A stretch of DNA of 63,291 nt, the filler included, from Bigelowiella natans CCMP2755 (lineage: Eukaryota; Protista; Cercozoa): NCBI GenBank assembly GCA_000320545.1. It is 5 parts of 5 records of this genome, joined end to end, with 100 filler letters (N's around TTAATTAATTAA, not from the genome) between each part and the next. Parts side by side here need not be neighbours in the genome. Positions count along the whole stretch, not along the records: positions 1 to 7,866 come from ADNK01002983.1; positions 7,967 to 21,316 come from ADNK01002728.1; positions 21,417 to 48,721 come from ADNK01002740.1; positions 48,822 to 62,126 come from ADNK01003267.1; 1 more part is not named here. One strand, written 5' to 3'. Numbering within the stretch: the first letter of the stretch is position 1; every line of letters starts with the position of its first letter. The notes below the pieces were generated by a model that had not been told where the DNA came from, did not search any database, and worked only from the letters and a program-made list of their open reading frames with translations. A program made the position numbers and the translations under genes. Shown here piece after piece: positions 1 through 63,291 of the stretch.

Positions 1-899
1 TGTCCAGGTAGTCAACTTGCCAGCTGCCCTGCGGCGATTCCATAGTCGTATAGACAGGGTTAGGTGCTTGATGTTGCAGTCATGTTCGGTGTGATATCTT
101 TTTGAGGTGTTATGAAGATATATTCCTTACGCTTTGTTTTGCCCCTTCCGCCCTTGTACTCTTCCTCTCCCCCTCCCTCACTATCTACCAAAACTATGAC
201 GATACGATAGATAACTACCGAGGGCATGCAACAGCAAAAGGCTAGCAGTAGGAGTAAGAAGAGAAAGAGGACTTCTGGTAACGGGGAGGGGGGAGACGAT
301 GATAATAATGGTAATACCGAGGCACATACGAATCACTAGCAGTGACGTGTATGGAATAGTGGTAGCTTCAACGACTGTTGTTTCCATTCCTTCCCCGCTC
401 CTCCTCCAGTGCGATTGTGAATATTATAGCAATGAGATCCACCACTACTAAAGACGAGTGGTGTTCTAGCCATTTGGTCATCCACCACAATCTGTGATTT
501 CATCGCTAGCAACGTCGATGTCGTACACCGAACACACATCCTGCTACTCATAGGTTTGGGGCTTGGAAAGGGAGCGAGAGGAGAGGACGACCAAAACGGC
601 GATGGGGTTGCAATTCAGAAGGCAAAGGAGGAGATCAAGGCAAAACCGCCCTTTGTTCATCATGACCATCACATGCACCCGAGCGCCCAACCTCGTTGTT
701 GCTGATGCATGCAATGTGCAAACATGCTCATACTCGTCATCCGTGTGATTGTGAGGAGGATGCTTGACGCGAAATGTGATGACAGGTGAACCAGCTCCTG
801 TATATTCTGGGCATCGTTAAGAACGCAGATGAATTATGTGATGGAACTGCAAGACAAATCTAACGAGCCCCGAGACGTAGATTGCCCGTTGGAGATGTT

Positions 900-2100
900 G
901 ATTGAGCAGTTCGATTCATAATGCCATGCTGTGGCATGGTGCTTGCATGCGTTCGACAACTGTGGATCAAATATCAACACTGTGCGTTGGGATTGAAAGC
1001 GACACTGACACAGATGACAGTTTCTTGGTCCGATGTGGCTCATCAAATCCCTCATTGAACAATCACACATGTGCACATGACATGAATGCGCCTTTTGAGT
1101 TTTTGCGATTGCATCCATGCTCAAGGCGCTGCGCGAACTTTGCCCATTTCTGCATGTGACGATTAATTTGCGGTGGCGACTTGCTAGCTTGAGATGCTAG
1201 ACTTGCGCGCATGCGAGCACGACAAAGCGAGAGAGCAGGAGCTTGGCATCTTTGTCCATGCGACATGAACATCGTGTGCCGCATTGCCACTTGAATGCAG
1301 ACCAACAGCGCGTTTGTTGCGTACAGATGCTATCGTTGGCAACTGTCTGTGCACCATCTTGCAAAGTGTGATGTTTGTTGTCGATCACCGCCATGCAGCG
1401 TCACCGCAAGTTGCGAAAAGCGCTTCCTTCATCATCATTCACACATGCATGTGGCGTGCGTGCCATTGTGCACCATTCGCGCACGCGCATGCACCAGCTG
1501 CATGACAATGATGACACACAACATCGGAGTGTCATTGGTCAGGACAACGATTCATGCGGGTCACATGCGCAAATAAATCGATTTGCAACTCGAGAAAGAC
1601 ATCGTTGCTCAAAATGCATGCAAATGTCATTGAAAAAACAGGACTGCTGAACTGTGCATGCCACGTCACTGATAGTTGTGGTCTGCATGTGTGCATTGGC
1701 AATGCATAAACATCCGCACGTCCCACATGACATGCAGTGATGGACACCATGATGAAATGCACGCTGTGTGCATGCACGTGTCACGTTGCTTTGTCCATCG
1801 CACGCGTGCATGATGCATGCAATGCACACGTGACATGTGCTTTTTCCACGTGGTGCCTAGTTGCAAGGCACGTGTGCATGCATCGTAGGACATCGACAAT
1901 GTGCAAATGACAATGAAAGGTGCTGTTTTTTTGTTCTTCAATGTCTTCACCCTGGCGCCTCTGTGATGACTAGATGACAATTTTTCAAAGAGGGCAAGCC
2001 GAAGCGAAAGAATGGCATGCGAGACTGTGCGGAGCAAAATGATTGTGGCAAAAGAGTTGCAGACAAAAACGATTTCAGTGAAGCCTACATCAACCAAGCG
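900..2100. other. TpA-depleted island with CTAG footprints
   Basis: Few TA dinucleotides and abundant catg/tgca. Footprints cttg-CTAG-cttg 1180-1191 and atga-CTAG-atga 1966-1977. Boundaries approximate. Confidence 0.8.
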
Positions 2101-3052
2101 CACTGCCTGAAGAAAAAGATGAAAAAGAAAGAGAAGCAGAGGAAGGAAAATAATCCAGGCTGCATCGTAGACACTCCCCGGATTTTGAGCAATCATCCCG
2201 ACGATCTTGCCCACCAACCGCAAACAGCTTGCCATCACCAATAGCCACCCCTAAACTCCTCCTCTCAGTCCGCATTTCAGACAGTTCCTTCCAACCTTCC
2301 TCCATGTTCTCCAAATCCAGATGCTCCCCAGATTTTGAGCAATCATGCCGCAGATCATACCCACCAACCACAAATAGCTTGCCATCACCAATAGCCATCC
2401 CCAAACTCCTCCTCTCAGTCCGCATCTCAGGCAGTTCCTTCCAACCCTCCTCCATGTTCTCTAAATCCAGATACTCCCCAGATTTTAAGCAACCATCCTG
2501 ACGATTATACCCACCAACCGCAAACAGCTTGCTATCACCAATAGCCACCCCCAAATACGTCCTCTTAGTCCGCATGTCAGGCAGTTCCTTCCAACCCGCC
2601 TCCATGTTCTCCAAATCCAGATACTCCCCAGATTTTTTGGAAAAATGCCGACTGTCATACCCACCAAGCGCAAACAGCTTGTTATCACCAATAGCCACCC
2701 CCAACCCCCCCCTCCCAGTCCACAAGTCAGGCAGTTCCTTCCAACCCGCCTTCATGTTCTCCAAATCCAGATACTCCCCAGATTTTGAGCAATCATCCCG
2801 ACGATCATACCCACCAACCGCAAACAGCTTGCCATCACCAATGGCCACCCCTAACCCCCCCCTCTCAGTCCGCATTTCAGGCAGTTCCTTCCAACCCGCC
2901 TCCATGTTCTCCAAATTCAGATACTCCCCAGATTTTTTGGAATGATGCCAACGATCACACCCACCAACCGCAAACAGCTTGCCATCACCGATAGCCACCC
3001 CCAAATACGTCCTTTTAGTCCGCATGTCAGGCAGTTTCTTCCACTCCGACAT
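2090..3052 (-). CDS. Kelch-repeat (beta-propeller) protein, six ~50-aa repeats
   Basis: Repeats W-K-E-L-P-x-M-R-T-x-R...G-V-A-I-G-D-G-K-L-F-A-V-G-G-Y-D...S-G-E-Y-L-D-L carry the kelch GG, Y and W signature. DNA period is 150 bp. Confidence 0.9.
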   Translation of the reverse strand: MSEWKKLPDMRTKRTYLGVAIGDGKLFAVGGCDRWHHSKKSGEYLNLENMEAGWKELPEMRTERGGLGVAIGDGKLFAVGGYDRRDDCSKSGEYLDLENMKAGWKELPDLWTGRGGLGVAIGDNKLFALGGYDSRHFSKKSGEYLDLENMEAGWKELPDMRTKRTYLGVAIGDSKLFAVGGYNRQDGCLKSGEYLDLENMEEGWKELPEMRTERRSLGMAIGDGKLFVVGGYDLRHDCSKSGEHLDLENMEEGWKELSEMRTERRSLGVAIGDGKLFAVGGQDRRDDCSKSGECLRCSLDYFPSSASLSFSSFSSGSALG

Positions 3053-4141
3053 TTAGTCTCCGTTCTGCCTCTGCTCCAGCACATCAATTGTTGTATATCC
3101 ATTGATTTTTCCACTATGAGGTCGTCCCAGTCTCTGAACGATGTAGGCACTCGCGAGTATCTCAGCTTTGTGAATTCCATTTTTCAACCTGCCCAGAAAT
3201 CGCTTCTTTTTCATTTCATCTGCGATCAGTTTGTATTTTTCTTTGTCGCTGGTGTGTGCATCATCATCATATTTCTTCCTCAGTTGTGCGATATCTCTTT
3301 CGGTTGAGTCATGCAAAGTTTGAAGTGAATTTGATAACTGAATCTCAGCTTGGGCGATGGCAGTCAGCTTTGTTTCATGACCATGCTTTCGCAACGTGCG
3401 AACGCTCTCTCCTGTGAAAGATGTCCCATCAATTGTTGCGCTTTTGTTTCCGAATTGGGACATAAACGAGATTTTCCCATCGTTGAATTTGTATCTTAGC
3501 ACAAATTTTATATCTGTCTGCTTGAAGGCATATTGCTCTGTTGTTAGTGTGTAAGCGATTTTGCAATTCTTTTTGCCGTTCAAAATGTTCTGAGCATTTC
3601 TCATCCTGCCACAAATGCTCCGCCCTTCCAACACGTCGGTGATTTCCGTGATTTTCTTGCGATGTTTGTCCAAAACGTCTCGCTGGAGCATGATTTCACG
3701 GATCAAATCTCGCTCTTCGCATTCACTGTCCAGTCCTTCACCACCCCCTTCATCCCGGTCTCCACCGACAATTGCATCTTCCAATGTCTTCAATCTAGCT
3801 TCACATACGGATGCATCTTCCTTTCGCTTCTTCAACTCTAGTTCTAAATTTCCTCTCCAGTGTTTCACATAATTCCTCAATTGCTTCAACTTTGTCCTTA
3901 GGTTCTTAAATTCGTTGCTGGTTTGATTGCCAGAAACGATGAAAGTCGCAGCTTGTCCGCAGTTTGTCGGTTCTTTGACGTCACTGTTGCTCGTTGCTAC
4001 TAGTACCGACGCCTTCTTTCGCCTCTTCCTTTGTCTGCCATCTTGAACACTGACTGTCCAGTCCTTTGTTCCCAAGAACTGTGACACAAAAATAGTCCTT
4101 CCTGCAGGAGCTGCTTCTTTGCATGATTGCATTTGTTGCAT
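3053..4141 (-). CDS. N-terminal charged/coiled-coil region, in frame with the kelch ORF but separated by one TAA (possible pseudogene)
   Basis: 362-aa ORF whose stop (3053-3055) directly precedes the ATG of the kelch ORF in the same frame. Confidence 0.6.
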   Translation of the reverse strand: MQQMQSCKEAAPAGRTIFVSQFLGTKDWTVSVQDGRQRKRRKKASVLVATSNSDVKEPTNCGQAATFIVSGNQTSNEFKNLRTKLKQLRNYVKHWRGNLELELKKRKEDASVCEARLKTLEDAIVGGDRDEGGGEGLDSECEERDLIREIMLQRDVLDKHRKKITEITDVLEGRSICGRMRNAQNILNGKKNCKIAYTLTTEQYAFKQTDIKFVLRYKFNDGKISFMSQFGNKSATIDGTSFTGESVRTLRKHGHETKLTAIAQAEIQLSNSLQTLHDSTERDIAQLRKKYDDDAHTSDKEKYKLIADEMKKKRFLGRLKNGIHKAEILASAYIVQRLGRPHSGKINGYTTIDVLEQRQNGD

Positions 4142-4148
4142 GTAGCGT

Positions 4149-4477
4149 GGCCGGTCGAATGAGTTTTTGCTTTATGGTTTCATTTGAACGTTCGATAGCG
4201 TGCGTCAAGTGAGCTCTTATGTCCGAAGAGAAGATGACCGACCATGGATGACGAAAATCCAAAACGACTTAACAATTCAAAATAAGATCCGCCAACTTTC
4301 TTGTCGTAGAACAAAAAAGGCGATATCACCAAGCACCGGCAGGCGGGCCGGTCGAATGAGTTTTCAAGTGAGCTCTTTCTTATGTCCGAAGAGGAGATGA
4401 CCGACCATGGATGACGAAAATCCAAAACGACTTGACAAGATCTGCCAACTTTCTTGTCGTAGAACAAAAAAGGCGAT
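4149..4477. repeat. Local imperfect direct duplication (~130-180 bp units)
   Basis: ggccggtcgaatgagtttt...tatgtccgaagag.agatgaccgaccatggatgacgaaaatccaaaacgactt...gccaactttcttgtcgtagaacaaaaaaggcgata occurs at ~4149-4326 and ~4346-4477. Confidence 0.85.
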
Positions 4478-5276
4478 AACACTAAAGGAACATTGCGATT
4501 TTATAGCTGCGACAAGGAGGAATCCAGACGTGTTGCCCGAGGTTCCATACGAGTATCTCCTGCTCATGGGGGATGCGCTGAGGACTCCTTCTCCACTGAC
4601 TGCCCAACAGAGAGATGGCCACAACATGCTCCTCCGCCTTTTCTCCGTCCTTCCTGTCAATCTCGCGAGCTGGCCAGCGCTGCAAAACTTTGAAGCCCGC
4701 AAAAGCGGCGCTGCTTCTCGCTGGCGGCCATTATAGGCAGGAGGGGGCGGGGAGGGGGCGGGGGGGCCACTCCGATTATGGATGCTCGAAATTCACCAAA
4801 ATCTGCTCCCTACCCAGGAAGACGTCCGTGTCATGCTGCTGTTCTCTCCGATCTGAGTCTTCAGGTACGATTTCTGTTAGCTAGAAGAGGGGGGGAGGAG
4901 TATGAGCAGCAGTAGCAATGTTGTCAGCTGTAAGCAGCACTCACACCATTCTTCTTCGTATCCTCTCACTCCACAATGATAAGACCATATGTTCTTGTTT
5001 CTGTCGCATATGCAATGCTGTGGGGATTTAGCTCATTGAATCATAAGGAGCATACCGGACTTTACCCGCGTACCTCCCCCCCCCCCAACCCCCCCGAACA
5101 CACGATGCTAATACTAAGACTATCAACTACTTGTTAGGGCTGACTCTTGTGGCTGCGACCAACGTGTTCTTATTCGAGCCTTCGTTCAATTTCGCAGTGG
5201 AGCAACAAGCCATAAACAGGGTACTCCTAGTATGAGAAGTATCTTGGGGCTGGCTTTTGCTGAACTGTTTGTGTAT

Positions 5277-5315
<39 letters not shown>

Positions 5316-6599
5316 AAGATTCATCGGATTGGCCAAACGAAGCCTTGTACGGTGAGACAGCGACAACGTGTACAGCACGCCAACCGACAATAGCAGCAAC
5401 AATGCAGTAGTAGTACCTCATTCGTTTCGGTTTTTTATTTACATTCCCTTTCCCACCCCGCCATCATTTGTGAGATGATGACTTGCATATACAGTAACAC
5501 GAACATAGTCTCTGTTCCCATTGTCTAGTGCTTAGTAATGACGTAGAACTCTTATTCCCTCCCCCCCCCCCCCCTTTGGCCGGCCCCTCGCAATGCTACT
5601 GATGCTGATGCTGATGGTGTTGTGCTGAGCTTATAGTTTCTGCCTGTCCGGATGGAATACCACTCAGGTGTACCGCTTTGTAACGACGAACACAATCGAG
5701 GAAAAGATTGTCCAGGTAGTCAACTTGCCAGCTGCCCTGCGGCGATTCCATAGTCGTATAGACAGGGTTGGGTGCTTGATATGGCAGTCATGTTCGGTGT
5801 GATTTCTTTATGAGGTGTTATGAAGATATATTTCCTACGCTTTGTTTGGCCCCTCCCCCCCTTGTACTCCTCCTCTCCCCCTCCCTCACTATCTACCAAA
5901 ACTATGACGATACGATAGATAACTACCGAGGGCATGCAACAGCAAAAGGCTAGCAGTAGGAGTAAGAAGAGAAAGAGGACTTCTGGTAACGGGGAGGGGG
6001 GAGACGATGATAATAATGGTAATACCGAGGCACATACGAATCACTAGCAGTGACGTGTATGGAATAGTGGTAGTTTCATTGACTGTTGTTTCCATTCCTT
6101 CCCCGCTCCTCCTCCAGTGCGATTGTGAATATTATAGCAATGAGATCCACCACTACTAAAGACGAGTGGTGTTCTAGCCATTTGGTCATCCACCACAATC
6201 TGTGATTTCATCGCTAGCAACGTCGATGTCGTACACCGAACACACATCCTGCTACTCATAGGTTTGGGGCTTGGAAAGGGAGCGAGAGGAGAGGACGACC
6301 AAAACGGCGATGGGGTTGCAATTCAGAAGGCAAAGGAGGAGATCAAGGCAAAACCGCCCTTTGTTCATCATGACCATCACATGCACCCGAGCGCCCAACC
6401 TCGTTGTTGCTGATGCATGCAATGTGCAAACATGCTCATACTCGTCATCCGTGTGATTGTGAGGAGGATGCTTGACGCGAAATGTGATGACAGGTGAACC
6501 AGCTCCTGTATCTTCTGGGCATCGTTAAGAACGCAGATGAATTATGTGATGGAACTGCAAGACAAATCTAACGAGCCCCGTGACGTAGATTTATAGATT

Positions 6600-7650
6600 G
6601 CCCATTGGAGATGTTGATTGAGCAGTTCGATTCATAATGCCATGTTAGCTAGCATGGTGCTTGCATGTGTTCGACAACTGTGGATCAAATGTCAACACTG
6701 TGCGTTGGGATTGAAAGCGACACTGACACAGATGATGGTTTGTTGGTCCGATGTGGCTCATCAAATCCCTCATTGAACAATCACACATGTGCATGGCATG
6801 AATGCACCTTGCAAGTTTTCGCGATTGCATCTATGCTCAAAGCGCTGCGCGAACTTTGCCCATTTCGGCATGTGATTGATTTGCGGTGGCGACTTGAGAT
6901 GTTGTGAGCTTGCACGCATGCGAGCATGACAAAGCGGGAGAGCGGGCTAGCGGGAGCTTGGCATCTTTGTCCATGCGACATGAACATCGCATGCCGCATT
7001 GCCACCTGAGTGCAGATCACGACCAACTACAGGGCGTTGTTGCGTACAGATGCTATCGTTGGCAACTGTCTGTGCACCATCTTGCAAAGTGTTCCATCAT
7101 TGTTGTCGATCGTCGCCGCCGTCGTCTCCGCATGCAAGTTGCGGAAAGCGCTTCCTTCGTCATCATTCGTGTATGCATGTGGCGTGCGTGCCATTCGCGC
7201 ACGCGCACTGTTGCACCTGACAATGATGACACACAACGTTGGCGTGTCATTGGTCAGGACAACAATTCAAACGGGTCACATGCGCAAATGAATCGATTTG
7301 CAACGTTCATCGAGAAAGACAACATTGGTCCAATTGCATGGAAATTTCATCGAAAAAACAGGACTGCTAAACTGTGGCACGTCACTAACAGGTACAGTCC
7401 GCCTGGCAATGATGCACAGACATCCGCACATCCCACATGACATGCATTGATGGACATGCGATGATGGAGACCGTGATGCAATGCGAAACTGTGCGGAGCA
7501 AAATGATTGTAGCAAAAGAGTTTCAGACAAAAACGATCTCAGTGAAGCCTCCATCAACTGAGCGCACTGCCCAAAGAAGAAGCCGAAAAATGATGAGAAG
7601 CAGAGGAAGGAAAATGATCCATGCAACGCAGACACTCCCCAGATTTTGAG
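6600..7650. other. TpA-depleted island (paralogue of 900-2100)
   Basis: Same composition bias. Footprint cggg-CTAG-cggg 6943-6954 is absent from copy 1. Confidence 0.75.
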
Positions 7651-7866
7651 CAATCATTCCAACGATCTTGGCCACCAACCGCAAATAGCTTGCCATCACC
7701 AATGGCCACCCCAAAACTCCTCCTCTCAGTTCGCATGTCAGGCAGTTCCTTCCAACCCGCCTCCATGTTCTCCAAATCCAGATACTCCCCAGATTTTAAG
7801 CAACCATGTGGACGATTATACCCACCAACCGCAAACAGCTTGCCATCACCAATAGCCACCCCAAAA
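7554..7866 (-). CDS. 3' end of the second kelch-repeat gene copy (truncated by gap)
   Basis: AIGDGKLFAVGGYNRPHGCLKSGEYLDLENMEAGWKELPDMRTERR... Confidence 0.8.
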
Positions 7867-7966
7867 NNNNNNNNNNNNNNNNNNNNNNNNNNNNNNNNNN
7901 NNNNNNNNNNTTAATTAATTAANNNNNNNNNNNNNNNNNNNNNNNNNNNNNNNNNNNNNNNNNNNN
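7867..7966. other. Artificial contig-joining spacer (N44-TTAATTAATTAA-N44)
   Basis: The identical 100-nt spacer with stops in all six frames recurs four times. Confidence 0.95.
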
Positions 7967-8139
7967 TCCCCCCTCCCTCCCTCCTCCCTCCTCCTGCTGC
8001 TGCTGTATCTACTACTACTACTACTACTCCTATCTAATTCAAACTCCTCCAACGACCTGCTTAAACCAGTCACCTGCAACCTCGTGTTAAATCCCGCCAC
8101 CTTCCGCCCCCTCCCCCCCTCCCCCCCCCCTGCCTACAG

Positions 8140-8629
8140 GAGATCCCTCCCGGAGGCTGTACGTCAACAGAGAAGGGACGCTTGAGCTGGAGGGGGGGGA
8201 TGAGGAGCACGACGATAACTCGGATTTCAACGCAGGGGTAAATGGCGGCGGCGACCTCAATGACCGCAGCAGCGGCGAGTACATGTGCTACGAGGACGTT
8301 TCAGAGGCCGACCTGAACCGCGGCGAGCGACACCGCAGGGTGCGAAGGGCGCACAAGCAACGGCTCCGTGAGATGGCGGAGAGAAACCCGTATGGCTGGG
8401 GTCTGGGCGGCGCCGCCCCCCGGCCTCCTCGTCACCTCCGCGGGGAGGGGGGACAGCGCGTGGATGAGGAGGGGAAAATGGGAGATCATATCGTGCTGCC
8501 GGACTCTGATACGAATGAATACAACGAGGTAGCGTGTTTGGAGATGAAAGGCGTTGGAGAGTGCGGAGGGAATGGTGGGAAGGGGGGGGGGGGGGGGGGG
8601 GCACCAGACATTTTTCAAGACCTTATTGC

Positions 8630-8679
<50 letters not shown>

Positions 8680-8766
8680 CCTTAAATTCTCTCCGATAAC
8701 TTACCAGCTTGATGCACGTGAGTTGGAGGACAAGGTGGTGGCAATGGGGGCTCTCACACAGGTGCT

Positions 8767-8797
<31 letters not shown>

Positions 8798-9792
8798 TCA
8801 CATGATGAATTTTTTCGCCTTAACTATAATCATCATCATCAAGTTCTTCTCCCCATCCTTCCGTTATCTCGCCGACACTTGTAATATCACACAACCTATT
8901 TGTCATTTTATCCATGATCAATGCCATTACTACTGAATTGTTACAAAAATTCAATCGCAATCACCGCATCACGCCATTTTTTCAGGAGCAAGAGCGATTC
9001 GTCCCTGAAATACCATCAGTTCAGGTCTGCAGATTCTGCCTGCCTGACGAGAGCTCTTTCAAAATAGGGGGAGGGGGGGGGGGGGACAATAGCAGTATTT
9101 GTGCGTGTGTGAAGTAGGGTCATTATTACTCACGATCGATACAAAATGACTTAACTACGACATTACGGAGGAGGAAGTATCCTCTCCTCCAGTCATTGAT
9201 GGCGCGTTGTTGTCATCATCTCTGCATTTCATGCGTTTGCGGTTAGGACGACGATGTTGATCGGCTCAAAAGGGAGCGCCAGTTGCTGGAGGTGAATGCT
9301 TCTGCGCTGACTACACTCCCAATATCGAGTCTGAATCTATCATCTCTATACTACAGGAAGGGTGGAAATTTCGCAACCCGGGAGACCCTCTCGACGCCGA
9401 CAGTGACGCTGATAGAGAGAGAGGCGAGGTATTGACGTAGTCAATGATCACGTTTGTATGTGCGTGTAGTGGCATGCAAACGGAAGCTGGCCATTCTGTA
9501 GCACTTTGAGAGAGGTTTCCTTAACGTCTTTCACGAGGAGGATAAATAGTAAAATTAAATTCTTTTGAACTTAAGCAGCATACAGCTGTGTGATAGTGTC
9601 GTTGCTCCTTCTTTCCCTCCAGATAATCCCATCCCCCTCTCTCGCTGTACGGTTAAGAGTTACGATTCACATTTCATCATAAAACAGGAATTTCTTCAGG
9701 AGATGCTCCGATATAGTCCCCAGTATGAGCGGCCGGACGGTATTTCCGGTACAAGGCTGGCTGAAGCAGCTGCACGACGCCCGCCATTGTGA
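8140..9792 (+). CDS. Multi-exon uncharacterised protein, 3' part
   Basis: Acidic open segments bounded by ag/gt (e.g. LDARELEDKVVAMGALTQ, EQERFVPEIPSVQ, DDDVDRLKRERQLLE), ending EFLQEMLRYSPQYERPDG...PPL* at 9792. Exon boundaries approximate. Confidence 0.55.
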
Positions 9793-9829
9793 CAGCGATA
9801 TTGATGATGATTATGATGATGATGGCAAT

Positions 9830-10700
9830 GATGACATGATGCATGCCACAGTTGAATGCCTTATTTTGACGCGGACTTCGACTTCAGAGCGTCTAACAAT
9901 GAAATATCGACCTTCATGCTTGTGATAAGTCCAATTGTACTCATTCACAGCATGCGTGTTGCTCTCTCCACCAAGACGTGTGCCATGCATTTGCGCGCTG
10001 CTGCTGGAGTTCCTGATGTCGATTGTGTGTTCATGCAGCATGCAAATGCGTGTGTGCAATCTAGATGTGTGCACATGTGTGCCGCTAGCTTCGCTTGCAA
10101 AAAATGATTTTCATGCCAGTCCCAGCACACATGGCCAGCACTGCGATGCACTGCAGAGCTGGAGTGCACCACAGCGTGCGTGCGCGCACAAAACGCGAAC
10201 AGCACAACTCAACAAGCGCAGCACCAAGCTAGACAGCGTGCGTGCATGTGTGTGCACGTGCCCTCCCATGGCACTCATTGCAGTGCTGAAGTGCACTGCT
10301 AGACTGATCGCGATCGTTCTGCACATGCACGTTTTGACACACAATGAAAACACACACACACGTGCACAAACATCACTGCACTCCTGCATGTTCTTGATTT
10401 CGCTCCCCAGAGCGAAGAAGCGGAATTGGACAATTCTCAACTGCGACTGTGTCTGCGTTCCCGAACATCTTGGACATTTTTGCTGCCGCAAACGTGATTC
10501 ACGAGCGAGCAGCCCCTGGCCAGGCCTTTGTCGGCCGATGAATTAATTCCAGGGGAGGAAAAAAAAAAGGCGGCCACAGAGCGTGAGATTGATGATGGAT
10601 TTGATGGCTGATGTGCCAACATCAGAAACGACGTTCACAGTGCGAAGGGCCAAATAACAATGGAAATCTCCCGCCCTTTTTGATGGTTTTGATGCAATTT
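9830..10700. other. TpA-depleted island
   Basis: TG/CA-rich with rare TA. Footprint actg-CTAG-actg 10295-10306. Confidence 0.8.
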
Positions 10701-10836
10701 GCGCAGTCGCTAACTGCAATTCCCCTTGTGTTTTGTCCCCGTCATCTTCGGTTATGACGCGTCGTCGTCGCCCGTTGTGGTAAGCTGGGGATCCGGGGTG
10801 GGACAAAGAAAGGCTCCCTCGCCGAGCAAGATCGTT

Positions 10837-24619: not shown

Positions 24620-26000
24620 GTAGTTGTCGCATTGAGAAAATCGCATGCCTTTCAAACACGAGATGACACTGAGCCGTTGTCACCACTTCTCTTCGTGGTG
24701 TTGGACTACCTAAGAAACTAGAAAACCGCGTGAAGACATGTTGTCGCATACACCAAAACGTCTGAGATTTCTTCGCATTTCTGTGGTTCTGACGCGTGTG
24801 ATTTTTGATCAATGCTTCTTCTCATGTTTCATGTTTCATGTTTCTGTGTGCGTTCGTTCGCTCTGATGATGAGGGCGCACAGATTTTCGCAGCTAGCTGG
24901 AACGCGATGCATGCTTGTGCCAGCGTGGTGATCAACTCTGCTAGTCTGGATCGCAAGCGCGAATTGGACGTGCGTCGCAACCTGGCAATCGATCATCATC
25001 ATGGATCGAAGTGCGGACTCGAGCCGTGAAAACGTGAACCCGCCAACCGTTCCAGCGTTTTGCACGTGCAGCGTGCGTCCTGGCGTTCTCCAGTTCTCTG
25101 CGCGCGCACACAATTTTCATTTTTCACACACACGTTTTTCGTGTGGGATGGCATGCAGACATGCCACCCTGACATTCATGCACATCGTGCACACGTCTAG
25201 ACGTGACATCACGTGACATGAGATCGACATCATTGCCATGCACAGACGCATGAGCATGACTTGCACAGCTAGACAGATGCAAGTGCGAAGTCAAACGAAG
25301 TCTGGAATTGGTTGAGTTGAGTCTCACTTGTGCGAAAATGACTCGTGCCATTTGCACGTGCGAAAATGACTCGTGCCATTTGCACCAGTGCGACAATCAC
25401 ACTGGGTTAGTCCAGTGGTGGGAGCTGTCAGCGAGAGAGTTGGCCAGCTGGGGGGATTTCCGTCAAACTGCTGCAACCAGAACCCAAGTCTTCATCGACG
25501 TTCTTCCCGCTTGCGAGTTGGAGAGATGCAAACGATTTCGTTTCCAAAGAGAAAACAGAGAGGATCGTGATGACGACGATGATGATGCTGACAGATGACA
25601 ACGGGATCTGCAATGATGTGATCAAGTTTGCCTTTTCTCGTCTCTAGCAATTTCTTGATTGTCACAATTGAATACTCTCTCACAGCACAGCAAATGCAGT
25701 CATTCATCATCTCGATTGTCTCCTTATTGTTGGTCTGTGATGCAAGACCGTCATCAATGCCAACTTCACCAAACTCATTCTCAATGATTGCAAATCAACA
25801 CACACACACACGTTGCAAAGTGCACGTGTCATGGTGTTGACAAACCCGCAAACCCTAGTTGCACTCATCAACGAAACCTCTGCTTGGACTGCCACATGCT
25901 AGCATGCAATGCACAACACTTGATGAGCTAGCGCGTGACGCTGAGTGCATGCAGCTATTTATCAAATTGCCGCCTAATGACACATGCTGCATGTGCATGC
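24620..26000. other. TpA-depleted island with footprints
   Basis: 24781-25920 has only three TA outside CTAG by eye. Footprints at 24937, 25193, 25265 and 25895. A short tandem duplication (gtgcgaaaatgactcgtgccatttgcac) lies at ~25330-25385. Confidence 0.85.
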
Positions 26001-26542
26001 AACAAATACATGCCCATGAATACCTGCATGTCAATTATTCGATTCGTAACATTGCTGTGTCTATCACGATCTAGCAATGCAGGCGCATCGTAGCACGGCT
26101 CACACTAAAATTCATCGCAACATAAGCAAGAGCTAAATGGCTAGCTACAATGCTCCGTTCGTACATGCGCTGTGCATGATGATGATCGCCTATTACACAT
26201 TCATATTCGCTTGATACAGACACGATGAAGGCTTTATGTGTATCATTCACACATAGCGCATGTAATCAAAATATTTAAACCACTTCTCAGCGCGGCCGTG
26301 AATCTCGTTATTGCTTGGATGACCATTTAGTATTCTCCATTGTCACCTCCAGGCCTGTGCAATGATGTTTAAAAAACTCAGAAAGTTTTTCATCACGGTT
26401 CGGTACTTACAAAATTCTTCATCTTTTTTTAATGAAATGATCGACCTGCTTATCTATCATCAGTTTCATCGTGCGCTCTTTCAACTCGGACATTTCCTAT
26501 ACATTAGATAGTCACGCAAGAGTATTATATATTGCGTTCACA

Positions 26543-26549
<7 letters not shown>

Positions 26550-26573
<24 letters not shown>

Positions 26574-26722
26574 GCTCGTATTTTTCACCGCAACAATCTT
26601 TAAATATATGCCCTACACAGATGCACCTTTCTGCGAGCCTCTGCTCGTCCATTTTCTTCGGAAGTTTTTTTCCTTCTCCTTCAATTGCAAACATGCACGC
26701 ACACACGCAATATGCAACATGA

Positions 26723-26770
<48 letters not shown>

Positions 26771-28007
26771 GAATGTTAAAAGTGTGCGTGTGTGGTTGCG
26801 GATTCGTGCACATGGCACTTTGATGTGTATTCACCTTACAATCAAGGACCGCTCAAATTTCTTAAGACATTCCTACGGAGAGGCAAAAATCGTCAGATCG
26901 TCAGGAGAGCTATCTGGGCCATGTATGGCGTCGGTGGTGACACAAAAATGTATAGGCCCCGTTCAATTTAACGATCGATGAGAAAACACAAGCAACACCT
27001 GAGATTTTTCGAAAGGTACTGTTCGATCCAAGACGGAAGCTTGGGCAGCGCCATAGTATAGTTCTGCACGTGAGCATGCGTCAGTGAATGACAAAGTACG
27101 GTGTGTGCGTGTTTGTGTGGAAGAAGGGGTGAAGGATATCATATTCACTAGATTCTCTGCTCCTCCTAATTCGTCTCTAAATGTGTACTGTCGAAGCATA
27201 GAATATACATGATGTGTGATATATAATGTGCATTTAGTACATTCATTATGCTTTTACTATATATTGCGTGGGTTGTGTATACAACTTGGGAAAAAGAGCA
27301 CGAGAGATTTCGTCATGCCAAGCTTTTGAGCCCCCTAAAAACAGCACAGAATAACAATGACATTAACAGTTGTTCTTCAAACTCATCACCGTCTTCCTCT
27401 ATTCTCTGCCTCCCCAAACATATTTCGCTCGTCCACCTTCTTGCTAAATCCCCTGGACAGATGTCCTGCAGGAATTCCTGCATTTCTCCGACGCGCGCAT
27501 CTAAAAGGGCGCATTCAAACGCAAAAAATGGTGGGGCGGGGGATATTGAAGGATTATTGATCGGTCAATTTTATACTGATTCTGAAAGTTAAATGATGAT
27601 GATTTTCCTCTCCTGCAGACGACGATGTATAGAATTCAATGCGATCCCGTCAAAGCGGAAGATACACATGATTCTGTGTCTTGAATATAAGGTATCTAGT
27701 AGATCGTTGGTCTTGCCATCAACCCCATTATCATACGAACTGCAGTATGTTCATTACTTGACGTTGCGAAAGCTCATACACTTCACAACTTTCTCCACGA
27801 GCAGACGCCGGTTCTCCTAGTCGGTGGGGTGAGAGGATAAAAGAGCGGACGGGACAGTGAAAGAACGAGAAGTGAGTGAGAAAGAGAGAAAGATAGATAG
27901 AGAGGGAGAGAGAGAAAGGGCGATGACGGAGAGAGGGGAAGGAGCGGGATAAAATCGAAAGTGGGACTATAAAATGAGCGGTTAGTACCAAATACCACTG
28001 TCATTAT

Positions 28008-28047
<40 letters not shown>

Positions 28048-29250
28048 CAATACTGCACCTGAAGGAAAAGCAGCGGGTCGCTAAGGAAGCGCCTCGCAAG
28101 TGCCAATACTCCGACGTGCAACAGCCAACCAGTGCCTGCATGTACACGCGTGTTTCAATCGAGAAAAGGGTATGAGCTTGTTATCGCCGCATCTAGCACC
28201 TTTGAGTCCTTTGAAAATTGGGATCTGTGTCTTCTCTCTCAGCCGCTTTTGCCAGACCAAGATCTCCAATATCTACGCACGTGGGAGAGAATGTTAATGG
28301 CTATGAGCGAGATGATTTTCTTGCATTTATTCCCCTCTACCGTATCGTGCTCGCGGCCTCCAGGGTGCTCATTAACCTGATATTCGACAATAAATCAATT
28401 GTTGGCACCTGAAGAGCATACTACCCCTTGCAAATACAAGGAAAGCGTTTGTTCCTGGGAAAGACATGTGAGATACAACTCCTCATTGTCGGTAGTTTCT
28501 GATTCTCTGTGAAAGGGTTTTGCGGCGATAAAAATCTGTTGGCTCATTGCTCGGTTTCGAATTCCCCAAAGGGCAGTTTTAGTGTTTTGGTGTATCTGAT
28601 GCTTGCCTTTATCCATACAGGCTGCTTATCGACCACTGTATGTTTGTCGTAGACCTGCTTCTGTAAAAGGACATTGAACAGCGCAACCATCATGACCATC
28701 GTCGCCATCGCTAACGGCAATTGTAAAATCGAATAATCGAGACAAGAAGATCTGCGAGATGGATATATGCCTAGGCAGAAATATATATGATATTCCATTC
28801 AAAACCAATATAAAACGCTCGCTCAACAACCCCTCACGCGTTTAACATGCACTTTCTGTGCTTGCGTGTAAGTGCGCTCTTCCAAACAAGGCACAACATT
28901 TCACAAAAAAGAAACACTGCATTAGTTACGCTGTAGATAACTTACGGAAGACATCAGCGGACGTGTTTTCATGTCGATTTCATCATCATCTTCATCATCA
29001 TCTTCATCGTCCTCGTCATCACGAAGTTGATGCTCCTCGTCGTTGTCACCCGCACTGTTACCGTCGTTGATTCGTTTCAAATCGCCATCATACTCAGAAT
29101 CGTCGAAATCTAGCACCGCCCCTGAAACCATGTCAAACGGTGCTACTTGTGAAGAGAATCACCGGGCATTTGTTATGGAAATGCGACATATAATTTGAGA
29201 TCGCCCAGGCCTCTCTTTGCATACATTGTTTAGTCGGAAATGTATGGTAT

Positions 29251-29281
<31 letters not shown>

Positions 29282-30725
29282 CTGCGCACCTCCTCCTCCT
29301 CCTCCTCCTAACCCCCCCTTCTGCTTCTTGCGGTGGTATCGAGCTGATGCCGTGACGGTGACCTCGTTGGAGCTCTTTGATGTGTTATACAAACAACGTG
29401 TCAGAGGAGTCGCAGCAATAATAATAGCACTGCCTCATTCTAAATTTGGAGAGGACGGTTTGCAGCCAACAGCGTGGCCATCAGTATACGCTTTAGCTTA
29501 GTCGAATACTTCATGGAAAATTGGCTCTATCATCGTTTGAAACAATATTACATTCCACGGGGAAGCTCCTGTGAGATACTTAATTACGGAAGAAGGACGT
29601 TGACTGTGCGGCTGAAGCGTCGACCTAGATGTCAGCGGAGTGTTCCGCTTGCCCCCTCCGCGTGGGTGGTGAAGGTGTGAGCGGCTCGAAGCCGGGGGGG
29701 AGTGACCCGATCCGCGCGCCGACGCTGGAGGCTGCAGCGAAGAATTCGGTCTTTGAGTGTTGCTCCTTGTTGTCCTCGTCGTCGCCGGTTCAACCCCCCT
29801 ACTTGATTTAATACTACGATTTGTCTTTAAAGCAGCGCCGCGGGAGCTGGAGGGGGGCTGGTGCGACTGCTGGAGATCTACCAGAAGTACATAGACGGTT
29901 AATGTGGCGGAGGAAATCAAGCTTTCGGGGGAGCGAACGGCGGCATCATCGTCATCATTGTTCACACTCTCGGCAAACTATCGTAGGCTCTTTTTCCAAA
30001 GGAAAACGTGATTGTTACCTATTTTGAGCATCGAAAGACCGGAGACTGTATAGATATCGACGGAAGCGACAACAAAGAGGGTTATTTAGCGGCAGTGATG
30101 ATAGGGGGTCGTCTGTGTTTACGTGTATATCAATGATATGTGTGTTTGCGCCTTAGCAAAAACCAGAATATGTAGTATCTACGATTTCGAACTCGCGAAG
30201 GCCTTCACTTCATCCTCTCAGCATAGTTCAAAGAAGGTATAATAAAATCAATCGGCATTATTTCGGAAGACTATTTCACGATCTGGCGATGACTTAGAAG
30301 CGATTTCTTTTGCTAGCAATACGTACGATGTGGCACTGGACGCTGCCTTTGCGAAGAATTCGGGCTGTGCTTCCTTCCACTCTCTTCCCATCCAAAGCTG
30401 TCTTCGCCAAGATTTGTTAGCGTCTCCGATCCTTCATCATCATCACGAGCGGTAGTGTCCTCATCGTCGCCACCATGACTACGAGGATTCGATGATGTTG
30501 GACGCCGCCTCGTAGCTGATATCCCTAATTCATGCAATTTAATTCGTTCGTTTTGTAAGAGCGATTCTATACGGAATGCAACTGAAGATCATGACTACAT
30601 GTGTACATTGGTCCCTTACTCGATTGCGACGGGTAGGCTACTTGCGGAGAAGAAAACATCTCCCTTAGACTGTGGGGACTAAGTGGTAAATTACACATGA
30701 TATTGCCGTTTGTGCGGATATTATG

Positions 30726-30814
<89 letters not shown>

Positions 30815-31276
30815 GTACACTTCGTAATATTTCACGTAGACTATACCTTATTAAGTGCTTCATCTTTCTTGTGGTTGGACCAGCAGCTCTCAGAGAATGT
30901 AACTGCGACACGTTCACGGCACCACGGTCCAAAATAAGATTATGGTAATCAGCCGATAGAAAAATACCCCACTATTTAGGTAAATTTCATTTTTAAAAGC
31001 TTTCACTTTCATAAACACATACCCCGACACATAAACGCACACACGCACAGGCACACGTACAAACACACACATAAATAAATCCAAAACATATTTCGCGTGG
31101 GGTGCGCTGCATCACGGCATCACCACCTTCTTCTTTTTGCACTTTGCCTTTCGTTGGTAATCGGAGCTCTAACGGTTTTGCAAAGAGATTTCAAAGCAAT
31201 ATTTCAAAATTAATATACGTGAATTGTTTTCATCTACACGCATAATTAATTTCACAATACATATATAGACATATCT

Positions 31277-31308
<32 letters not shown>

Positions 31309-32029
31309 GTGAAAATTCTTACATTTATCTGTAGCATGTTCTGGCGCCTTCTGGTGTGTTTCTGCAGTATGTCACCCAAAAGAAGTCCATTCCGTTAGCA
31401 AATAGGCAACGTGCATTTTCATCAGAAGAGGAGGAAGAGAAGGAGAAATCTTGTAGAATAATGCTCGACGAATACACCAATTCGTCATTTTCACATTTCC
31501 CCAACGTATTCGTGTTTTATGTGTGTTGGTGATTTATGTGACGATGGCCTTAAATATGAGCTGCAAACCTGTGTGCTTTCTTCCGACGTCTCCAATGCGC
31601 CCCTCTGCAGCGATTAGATTAGAAATATATCAGAATAAGATGAATTCGACACGAAATGATCGTACTGGAAGCATCGATGCAATGCTGGTTGTATTCTTGT
31701 GGGCATGCAGTATTATCGACGATACATTCAGTTAATTATGTTTAAGAGCATTCCCTTGAAGGATTTAGTTTGAGAAACTTCTACCCTATAGACAGCTATG
31801 AACAGTGGGTGCGTGTTACGAGAATACCGCACCTTGGCGTAGACTACAATAGCTCGGTTCGCACGCATCTCATTCTGAAGTGCCCGAAGCTCCTGGTCAA
31901 TAGTTATCGTCAGTCAAAGCGACTTCAAATCATTTCGGTGTGTTTTTTGAAAATTTGATTGTTTTCCCGCAAAAGCCTATATCATCTGTAGCTTTTGGAT
32001 ACGACACGTCTGAGGCAGCTAAATCGTTG

Positions 32030-32073
<44 letters not shown>

Positions 32074-32185
32074 CGCACACGCACACGCACACACATACAC
32101 GTTACTTTCTGTCGGCCAGAGAGCCCTAACTCTGGATTAGAAGGTGCCCTGCGAATGCGCTCAAGCATCCTCCAGTTCTACACCA

Positions 32186-32226
<41 letters not shown>

Positions 32227-32765
32227 GCACAACGGGAAGAAACAAAACAGAGACACAGGTACATTAGCTGCTATTTCTGAAAACAACGATTCTTCGGGGC
32301 TACCTCCTGCTTGATTTCCAGGTCTCGTGCTTGTTTCTGAGTACTCTTAGAAGGTCCCTGGGCGGTAAAACAGCAGAAACACAACGGATATACCGGTTCA
32401 ATTTTCAGCATTTTTTAAACACAAGCACAGCATAGCGTATCGTAAGCAATCGTGTATGGGACTCACGTTCCTTCCTTTCTTCTTTGATTTCTTGCTACTT
32501 CTCGACGATGGTTGCCGGAATACAACAGCATATTTCTGGCTGAACTTCGCGGCCGGGGGAGCGCTAATACCACGGCTATCTTCAACATCTTCTTCCTCCT
32601 CGTCCTCACAATCATCGCTTCGATGGGGTGCATGGCGTACACTTGGCCTTGGTGTCGTTAAAGCTGAAAGGCTATAGGAGGTTTTCTCTCTGATACTATC
32701 TTCCCTCAACTTTCCTGTACCGATCAATAACACGAACATATATATTTGGTGTAATGTTCTATATA

Positions 32766-32860
<95 letters not shown>

Positions 32861-32901
32861 ACATACACATACACACACATATATTCAGAGAGAAAGAGAG
32901 G

Positions 32902-32955
<54 letters not shown>

Positions 32956-32968
32956 AAAAAAAGAGAGG

Positions 32969-33017
<49 letters not shown>

Positions 33018-34846
33018 CGCGTAAGAGAATCAGGAGGAGAAGGAGGAGGGAGATACCTAATTCTTTCCTCCGATAACATAACATACAATTTTCTTCGTTC
33101 AGCCTCTACATATCCCCACCCCCCCTGCCCGTTCTCTCCTGGTCTTTGTTCAATTTCGGTCGTGTGAGACCCAATACCGTTTGTGTGCTTCGTGTGCGCT
33201 AGCCTTGCGCTGTGCGACATTAGGCTGGTTTCCGACAGTGAAACGGTTTCAACGGGATTTTCTACTACATAGAGAGGGGAGGGAGAGACGAAATGAGCAG
33301 GATGAAACTGGCCCGGGGGAGAAAGCACTCGTTCTTGTGGTTAGGCTATACTATGGTTTATCTTAGTGTATCTTTGCAAACCTCACCAGTATCCCCTCCC
33401 CCTCCGATATTCTCCCCCCCTCTACCTAACCATCACATACCCCTGAACAACACACAGCGTTTCGGTTCTGAAAGGAGCGTTTTCTCAAGTAGTCAATCCC
33501 ATCGTCTGGTAGATATATTAGACTTTTTTTTTGGGTGATTATCTCGTCATATTAATACACCCAAGAATCATCATGCCGAACAAGATGCAAAGTCTTCGGT
33601 CATCTCGGAGATTCCTCTTTCATCGGAAAATATCCAAAGAAAATTGTACGTAATAGTTTCTCCATACGAAGACAGTCCTCTCAGATATTTTGGTGGTAAA
33701 AAACTGTCTATTTCAATACAAATGAATATTCAAAAATGACTTGTTATTTGTGAAGACGACATGTATTTGGGCCATTTTTTGTCCAAACAAAGCGCAACCT
33801 ACCGGTACACGACCTATCCGTTGCTCTCTTAGAACGAATGATGAAGGCGAGCTCTTCCAAGCTCGCGTTCGAAAGCACCATGGAACACCTAGCCCCCAGC
33901 AAAACATCGTCTTCGGGGGGGAAGAGACACAATTTTTCCCGAGTAAAGTCGCTCAGCTACAAAATTCGCTCTTTCTCTTCGCAGCGCCCAAATCATCCGG
34001 CCTCAAGGTGCAGTTTTGGAGTACTTCTTTCGCACGGGGAGAACCTCACAATTATTGATTTAATCTGTTATTTATTCAAATACTTACAGCATATTAGACG
34101 ATGGGGCACGATCTTCGTGGCGAACAGCGTCTGGATCCAATCACACCCTTGTTTGTGAGCTGTAATATACTTTCATCTAGTGACTGGGATTGTGAAAAAA
34201 TTACGATGTCTTCAACGTTGAAACAGGACTTCACCAGCTCTCCTGGGCCACCTTGATATCCTAAATGACTCCACGTCCGAAGTTGAGGTGAACCTTTCTT
34301 CTGATATTGTGAAGCAAAGTACAAGCGTGCACATACCTGTAGTAGTAAACGCAAACAAACTTCGTCTTCGCCGTCCACGTCTCTCATCTTCCAATTTTCC
34401 TTTCTCTCTCCCAGGTGTCTATTGCACTAGTAGACAAGATGGAAGAGTATGCTGTCGGTAATATAACATTTCTTATAGCTTTTGATTCTTGTTGATTACG
34501 AATTCAAGTCCTTTAGTTACAGTTGTTAATCTCTTAAATTTCCAACAGTCAATAGCACAAAGGGGATGGCTCACAATCGTCGTGTCAGGCTGCACGTTGG
34601 ATATCTACCCTGCCTATATATTCGTATTCGATGTGTAATGGGAACCCCATGCTCATTCAAACGGTAGATAGGATTTCTCTCTCTCTCTCGCTCTCTCTCT
34701 TTCTCTGCCCCCCCCCACACACTAGCCTTCCCACCACCATTACCGCCGCCGCCGCTCTTCATAAATGGACATGCAAATCAACAGTCTTCCAAGCACACGA
34801 CCTATGCATATTCGTGCGCTGTTATTCATTGATTATCTGTTGCATT

Positions 34847-34889
<43 letters not shown>

Positions 34890-35400
34890 GCTATAATCGA
34901 CCCACTTTCACATCCACGTGTTTTGTGGTATTATTATTATCACAGCGTGCGCGCTATGGGGATAGAGTTCAACTCCGTTAGAAAGGATTTAGGTGCAAAA
35001 CTCCACGAAGTGCTGATCACAAACAACGTCACAGGTGTTTGCAAGATGACACACGTTCGTGCACGAGTTGGTTGTAAAATATATATACTTTCAAGCTCAT
35101 GAGTACTCGCAACAAATGCGTATAGCCAGCGTTAATAAGTAATGGCGAGGATGAGGAAGAAACAGAGACATTTAATTATTGTTAGAATAAGGATTGGTGT
35201 CTTTTATAAACGAGCAAATGCTCTTCTAAATGCACACACAACTTTCAGGGTTGTACAACCCCATGCTTCCCAAGGGGCTCGATGCTATAAGATTCACACC
35301 GAGTGCTTATGGGAGAGGCCTCGGCTTTGAACAAGACGAAAAGCTTCTATTTCAGAGATACCACAAAATTAAATTGGAGAAGAAGATAAGAAACGGTAGA
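26550..35400 (-). CDS. Large multi-exon uncharacterised gene or genes
   Basis: Many minus-strand protein-like segments (QVYDKHTVVDKQPVWIKASIRYTKTLKLPFGEF, acidic DDSEYDGDLKRIND..., SNASLEELAFIIRSK, ALLDARVGEMQEFLQDICPGDLARR) separated by microsatellite-rich introns. No domain confidently assigned. Confidence 0.45.
32770..33015. repeat. Compound microsatellite (TA)n-(CA)n-(GA)n in an intron
   Basis: Read directly. Similar (TA)n, (CA)n, (GA)n and (ATC)n tracts occur in most introns. Confidence 0.95.
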
Positions 35401-36003
35401 CTAAATCCCTAGTCGATGAATGCAGTCACACACACAAGCATGTAGGGATATACACGAACCCATGTATGCATAGTATACCATATCACTGCTAGATAACCGT
35501 GTGTATGTCGTTAGTATCCACTGGGCTCAAATCAAACATATCATCATCATCAAAAACAAAAACAAAAAAAACAAACTAATTTCTCTTAACCGCGACGATG
35601 CGTTGTATTGCTAGGTGTTGCTTCACGAACGATCACCGATGGCGGTAGGAGGCCACAATCGCAACGGTCAATTCTTGCCCATCGTGTGCCTAGCAAATAC
35701 GACCCACCTCTGATCCCCCCCCGCCGATCAGCGGGCGATGGGGTCAGATAGTTGCTCACAAATGGCTTAGCGGAATTCAGCAACATGTTCCCACATCTTT
35801 GTTCATCACCTTGCAGCGTGCTGCCCGTTAGTGCGTGATTCTTCAACAGCTTTCTCAGTCAGCTCAGGTGCAATGTGTCATACTGATGATGGCACATCGA
35901 ATTTAGTTACAGCAGAGCGCAAGATGATGCGCAATGACGAGAAGATGATAGACATGAAGGGTGTAGCAGCGGCATGCCAAATTTGAGTCCTAGCCAGAGC
36001 TAG

Positions 36004-36954
36004 CACAGCTAGACAGCTCCGTCAAACCCGGTGACAATTGGGTTGTGAACAGTGCAGCGCTTTGAAGCAGCAGGCAGTTGCAGTTGGTCAAGGAAAAGTC
36101 ATCAGAGCTAGCTTGTCCGATGGCCAAACCTAGCAAACCTCAAAAAATGACCGAAATGTTGACCAAAATGTCCATTTTCAAGGCTCACACAGTTCCGTCA
36201 AACCTGCAACGAATCGCCAGAACATGCATTTGGAAGCTTTTGCGCGCGACCAAGCGCGTTCTAGCGTTGTGTGATGTGATGGACATTGGATTTGCTCGCA
36301 TTTCTTTGAAATTTTTCGTGCACATCACACTTGGTCAAACACACGCTAGCACGCGCAAAAGCACTCAAAATGTGGCAGAGAACAAACGCGCAGCGTGCAT
36401 CCTTTGCACAATGGGTGTGATTTTTAAGACTTCAGCACTTTTCGCGCTCACTGAGGCCTTGAAAATGGACATTTGGGTCAATTTTTCGGTCATTTTTTGA
36501 GGTTTGGCCATCGGACAAGCTAGCAAGTTCTGATGACTTTTCTCTGACCAACCGGGACTGCCTGCTGCTTCAAAGCGCGTCGCAAAGCACTGCACCACTG
36601 TTCACAACCCCGTCAATGCCGGGTTTGACGGAGCTGTGTCAGTGAGCGCGCAAAGCTAGAAAGTGTGAAAATTCACACCCGTTGTGCAGAGGATGCACGC
36701 TGCGCGTTTGTTCTCTGCCACATGCATTTTGAATGCTTTGCAATGGACACAGCAATGCAACGTGTTGTGGATTGCATGTCCATCATCTTTTGCGCGTGTG
36801 TTTGACCAATCTTTGTGTGCACGAAAAATTTCAAAGGAATGCGAGCAAATCCAATGTCCATTGCATCACATGACGCGCTTGCTAGCTTGGTCGCGCGCAA
36901 AAGCTTCATCCAAATGCACATTCTGAAAATTGTCACAGGTTTGACGGAGCTGTG
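36004..36954 (+). mobile_element. MITE-like non-autonomous DNA element (outer copy)
   Basis: Terminal inverted repeats CACAG(+8-bp footprint)CTCCGTCAAACC ... GGTTTGACGGAGCTGTG. Interrupted by an inverted copy of itself. Confidence 0.75.
36188..36638 (-). mobile_element. MITE-like element (inner copy, 451 bp), inverted, 3-bp target duplication TCA
   Basis: TIRs CACAGTTCCGTCAAACC / GGTTTGACGGAGCTGTG, flanked by tca at 36185-36187 and 36639-36641. Its reverse complement matches the joined halves of the outer copy. Confidence 0.8.
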
Positions 36955-37236
36955 AGCCATGCGATAGCCAACACACAATTGCATCAAACAACACAGTGGC
37001 CATGGCTTGCTGTGACAAAAGCTCATTCATCTTGTCATCGTAGCTACGACGATGCTGCACCTGCTAGCCTGCTACATGCTAGCATGCACCACAGAGATGT
37101 AGATCGCCTAATAGTATTTCTAAATTATGGTCAGTACGTATGACTAAGTCTAGATTCACATGCAAATAAAAAAGCTACAAAGCTCTACGATATACACGCA
37201 TCTAAACATCTATATACAACGTTGGTATCTATCCAA

Positions 37237-40200
37237 CTAGCCAACAAAGGATTGGTCAGAGGAATTCGAACCGTTGCCTTTTTCCTCGAGCGTTTTCAGC
37301 TCCCCACCTTCGCTCCCTTTTGCCAGTAGCGCAAGAGACGAATGGCGGGTTCCACGCGTCCTCACACGCCCTTTCTCTTTCACTAAAGCATGGGGAGTTC
37401 GTGGCCAGCGTGAAGAGCTCATCGCTGATTCTCCACCGGTTTGGTGCGTACGCCTCGTTGGATTTACAGAGGTACTAGTACTTCCAGGATGTGGAAGGTT
37501 AAGCGTAGTAACCCTCCCTTCGCTGTAATCCCGCGCTGAGGCCAATTCACTATCCTCTCCGAGCCCTAGACTATTCTCGCTGACGTAGGCTGCAGAGTCC
37601 AGCAGCATATCTCTCCGACCATTCTTATTTCCCATGTCTCCGGTTGAGGAAGAAGCTGCTGGGAAGGAAGAACCGAGCGCTGGAAGTCGAGGAACGGAGT
37701 AATTTAGCTCCGCCACCGAGCGTGGGTTGGTGTTTACCACACGCGCAAAGTGGCCTCGGGAGGCAGCCGATCCTCCTGCTCTACCGCCGTTTCCACCCCG
37801 AAGGCTGTTCATCTTGGTCACCTGGTCGAGAATGAACTCTTTCACGTTTTCGTTGTCGTTGAAAGCGATTTCAAACGAGTTGTGCAGCGCGTGCGCCATC
37901 TTCAGCGCCTTCTCGCAGTCCTTTCCGTTATAAACCACTGTATTATGGACTCGGACAGCGCGCCATCCGACCTTTATTCCGAGTTTCTTACCAGCTGGGA
38001 ATACGTGCTTCACCCTCCCGCCTATATCCAGCTCGCAAGTCTCCTCGTCCGAAGGCACAACCATAACGATTCTTTCATCACGCCCCAGGCCAGCATGTTC
38101 TACCTTGCTGTTGGAGGACCCCGCGCATACACACGCGCAACACGGCATAATCAGAAGGAACTCGATCATCGAGATAGTTCCCATCCGGAAGAAGAAGTCT
38201 TGGAAGAAACTATACAGACTGGCGGTCACAGCCATCGTTCCAGTGTTTTTGGTGCTCCACGACAAAACTACGAGGAGAAAGCAGCAACCGAGGCCTGCCA
38301 TCACCGCAACCATCATCGTCAGAACGTCGCACAACGACCAGTTGTAGACTCTCATTTTTAGAATGGATTCCTGCCGGACGTACAACCCGAACACTGTATC
38401 CTCACGGTCTGGGTCCTTCAGACTGGGCGCGAAAAGGTTGATCGTCCGGCCCGATCGCGTCCTCCGCACCCCCCCGACAGTCGCATGGGAGCGGAGAAGC
38501 GTTCTCTTCTGGCCAGGGGCTGATGAAGAGCCAGTGGCTTTGGTGTCTCCCTCGAAGCGATGGGGTGCAATCTTGCTGTCCGCAAGAGATGGATGCGATG
38601 CTCGTGAAGAATTCGACTCTGAAGACTCGGAGGGAATACGCGAGTGTTTACTTCCAGCGCCACCACCCCCTTTTCCTCGGTCTCTTGCCGCCCACGCACT
38701 TCCACCGCTACGGCTACTACCGCGTCCCGTTTTGTCTTCTTTGGACGCTCCCATCTTCTCGGCCTTTGCATCGCCCGCACGTTGCCCGAACACACCCCCG
38801 AGAGTCGCTGCGAACATCCTTGAATTCCCACGTTGGAGCGCTCGTCCTAGCTGTGCGAATCTACTTTTTGGCTCTCCATTCTCATCCTCATCGTCGTAGT
38901 TATCGTAGTCATCATCATCATCATCGTCGTCGTCGTCGTCAGCGTTGTGAGCCTCATCACCCTCACCCCCTCCCGCATCGTCATCGTTTAACTGCACCTC
39001 CAAGCCCTCGGGAGCGTCAGTAGAGCCGCCTATCAGACCCAAGAAGAATAGCAAACACGGCATATAGCTCGCCCACACAGGCTGCTTGAACTTGACGGCG
39101 AAGTGCGAAGGTGGTCTGCGGCTTAGAATCATCCCAATTGTGAAAGGGATGGGGAACGAAATGACAAACGCAACAATGGCGACTGCTGCCGGTCCCTGAA
39201 CGAACAAAAGGTGCTGCTCCGTTTCGAGGAGCAAGGCACACACAACAGACGCATTGAGAAGGAGAGTGAAGAGGACGACGAGTCTCTTCTGGGAATTCAC
39301 GAAGTCCCCTGGATGGCGATAAATGAGCGAAATCCACGGATGCTTGCGGCGAAAACTCCACTTCGTTGTCTTCAAGCAAGACCCGTAGCCGCGCTCGTCT
39401 CTAGCATAGATTGCTCGAACCTTCGGTTTGTTTGCAAGAATTAGGCGGGCAATTTTGATGAGGAACACCGATAATAGTGATCTCTACATTGGTCTTTTTT
39501 ATAGGTGGCTACTATCGGTGAGGTAGTTGACGTGGCAGCCATTTTGGCAGCACACGGTGGCGACAAAGGCATGCATGCGCGTGAGGCTTATCGTTCTCCA
39601 TGCGCTGTTTTCAACGAATATTGCAATGAATAATTTTGGTTGGTAGTACCTGATTGTACTGGCGCCAGAAATCGCTCTCCACTCGTTTGTTTGTAATTTG
39701 CTTATCAAAATACCACGCCATGGGGTAGCAAACCAGGAAAATCCCTCCCATGACGAGCACGAACGCCATCATCAAGTTTTTGAATCTAACAAAAAGAGAG
39801 GATTTGGGTACAAGTTAAACGACTGGCTAATACCCGAAACAGAAAATGTCATCGCCTTCTCAAGAAATATCAATGCAACTGGTGTTTCGTTTGTGCAAAA
39901 TTTCACATCAAATCTGAAGGATTCCACATCACTGCCCTCCTTCTTTCTTCTTTTTTGCATGTAGTAAGCACTTACGGGTTGAATGCATCGAAGGTGATAT
40001 CCTCCTCCTCGACGGTCTGAATCTGCACTTTGAATCGCATGCGCGACGAAAACGGCGTAAGGTGGCTACTCGCGCACTCGTAGCTTGCTGGTTGCGTGGC
40101 TGTTGCGTTGACCGCGGACGCAATAACCGTGGCGACGCCGTAAGTAGACCATCCCTCCTCCGCCTCATTCCAAAACACGCACTCGGGGACCCAACTTCCG

Positions 40201-43200
40201 GCTGTCTCAATGCCCGCTGCCCTTGCTGGCAGGGCATCACCTGAAGGAATACCGATACGAATCTTATCGGACGCTGCGCCCCCGCTGCTGCTGAAGTCAA
40301 TGCTCACAGCCTTGCTCGAAGACTTGATCTCGACGATGGAGAGGCCGGCGAAGCGCAAAGTCGCGTTACGCTCAGACTCCGTGGGATATAGAGCATTTCC
40401 TGATATGGACACTAATACAGCTTCGTACGTTGCATTGCCTGTCAGCATTGCAAGAGATGGAAATTTGACGGAGACTTCATCCCCATCGCCATTACCACCA
40501 GAGGCCTTTAGACTCGCTCCTTCGACGCTGGCAGCGGTGAGCTTCTGACCAGAGAGAGATATTGACATCTCTGGCTGGTTGGCCCGCTTCCTCGGAGCGA
40601 TGGCTAGCAGCTTCGGCCGCTCTCCGACTACAGAAGACTCTAATTGCATGGAGACGAGGCTGGAGAACAACGACCCGATGCGCCCTGAAAGTCTCGCGTC
40701 CGCAGAGTTGGAGCTCTCCGTTGCCGCGCCAGCTGCAATAGAACCCCCGTTTGCCAGAGTCGATTGCATAATGTTTCCAAGAGTTCTTGCCGAGGCGGCC
40801 ACTGCAGAATCGACATCCGCCTCCTCATCATCTTCATCGCTGTCACCGCTCTCGCTGCTCTGCTCGGATGAGGGCGTATTTACGAGAACTGTTTCCAATA
40901 TGCTCAGGGCCCTATCCTGCATGTCCGAATCCAGCTCTCCTGGGCGCGAGAAGTCGGTTATTCCTTCCAGCAGCGCCGTGGTGGTCCTCAGAGGAAGCAT
41001 AGGCGACGACGATGATGATGAAGTGGACGCATTGACGATGTTCTTCATAGAATCCAGGAGACTCTCACGTTGCTGGCGAGCCTCGCTCGCGTTGATCTGC
41101 TTCGACCCGGCATCGGAGTTTAAGTACGACGTCACACCAGCAAACAGCGAGGTCACGACTTGCGAGTCTCCCGCCTCGATCTTGCTTTTTATTTCCTGCA
41201 GCTTCTTGCCAACGTTCAAGTTTACAGGCTGGCTCACAGACACGTTAAAGTCAAAGGACGCCGCAGCGTTAAGAGCGTCGACCACCACCGCTCTGATAAG
41301 AGTCATCGTGCCGTTGCCGTTCTGTGCTCCTCCACTATTACTTGCACTGCTGTTACTTCCAGACAGCAATGCCGATTCGGATGTTCCCGGGAGCTGAGTA
41401 TCGAAGAAATCGTAGCCACGTGGCTCACACAAGTCAAAAAACACAGCGGGTGATGACGATGACGATGAAGATACTATACGCCGGAACACGTAGCGGAGAG
41501 GGAGGTCACTCTCGGGGTCTTCCCACCTCGAGCAAGCAAGGCGAAATACTGTTTCCAGTGCCGTTCCTAGCCAGGTGCACAAAAAATGGCAATTATAAAC
41601 AAATCGTGCAAGGCAGCGATGACATCATAATCGTATAGCCCGTCGCCATGCCATCATCATCATCATCATCATCATCACCACCACCATAATCATCATTATC
41701 ATCAAGACGTATTGTGATGACCAGTGTTTTGCGCAACAATACAAAAGGGTGTCTCGCAATTAATTCGCACACCTTTCTCTGGAGAAGACCAACACGACCC
41801 GAGCGCAGGCGCCGAGTTTGTGGCGATTACAATCGACGCGTATCCTTCGGCTTTCGGCCCCGCACCGGTGGTGGGGGTAGAAGTCGCAGTGAGAACAAAT
41901 GTGTACCGACCCCCAGGAGGCAAGGCATGCGGAGCTAGGACGAGTGTTGGTGTGGTGAGCGACGAAGAGAGGATCGCCCCCTGTTCTAATGATGATAGAT
42001 TCAGGCTCGGGCTATGCCACATAAGTGTCGTTGTAGTGGCTGTGTCGCTCGGAGGCGTCGTTACTGTAGCTGAAAACGAGAGCTTACTCCCCGGGTTGAC
42101 CCGCTGCGTAGATGCCAACCCAGCGGCACCTTGAATAGACACGTCTGGAATTGGGAGATCGGTGGTTTCTATTCTCTGTCTGGCCGCGTCAGTGCGGAGG
42201 ATTCCAGTAGCGTTGCTCCCCACAACGACTATGATCGAGTAGTTGCGTTTCGCCTCGAAGAATTGACGGGTTGCGAGCTCGATCTCCTTCGTATCCCCGA
42301 GGACCTGCGAGCCCGCAGTCTGAGAAGCGTTGAACGTGGCGAGGACGAGGTCTTTCGAATCTCCAGGCACCAAGTACCACTTGTAGGTCAGGGGGGCCGA
42401 AGGAAAGGCCACGTCCTTACTTCCGGCAGCGCTTAATTTCAATTTCGGCGAAGAATTCCTCGCGACTATGCCGGGGTTAGAAGAAGTTGGAACATGGACC
42501 CTCTTCCATCCTCCCCCCCCCCCAACCGTGGCGCGCACAGGCTCGTCCTCGACGGAGACGGTTACCCATATAGTCTTGAATCCTGCGACCTGCCCGGACG
42601 CCCTGTGGGTACTGTACACGTACAATCTAAAGCGATAAACCGTCGCCCCAGCTTTCATGGACAGAGAGAACGCAGGGAGCGAGAGGTAGAGCGCCCGCGG
42701 GGAGGGAATGAGCACAGAATCGGGGCCGCTAACTTGCGTCCAGACCTGAAGGGAAGGCGACAAAGGGTGAGGAATTGGGGTGACAATGAAGAGGTCGGAC
42801 GAATTACCCCAACCACTACATCACTTTCTAGGTTACACCGATCTCTTCTCTGCCAACCCTTCTCGCTCACCAATAACCCAACTAGGCGCCAGCTAACGCT
42901 ATACACTCAGAAAGAGTCAACCGACCTGGGAGATGGAGAAAAAGTCGCTCATATCCGTGCTGCCGCATTTGGCCAGAGAAACTTGGACTGGGATACTCAG
43001 GGGGCGGCTCCTCTTCGCCGTTACGAATTCGGAGCCGGGAAGCGAAACCACCGGCTCGATTTTGGTAGTTCGCAGCACCTTTTGCGAGAATACCGCGCGC
43101 GCGCCCAGCCAGCTGGTGACACTCACATTGAAGAAGTAGCGGTATCCGTTGACCATGCTCTCAACGCTGATCGCTAGGGCCGGGGAATTAGCTTCGGAGG

Positions 43201-43454
43201 CAGTGGCCGCAATAGCGTCGTAGGCATTTTTGAGTGATGGTGTGGCTGGAAGTGGCAGAGCATGCGAAAATTTCCATGCGTATTGCAGCTCCTTCCCCGC
43301 ACTTCCAGAGGACACAGAAACGCGAAACTCCGCATTTTTCTGGCACAACCCCACTTTCGTCGGCCCAGCTATTGCGCCGCTGATCGAGGAAAAGAAGGTG
43401 AGCATTGAAACTCCATAGGAAAAAATAATCAAGAGAAAGTTAGAGAAAGGACTA

Positions 43455-43502
<48 letters not shown>

Positions 43503-44048
43503 TGTATTTAAGCAATGCCAATTGCTTTCAAGTTCCGCTACTATGACGACGGCGAACTACGACGATCATGTCAACGTACATTATTTGGGGGATGTTTTCT
43601 GGTCGAATTCGGAGCTGAATGGCATGCTCGGGAGCCCGCGGTACTAACGAAATGTCACTGGCAGCAGCAATATCGCTAGCTGCGGCAACTACACCAGCCC
43701 TGATCGTGATTGGGTCTCCCAGGGACACGGTGAATTTGTTCCCCGGGGTGACTGTGAGAGAGAGGTCGCTGCTCCAGGTGCAGATTGGGTTCTGGCCGAG
43801 AAGAGCTACCGTTTCATCCGCCAGGACCGTCGCGCAGGAGGAAAGGGCCGGCTGGTTAGTCCTCCGATGAAAAATTACCCGGATTCGCGTTGCCCAGTCA
43901 ACAAGAGTAGCAGCTATCGCGGATGGCGTGTCCATTGTGGGGGCACGTGTCTGTGGGCTCCAAGTCGGCGTGGCAGTCGTCGGCATATCCGTTGGCGCGA
44001 GCGAGCTAAGTAGCAAAGGATATCGGACAAGGAGAACAGCTCATTTGA

Positions 44049-44090
<42 letters not shown>

Positions 44091-46892
44091 TTTATTTTGT
44101 GGGCTGTCAAGATTGCACCGAAAATCCTAAGCTCTGTATGATAGAGTATGCAACCTCAAAAGACATAACATCTTGCTTTGAAGCTTAAAATTGTATACGC
44201 ACAAAGCTGCTGCGATACCATCAGCACGAACACATAAGTCCCCCCCTCACCTTGGTGCGCCGGTTGATGGTGTAGCCGTCGGACTTGCGCTAGAGGGCGA
44301 TATTGACGGGGCAAAGGTTTGAGGGGAAAGAGTCGGTGCCATTGTGACAGGGCTCAATGATGTCGGCGATGATGAAGAAGGGCTAGAACTTGTGGGGGTT
44401 CCCGTCAAGGGACTTAAAGTACTGGGAGATTGAGTGGTAGGCATCATCGTTGTTGGAGTGCTCGTCGCTTTGGCGCGAACTTGAATGAGACGTTTCGTAT
44501 CCCAACCCGCAACCTGTTTTTTATCAGGTCCGAAGAAAATAGGTGTGGGTTGAAGAGGGGGTGAGGGGGGAGGGGGGGCGATGGAGGGGTAAGGAGTGAA
44601 ACATGGACATTCCATTCATTGAAATCAAGAATAAAATACACTTATTAATACTTTTCGGATGCCAGAACTACACAGTTTTCTACTGCTATTACAATTACCA
44701 AAAGGGTATTAGTTGTTTGCTCGGGGTCACGGTCGATGCCGAAGAGTCGATCGTTTTGCGTTTTGTACGCAGTCACAACGTGGTTGTTGTTAATATCAAT
44801 CGCACGAAGATGCAGATCTCCCCCAACGTACCTATACCATTTACCAGAAACACCACATCCTCAAAATTCGCAGGCATATTGCCGTCAAAAGGCTTCAAAG
44901 GCTCAAGAAACGGAAAGGGTGAAATAGAGCAAAAATGCTTACAATGTCCTTGGCCCGTTACTCTCCTCCGGAATTTCCAAGTACAGATTCCGCGGTAATC
45001 TAAAGGCTGTTGAAGAAGATGCAAGACTTCCATCGATGTTTTTCTCATAGTAATCACGTCCGCCTAACGTTGTGACCATCCCGGCTCCTTCTAGGGAGGA
45101 TAAGTGGATCTTGCGGATTAGAGCCCTACTGTAATCGGCCACATAGAGAATTTCCTTTCGCAAAAAATAGTTTTGAAGAGAACAGTCAGTAATGAGTGCT
45201 ATATCCGCTCAACACGATTCCCTCTGCGCACTACATTTTTTTTAAAAAAGACAATTTCTCAATATCCACCCCTCCCAATTGACTACCTGCGACGGCGAAG
45301 CAAAGGAATCCGCGGCGATTCCTAAAGGGCCATGGAAGCTTGCAGAGAGGGGGCGCCCATCCCGCACGCCGTAATGGCCGCTTCCTGCCACTGTGGTCAC
45401 CTCCAGCGTTTCCAAATTGGTTTTCCGAACAAGGCTATTTCCCCTATCTACGATGAACAGGAGAGCTGCGCCTCCGCTGCTGCTAGCATTGGCAACAAGG
45501 GCAAGCCCCCAAGGATAATAAAATCGAGCTTTGGTCCCTATCCCATCGGTTCCGAAATCTCGTTTGTCTCCAGTTCCGAGTACAGTGGTCGCAATACTCG
45601 ATTCAAGATCCAGCTTCCGGATGCAATGGCTGTTGTATGCAGACGCAAAGACAACTACCTTGTCCCCCCCTGCCGCGCGATACGGGGCTAAATCTACCAC
45701 CCGGTCGAGCGTCGCGGAAGTGAAAGCTCCGTCTTTTTCCCCTCTATCTTTCTTTCCTACGACAACTGTGACGTTGTTGGTTGGCGATACTTCCAGGATT
45801 CGGGTGTCGGCGCACACGAATGTCCTCCACCCGCCCCCCCCGGATAGCAATGGATCATAGAATTTCTTCACGCATTCAGGGCTGTAAGGAATCGAAGCCA
45901 TGTAATATGGTGTTAGCGTCTCTGCAAAGGTCTGTGAAATTGCGTAAGTTGTCACTGTCGGTGCTAACGTTGATGTCGGCTCTGACGTCGGAGTGGAGGT
46001 GTATGTTGGCGATGCTGTGCCCCCCCCCATCTTGCGTACTATATGCTTGAACCATATATCCCCAGATATAGCACCGAGAGTAAGGATCTCTCTCCCAGGT
46101 CCTCCGCGCGTGAGCCATACACAGGTTGCATGGCCACCGATGTTATTGGCTACCGTGCGCACCGAATTCTCCGGCGGGCAAGTCGGGCAGCGAGGGGGGG
46201 CGCGCTCGATGGAGCGAATCTTTTTGTTGTGTCTATCCGCGACGTAGATTACCTTGCGGCCTCGGAAGTAGTCGACCGCTACATTCCAGGGATGATAAAA
46301 CAGAGATGTGTGTACAGATCCATCCACTGCTCCACCATAGGACTTGTGCGTGAGGCTCTGCACCTCGTTGCTCTCCAAGTTGATGATCCGAATCCTGTGA
46401 TAGGAATGACTGACCGCGTATATTAGTCGCGTGCCCGGCTCAGGATCTCTCGCCAGGCCAGTGACATGGCCGAAAAGAGCCGACGAGAAGGGGCCATCCC
46501 GGGCAGTGAAGAGCCCTCCTCCCGTGACGGTCGTCACCACGCTGTTTGAGAGATTCACCAGCCGGAGATTGAGGTAGAAGTAATCAAAGACGTAGATAAG
46601 TGGAGATTGGTGAGATGCCAAGTCTGCTTCTCCCCCCCCCGCTTGTTTTTCGTGAGGGAGAATGACGAGAGAGCGTAGGTGACCGAAGGTTGCAGAACTT
46701 AGTGCTCCGTCGCGAGGGAAAGGGCCGAAATCGTGCCGTCCTGCGATGGTGACAACCTCATTGTTAGATAAGTTCAGTCGTCGGATTCTCGGGTGGCCCG
46801 ACTCGGTCACGTATCTGTTTTTGCAGGAGAGGGGGGGATGGAGAAGGAGGGCAGTGAGGAGGAGGGAAAGACTTGAATCTTTTGTCATCACA

Positions 46893-46925
<33 letters not shown>

Positions 46926-48620
46926 TCGATAAAAATGTTGATGAGAGCGATAGCGCAGGTGACTGGGAGGCAGTCAGCGAGCAGGTGTATGCTTCACAAC
47001 AACGTGATGGCTGTACTAATGAAGATGGTAGCGACGGTGATGGGAATAATGACAAACAATGAGCGATAGATGGAGTGGCAGGTACAGCGAAAAAGAAACA
47101 CAAAAGCAATAAAGTTGGACGACGAATGGACGTGCTGTTACAGAGTGGGCCTGCCGTTTTGCATCCTGTAGCTGTTGTTGTCAACCGCCATTCCTAGTAT
47201 AGTGCGGTATCTAGCCGAGCTAAGGCTCCCATCGCGATCAGAGTGGTGTCTCCAATTTCCGGAAATGGATTTCAATGGGTCGAGAAGGTAAACCGAACAC
47301 TTGACTGCAAAGTATACCTGGGATATTGGCAAAGAAGAGAATGTTTGAAGACGTGTCTCTCAGAGTGCAGAGAATGACGTGTCGTGTAGCTATGCATTCT
47401 TCTACCTCATCGGCCTTGCTCCCACCAGGCTTGCCAGTTACGACAACGTAGGTTCTGTCCACGCTCCGAAGAAAAACGTCAGTCCTCACTTCGCTCTTGT
47501 CGAGCAAAATGGGAGGAGTAACCGTCGGCGAAGAAGACCCAGAAAGGCTCCCGTTCGTGGTGGTATTGCTATGAGTCATCACAACAGTGGGGGCAAACGT
47601 CGGAGCTCTGGAGGGCATTTCCGTTGGAGGGTCTTGAGTCTTGTCGCGAACGGATAGCATCCATTTGTTAGAGCTGCTAAAGAAGATCTTAAATGGAGGG
47701 ATGGCAGATGTCGTCGTTTCCGTCAGGGCTATGCCAACGGCCTCCGTCCGTGAGACATGTTTCACTTTATACGTAGCGCCATTCCTAGTGTCTATCGCGC
47801 GTACTACGTGACTTCTTCGATCCCCAACGTATAAGGTCTGCACAAAGGGTGCGCAAGAGTAAGATGGGGACAAATAATAACTCTCTCCCGCCTCCTTCTC
47901 TCTCTCTCCCTCTCCTTTTTTTTTTACCCATTAAAAACTTAGCCCTCGTGAAAACCTTTTTTTCCTCCCCCCCCCCCCCCCCCTTCTCCCTTCATTTCCT
48001 GTATTCAATACATACCGGCTTCGACGGATTGCGCTCATCAAGTTTGATCTGCTCAGGATAGTTGAAGCGTGCGCTGCTCCCTATCCCTTCCTTGTAGGCG
48101 TTTGTATTGCATTTTCCGGCCAAAGTCGTGACCTCCCAGCTTCCCTCTACTCTTTCGACTTTCCGCACGCAAGAGTACTCCGTGATGTAAAAGGCGTCTG
48201 TGAGCATGCTAGCGGCGACATATCTGGAAACAGAAAAATCGTTATGAATAAGTCGAATACTCCACAATTCAGGGTACACGTTTTGTATGTCTAATATATA
48301 TTGCCTTAGCGATGCGAAGCGCGCAATGGAAGCGGGCCCGTCCACGACACCGTAGAGTCCACTTCCCGCCACCGAATCCTGATGTTTATTGCGAACGTTT
48401 CATTAACCCCTCTAGAGCCTTATTCGTGCATGTGAAGCTTCAAAAATTTAACGTGTTGCTTCCACAGCCCTTGTGTGCTATTATCCTCTTTTACTACAGG
48501 CATGAATGTGTCAAAACTATTCCATGTAACACAGCAGCTACCACTGCTAAGGTTGACAACGACCACTACTATTACTACTACTATTACTATTCTCCTATAA
48601 GGAATACGATTCTTACAATG
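37237..48620 (-). CDS. Polycystin-1-like membrane protein: NHL repeats, Pro/Thr/Ser stalks, REJ module, GAIN/GPS, several TM segments, PDZ-like segment (multi-exon, 5' end truncated or uncertain)
   Basis: NHL repeats (VTTVAGSGHYGVRDG...SASFHGPLGIA; KARFYYPWGLAL). REJ-like ATNSAPALGSCWSSPEKG..ALETVFRLACSRWEDPESDLPLRYVF. GPS ECVFWNEAEEGWSTYG...YECASSHLTPFS. PKD1-like KHPWISLIYRHPGDFVNSQKRLVVLFTLLL. Stop at 37237. Confidence 0.8.
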
Positions 48621-48721
48621 GTGTCAGTGGTGAGGTTGAGAGCACGCAGTTTGTAATTATATCGATCGAGGAAATAGAGCGTGTTGCTTCTGGGAACTAA
48701 AGCGAGGCCTAGAATATTATT

Positions 48722-48821
48722 NNNNNNNNNNNNNNNNNNNNNNNNNNNNNNNNNNNNNNNNNNNNTTAATTAATTAANNNNNNNNNNNNNNNNNNNNNNN
48801 NNNNNNNNNNNNNNNNNNNNN
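48722..48821. other. Artificial contig-joining spacer
   Basis: N-run with central TTAATTAATTAA. Confidence 0.95.
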
Positions 48822-48849
48822 CAAGGGCCAACCGAATCCGAAGGAATTT

Positions 48850-49675
48850 GAGTATCTCTATGCATTCACGATATATTTCCCTTGCGGTTTTGCCAGGTCG
48901 TGCAGTGGTGTCAGGCCCAGGGCGTCCACCGCAATCAAAGGTGCTGCTGATTTGCCCGCGCGCTCTCTCACACTACTCGCAACCGTCATGGGAATTAATA
49001 GTAGCATTAGAATTAGTGGTGGAAGTAGTAGTGGTGGAAGTAGTAGCAATGTGTTCGTGTTTGAAAGAGGTCGGTGCCTAAGCTGTCATGTCCTCCTTTT
49101 TGATGCTACCCGTGCATGGGTCCTCTATCTCTCGCCTTAGGGTATCTTATCTGTGCTGCCTCTCGTGCTGCTGTTCTGCTTTTGTAGACTACTACTTCTA
49201 CTACTACTACTACTACTAATACTACTAATACTACTGCTCCTCATTGCGGCAGCCGCATATATAACCCTCATCCTCTCTCTCTGCCTTCTCTTCTTAGTGC
49301 CATCGACTATATCTCGGAGAGGCTTGCTCGGCCCATTTACACCCGCCTCAATCGCACGGCGGAGGAGGTATTTTCGAAATTTCCGGGAGAGGCTAGGGTG
49401 AGGGGGGGAGCAGGGAAGGGCAGTGTTGTGAGGCCAGCACGAACTCACGAGTTGATACTCCCCCATGCATGTGAATAGGATGGCAGTCAAGAGCTCAAGA
49501 TCGGTGCAACGACGGTTGCTGACTCTGCCAAGTTGTTGGTGAGGCGGCAGTATCAATCGGAGCAGCAGGAGCAGCAGCAGCGTTTAGCATCTTCTGACGA
49601 GCTCGAAACGTTTGGCATGCCTCCAGAAGATGCATCGCGTGCTCGGCTTCGGTCTGGCTTCTTCAAAAACATCAT
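48850..49675 (-). CDS. 5' part of an uncharacterised multi-exon gene
   Basis: Segments MMFLKKPDRSRARDASSGG..., LGRVSNRRCTDLELLTAILFTCMGEYQ, KFRKYLLRRAIEAGVNGPSKPLRDIVDG. Confidence 0.4.
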
Positions 49676-49720
49676 AGACGACAATAGCAACGACGAATAG
49701 TAGTCCAAGCAAGGACGTAC

Positions 49721-49756
<36 letters not shown>

Positions 49757-49799
49757 AGTCTGAAAAGTAATGAGTCTAGAAGTGCGGCTATAGTGCTGC

Positions 49800-50660
49800 A
49801 CAGCCATTGCAGCATGGCAGTGTGCGGTACGACACCCGTTACGATCGTTTGCAGAGCGCATAGATCGTTTGCATGATGACAGCCCGCTACGCAGCCATCA
49901 TGTGCGAATATGCCATGCACATATCGCATTTAAGGCATTGCTATTAGATTACCTCTTTGTGACGACTACATTTATCATTGTGATACGTTTGCAACGAACC
50001 GAGTGACCCGTCTAGCCGTACGTGCGCGGCGTATGCAATCATGGAGACGGCCAAAGTAGGGGCGACGCTAGCAAATGTAAGACGGATGCATAATGAATCA
50101 ATCAAATTTGTTCAATGGTCATCCTCATGCTACGTAGTTGTCTAGCTGTGCAATGCCAGCGGCTACGTACAGCGCTAATTTTGAATCTGTTGGCTTCCGC
50201 TGCTGATGTGTTTCATGCGCAAATGTGTAATGCCTAGCAGCAAGTGCAGGTGCTTGTGCATGTACGTAACACAACCAGACACGCGCATGCAACTGCAACC
50301 ATAGCAATGAGCATTAGCGTAGCACGTACTAGCGCATGATAATAGACACAGTAATAGACACATATGACCATTGTGTAAACATCTAATTATTTCATTACAT
50401 CCGTCGTCTCATGCATGCTAGCATGTGTACACAGCTAGATAGAGGTCTGCATCATCGTCCTGATGACATGGATGCTTTTACTAGTTTAATTGCATGAAGC
50501 ACACGGTGGCTAACACAAACCGACACAACATGTATGAGCGCTGTAGCCGCTGCTCTGTGTAGCTACACTACATTAGCTAGCTATAGGATGACCATTGAAA
50601 ATATTTAATTATTTCATTACATCCGTCTCATATATACACGCTGCATGTGCATCATGACAC
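49800..50660. other. Partially TpA-depleted island with footprints
   Basis: ccgt-CTAG-ccgt 50008-50019, catg-CTAG-catg 50414-50425, ttta-CTAG-ttta 50477-50488, plus single-mismatch cases. Many TA still present. Confidence 0.6.
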
Positions 50661-50773
50661 TTGCAAATTCGAGCTAAGACCTTCTGCGCATCTCATATAT
50701 ATTAGGTTCCCGCATGCTCATATCGTAGCAAGGAGAAAAGAGCGTGTTCACCCAGCAAAACATTCACGCATCA

Positions 50774-52350
50774 TCAGAGGCCGAATATCGCACACATTTC
50801 GGACACTTCCATTGCTGTCAATGATTTTATTGGGGGCGGCTCAGCTTCTTCGTTGATGCTATCGTCTCTCTCGGCGGTTGTCATGGCCGGGCTACTATTC
50901 TCTCCAGGCAAACTCGAGAGAGATTGCACGGGTAAGAGTTCCTTCGCCTCTATACTAGTCGCATCAGAGTCTTTCCTTCGTGTTTCAGGACAACCCTTTT
51001 GGCAACCACTAGGTGCTGGCCTCACGGTGGTGGGGGTATCTATTCCATGGTTTTGGCTACTTCCGCTACTACTGCTGTTGCTGCTGCTGCATGAAGCCGA
51101 CGCACAGTAAACCGAACGTTTCTCGACACTGGTTCGTACAGTTTTCTGGGATTTCTTGCTCACCCTACTGCCACCCTTTTCGCACAGCGAGGAGCGTCTG
51201 CTGAACATGTCACCTGGAAGAGAGGCATTCTGACCATCAGGCGTCCTTCTCCCGGTGGCGATTGTATCCGCCCTCACGGTCCTCGTCGCCGGCGCCGACT
51301 GCAGTTGCCTTTTCCGAGGGGCAGGAGATGCCACATCGGCAGGGCGACGTACTGCCCTCCGTGCTTTCTTTTGACGAAGCTCGGTGTCGCTACTGTCGCT
51401 ACGAGCGTCTCCGTTTTGGAAGTCTAGAGTGCACTGAGAGAGAGAGAGGGAGAGAGAAAGAATAAAACAACATGTGAGAACGATAGATTAATCACACAAG
51501 AACACACACACACACACGCACACACAAGGATCGCTGAGTCAAAAGCAAATATGAACGCCTAGACAACCGCACCACACGCTATATCATCGCGCCATGCAAT
51601 GCAATCAGCGGCCATCTATCTTCGTCTACCAACCTTCTCCCCTAGGATTGATTGCAATGGAAGTCAAGTGTGCAAGGACTCCAGAGCAAAGCAAGCTGTC
51701 GATCAAAGCCGGGAGTGCTATGGCTTGATGACTCGAGTCAAGCCAGAAGTGCAAGGGGCTTAACTTCGATTTGGCTTACCACCCCTATACCCCTCTCTTT
51801 CGACACGGTTTCATGTCCTTTCCGTGGATAAATTCAGAGAAATCTTTGTTATTTACGTAGGAAGGATGTCATGTGTTGCGGGGAGGGAGGACGGTTTTAC
51901 TTCTTCAAATTCGCTATATTTTTCTAGATTTGGGTGGGGGGTGCTACGTCATAGACATCTTACCTCTGGGTCTGGGCACATGATCACCTTCTCCTCGATG
52001 TTAATCCAGAACGAGCGCAGCTGCATCCCACAGCTGCACATGCCCTTACTCGCTGGTCTCTTCCGTTTTCCTATCTTTCTTGTCGCTGTTCTACTTGTTG
52101 CTTTGTTGAGTTCGGGATCGGGAGCGAAAAATGGCTGGTGTCTCGTGGCAGACGTTGTTGAGCCTTCATAGCTAGGCGTGTGGCGCTCTCTTGTGAAGAT
52201 CTCCCCCTCCAGTCTTGTTCGTTTCTTGAAGGAATAGCTATGGGATCTACTCTCCCCGCTCATCTGACTTTGGAGCGTGATCGAGTCCATCCGCGCCTTT
52301 GTTTTTCCGGAGGCGCAGGCCCCTAGAGGAATATTCGTGGGGCCGTGCAT
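50774..52350 (-). CDS. Uncharacterised low-complexity protein with a Cys cluster (possible zinc site)
   Basis: First exon ends ...GMCSCGMQLRSFWINIEEKVIMCPDPE. A later exon reads CTLDFQNGDARSD...PAPRKRQL to the stop at 50774. Confidence 0.5.
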
Positions 52351-52757
52351 CGAATCAATGTGGGATGAGCAGTGCGGAAATGGAGTTTTAAGATTGTTAT
52401 GAAAGCTAATAATTTAACATAAATACAATAATATCATATAATAATTAAAAACGACATATATCATCTCAATTTATTATCTATAAAAGGAGCTCCTCAGAGC
52501 CTAGGAGTTCCCTTTCTCCCGCTGGCTGGCGAGTCCGAGGAGGCGGAGATAGCGTGGAGACCTGGAGATTCTTGGTGTCTTCGCAAAAAAAAAAACATGT
52601 CGCCATTGCAAATCGTATGATCTCATGCAAAATAATTTTTACGAGCGCATTAAAGCGGTATTCCAGTAAAAACGTCCTCTATTTTAGTTGTCCCGGGTGG
52701 GGATTACAAATTCTTAGCCATACTTCACAACGCCGCAGAGTGCGCAAATCCATCAAA

Positions 52758-53953
52758 ATGGCGGACGAATCGAAGGACCAAGATCGGGCAGAGGAGAAAC
52801 CGGAGGTGGCCCAAATCCCGATTCAGATGCATGACCCAGACAGTGTTATGATTTCAAGGATCCACATCCCATTTTCATTAGACCAAGGACCAAGCTAAAG
52901 AGGACGATCGAAGCCCGGAACGCGGTATCATAAGTACATTGAGATCACAATCAGCAGAAGATTAAATCCATTTTCTTCATAAACTGATACTTTCATAAAT
53001 GGAAAGTTCGGACTAAAAAAAAAAATTTTATTCATGATTCCTTATTTGTTCGATGTAAAGAGCCCGGGGGCTGACTTATGTTCATACTAGATTTTATTTC
53101 ATTCTGTCCTATTCCTTCCTGTTTAATTAAGCTTGCATAAGATTGCATCTGTTTTGCTTGCTTTACCACCTACTGTTCACACATGACACACATGTTGTTT
53201 CCCGCATTTTCCATTCCAAAAGCAGAGTGGTATTTCGCTTTAATCCACGTGCCCGACGTTTACATAATCGCATTATATTAAGCAGGGGATAAGGATGATC
53301 GTGGAAACGATAGCGATAAAGACGACGACCGTGATCGCAGCCGCGGCCGTAGCAGGGACCGCAGCCGCGACCGCGATGATAGAAAGTCCAGGCGAAGAGA
53401 CGATGATGATGATGATGACCGCCGTCGTGACCGATCTCGTGACCGCCGTCGTGATCGATCCCGTGATCGATCCCGCGACCGACGCCGTGATCGATCCCGC
53501 GAGCGCAATAGGTCACGCGATCGTTCCGGGGAACGCGGCCGCGGTGGTGGTGGCGGCGGCGGCGGCGGAGGTCGGCGCGATACAGGAGATGCTGAGGGAG
53601 AGGGAAGGAAGTGCTTCCTCGGAAACCTCAGTTTTAACACCGATGAGGATTACATCCGTAGGAAGTTCAGCAAGTTCGGCGACATTGCCGACGTTTTCCT
53701 CCCCAGGGACTACTACAGCGGAAAGAAAAAAGGATACGGATTCGTCACCTTTGAGCACCCACGTGACGCTGAGGACTGCATCTCCGAGATGGACGGCTAC
53801 GACTTCGACGGTCGTAGAATCACTGTGGATCTAGCTAAACCTCGTCCTTCGAATGATCGTGGTGGCGGGCGCCGTGATGACCGCGACCGCGACCGTCGCC
53901 GAGATGATCGTTATGGCGACCGTGACCGCGACCGTAGGAGAGATCGCTACTAA
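52758..53953 (+). CDS. SR/RD-rich RRM protein (SR-like or Tra2-like splicing factor), probably three exons
   Basis: DRSR repeats, then RRM KCFLGNLSFNTDEDYIRRKFSKFGDIADVFLPRDYYSGKKKGYGFVTFEHPRDAEDCISEMDGYDFDGRRITVDLAKPR (RNP2/RNP1). Stop TAA 53951-53953. This frame is not in the ORF track because the last exon lacks an upstream start. Confidence 0.9.
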
Positions 53954-54149
53954 GTAGTAGCGTCGATCGTTCTGACTGGATACACGAGGGGGGTTGGAGC
54001 TTTTCACACAAAGTGGGCATGGAAAAGGGAGGAAGAAAGAATAAAATACGGAAGGGCGCACTGTGATTATGAACAGGAATCCAAGAACATAACGTGCAAC
54101 ACATCTACGCCCTCTTATATGTATTTTACCTCTTGAAATCTTCACGGTG

Positions 54150-55070
54150 ATACCCAAACATCAAACATGTGTGTCCTTGTCTGTGTGTGTCTACGTCTTT
54201 GCACATGCGTTCCATGTCTTGCTTGGGGCATAATTTATATTTGCAGCATGCAAGTGAAAGCAAGCAACCATGTCCATCAATCATTGAATGCGCCGTAGGG
54301 CAATGTGGCTGTAGCTGACAAGGCCAGCCGCACTGAGTACAGATGTGCAGAATCGAATGCGGTTGTTGTAGGGGGAGTTGCACATGATGATTGTGCCATG
54401 CGCATGATGAGCCCTGCGCAGCCGTGCACGTTCCCCACATCCGCCACCACAAGCTGTCATGCATGTGTTGTCGTCGCCAACTCAGTGTAGTGACATGTCG
54501 ATCAGCACAAGCTAGCAAGGCAAGAATTCGTTCAATGCGGCGGCACGACAACTTGCACTTGTCATGTGGTTCAGGATGTGCATGTGGAGGAAGAATTCTG
54601 TCTTCGTTTCACCTCGTCACGATTGCAAAACACAAAATTTCACTCTAGTCCCAGCTAGCCAGACCAAGTCCAGCAGTTAGAATGTGCAAGAAACAAGAAA
54701 CATTGCAGATGGAGTCATGTTGAAACACTCCCCTTGTGACCTGATGGAAGATGGTGTTCTTGCTTGCGTTGTCGAGTGCGATCATTGGAAACAATGAAAC
54801 AATGAAACAATGATGAAAAACTACATTTCCAAAGTGTTGCAAGACACTTGCAGTGTGCAAAATGCAGTGCCTCGAACTGGTTGGAATGGTGGTTTTTTTC
54901 TTCCCAAGCAACACTGTCAGCTGCCAAGAGAATTGCCCACATGCGGGTGGAGTCCAATTAGGAGCCCGGGTTTGGTTTTGTGCGGGGTTCTTTCTGTCTA
55001 GATGCCCTCTTTTTGGAATGCAAGAACTTCCAAAATGTGATCTGCATTCTTCGGAATGTGTTCCCCTGAT
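54150..55070. other. TpA-depleted island with footprints
   Basis: caag-CTAG-caag 54508-54519, ccag-CTAG-ccag 54651-54662. Confidence 0.75.
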
Positions 55071-55199
55071 CCAGATATTTTCCGATGATATTTTGGTTTA
55101 TTTCACTTCAATCAATGAGGATGTGTGACTCTTTCTCAAGTTACGAAACCCAGTAACCGCCAGGAGGAATATATGACGACCCTCCCCTGCCAGCATAAC

Positions 55200-56693
55200 A
55201 TGCCGGCGCTCACTTTCGTTCTCGCGGCGATGTGTGTGTCGGTATGCGCTGCTGCTGCAAGCCCACGAGTCTTGCCGGGAGTTGACCTGAGCGAGAACGC
55301 TGGGCCGCAATCCATCATGCTCGTGGTGAAGGGCGAGATGGGCCTCGACGAGATGGCGCCTTTGGACGATACTCTGCCACGCTCGCTCAAGCGAGAAGCC
55401 GTCTACAGCTTCCTTACGGACAGGGCGGAACGTGGGCAGAAGTGTGCACGCGCGGCCCTGCGCAAACGGAACGTCGAGTTCCAAGCGTTCTGGATAACCA
55501 ACGCGATCTCGGTACGAGAGGTGGCAGGCCCAGTGCTCCGAGACATCATCACAGAGTGCGGGTACGAAATCGAGGAGGTCAGACAAATGGGTTACCTCAA
55601 GCGCCGGATACCACCTCAAGATTCCATGCGGCCGCAGCCTGTTTCCTCAAAGCTCCAGTGGAACATCGAGAAGGTCGGGGCGGACAAGGCGTGGGCTGAT
55701 GGCCACGATGGGACTGGCGTCGTTGTGGCCACTCTAGATGGAGGCGTTCGGTACACCCACGATGCGCTTATCAACAACTACCGAGGGACGGTGGATGCTG
55801 ACAAGGGCAAGTTTGAACACGACTACAACTGGAAAGACTGGCCGTACAAGAACAAGGAGCCTCTCGACTCGGATGGCCACGGCACGAACGTGCAGGGGAT
55901 TCTGTCCGGGTCAAAGGAATCGGGGGTGGGGGTGGCGCCCGGCGCTAAGTGGATCTCAGGCAAGATCTTCAACTATGCAGGATACTCCTCCAACGAGTGG
56001 ACGCTGTCAGGCGTCCAGTGGGCCATGTGCCCCACTCCGCTGGCATCTCGGTATGAGCAGTCGGGGAACTGCTCTCTGGGTGCCGACGTCGTTTCTTGCA
56101 GCTGGGGAGAAGACGACGCCACCACCGGGTTTCTCAAAGACGCCATGGCAGCTTGGCTCAAGGCGGGTATGGTACCTGTCTTCGCGGTGGGAAACGCAGG
56201 CCCGCATTGCGGTACAGTCGTCAGCCCTGCAGATTATGCCGGTGTGCTCTCTGTGGGGGCCACCGATAAGCATGACGAAATGGTTGAATTCTCCTCTCGG
56301 GGGCCTGGTGCGAACGGCACTAAAGGCGCCCTTCCATACGACCCTTTAACACCCAATCTTGTTGCCCCCGGACTGATGATCCAAGGGCCATCTCATAAAA
56401 GCGACGACGGATACACTGGTTTTTCTGGCACGAGTCAGGCCGCACCACACGTAGCGGGAGCAGCAGCGTTGCTGCTCTCCGCTCATCCATCATGGAGCCC
56501 GCATCAGGTCGCGGAGGCCTTGTACGCTACAGCTGCCACTGCATCTCTTCCGGTTCCAGATTCGGGGTGGGATAAATGCGGAATGCCTGATGCTGCACTT
56601 GCGCCAAACGCCTCTGCTACGTTTCCCAACTTCATCGCAGGTTATGGCCGCCTTGATGCTGCTTCGGCGGCAGCATATTCCAAGGCTCATTAG
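55200..56693 (+). CDS. Secreted subtilisin-like serine peptidase (S8, bacillopeptidase F-like), intronless
   Basis: Signal-like MPALTFVLAAMCVSVCAAAASP. Catalytic Asp (VATLDGG), His (DGHGT), oxyanion Asn (AVGNAG) and Ser (SGTSQAAPHVAG). Confidence 0.92.
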   Translation: MPALTFVLAAMCVSVCAAAASPRVLPGVDLSENAGPQSIMLVVKGEMGLDEMAPLDDTLPRSLKREAVYSFLTDRAERGQKCARAALRKRNVEFQAFWITNAISVREVAGPVLRDIITECGYEIEEVRQMGYLKRRIPPQDSMRPQPVSSKLQWNIEKVGADKAWADGHDGTGVVVATLDGGVRYTHDALINNYRGTVDADKGKFEHDYNWKDWPYKNKEPLDSDGHGTNVQGILSGSKESGVGVAPGAKWISGKIFNYAGYSSNEWTLSGVQWAMCPTPLASRYEQSGNCSLGADVVSCSWGEDDATTGFLKDAMAAWLKAGMVPVFAVGNAGPHCGTVVSPADYAGVLSVGATDKHDEMVEFSSRGPGANGTKGALPYDPLTPNLVAPGLMIQGPSHKSDDGYTGFSGTSQAAPHVAGAAALLLSAHPSWSPHQVAEALYATAATASLPVPDSGWDKCGMPDAALAPNASATFPNFIAGYGRLDAASAAAYSKAH

Positions 56694-56696
56694 GGT

Positions 56697-57460
56697 CCTG
56701 CTAGCCTGGCAGGACAGAGCTGTACGCTGTGATGGAAAAGGAAATGGATGTTGCAAGCGCGTTCGTTCCACTTGTCAACTCAGTGAAACATGGTGTAGCA
56801 TGACCAGACGATCCAGAGTGCTGTGTGTGAATCTTCATGTTTTTAACATAACGCATCACACATTTTTTAACTTGATATTGCATGATTATACAACGTGTGT
56901 GGGCGTGCAGCGTTATCTCATCATCGTACGCATGCACATGTGTGTTAGTCAATCGAACATGTCTAGATTCACGTTGCAGCGCGCAAGGGATGCATTATTT
57001 TAGGCTGTGCATACGAAATGCAGATCTAGTCAGACATTCTAGACATCAATATTGCACCATATCTGCTGTAGCCATCGCGCACCACTGCGTCAGCCAATCG
57101 CCCAAGATCGAAACGCATGCGATGCACAGCCATGTTGCAAACCAATGCAATCAAGCTTAATTGGCGTGCGCGTCAACACAACAACTTCCACGATGAATGA
57201 TGGATCGGATGGGCAACGCAGCAGAGTTTTGCATCTCATCAAGCATAGCAAGCTACACAGAGACCAGCAGAATTCTCACCCAGCGTGCAACCATCGCCAA
57301 ACACTGTCTCAAGTTGCCCAGCATTGCCACGTCTAGACGTCTGACATAGACGTCTTGGATCGGATGAAATACATTGTGTGTACGTGGGTGCTACGCTGCA
57401 CATTGGCAGCTCCACAATGATTATCACACTGTCAAAACGATGCGAGGCCAATGCAATCTA
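56697..57460. other. TpA-depleted island between convergent 3' ends
   Basis: cctg-CTAG-cctg 56697-56708 begins 4 nt after the peptidase stop. acgt-CTAG-acgt 57329-57340. Confidence 0.65.
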
Positions 57461-57854
57461 CCAATGCCATTAAAGCACGCTGTGCTGCGTGCTTTATTAT
57501 TCTCCACTTATAACGACTACCCAAAATAAAAAAGTGCAAGACTAAGCGCGCAGCCGCGGCTTGGCATGTATCGTATGGCTACATGTTAGGATGACATTTG
57601 AATACATTTCATTGTCTACATCAAATTCGTCGATCTCACATGTACTTACATATCGCGCGCACTGCTACACATGCGCGACATATCGACAATATCACATGGA
57701 TGTTTTTCTATGCATCATCGAAGCATAAGCACATAATAGCAGAAACAAACAGATACACAGATACACAACATAAGCTCTGTAGCCGCTGCTCTGTATTGCT
57801 TGCTACATCAGGATGACTGTTGAAAAGACTTAATCACATCATTCATTGCATCCG

Positions 57855-57899
<45 letters not shown>

Positions 57900-57957
57900 A
57901 CGGTATGATGTTTGCCGGAATACGCCGCTACTCAAAATGCAGTGTACTATACGGCTG

Positions 57958-59407
57958 CTACCGCGTAGCACGGCGTTGGACGTACGGCCCGGAGGTGGAG
58001 GAGGGAACCTGCGCGACGGAATTGAGAAACCGCGTGATGTCATCGTTGCTGCGTTCTTCATCCCATTCATCCGGTGATAGCTTGTCGTAGCCGATCCTAA
58101 CTCCTTTGAAAGCTGCTTTCAGCTCTTCCCTGTTCTTGCCCGAGTAGACGCTGGATGGCGGTGTTGGCGTATCAAGCAGCCAACGACCCCCCATGAAAAG
58201 CAACAACAAACCTTCTTATTCACGGCGATAGGCGACCATACTACCACTACCACTACTATCATTGCTGCTACTGCTACAAATACTACTGCTAATATGACAA
58301 CGACAACGAATAAGACAACGACCTCCACCACCACCACTGCCACTACCAAAACACACCTCTCAATCGTCTCCATCGTCGCCTCGTCACGGAGTTGTTCCTT
58401 CGCCATCCTCAGCCCCCACTCGACGCCCTTCCTCGCAGCCTCCGCGGAGACGCGCCCCCGGCGCCCATAGCACTTGAGGACGAGGTTTTTCTCAAACACC
58501 CCGAGCCTCTCCCACGACGAGGAGACGCCGCCGTACAGCTCGACGAGCAGGTTCTCCACGGTCTCCACCCTGCCGCTCAGGCAGGGGCCGAACGCGAGCA
58601 CGCGGAAGGTGCGGTCGTTTGGCTCGACGCCTGACTCGATCATCCGCCGCTTCCAATCGTGCGACCGCCGGCCGTGCGCGCTGATGAGGCGATTCACCTC
58701 GGCGTAGCGCTCGCGCAGGTCGTGCGTGATCATCTGGGAGAGGGGGGCGGGGCCGCGGCCGCGGCGGCCGCTCTGGTTCGGATGGTGGCCATTGCGGCTC
58801 GAGGAGGAGGAGGAGGAGGAGGAGGAGGAGGAGGGGGGTGGGGAAGAGGAAGAAGAAGAAGAAGAAGAAGAAGAAGATGATGATGATGAGGAGGAGAATA
58901 CGGATTCGGCCGTGAGCGGGGAGGTGCTATGGCCGCTGCTGCCTGTTTCTGAGCTCGGGCTTGAATTACGCGTTGAGGTGGATGATGAGTGCTGGAACAT
59001 AGAGGAGGAGGAGGAGGAGGAGGAGGAGGAGCTTCCTGCAGTGGCGGGGGAAGAGGACGCACCCACCGCGCTGCCCCCCCCCCGCTCCCAAGAGCGCTTT
59101 CCGGTCCTGGACCAGTGCCTTGATCTCGTTTCTCTCTCTTTTGAGCTGTCGGATCGCAACCTCAAAGCCGCCGATAAGGACGTTGAAAATGGTCGTGTCA
59201 GGCGTAGGCGCTCCGCGCAGGAGGAGTTGCTTCATCATGGTTTCCGCCTGGGCGAGAAGGCCCTTTTTGCTGAAGCCGAGCATCACCACGGTCCACATCC
59301 GGAGGTCGGGCTCGAGCCCCTGCTTGATGAGTCTCTGGTGGCGGGTTATGCATGGAGTGCGAGACACGCACGCGCACGGATTTATAAATAAATATCTATA
59401 TTTATAC

Positions 59408-59450
<43 letters not shown>

Positions 59451-59576
59451 CACCTTGTATCAAACATACATGTGTATCTGTGTGAATGTGTGAGTGTAAA
59501 TGTGTGTGTGTGTGTGTGTGCGTGTGTGTGCGGCATTTAAGAGCTTGCGATGAGGAGCCACGAATCACTCACTTCT

Positions 59577-59611
<35 letters not shown>

Positions 59612-60161
59612 ACACAGCAGAAGAAAGAAACACCTCGATCCACTGCCCCCCGCCATTGGCAGAGCCTGCTGCCTCGCACTCGACTTTGAACATCTCCGTA
59701 TATCTATGGTCGTGATACATTAATATATAAATCAAATACAACATACATATATAGTTATGAAAGAAAGAAAGATGGTGACCAGCAACCCCCCCCCCCCACG
59801 CTCCCTAGCGTACGGACGTGTGTAAATTCGGCTGCATCCCGCTCGTCATAATGAAGTCGAACCACACACGCGCCTTCTCCAGCGCCCCTGCCTTTGCGCA
59901 TGCGGACAGCACGTTGTTCACGTCTCGCAATCGCGGGGGTATCTGTAACGAGGGAAAACAAAACAAAAAGGATGGAGGGGGGGGTTTAGAAAGAACGTCA
60001 GGGTGAGTACGACATCAGAGCAGCTGCCTGTAACACAACGGAACGTTCAATAAAGAGAAACGAGAAAACACAAGCGCGGCGACCGTCATTGTGCTTCAAA
60101 ACACTCGTCATTATCAATCACATCCTCCATCGAGGTCATATCAAATCGCCTCGCCTCATCA

Positions 60162-60211
<50 letters not shown>

Positions 60212-60889
60212 GTCATCGTCATCTTTACCCCCGCCGTCTGCATCCGCCCCACCCACATCTCGGCCTTCTCCACGAGTCCCTCCTGCGCGCACGCGTGGAT
60301 CACGGTTCCGTAGCTCACTTCCGACGGCTTGGCGCCGGCGGCGATCATCTGCCGCAGCCACTCCTCCGCCCTGCTCCCCCCCCCCCTCCTCCCCACCGAC
60401 GCCTTGATCAGCTTGTTGAAGTGCGACTCCCACGGCACCACGCCGCGGTCCATCATCCGCCTCACCCACGCGGCGAGCTGCCCATAATCGCGCTTTCGCG
60501 CGTACATAGCTGCCATGCTGTGGTAGGTCATCACGTGCGTCAGGCCCTTGCTGTCACGTTTGTCCAGCTGCGCGAAGGCGGCCTCGGCCTGTCGCGCCGC
60601 CCCCACGTTGGCGTAGATCTCGACGAGGAACCGCCGCATGCGGAGGGTGGGCGGCAAGCTGCAGGGGAGGCCGAAGAGCTCCTCCGCCATCGCCTTTAGC
60701 GGCGCGCGTTGTGCGGTCGGGCTATTGGCCACGGCCATGCTGATCTTGCTCAGGAGCTTGTCCATGTCGCTGATCCTCCGCTCGCTGCGACTCATCAAGC
60801 TAATAGAGAAAGGAAAGGGGGGGGGGAAGGGGGGGGGGGAGGGAATATTTTCCATTTATTATGCACGCTGCTAAAAAGAATGGCGGGCA

Positions 60890-60967
<78 letters not shown>

Positions 60968-61272
60968 AAATAGATATCACGTCTTACCGAAGAACATCCA
61001 TCGCTTCCATGAACCTCTCTTCGTCGATAAGAACACGCAAATGGTTTGCCCTCACGCTGGACGTCATCAATATCTACACAAAAGGCACGAGAAGAGAGGA
61101 AGGAGGAGGTTGAGTACACACAAAACACACAAAACACATAAAACACACAATAATGATGCGGGCATCCGCCAGCGAGGACGTGTCGCCCTCCAGCCAGCAA
61201 GAGGACAAAAAAAGGGAATAGATAAACACGCACATCATTGCACATTCTTCTTTGGACATCTAAACTGATATG

Positions 61273-61311
<39 letters not shown>

Positions 61312-61960
61312 TCTCGAAAGATGATAAATGGGATTTGGAAGGGCTCGATCCTTGCTCGCCCTCACCGCAGTCTTCCAGCAAACAGGCGCCAATAAACATG
61401 CCAAAAAAAGTGGCAGAAATGCCTCTACTTACTCCTAAATCATTCCCTCTTTCCATCCATTTCTTCTGCATTGCTTCATCGCCAAGCCTTCCATACCTGC
61501 GCAAAGGGAGAGGAGGAGGAAGGGGGGGGGGGGGCAAAGTTAAGCGGTACCCACAGAAATAATGCGATTTGCCAACTCGTCCTCGCCTTTAATGCCCTCA
61601 TAATGACGATGATTCATTAAGGAAAAGCTGTGTAGAACAGCTGGATTGGGGATATCCTCTTATCATGTGCCGGCCCTCCTCTTTTCTTTAAATAGCTTTC
61701 TCTCCCCCCTCCCACTGAACCGCGCAACTATCACAGTTGATTGGCGCTACTCTATTTATTTAGTGAAAAGCTCATCGCAATTCACCACCATCATTTTATT
61801 TTTTCCCGCACAAAAAAAAAAGGCCCCAACAAAAAAGAGAGAAGAGAATAGCGAGACGATGGTACATGAGCGCCATTGCGGAGACGATATTCTTATCCGG
61901 CAAATATCTGCTTTCCTCCATCCTCTCCACAATCTTCCGCACGGTAGTAGAAGGGGAATG
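57958..61960 (-). CDS. Pentatricopeptide-repeat (PPR) protein, multi-exon, 5' truncated
   Basis: PPR motifs: VSYGTVIHACAQEGLVEKAEMWVGRMQTAG, MWTVVMLGFSKKGLLAQAETMMKQLLLRGAPTPDTTIFNVLIGG, DVNNVLSACAKAGALEKARVWFDFIMTSGMQPN. Confidence 0.85.
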
Positions 61961-62126
61961 GGGGGAGAGGGGGAGAGGACGAATTAGGAGAACGCCACAT
62001 CGCCCATTTCCACACAATGCTGACTATTGAACGAATATCACCAAGTGCTCATACTACAAACATGAAAGAGAAATACATATCCACATATATTTGGAAAGTG
62101 TTTACTCAGAACCTTGTCCCCCTCCC

Positions 62127-62226
62127 NNNNNNNNNNNNNNNNNNNNNNNNNNNNNNNNNNNNNNNNNNNNTTAATTAATTAANNNNNNNNNNNNNNNNNN
62201 NNNNNNNNNNNNNNNNNNNNNNNNNN
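62127..62226. other. Artificial contig-joining spacer
   Basis: N-run with central TTAATTAATTAA. Confidence 0.95.
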
Positions 62227-62292
62227 TTCAGTCTCACCCGATAACGTCTCAATAGATGATGTTCGGCGATGATCGGATAGTTCCCCCATCCG

Positions 62293-62347
<55 letters not shown>

Positions 62348-62357
62348 TGTCTCTCAG

Positions 62358-63285
62358 GAGTTTCGGAGTGGAAAGTCCCCCATTCTAGTCGCTACCGACG
62401 TGGCAGGAAGGGGGTGGGATGTGAAAGACATAGTTCTTGTCATTAACTTCGACTTTCCCATAACGATTGAGGACTATGTTCACCGTATTGGGCGAACGGG
62501 GAGGGCAGGAAAGAAGGGCCATGCCGTGACATTCTTCACCTCCAAAGATTCCCGCCACGCCAGTGAATTGATACGCATTTTGGAGAAGGTCAAGTTAGTA
62601 AGATCACAAGCACGCAGTAGATTTCGAATGGTTTGTTGGCTATGTTGTTGTATTACGCGGGGAGACTTGCCATTGTTCGGCAGATATGCCTTGAACCACC
62701 ATGATGATCTCGTGAGTGTTATCATGCTAGAATCAAGCTGCTGCGGTTGTTTGCAGGAAGCGGCGACCTTGCAATGACATCGACGCAATGACAATTTACC
62801 CGAGGCTGTTATAACTTGACCGAACATCGTTCTTGCAGGCCAATCAAGAAGTCCCGCATGCGCTCTTGCGTTTCAAAGGAGCCTCTGGAGGACAGCGATT
62901 CGAGAGGGGTGGCAGAGGGGGGCGACGGGGAGGTGATGGCAGCTATGGAGGGGCCTACTACAATGGAAGAGATAGTGGTGGGTATGGGAGAGACCGTGGG
63001 ACTTACAGCAATGGTGCAGCCTTTGGAAGAAGTGGGAACAATGGTGCCCGTGGAGAAGGCGGAAGAGATATTCCCAACCGCGGAGAGTATGGTAGCAGAG
63101 GAAGAGGGCGAGGAGGATATGCAGCACAAAACGTGTATGAAGGAAGCAACGATAGCTTTGGCGGACGAGGACGAGGAGCGGGAACGAGAGACAACAGTAG
63201 AGGAGGAGGAGGGGGAAGGGGAAGGGGAAGGGGAGGCGGCCGAGGTCATGGGGAGGAGAACGGTTACAATGGTTCAATAGGTTGA
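62358..63285 (+). CDS. C-terminal part of a DEAD-box RNA helicase (DDX5/Dbp2-like) with RGG tail, two exons visible
   Basis: [46 protein letters not shown] (motifs V and VI). Splice LIRILEK|ANQEVP, then an RGG-rich tail. Confidence 0.9.
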
Positions 63286-63291
63286 CAACAG

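Follow-up and report, generated by a model that had tools for sequence, protein, structure and literature searches.

Stereotyped CTAG insertions between 4-bp target duplications in Bigelowiella natans, probable excision scars of a cut-and-paste transposon

Footprints of Tc1/mariner elements consist of the first or last 2 to 4 element bases between the target duplications, and the Sleeping Beauty footprint is TA-CAG/CTG-TA (both from excerpts of PMC6943129). An empty site of Triticeae Stowaway reads TACT..AGTA (excerpts of PMC1925063). The P element begins and ends with the palindrome CATG and has 3' overhangs that are joined by microhomology; its donor junctions are varied, with an 8-bp duplication and 17-nt overhangs (excerpts of PMC2895639). 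Excerpts of PMC10741241 assign a 4-bp duplication and very variable termini to Sola and a CTAG 3' end to Helitrons, while Ginger1 and Ginger2 carry TGT..ACA termini and use CCGG/CCGT or RTATAY targets (excerpts of PMC2836005). The duplication of piggyBac and Kolobok is TTAA specific (PMC9587614). Rice footprints are mostly mixed, 8 of 94 being clean (PMC4423477). Here we describe scars of a single design, NNNN-CTAG-NNNN, in a 63-kb window, that is, the whole stretch of B. natans DNA analyzed.

Perfect 4-bp direct repeats surrounded 32 of the 162 CTAGs in the window (Table 1). The length of the repeat was fixed, with 3 matches of 3 bp, 32 of 4 bp, and 1 of 5 bp. Local dinucleotide shuffles (n = 200) yielded a mean of 0.8 and a maximum of 4 such sites, 10,000 random re-pairings of left and right flanks yielded a mean of 1.15 and a maximum of 6, and 30 loci from other sources, used as a comparison control, showed the pattern in 2/119 cases. 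When simple repeats were masked, no spacer between 4-bp repeats scored higher than CTAG (corrected p ~2e-30), and the remaining top spacers were re-readings of CTAG scar sites. The spacer comparison proposed in a first-pass annotation of this DNA thus came out in its favor within the window, CTAG being enriched over the other 4-nt spacers and over dinucleotide shuffles. All 30 perfect cases listed in that annotation read NNNN-CTAG-NNNN at their coordinates, its 5-bp case at 36125 reads CAAAC-CTAG-CAAAC as claimed, and we found two further perfect cases, a triple CTAG at 17706 and CCAA-CTAG-CCAA at 37233. Shorter cores, which would represent half scars, were at shuffle level (CT/AG, 10 versus 6.2; TA, 3 versus 1.6; CTA/TAG, 0 versus 0.9); the perfect-repeat pattern would miss most scars with flanking deletions.

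The scars lie in composition-biased islands and one sequencing run (X9) may be the source data of the assembly, as might be expected if the pattern arose by chance or from library linker ligation, assembly error, or slippage in CATG/TGCA-rich DNA. However, the islands alone contained 28 scars versus 0.1 in local shuffles, and the alternative palindromic cores TGCA, CATG, AGCT, and GATC lay between 4-bp repeats only 2, 1, 0, and 1 times, respectively. Decayed and deleted versions of scars also exist, and site 50138..50149 is likely a decayed scar. Furthermore, 7 of 7 tested scars were present in a DNA sequencing run (X14) that is not flagged as source data, and a marine metatranscriptome contig of low depth (run X17; depth 2.6, 2 other letters, 0 gaps) bears the scar at 56697. 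The library or assembly artifact that the first-pass annotation had named as a danger is therefore not upheld, and we consider an origin by artifact or chance to be next to impossible.

The scars are derived insertions. An empty sister site was identified for 9 of the 32 (1180, 6943, 17766, 36005, 36257, 36342, 36516, 36652, and 36878), and 8 bases were absent at 36342, 36516, 36652, and 36877/8 from high-depth contigs of a many-copy MITE, among the 12 of 41 indel rows listed. Accordingly, the empty sister copies previously cited for 1180, 6943, 17766, 36125, 36342, and 36878 were all seen. Empty, scar, and element alleles were never seen side by side at one locus; the reads of RNA run X24, which span little of the window, added no allelic data. 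The overlapping scars at 14888 and 14898 would reflect two events in succession.

Table 1. Scars, variant sites, and host MITE copies in the window
Feature	Coordinates	Strand	Remark
Scar CTTG-CTAG-CTTG	1180..1191	.	Empty in duplicate copy near 6893
Scar ATGA-CTAG-ATGA	1966..1977	.	Pattern
Scar CGGG-CTAG-CGGG	6943..6954	.	Empty (CAGG) in duplicate copy near 1236
Scar ACTG-CTAG-ACTG	10295..10306	.	Pattern
Scar CACG-CTAG-CACG	14888..14899	.	Target shared in part with scar 14898..14909
Scar CGAG-CTAG-CGAG	14898..14909	.	Overlaps scar 14888..14899
Scar CTGG-CTAG-CTGG	14920..14931	.	Pattern
Scar CACG-CTAG-CACG	14940..14951	.	Pattern
Scar CATG-CTAG-CATG	17633..17644	.	Pattern
CTAG-CTAG-CTAG	17706..17717	.	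Scar with CTAG as doubled word, or short tandem repeat
Scar ATCT-CTAG-ATCT	17766..17777	.	Empty in adjoining direct repeat
Scar CAAT-CTAG-CAAT	18107..18118	.	Within 7-bp tandem repeat
Scar TCTG-CTAG-TCTG	24937..24948	.	Pattern
Scar ACGT-CTAG-ACGT	25193..25204	.	Pattern
Scar ACAG-CTAG-ACAG	25265..25276	.	Pattern
Scar CATG-CTAG-CATG	25895..25906	.	Pattern
MITE, outer copy, CACAG-starting terminal inverted repeats	36004..36954	+	Host repeat, not scar-maker
Scar ACAG-CTAG-ACAG	36005..36016	.	In left terminal repeat of outer MITE copy; absent from 3 other terminal-repeat copies; in single-copy-depth contig, 0 differences
Damaged scar, most of left CTTG copy lost	36104..36115	.	Same MITE site as scar 36516; high-depth contigs empty
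9-bp variant CAAAC-CTAG-CAAAC	36125..36138	.	Empty in inner MITE copy
MITE, second copy, nested inverted in first	36188..36638	-	3-bp TCA duplication at flanks
Scar CGTT-CTAG-CGTT	36257..36268	.	Empty in outer MITE copy
Scar CACG-CTAG-CACG	36342..36353	.	Empty in outer MITE copy; 8 letters absent at depth 278
Scar CAAG-CTAG-CAAG	36516..36527	.	8 letters absent at depth 669
Scar AAAG-CTAG-AAAG	36652..36663	.	8 letters absent at depth 374
Scar CTTG-CTAG-CTTG	36878..36889	.	Empty in inner MITE copy; 8 letters absent at depth 381
Scar CCTG-CTAG-CCTG	37060..37071	.	In single-copy-depth contig, 0 differences
Scar CATG-CTAG-CATG	37075..37086	.	In single-copy-depth contig, 0 differences
Scar CCAA-CTAG-CCAA	37233..37244	.	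CTAG provides TAG stop of minus-strand ORF 37237-39483
Scar CCGT-CTAG-CCGT	50008..50019	.	In DNA run X14 contig, 0 differences
One-mismatch site TTGT-CTAG-CTGT	50138..50149	.	Single word in loose-end consensus of same high-copy repeat
Scar CATG-CTAG-CATG	50414..50425	.	Also in DNA run X14
Scar TTTA-CTAG-TTTA	50477..50488	.	Also in DNA run X14
Scar CAAG-CTAG-CAAG	54508..54519	.	Also in DNA run X14
Scar CCAG-CTAG-CCAG	54651..54662	.	Also in DNA run X14
Scar CCTG-CTAG-CCTG	56697..56708	.	Directly past S8 peptidase ORF stop; in DNA run X14 and RNA run X17
9-bp variant ACAT-TCTAG-ACAT	57034..57046	.	Pattern
Scar ACGT-CTAG-ACGT	57329..57340	.	Also in DNA run X14

A dimeric strand-transfer enzyme is expected to select a strand-symmetric target word. 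The duplicated words were diverse (20 strand-folded words among the 32 scars) and showed a strand-symmetric bias: position 1 was C in 22, A in 8, T in 2, and G in none, position 4 was G in 23, T in 6, A in 3, and C in none, and 18 of 32 words had the form C..G. Together with the sharp repeat length, these counts support the symmetric target preference and fixed 4-bp duplication reported earlier. The M-N-N-K rule given for the word described 28 of 32 scars (island background, 25%) and failed in the other 4; the rule that G is never first and C never last is stricter, holding in 32/32 against a background of 58%. The core stayed CTAG for words ending in T or A (9/32) and for words starting with A or T (10/32). 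Hairpin-type excision, as in hAT, CACTA, and Transib elements, would generate palindromic nucleotides copied from the flanks; indeed, with C first and G last in the commonest words, many sites have flank complements that agree with the outer C and G of CTAG, and a CACTA-like MITE resides in the window. That origin is nonetheless very improbable: it is contradicted by the constancy of the core at the 9/32 and 10/32 sites above, the former of which establishes that CTAG was not copied from the flank, and the duplication of the resident MITE is 3 bp. A palindromic core is the automatic footprint of any inverted-repeat element. The two 9-bp variants (36125 and 57034) point to different fifth bases, and the idea of a fifth element base biasing repair was dropped.

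We propose that the scars were probably left by the excision of a cut-and-paste DDE transposon that duplicated 4 bp of target and had CT..AG or CTAG..CTAG ends. As the parent element was not found, we infer the mechanism from the scars, and with it the element and its termini, the offsets of cleavage, and the way in which the breaks were repaired. A dimeric transposase would insert the element at breaks staggered by 4 bases, with a preference for C/A-N-N-G/T and against words that begin with G or end in C, and filling of the gaps would double the target word. At excision, as in Tc1/mariner, cleavage of the nontransferred strands would fall a few bases within the element, so that terminal element bases would stay on the chromosome as 3' overhangs, the end joining of which would give word-CTAG-word. 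With CTAG..CTAG ends, the overhangs would be self-complementary over 4 bases and could anneal without processing; with CT..AG ends, 2 + 2 bases would be retained. We lean slightly toward the former version because half scars are absent. The first-pass annotation had offered the same excision reading, which fits the derived insertions, fixed duplication, target bias, palindromic core, and Stowaway precedent, but lacks a parent element in the window.

The uniform CTAG core contrasts with reported footprints, which are usually mixed, an observation that counts against excision.

The uniform core and the absence of half scars are also what would be expected if a CTAG..CTAG inverted-repeat element made the 4-bp duplication and was then lost without transposase: its long terminal repeats would fold into a hairpin, and replication slippage or microhomology repair would delete the DNA between the two CTAG copies. 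Because CTAG repeats in direct as well as inverted orientation, a single copy would be left behind. Such loss usually leaves varied internal remnants, none of which was recognized among 324 CTAG-anchored ends, demands a high rate, and invokes a parent that is likewise unseen; we consider it unlikely.

The number of scars, their uniformity, and the lack of an element could alternatively be explained by a mutator acting with no mobile element, in which a nuclease makes a 4-base 5' stagger that is filled in and given a CT or CTAG tail or linker before joining. A 4-base 5' stagger is that of a topoisomerase II-like cut. We know of no enzyme that adds a CT or CTAG linker to staggered breaks, and plain 4-bp tandem duplications were raised just mildly (57 versus 40.1; standard deviation, 7.6), similar to other lengths. 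A telomerase-like source of the linker, with a TCTAGGG repeat, found no confirmation in our search; such tailing predicts T before CTAG and a varied tail length, whereas G precedes in 23/32 scars and CTAGG cores numbered 0 in islands by the filter used. We therefore rate the linker mechanism as improbable; it would amount to an undescribed mutator of this lineage that cuts noncoding DNA with a 4-base stagger and leaves a fixed CTAG linker, with tens of thousands of identical tags in repeats and dead genes.

Searches for the parent of the proposed excision scars were negative within their scope. The window yielded no element that combines CT..AG or CTAG..CTAG ends, terminal inverted repeats, and a 4-bp duplication; the sole CT..AG pair with these features, 36112-36519, is a nested MITE copy and was rejected. 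CTAG..CTAG pairs within 6 kb matched at 11/20 end positions at most, and the 324 CTAG-anchored ends had no family motif in common beyond known duplicates. Pfam detected no transposase domain in 157 ORFs (10 long ORFs plus 147 others of at least 90 amino acids), a scan that reaches intron-split exons only from 90 amino acids upward; domains found were kelch, REJ, GPS, RRM, S8, PPR, cobW, and helicase C. No parent was present among the loose contig ends listed (24 of 348 and 6 of 59). The scar pattern itself had 0 matches in a metagenome scan and in prokaryote genomes, 0 or chance-level matches in viral scans, and 1 site in total in 21 S8-relative loci from other organisms. In the literature, we found no footprint of word-CTAG-word design and no eukaryotic family that combines CT(AG) ends with a 4-bp duplication of variable sequence, although supplements or Repbase-type libraries might contain an unclassified one. 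With 32 scars versus 0 elements, excision would require very high turnover, which counts against it; the very frequent cycles of insertion and excision put forward in the first-pass annotation are deduced from counts.

The scars are confined to repeat and pseudogene islands, one of which sits on a decayed cobW gene copy. The earlier statement that all are intergenic and none exonic thus needs amending, since the islands include such pseudogene DNA and the stop codon of a long ORF falls within scar 37233. Overall density was ~2 per kb of island (29 scars in 13,375 bp); the "several per kb" of the first-pass annotation applies to the MITE island (9 scars in 1.3 kb) but not elsewhere. The MITE family reaches a depth of ~3000, versus 8 to 10 for single-copy contigs. 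The MITE pair differs by 7 to 8 CTAG-type insertions versus 36 substitutions and the segmental duplicate by 2 versus 74, and therefore CTAG events make up a sizeable share of mutation in unconstrained DNA. Local hopping was rejected, as clustering within islands was not significant (gaps of ≤100 bp, 9 versus 6.1, p 0.12; gaps of ≤25 bp, 4 versus 1.7, p 0.09).

For a typical window and a genome of the order of 100 Mb, a size taken from sequencing run sizes, extrapolation would give ~50,000 scars. Scars can be counted and roughly dated, and they chronicle transposition and end joining in a eukaryote that has received little study. From their design, one can predict which ends, target duplication, target bias, and cleavage offset to expect in a transposon family that matches no superfamily tested. 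The parent family, if found, would be a new element, and its absence would pose a stranger question; an enzyme with a clean, self-sealing 4-base end, if real, would be interesting as a tool.

Compared with the described systems, as far as the excerpts cited above portray them, the scars share with Tc1/mariner footprints the geometry of two retained target copies with what would be terminal element bases between them, and with Stowaway the CTAG core itself. They differ from Tc1/mariner in having a variable 4-mer with C/A..G/T bias (20 strand-folded words in 32) instead of a TA duplication; Stowaway footprints vary, whereas one fixed core recurs here dozens of times per 63 kb with no parent seen. 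Neither a DD(E/D) transposase nor matching terminal inverted repeats were found in the window. The P element would be similar in its palindromic terminal tetramer if the ends are CTAG..CTAG, but its tetramer is CATG, its duplication is 7 to 8 bp, and its junctions are heterogeneous, while the scars are uniform, with CTAG and 4 bp (CATG core, 1 versus 0.6 shuffled). The core is constant for words ending in G, T, and A, unlike the flank-complementary P nucleotides of hAT, CACTA, and Transib. Ginger shares the 4-bp duplication, and Ginger1 targets CCGG/CCGT have a C..G/T frame; however, TGT termini predict a TGCA core, seen 2 times versus 0.8 in shuffles, and CCGG and CCGT account for 0/32 and 1/32 words. 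TTAA, the piggyBac/Kolobok word, occurs in 0/32. Helitrons resemble the scars in the tetramer CTAG, but insert without target duplication, with TC..CTRR ends between A and T, in contrast to the fixed 4-bp duplication and empty sites seen here. Sola shares the 4-bp duplication, and its variable termini are compatible with a CT(AG)-ended member; we found neither footprints nor CTAG ends reported for Sola in these sources, and the window offers no transposase for comparison. Assignment of the scar-maker to Tc1/mariner, P, hAT-type, Ginger, piggyBac/Kolobok, or Helitron elements therefore fails, and a Sola affiliation is possible. We give somewhat less than an even chance to a tentative candidate, an undescribed DDE family whose CTAG ends would seal themselves, and the geometry of the scars is a variant of an already known footprint type.

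Identical 4-mers stood on either side of 32 of the 162 CTAGs in the window. The sequence agreed letter for letter with the first-pass annotation at all 30 coordinates listed there, and further perfect sites were found at 17706 and 37233. The flanking match was 4 bp long in these 32 cases, versus 3 bp in only 3 CTAGs and 5 bp in 1. Local dinucleotide shuffles (n = 200) yielded 0.8 sites (maximum, 4), and permutation of the flanks among CTAGs (n = 10,000) yielded 1.15 (maximum, 6). With simple repeats masked, CTAG plus a 4-bp repeat ranked first, and the other top combinations re-read the same sites. In 30 comparison loci from other sources, 2 of 119 CTAGs were flanked by repeats. Plain 4-bp tandem duplications numbered 57 versus 40.1 (SD, 7.6), which does not set this length apart from others. 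At the four part joins (7867-7966, 21317-21416, 48722-48821, and 62127-62226), scaffold gaps are written N44, TTAATTAATTAA, N44, and this gap text gave rise to a spurious ATTAA signal in the spacer statistics.

The empty state was seen directly for 9 of the 32 perfect sites, in sister copies or in high-depth contigs of a miniature host repeat (MITE), which bears out the proposal that they are true insertions. In the duplicate 1-1754/5709-7466, 1180 is empty in one copy and 6943 in the other, and 17766 has its empty state in a neighboring direct repeat. Alignment of the two copies of this MITE, which we take to be CACTA/CMC-like, showed that 36005, 36125, 36257, 36342, and 36878 are each empty in the opposite copy. 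In contigs of sequencing run X9 (n = 240), this family reaches depths of up to ∼3,000, versus 8 to 10 for single-copy contigs. Among the indels listed (12 of 41), the high-depth contigs omit exactly 8 letters at 36342, 36516, 36652, and 36877, and 36108 is likewise empty. Run X9 is possibly the source of the window DNA; the paralogue comparison is unaffected. Since sister sites are empty and the high-depth contigs lack these 8 letters, the scars are derived relative to the MITE family majority. One CTTG site is scarred in both nested copies (36108 and 36516) and unscarred in the family majority; this common scar reflects a hot spot or a subfamily. An end motif related to that of the CACAG MITE lies near 25460.

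The window DNA is eukaryotic: its genes are rich in introns, and the domains found are kelch, REJ/GPS, RRM, subtilase, and PPR. Parts of it are present in marine metatranscriptomes. Islands were defined, without using CTAG, as TGCA/CATG-rich stretches (total, 13,375 bp). Segmental duplicates, MITEs, and short repeats of high copy number make up these islands, along with at least one decayed copy of a gene (cobW), and the islands show TpG/CpA excess and purine-pyrimidine alternation, with no clear CpG loss. The confinement of scars to intergenic islands held in part: 29 of the 32 sites lie inside islands, and a MITE falling below the island threshold has the other 3 in its first half, but 37233 overlaps an ORF end and one island carries the cobW copy. 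The 10 long ORFs (13,227 bp) contain 18 CTAGs and this single site. The scar at 37233-37244 provides the stop codon TAG of a 748-codon ORF; by inspection, the empty reading would finish the protein at the identical residue, and the scar is possibly a tolerated insertion at a coding end.

Features of the window (coordinates along the whole stretch)
Feature	Coordinates	Remarks
Tandem segmental duplicate	1-2405 and 5709-7865	Alignment
AT-rich gene-like stretch	15400-17430	36% GC at 16-17 kb; RRM-like end; between two scar-bearing islands
Decayed cobW gene copy	25495-25794	Within TGCA/CATG-rich island
MITE, CACAG-starting terminal repeats	36004-36954	High copy
Inverted second MITE copy	36188-36638	Nested inside outer copy, between TCA duplications (3 bp)
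Short repeat	50584-50637; also 50080-50166 (reverse), 57763-57865	Summed contig depth
Short repeat	54790-54880	Summed contig depth

In the tandem duplicate, the first 870 bp are ∼98% identical without gaps and the next 880 bp ∼91% identical with 22 gaps, an uneven divergence that suggests conversion or two events. An intronless kelch ORF there abuts a 372-codon ORF without a Pfam match, and a Pfam search of the longer frames of the AT-rich stretch gave no match. The short repeats at 50584-50637 and 54790-54880 have summed contig depths of >100,000, versus ∼99 for single-copy sequence. A poly-T loose end at 50589 in RNA reads suggests that the former repeat contains a minus-strand polyadenylation site.

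The scars are not a library or assembly artefact: they recurred in other data. All 7 sites in 49800-57850 were present in run X14, which is not flagged as a possible source, in contigs with zero differences. One contig of the marine metatranscriptome run X17 spanned the site at 56697 without gaps, at a depth of 2.6 and with two differing letters, and this low-depth contig suggests that the scar exists outside culture. Decayed scars are present as well: one-mismatch sites made up 7 of the 38 other island CTAGs, ∼5 above a rough chance figure, an excess that would mean ∼2% decay since insertion.

The proposed symmetric target preference was evident in mirror-image counts between strands: the doubled word had C22 A8 T2 G0 at position 1 and G23 T6 A3 C0 at position 4 (n = 32), and it was never G-first or C-last (32/32 versus a 58% background). 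Bases outside this strand-symmetric word showed slight bias only. The CTAG core was flank-independent and, with low-complexity words filtered out, occurred 28 times in islands versus 0.1 in shuffles. Cores of CT/AG (10 versus 6.2), TA (3 versus 1.6), and CTA/TAG (0 versus 0.9) were at background there, as were other palindromes. Variants of 9 bp occurred twice, at 36125 and 57034. A CAG/CTG core was found 7 times in islands, versus 2.3 in shuffles (maximum, 6).

Dimeric DDE enzymes produce a fixed-length duplication with symmetric target bias. Tc1/mariner enzymes place their cut in the nontransferred strand a few bases in from the element's tip, so that after end joining the first or last 2 to 4 element bases stay between the duplications (PMC6943129, PMC7913693, PMC2642840). 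On excision, a DDE element that duplicates 4 bp of target and has either CT..AG or CTAG..CTAG ends would leave such a site as its scar. Each end of this inverted-repeat element would contribute terminal bases, giving a palindromic, flank-independent core, and cohesive 4-base overhangs would join; such overhangs are favored because half scars are absent. Given the symmetric, fixed-length duplication, the palindromic, flank-independent core, and the Tc1/mariner and Stowaway precedents, we take the sites as excision scars, and we infer the DDE element together with every step that involves it.

The predicted full element did not come to light: the window holds no suitable inverted-repeat pair, a Pfam search of its ORFs found no transposase domain, and no parent was among the loose ends listed (24 of 348 and 6 of 59). 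Excision footprints in other systems are mostly heterogeneous, with 8/94 clean in rice (PMC4423477), and no locus was found segregating here. The missing parent, the heterogeneous footprints elsewhere, and the lack of a segregating locus leave room for a transposase-independent collapse of a CTAG-ended element, which we consider unlikely, and for a break-and-linker enzyme that makes the scars, to which we give an even smaller chance.

Taken as an excision scar, the CTAG site is a real, well-controlled footprint type that is apparently undescribed. No CTAG footprint with a 4-bp duplication was found in the literature searched, which included few subscription journals and had Repbase outside its scope, and the matches listed held no report of DNA-transposon excision footprints in chlorarachniophytes. 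Tests for P-element membership, hairpin-type excision, Ginger (PMC2836005), piggyBac/Kolobok (PMC9587614), and Helitron all came out negative. Sola, which shares the 4-bp duplications and has variable ends (PMC10741241), is a candidate family. P elements have palindromic tetramer ends (CATG), as proposed here, but differ by their 17-base overhangs and mixed junctions (PMC2895639). The scars resemble the excision mode of Tc1/mariner, although membership is ruled out by its TA duplication rule. Closest in core is a Stowaway site in Thinopyrum, TACT..AGTA (PMC1925063): its core is identical to that of the CTAG scar, whereas its duplication is TA.

Follow-up and report, generated by a model that had tools for sequence, protein, structure and literature searches.

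TpA-depleted islands in the Bigelowiella natans genome collect 8-bp CTAG-based insertions that resemble transposon excision footprints

The sequence analysed here (hereafter the window) comprises 63,291 nucleotides of Bigelowiella natans CCMP2755, joined end to end from parts of five genomic records, and contains ten islands lying between host genes (a–j; Table 1). Islands a and b are paralogues that belong to a tandem duplicate next to a Kelch-repeat gene; among named sequences, the best matches of this gene are Kelch paralogues from B. natans (56–61%), none of them close enough for an orthologue. For the subtilisin gene adjoining islands i and j, no B. natans orthologue was present among the matches listed, and the ORF at 3053-4171 had no relative in viral contigs. 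The preliminary description of this DNA had allowed that one TA-poor repeat family might fill all of the islands; this was ruled out, as only two of the 45 island pairs are related (a/b and h/j). A six-frame Pfam scan of nine of the ten islands (54 frames; b was omitted as a copy of a) gave a single match, a truncated fragment of a CobW (G3E GTPase) gene, lacking introns, in island f; the flanks of this fragment gave no match. Several islands are of repeat or duplicate origin, with repeats present in g, h, i and j; islands c, d and e gave no Pfam match in the scan. The two elements of island g have terminal inverted repeats, no coding capacity and many copies, as is typical of Tc1/mariner-type MITEs, and the summed depth of this family was 9,000–54,000 compared with 90, which is a rough indicator and not a copy number. 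Repeat-motif scans of metagenome and viral contigs gave no match, and one further scan gave two matches with unrelated flanks. Wild RNA contigs barely covered the islands, an observation with no bearing on whether they are silent.

Table 1. Islands and other features of the window, with the segments over which TpA was scored and the positions of CTAG flanked by identical 4-mers (W-CTAG-W)
Feature	Position	TpA segment	W-CTAG-W positions and remarks
Island a, TA-depleted	560..2100	900-2100	1184 (empty in b), 1970
Island b, second copy of a	6270..7650	6600-7650	6947 (empty in a)
Island c	9750..10750	9830-10700	10299; 606 bp without non-CTAG TA
Island d	14300..15400	14490-15350	14892, 14902, 14924, 14944
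Island e	17400..18300	17450-18260	17637, 17710, 17770, 18111
Island f	24650..26200	24781-25920	24941, 25197, 25269, 25899
CobW (G3E GTPase) gene fragment, island f	25607..25801		Minus strand; 195 bp
Island g	35600..37100	36001-37020	36009, 36261, 36346, 36520, 36656, 36882, 37064, 37079
Two crossing inverted-repeat (MITE-like) elements, island g	36013-36637 and 36189-36954		One terminus in common
Sole W-CTAG-W outside islands	37237		Near island g
Island h, not TA-depleted	49780..50720	49800-50660	50012, 50418, 50481
Inverted-repeat element, island h	~50075-50633		High-copy family common to 57570-57860
Island i, between RRM and subtilisin genes	54100..55100	54150-55070	54512, 54655
High-copy 50-bp repeat, island i	54806-54853		
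Island j, weakly depleted, downstream of subtilisin gene	56700..57860	56700-57460	56701, 57333

Dinucleotide analysis revealed that eight islands (a–g and i) had a TpA observed/expected ratio (o/e) of 0.14–0.30, with 10–17 TA compared with 53–79 expected from base composition (Poisson p from 4e-10 to 2e-20). As the window outside the islands already stands at 0.74, the true contrast is only ~3–5-fold. In the pooled islands TG/CA was at 1.75, CG at 0.85 and AA/TT at 1.12. The preliminary description had listed all ten islands as TA-poor (49800-50660 as a weaker one), and it was right about these eight; island j proved to be weakly depleted (o/e 0.59) and island h not depleted at all (1.06), its TG/CA being at ~1.55 nonetheless. 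Its counts were reproduced as well: non-CTAG TA occurred in 36001-37020 only at 36425 and 36965, beside nine CTAG (including one at 36000-36003), and in 24781-25920 at three places (25408, 25673 and 25725), where there are also seven CTAG. In silico conversion of TA in the window's own non-coding DNA gave an island-like GC content (0.47–0.49) in four of five ordinary stretches and also recovered the island values of TG/CA, AG and CG, although such a simple conversion failed to reproduce those of CC/GG (0.59) and of the GC dinucleotide (1.44).

TpA-to-TpG/CpA hypermutation has been measured de novo in B. natans mutation-accumulation lines, where integrated NCLDV and virophage DNA is affected (25- and 186-kb viral regions, and clusters of at least 3 kb) and antiviral defence has been proposed as its role (bioRxiv 10.64898/2026.01.13.699255). 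The changes recorded there comprise 231 hypermutations and 21 indels. The hypermutation cut-offs of that preprint were passed by five of the 63 1-kb windows into which our sequence was divided; these five were mutually non-adjacent, and no run of at least three consecutive windows, the preprint's cluster criterion, was present. The islands are smaller than the cluster scale of the preprint.

The change in the islands ran from TA to CA or TG and was restricted to TpA, as could be read from the CobW fragment. This piece has 88% DNA identity to two loci (L001 and L006) on short contigs, the viral origin of which is suggested by relatives at 78–79%, and the fragment itself is likely of giant-virus origin. 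It had also been read as a pseudo-exon of the host that carries a deletion of 18 bp, but this reading was replaced, since the truncated piece is closest to likely viral genes. Compared with L006, from a wild relative, 12 of 15 TA read CA or TG in the window, one (in CTAG) was kept and two were otherwise changed, whereas 10 of 162 non-TA positions differed, only four of them by T>C or A>G (Fisher p 6e-13 for the TA contrast). Of the three non-CTAG TA left in island f, two appear to be newly made (D>Y and E>K at conserved residues). The preliminary description had proposed a TpA-specific T>C/A>G mutator, to be judged by whether polarised spectra show an excess of TA to TG/CA; they do (12/15 TA against 4/162 elsewhere), and the idea is right but was already known, the same process having been measured in B. 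natans (bioRxiv 10.64898/2026.01.13.699255).

Further evidence came from repeat copies. In the family of island g the same sites (36223-4 and 36277-8) read CA in some genomic copies and TG in others, and at the TA of 54822-3, in a high-copy repeat, T>C made up 17% and A>G 28% of the summed depth. Such dimorphism at single sites indicates that TA was resolved independently. It is extremely unlikely that low TA is just an inherent property of the repeat families in the islands, or that the islands had little TA to begin with: the g family does seem TA-poor across its copies, and some amplification after erasure is possible, but the islands are mutually unrelated, single sites are dimorphic, and CA/TG positions of the window correspond to TA in the viral outgroup, which refutes such an origin for island f. 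Contigs of runs X1 and X9 across islands i and j, which match the window and are possibly its source, showed no ongoing mutation.

Because A>G on one strand is T>C on the other, sequence cannot separate a mutated adenine from a mutated thymine. A modification of T at TpA (for example TET/JBP-type hydroxylation, and T hydroxylation does occur in some protists) could mispair with G and give T>C; the 12 TA conversions on the CobW coding strand comprised nine T>C and three A>G, a skew that was not significant (p 0.15). We regard mutation of thymine as unlikely, given that the literature matches listed contained no TET/JBP-type enzymes in Bigelowiella and that an ADAT2-like candidate enzyme, with adenine deamination as the predicted chemistry, has been put forward in B. 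natans (bioRxiv 10.64898/2026.01.13.699255). Erasure of TA could also be due to an error-prone polymerase of the Pol eta type (A>G at WA) that fills gaps in silent chromatin, and islands a and b, whose 830-base alignment contains 20 gaps and 23 transversions, are generally diverged DNA. Such a polymerase is already disfavoured, and to a degree that makes it very improbable, by the undepleted AA/TT (1.12), by just one or two A>G at AA among the 162 positions of the CobW comparison and by the finding that every GC-biased change recorded in the preprint fell at TpA (bioRxiv 10.64898/2026.01.13.699255). General hypermutability of the islands relative to their flanks was rejected: between a and b the TA-normal positions 1-160 diverged by 6% compared with 9.6% in the island, and a 99%-identical tract (161-870) includes ~300 TA-depleted bases, so that the contrast is explained by conversion or assembly collapse.

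A second feature of the islands is a CTAG placed between two identical 4-mers (W-CTAG-W), found for 31 of 69 CTAG inside them compared with one of 93 elsewhere (p 5e-13; Markov null 0.8%) and for none of the 59 CTAG counted over seven stretches of non-island sequence, largely intron or gene. The flanking duplication was 4 bp in all 31 island cases; 18 of the 32 W sequences were CNNG, and none started with G or ended with C, a symmetric target preference. Paralogous copies lack the 8 bases: empty sites occur in the a/b pair, within the g arms and at further copies in the genome, including relatives of the g elements; thus the 8-bp units are insertions, and they are confined to these regions. 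They account for about half of the surviving island CTAG, which the preliminary description had missed. All four ends of the g elements are flanked by CA or TG (one of them after removal of such a unit), which fits either eroded TA or the repeat's own sequence.

These units are most likely excision footprints of a putative DNA transposon that duplicates 4 bp of its target. DDE transposases give fixed-length duplications with a symmetric target preference, and both were found here, together with empty copies. A cut-and-paste element with CT...AG (or CTAG) ends may have duplicated 4 bp on insertion and, on excision, would have left its terminal bases behind as W-CTAG-W; a search of the 63-kb window yielded no intact element combining CT...AG ends with the corresponding duplication. 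The failure to find a donor there, the great uniformity of the inserts and their presence only in islands, with none in introns, would also suit a repair signature, in which the mending of a 4-nt staggered nuclease cut in the targeted chromatin introduces a fixed CTAG, perhaps through the same defence machinery. We think this rather unlikely, as the duplication and target preference are those of DDE transposases, as island h carries the units with its TA intact and as, to our knowledge, no repair route adds a constant tetramer. TA loss and footprints are separable, because footprints are present in islands h and j, where TA has not been fully lost.

The footprints themselves have eroded. CCAG or CTGG linkers lay between 4-mers with at most one mismatch in 15 of 49 cases (null 6.2%; 0/300), a second and independent confirmation of the direction TA to CA/TG, whereas TTAG/CTAA linkers showed no enrichment at that level (3/32). 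Thirteen of the eroded linkers had one mismatch and two were exact, and 10 of 16 candidates lay in island f, making a poor fit to a steady-state model. The eroded linkers rule out that CTAG is fully spared by the mutator, and footprints alone do not explain the CTAG excess, since 19 of the 81 remaining TA are still in CTAG compared with 3.8% outside. CTAG survival is therefore sparing only in part, much of it being newly inserted CTAG; the TA context table does not show which half of CTAG protects. Some of the 19 are possibly imperfect footprints.

We consider it probable that the islands are decayed DNA hypermutated at TpA and collecting W-CTAG-W excision footprints. The DNA would be of repeat, duplicate and likely viral origin, and its TA was likely converted by the host's B. 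natans-type TpA-specific hypermutation, with adenine deamination as the leading guess for the chemistry. The mutator may be directed against DNA that is foreign or repeated, and may act in episodes, CTAG being a poorer, not an immune, target. We think it unlikely that the mutator and the scars both stem from a single eukaryotic defence system of the host that edits and excises: an invading element with its 4-bp duplication would be marked, the element and ~1 kb of its flanks hypermutated at TA, and the element then cut out to leave W-CTAG-W, each island recording repeated cycles.

The core TpA process is so far known from one recent preprint only, to which the window adds an outgroup-polarised fossil example and a reach into small repeat patches adjoining ordinary host genes, on a scale smaller than the clusters of the preprint. 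The CTAG-based insertions are apparently unreported so far: the terms CTAG, footprint, MITE and flanking do not occur in the main text of bioRxiv 10.64898/2026.01.13.699255, passages of the ChlorV paper (PMC13196603) mention neither CobW nor CTAG, and no description of a W-CTAG-W footprint was found in the literature covered, outside which lie most subscription journals and Repbase. An insertion of fixed sequence offers, through its erosion, a built-in clock and context control that a simple pattern search could apply genome-wide. The scars suggest that a transposon or repair route not yet characterised is restricted to the same regions, and the mechanism of a natural DNA adenine editor specific for TpA would be of interest.

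As in the B. natans system of the preprint, TpA on either strand changes to TpG/CpA in the islands, TpA is low while CpA and TpG are high, and the DNA hit is repeated and, in part, likely foreign. However, viral regions of 25 and 186 kb were measured de novo there, whereas here ~1-kb fossil patches between host genes hold MITE-like repeats, duplicates and the 195-bp likely viral piece. RIP in ascomycetes similarly introduces transitions locally into repeats, at a specific dinucleotide, and is interpreted as genome defence, but it acts by C>T and creates TpA, whereas the island process removes TpA and raises GC; the RIP signature (C>T at CpA/TpG with TpA gain) was absent, with TpA at 0.2 and CpA/TpG at 1.75. 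Tc1/mariner excision likewise leaves a duplicated target around 2–4 bases from the element ends, although the target there is TA and here it is a variable 4-mer, mostly CNNG, around a constant linker. TAG is the favoured context of ADAR, whereas it seems disfavoured in the islands. ADAR/APOBEC editing and the TadA/ADAT deaminases resemble the island process in A>G after T (discussed in bioRxiv 10.64898/2026.01.13.699255), but what is seen here is a heritable change of host chromosomal DNA.

Composition counts gave a TpA observed/expected ratio (o/e) of 0.14-0.30 in eight of the ten islands named in the preliminary description, compared with 0.74 for the remaining window. The counts reported there for 36001-37020 and 24781-25920 were exact on recounting, and strong depletion held for those eight islands, but 56700-57460 was weakly depleted (0.59) and 49800-50660 was not depleted (1.06). 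Pooled island o/e values were 1.75 for TG/CA, 0.85 for CG and 1.12 for AA/TT, and 43 of the ~106 TA surviving in the eight strong islands lay within CTAG.

The direction of change was read from a 195-base alignment of the CobW piece of island f with a related metagenomic locus (L006, the outgroup). Twelve of 15 TA had become CA or TG, two were altered otherwise and the sole CTAG was retained, whereas only 10 of 162 non-TA positions differed, four of them by T>C/A>G (TA versus non-TA, p 6e-13); one TATA had become TGCA. In the encoded protein, single TA changes accounted for five of the nine replacements at conserved residues, and two of the remaining TA were newly formed. Copies of the island g family were dimorphic for CA/TG at two sites. 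In silico TA conversion of the window's own non-coding DNA raised GC from 0.41-0.43 to 0.47-0.49 in 4/5 ordinary stretches and also reproduced the island TG/CA, AG and CG values. Together, these sequence comparisons indicate a genuine mutator that targets TpA specifically and works on both strands, with A and T indistinguishable as its target by sequence.

A single repeat family filling the islands was ruled out, as only two of 45 island pairs were related (a/b, a tandem duplicate, and h/j). The 99%-identical tract within the a/b duplicate reflects gene conversion or assembly collapse, and the a/b comparison failed to show general hypermutability of the islands. Island g contains two crossing inverted-repeat elements, with a summed contig depth of 100-600x the single-copy level, and short repeats in h and i reached ~1,400x, both depths being rough indicators only. 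One CTAG pair, present in both arms of the g elements and missing from other copies, suggests conversion between arms. The TA-rich family of h and distal j may represent an island state not yet erased, or relaxed. Scrambled alternating purine-pyrimidine runs of at least 10 bases numbered 58 in the islands against ~9 expected and are probably former microsatellites, from which the abundant CATG/TGCA, and the GC/CC values missed by simple TA conversion, would follow. Three islands also contain short tandem units that could derive from AT-rich tails by erosion.

Positions of islands and associated features in the window
Feature	Position	Strand	Remark
Islands a-e	560-2100; 6270-7650; 9750-10750; 14300-15400; 17400-18300		strong
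Islands f, g, i	24650-26200; 35600-37100; 54100-55100		strong
Islands h, j	49780-50720; 56700-57860		
a/b tandem duplicate	1-1754; 5709-7466		99%-identical tract 161-870 amid stretches 6-14% diverged
Elements of g	36013-36954		two inverted repeats, one terminus in common, order A B A' B'
CTAG pair of g arms	36108; 36520		
High-depth short repeats	50584-50636 (h); 54806-54853 (i)		
TA-rich family	49780-50720; 57460-57860		high-copy inverted repeats, marked purine-pyrimidine alternation; GC o/e 1.8-1.9, CC 0.4-0.5
Short tandem units	18089-18132; 24820-24845; 54780-54815		AACAATG/AAACATG type
Unusual CTAG linkers	6645; 14691; 17706-17714; 36130; 57038; 57341		doubled, tripled or imprecise
CobW piece	25607-25801	-	island f
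Kelch-family gene	2090-4171	-	one gene, split by in-frame stop near 3053
Subtilisin gene	55173-56693		intronless
Assembly joins	7867-7966; 21317-21416; 48722-48821; 62127-62226		N44 + 12-base all-frame stop marker + N44

With island limits (12,080 bp) fixed beforehand, CTAG lay between identical 4-mers (W-CTAG-W, eight inserted bases) in 31/69 cases within islands versus 1/93 outside, the outside case being ~140 bp from island g. Identical flanking 4-mers occurred at 1.3% of other tetramer centres and at 0.8% under a Markov null; the arrangement was found at 0/59 in seven non-island stretches of the window and at 9/1,354 in an unrelated comparison set (82 of its 83 loci). W was four bases long in every footprint, read CNNG in 18/32 and never started with G or ended with C. 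The empty state was present in the paralogue for footprints 1184 and 6947 (a versus b) and between the arms of g, and other genomic copies of g lacked the eight bases at 36005, 36260-36264 and 36342. One wild RNA contig crossed footprint 56701 gap-free (depth 2.6, weak), indicating that this footprint, at least, is not a culture artefact. No description of W-CTAG-W was found in the main text of bioRxiv 10.64898/2026.01.13.699255 or in the part of the literature searched; these island-confined insertions appear to be new.

The fixed-length duplication, symmetric target preference and constant palindromic linker fit a probable excision footprint, left by a cut-and-paste element whose ends would read CT...AG or CTAG. 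A search of the window found no intact element of this kind. The main rival is a repair route adding CTAG at a staggered break. The ends of the putative element may be reflected in the doubled, tripled or imprecise linkers, one of which has a 9-base CT...AG spacer flanked by identical 4-mers. Island h carries footprints alongside intact TA; thus TA erasure and scarring share a compartment and are not tightly coupled.

CTAG survival in the islands has two causes, footprint insertion and, likely, sparing. The 44 CTAG of the eight core islands comprised 24 exact footprints, one near-exact and 19 others; the last made up 19/81 remaining TA (23%), compared with 3.8% outside, which, with the CTAG kept in the viral piece, makes some sparing likely. 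Absolute sparing was ruled out by eroded linkers: CCAG/CTGG had near-identical W in 15/49 cases, where 6.2% was expected. The C>T products TTAG/CTAA fell far below this (3/32), and lesser excesses were seen for ATAG/CTAT (5/24) and CGAG/CTCG (7/48). The eroded CCAG/CTGG linkers are a second polarised line of evidence for the TA to CA/TG direction. Since island f holds 10/16 eroded candidates, and since W differs at a single base in most candidates, episodic erasure followed by fresh insertions would suit them better than a steady state.

The CobW fragment was recognised by Pfam (E 3.4e-9) and shares 88% DNA identity with the metagenomic loci L001/L006. The long sequences closest to these loci were NCLDV-type genes (L004) and a giant-virus MAG contig with the ORF layout of L002, making a viral origin of the piece likely. 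L002, on a likely giant-virus contig, also carries a 614-aa ORF (8075-9919, - strand) with no Pfam match, which may be TnpB/Fanzor-like.

The window is eukaryotic DNA, rich in introns and interrupted by four assembly joins, over which adjacency holds at scaffold level only. Its genes include those for Kelch, REJ/GPS, RRM, subtilisin, PPR and helicase proteins. Among named proteins, those most similar to the Kelch ORF come from Bigelowiella natans (56-61%), and a B. natans protein (P0135) covers both parts of the split gene; this suggests a chlorarachniophyte, likely B. natans, although none of the matches reached orthologue level. Fourteen DNA runs of a single organism share 98-100% of the sequence words in 53200-57800 and may come from the source itself. 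Given its TpA o/e of 0.37-0.47, the split Kelch gene may belong to an expanded family and have been partly eroded. Most close relatives of the subtilisin are marine proteins without a name; a MAST-4 protein falls in one of their clusters, and no B. natans entry was among the matches listed.

The TpA mutator proposed in the preliminary description is thus supported, and is already in print: the same process has been measured in B. natans mutation-accumulation lines, where two viral regions gained 231 mutations, nearly all TpA to TpG/CpA, in some lines only; 124 low-TpA clusters were found genome-wide and an ADAT2-like deaminase was put forward as the candidate enzyme (bioRxiv 10.64898/2026.01.13.699255). 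By the cut-offs of that preprint, 5/63 1-kb windows pass here, none in a run of three. Judged from sequence, TA erasure is a defence-like hypermutation, real and described before, seen here in small fossil patches and polarised directly.

Follow-up and report, generated by a model that had tools for sequence, protein, structure and literature searches.

In fungal repeat-induced point mutation (RIP), dinucleotide-specific transitions arise symmetrically on both strands, mainly in DNA that is repeated or foreign, and these are C-to-T changes by which TpA is gained. In Bigelowiella natans, a TpA mutator has been described by Mettrop et al., who found that 230 of 231 de novo mutations in two integrated viral regions were A/T to G/C changes on TpA, that these arose in a subset of lines at ~6e-7 per site per generation, and that TpA-poor, CpA+TpG-rich windows occur genome-wide (bioRxiv 10.64898/2026.01.13.699255). 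The mutator is therefore already known, whereas the apparent sparing of CTAG and scars coupled to the loss of TpA, both described here, are absent from the main text of this preprint, in which the words "CTAG", "footprint", "target site", "trinucleotide" and "gene conversion" do not occur (bioRxiv 10.64898/2026.01.13.699255). As for excision scars, the part of PMC4561436 that deals with Tc1/mariner and Stowaway elements describes their footprints as a short target duplication flanking a few terminal bases of the element. Other elements are treated in the part of PMC10741241 on element termini: Sola and Ginger make 4-bp duplications, with Ginger ending in TG...CA, and Helitrons end in CTAG and make no target duplication.

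The window analysed here is a stretch of 63,291 nucleotides (filler included) of B. natans CCMP2755 (GCA_000320545.1) with four assembly spacers. It contains eight islands, 7624 bp in total, in which TA has an O/E of 0.18, and TG and CA of 1.75. The island caller ignored TA within CTAG, and plain 500-bp counts agree with its calls (in 10001-10500, four of four TAs lie in CTAG). Two of the TA-poor islands, at 922-2079 (Rho TA 0.16, CA+TG 1.94; also TG/CA-rich) and 6653-7779 (Rho TA 0.16, CA+TG 1.70), lie in the two copies, A and B, of a duplicated segment. Like the published hypermutation, the change seen here is in the same species, runs from TpA to TpG/CpA on both strands and appears to be episodic. 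Positions 1001-2000, with Rho TA 0.17 and CA+TG 1.96, lie beyond the preprint's cut-offs of 0.43 and 1.52, as do five of 63 such intervals in all; these five are all single, whereas the preprint calls clusters from at least three consecutive intervals, and the islands are below cluster size. Whereas the de novo events of the preprint fell in two integrated viral regions, the target here comprises 1 kb of flanking DNA lying between host genes, as well as a host kelch gene, with the duplicates providing the date, and the locus adds a host-DNA target and a long time span to the published mutator. Compared with fungal RIP, the transitions are likewise dinucleotide-specific and strand-symmetric, but they run in the opposite direction, with TpA lost. 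Furthermore, positions 1-162 are duplicated yet retain their TA (O/E 1.12), so homology alone does not set the target, unlike in RIP. Pfam searches of 22 stop-free island frames gave no viral or transposon domain, and a coding explanation for the islands was rejected, as the sole match to reach the Pfam cut-off was to CobW, in another island. A scan of JGI metagenomes with a 20-base island pattern gave no match.

Our preferred account, to which we give a probability of roughly 0.7, is that, in each of two copies of the 3' flank of a kelch gene, TA continued to be turned into TG or CA after duplication by the TpA mutator of this species, that the CTAG scars come from a cut-and-paste element, and that one tract was homogenised later by gene conversion. 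The ancestor would have had TA at ~7-12% of its pyrimidine-purine sites (the background is 22%, or 0.217, and the present value 4%), and a strand-symmetric A-to-G process would have removed ~60% of those TAs in each copy, giving TG when one strand was struck and CA when the other was, with CTAG spared. Adenine deamination at TpA, as proposed in bioRxiv 10.64898/2026.01.13.699255, is the candidate chemistry. TpA loss was likely episodic, before and after the duplication, since a rate held throughout at 1000-fold above normal would leave no TA, and the fit described below gives a ~25-fold average.

Copies A (1-2405) and B (5709-7866) are alignable, with homology reaching the first base of the window and B ending at an assembly spacer. 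They carry the 3' end of a kelch-repeat gene with its flank, and a small gene on the opposite strand. Copy B is without the 270 bp that correspond to A 1747-2016, and the joint 1746-2017 is present in three of three DNA runs, whose A-specific contigs match the window at the pieces compared. The initial annotation described a recent duplication with near identity outside the island, and neither point agrees with the divergence that we measured. In TA-normal DNA, 11 of 162 columns (6.8%) differ between 1-162, the neutral control, and B 5709-5870, and in the best-matched kelch units 17 of 237 (7.2%; 12/150 plus 5/87), as compared to 74 of 830 (8.9%) in the island at 873-1746 (p 0.44 against 1-162); at 2030-2168, 17 of 136 columns differ. 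Thus, the two copies are ~7% apart everywhere save one tract, and at a neutral divergence of ~7% the duplication is not very recent.

All nine pairs of TA versus TG/CA that had been listed for the two copies (A/B 972/6690, 1164/6877, 1116/6832, 1574/7289, 1648/7368, 1670/7386, 2046/7510, 2151/7615, and 2168/7629) were recovered in our alignment, and TA swaps make up 27 of the 91 substituted island columns. One TA/TG pair by itself carries no polarity, and the single counts in 873-1746 need no mutator. Transitions there are about equally frequent in T (11/174), C (17/246), A (6/139) and G (5/131) contexts (p 0.70), and the 11 single TA/TG pairs compare with 7.1-11.8 TG-to-TA gains expected, depending on the bias assumed; showing no excess, the single-swap count was rejected as a test of the mutator. 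The proposal that transitions are commoner in TA context therefore fails in 873-1746 and holds modestly over 873-2405 (20/238 versus 17/449 in A+G contexts, p 0.013; p 0.057 versus all others), where the excess comes partly from the pairing of non-orthologous kelch units. The turnover of TA, on the other hand, is confined in space as had been suggested: the ratio of shared to one-sided TA is 4:13 in the island and 14:5 outside (p 0.007), TA being kept seven times in A and seven times in B, and CG retention shows no difference between island and outside (p 0.49). This confinement is graded, the kelch coding sequence being struck as well, and it leaves the near-identity of the tract unexplained. 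At site 1575, two other contigs carry G like B, and the TA of A may be a gain there; because a third copy shares the state of B also at 1525 and 1528, we regard the G at 1575 as neutral to contrary evidence. Some stretches of the island are present at other places in the genome as well, with loose contig ends at 1514 and 2046; the third copy begins at A 1514.

Double swaps, in which TG in either copy faces CA in its sister, are more informative, as an ancestral TA struck on opposite strands in A and B would leave this pairing. Seven were found, at A 1018, 1096, 1275, 1442, 1679, 2095, and 2108 (range 1018-2109), corresponding to B 6736, 6812, 6990, 7170, 7395, 7559, and 7572. The 262 pyrimidine-purine sites of the island comprise 4 TA/TA, 13 TA versus TG/CA, 41 CG/CG, 18 CG versus TG/CA, 178 unchanged TG/CA, 7 TG/CA swaps and 1 TA/CG, and the corresponding numbers for 84 sites outside (1-162 plus two kelch pairs) are 14, 5, 10, 2, 53, 0, and 0. 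Double swaps are likewise absent from the 176 sites of the near-identical tract, and independent hits would give 0.9-2.1 of them in the island. The comparison of 7/262 with 0/84 is not significant alone (p 0.20). In a four-state fit, TA loss in the island is ~0.5 per direction per copy (profile interval ~0.2-0.8) and outside it is <0.2; the fitted loss is ~25 times the ordinary transition, and a model held to the ordinary rate, with CpG decay left free, is rejected (p 0.001-0.004). The same fit rejects CpG decay as the sole source of double swaps. Hairpin micro-inversion was also rejected as a source, as inverted repeats around the double swaps never exceed 1 bp. The fitted values would correspond to a loss of ~60% of the remaining TA in each copy since the duplication. 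Activity thus probably continued in both copies after the duplication. The initial annotation had argued that mutation and footprint formation went on independently after the copies split; the double swaps and the empty sister sites of the footprints support this, and the single swaps, on which it had drawn, are uninformative. Its picture of a mutator in action is supported for the time since duplication rather than for the present day. Double swaps between duplicates offer a culture-free way of dating the process and of detecting it in related algae.

The strongest alternative, which we nevertheless consider unlikely, is that the loss of TA from the island took place before the duplication, with the mutator inactive ever since, and that the differences reflect ordinary gains of TA from TG/CA, together with CpG decay and multi-base changes that occur in clusters. 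The equal rates in T and C contexts are in line with it, as are the number of single pairs (11 seen, with 11.8 gains predicted from the published AT bias of 2.65), the four TAs that survive in both copies and the G at 1575 in two other contigs. Three of the seven double swaps are located within runs of differences, and p becomes 0.07 once these are dropped; among 251 purine-pyrimidine sites, four also show double transitions, and three of these four overlap double swaps in runs. Early stripping, however, predicts 2.3-2.8 double swaps and over-predicts CG differences (27-29 versus 18 seen), and is rejected at p 0.001-0.004. Moreover, isolated swaps in A/B and the foldback taken together amount to 8/359, as compared to 2/905 for other double transitions (p 0.001), and footprints were added to both copies after the split.

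Independent support for continued TA loss comes from this foldback, which lies in another island (36013-36954) and contains four double swaps at 97 sites (fit p 0.0003-0.003), and from the kelch-repeat gene. In copy A this gene is located on the minus strand at 2090-4141, with an N-terminal domain at 3053-4141 and six 150-bp kelch units at 2169-3043, and its frame is broken near 3050-3110, which is intact in named paralogs. Copy B retains the last 1.6 units on the minus strand (7630-7866), the second of which best matches the third unit of A (5/87). The ORF at 3053-4141 (minus strand) is identical to a EukProt protein with the 90% cluster mate EP00466_Bigelowiella_natans_P012861, and four of its eight matches are JGI Bigna1 models; in a JGI metagenome scan for the kelch protein, none of 185 candidates was confirmed. 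When the eight kelch units were polarised by majority, TG/CA was present in some unit at 5 of 6 TA columns, and a change was seen at 7 of the 63 other columns with A (p 4e-4), and TG-to-TA changes were ordinary (7/25 versus 10/44). Some of the TA events in the kelch units predate the A/B split. Between A and the paralog P0129, 14 of 333 residues differ, and seven of these 14 fit TA versus TG/CA codons, with only the A codon seen. These seven are Tyr/His/Cys and Ile/Thr/Met swaps, of which four look like losses in A, one like a loss in P0129 and two like gains in A, both of the latter being ATA codons in the kelch gene of A. Tyr residues differ at 3 of 9 positions, as compared to 11 of 324 for other residues (p 0.004). 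The patterns in kelch units and paralog residues indicate that TA loss extended into coding sequence beyond the first-described island; together with the double swaps, they point indirectly to TpA to TpG/CpA as the probable direction at this locus.

The islands also carry a dense scar. CTAG is found between exact 4-bp direct duplications at 24 of 44 sites in islands and 8 of 118 elsewhere, that is at 32 of 162 sites in the window, with a chance expectation of 1 in 256. Each copy had been credited with one private CTAG insertion, and both are real 8-bp gains: CTTG-CTAG-CTTG at A 1180-1191 faces a single CTTG in B, and CGGG-CTAG-CGGG at B 6943-6954 faces CAGG in A. Another footprint, ATGA-CTAG-ATGA (1966-1977), lies in the segment present only in A. 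The sister site is empty for seven footprints, of which two lie in A/B and five in the foldback; one of the seven has a 5-bp duplication, and two show one mismatch to the sister. The first base of the duplication is C in 45, A in 14, T in 5 and G in none of 64. With a duplication around a constant core that is absent from the sister copy, as in cut-and-paste footprints, the sequence suggests that these are likely scars of a cut-and-paste element. The scar would consist of a 4-bp target duplication with the consensus (C/A)NN(G/T) and the terminal bases of a putative element with the ends CT(A)...(T)AG, joined after excision. Its layout is the same as that given for Tc1/mariner and Stowaway footprints in the relevant part of PMC4561436, whereas here a variable 4-mer takes the place of TA as the duplication, around an invariant CTAG core. 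A Helitron was rejected as the source, since CTAG here sits between duplications and the 3' end of Helitrons, as presented in that part of PMC10741241, comes without duplication. No convincing intact element with the predicted ends and a 4-bp duplication was seen among the 10 candidates listed in the 63-kb window, and a literature search, which took in few subscription papers, found no published description of this footprint.

CTAG also stands apart among the NTAN words of the islands, with an O/E of 1.48 versus 0.02-0.20 for the other 15. Island CTAGs without exact duplication number 20 versus ~16 expected from the background, and duplications around CCAG/CTGG (2) are not commoner than around TTAG/CTAA (2), so CTAG itself appears to be spared by TA loss. 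Such sparing, if real, narrows the sequence rule of the enzyme. TA loss fades within ~500 bp of footprints: non-CTAG TA per kb is 19 within 100 bp, 47 at 400-600 bp and 50-52 beyond, a gradient that is descriptive because footprints cluster. Six of the 32 footprints lie in TA-normal DNA. That TA loss co-occurs with a dense and precise excision scar points to a specific trigger. One can speculate, with considerable reserve, that the islands are scars of transposon visits, in which the putative element would draw the TpA mutator onto ~500 bp of flank, excise and leave NNNN-CTAG-NNNN, with the mutator sparing the CTAG motif left by excision. If this were true, successive visits would alter introns, gene flanks and paralogs of the host, and the islands would reflect a spreading, transposon-triggered DNA editing defence with each event recorded.

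The near-identical stretch followed by divergence that the initial annotation pointed out does exist, as 163-872 differs from B 5871-6580 at 4 of 710 columns, versus 74/830 in the adjoining island (p 3e-16). It contains a small spliced gene of ~80 codons (226-863, plus strand), delineated by RNA reads, frame and splice sites. Eight RNA reads join the exon end at 639 to 786 across the intron at 640-785 (GC..AG), reads of RNA run X21 cover 512-657 and 731-1095 and thus extend to ~1095, and a further intron upstream at 311-553 (GT..AG) is predicted from frame and splice sites. Both introns together have 3 differences in 388 bases where 26 are expected, so selection on the protein is not the cause of the identity, and the intron at 640-785 is TA-poor (one TA in 146 bp), so the identity is not limited to TA-normal DNA. 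Since the tract spans the small gene with both its introns, late gene conversion is likely.

It is highly improbable that the tract is instead an assembly collapse, or that A and B represent two alleles set in tandem. Copy B does end at a spacer, and stretches with a divergence of up to 5%, among them 873-1075, are merged in public contigs, which may hide some tract differences. However, A- and B-specific pieces have similar depth and tract contigs have ~2x that depth, about their sum, in three of three DNA runs (65.9, 72.3 and 145.2, respectively, in run X14). Furthermore, the stretch with 6.8% divergence remains separate, 32-192 falling into two contigs, the tract contigs, three in number, carry solely known B letters, and A and B sit within one gap-free stretch. 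Contig depth thus supports the tract at the level of contigs rather than base by base. Least probable of all is a very recent duplication in which every difference was made by island-confined processes, a reading that would suit the contrast between tract and island and the island bias of TA turnover but is refuted by the divergence of 1-162, unless 1-162 has its own unusual history, and is at odds with that of the kelch units, with the 64 of 91 island substitutions that are not TA swaps and with the TA-poor intron inside the identical tract. Copy B also has a private 8-bp insertion at 6585-6598 (TAGATT-TA-TAGATT), which contains no CTAG and was left out of the footprint counts.

The island of copy A (922-2079), a stretch poor in TA and rich in TG and CA, is made up in part of dispersed repeats; two pieces of it, 1514-1720 and 1900-2046, recur elsewhere in the genome with different, TA-rich flanks, as seen at the loose ends of contigs from DNA runs. 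RNA reads of the small gene (226-863, plus strand) carried only the bases specific to copy A, with the copy B base in 0 of 14 at 804 and 973, and in reads by the kelch 3' end (2047-2087) copy B bases predominated (8 of 10 at 2047). The first mates of these two sets of reads map to opposite strands, the pattern that a pair of converging genes on either side of the island would give.

The small gene has a spliced intron at 640-785 that has a GC donor (GCAAAA) and is low in TA along its full length. Speculatively, this donor could be a former GT-A site altered by the mutator, the TpA to TpG/CpA hypermutation of B. natans; if so, such changes of GT-A donors might be one origin of GC-AG introns. 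The copy A kelch gene (2090-4141, minus strand) changes frame within 3050-3110, with a stop at 3053-3055, whereas its named paralogs have no break at the matching position and their reading frame continues. One paralog, P0131, is placed by its model name on scaffold 146, which carries a hypermutable virophage region (bioRxiv 10.64898/2026.01.13.699255).

In pooled islands, CGG/CCG was also depleted, with an observed/expected ratio of 0.37 against a background value of 0.80; the ratio for CC/GG was 0.59. Among five copies of a short repeat at 50060-50640 and 57560-57862, two retain TA where a third reads TG and a fourth CA; this region has footprints (CTAG between 4-bp direct duplications, read as excision scars) and is only partially depleted in TA. 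The three consecutive CTAG at 17702-17717 are as expected if an element landed in an older footprint. A foldback element at 36013-36954, with inverted ends beginning CACAGCTCCGTCAAACC, contains ten CTAG sites.

A CobW nucleotide-binding domain remnant (25495-25794, minus strand, E = 4.9e-11) sits within a TA-poor island bearing six footprints. The window also contains a REJ/GPS domain gene (39972-42763), an intronless subtilase gene (55125-56693), and a PPR protein (60136-60855).
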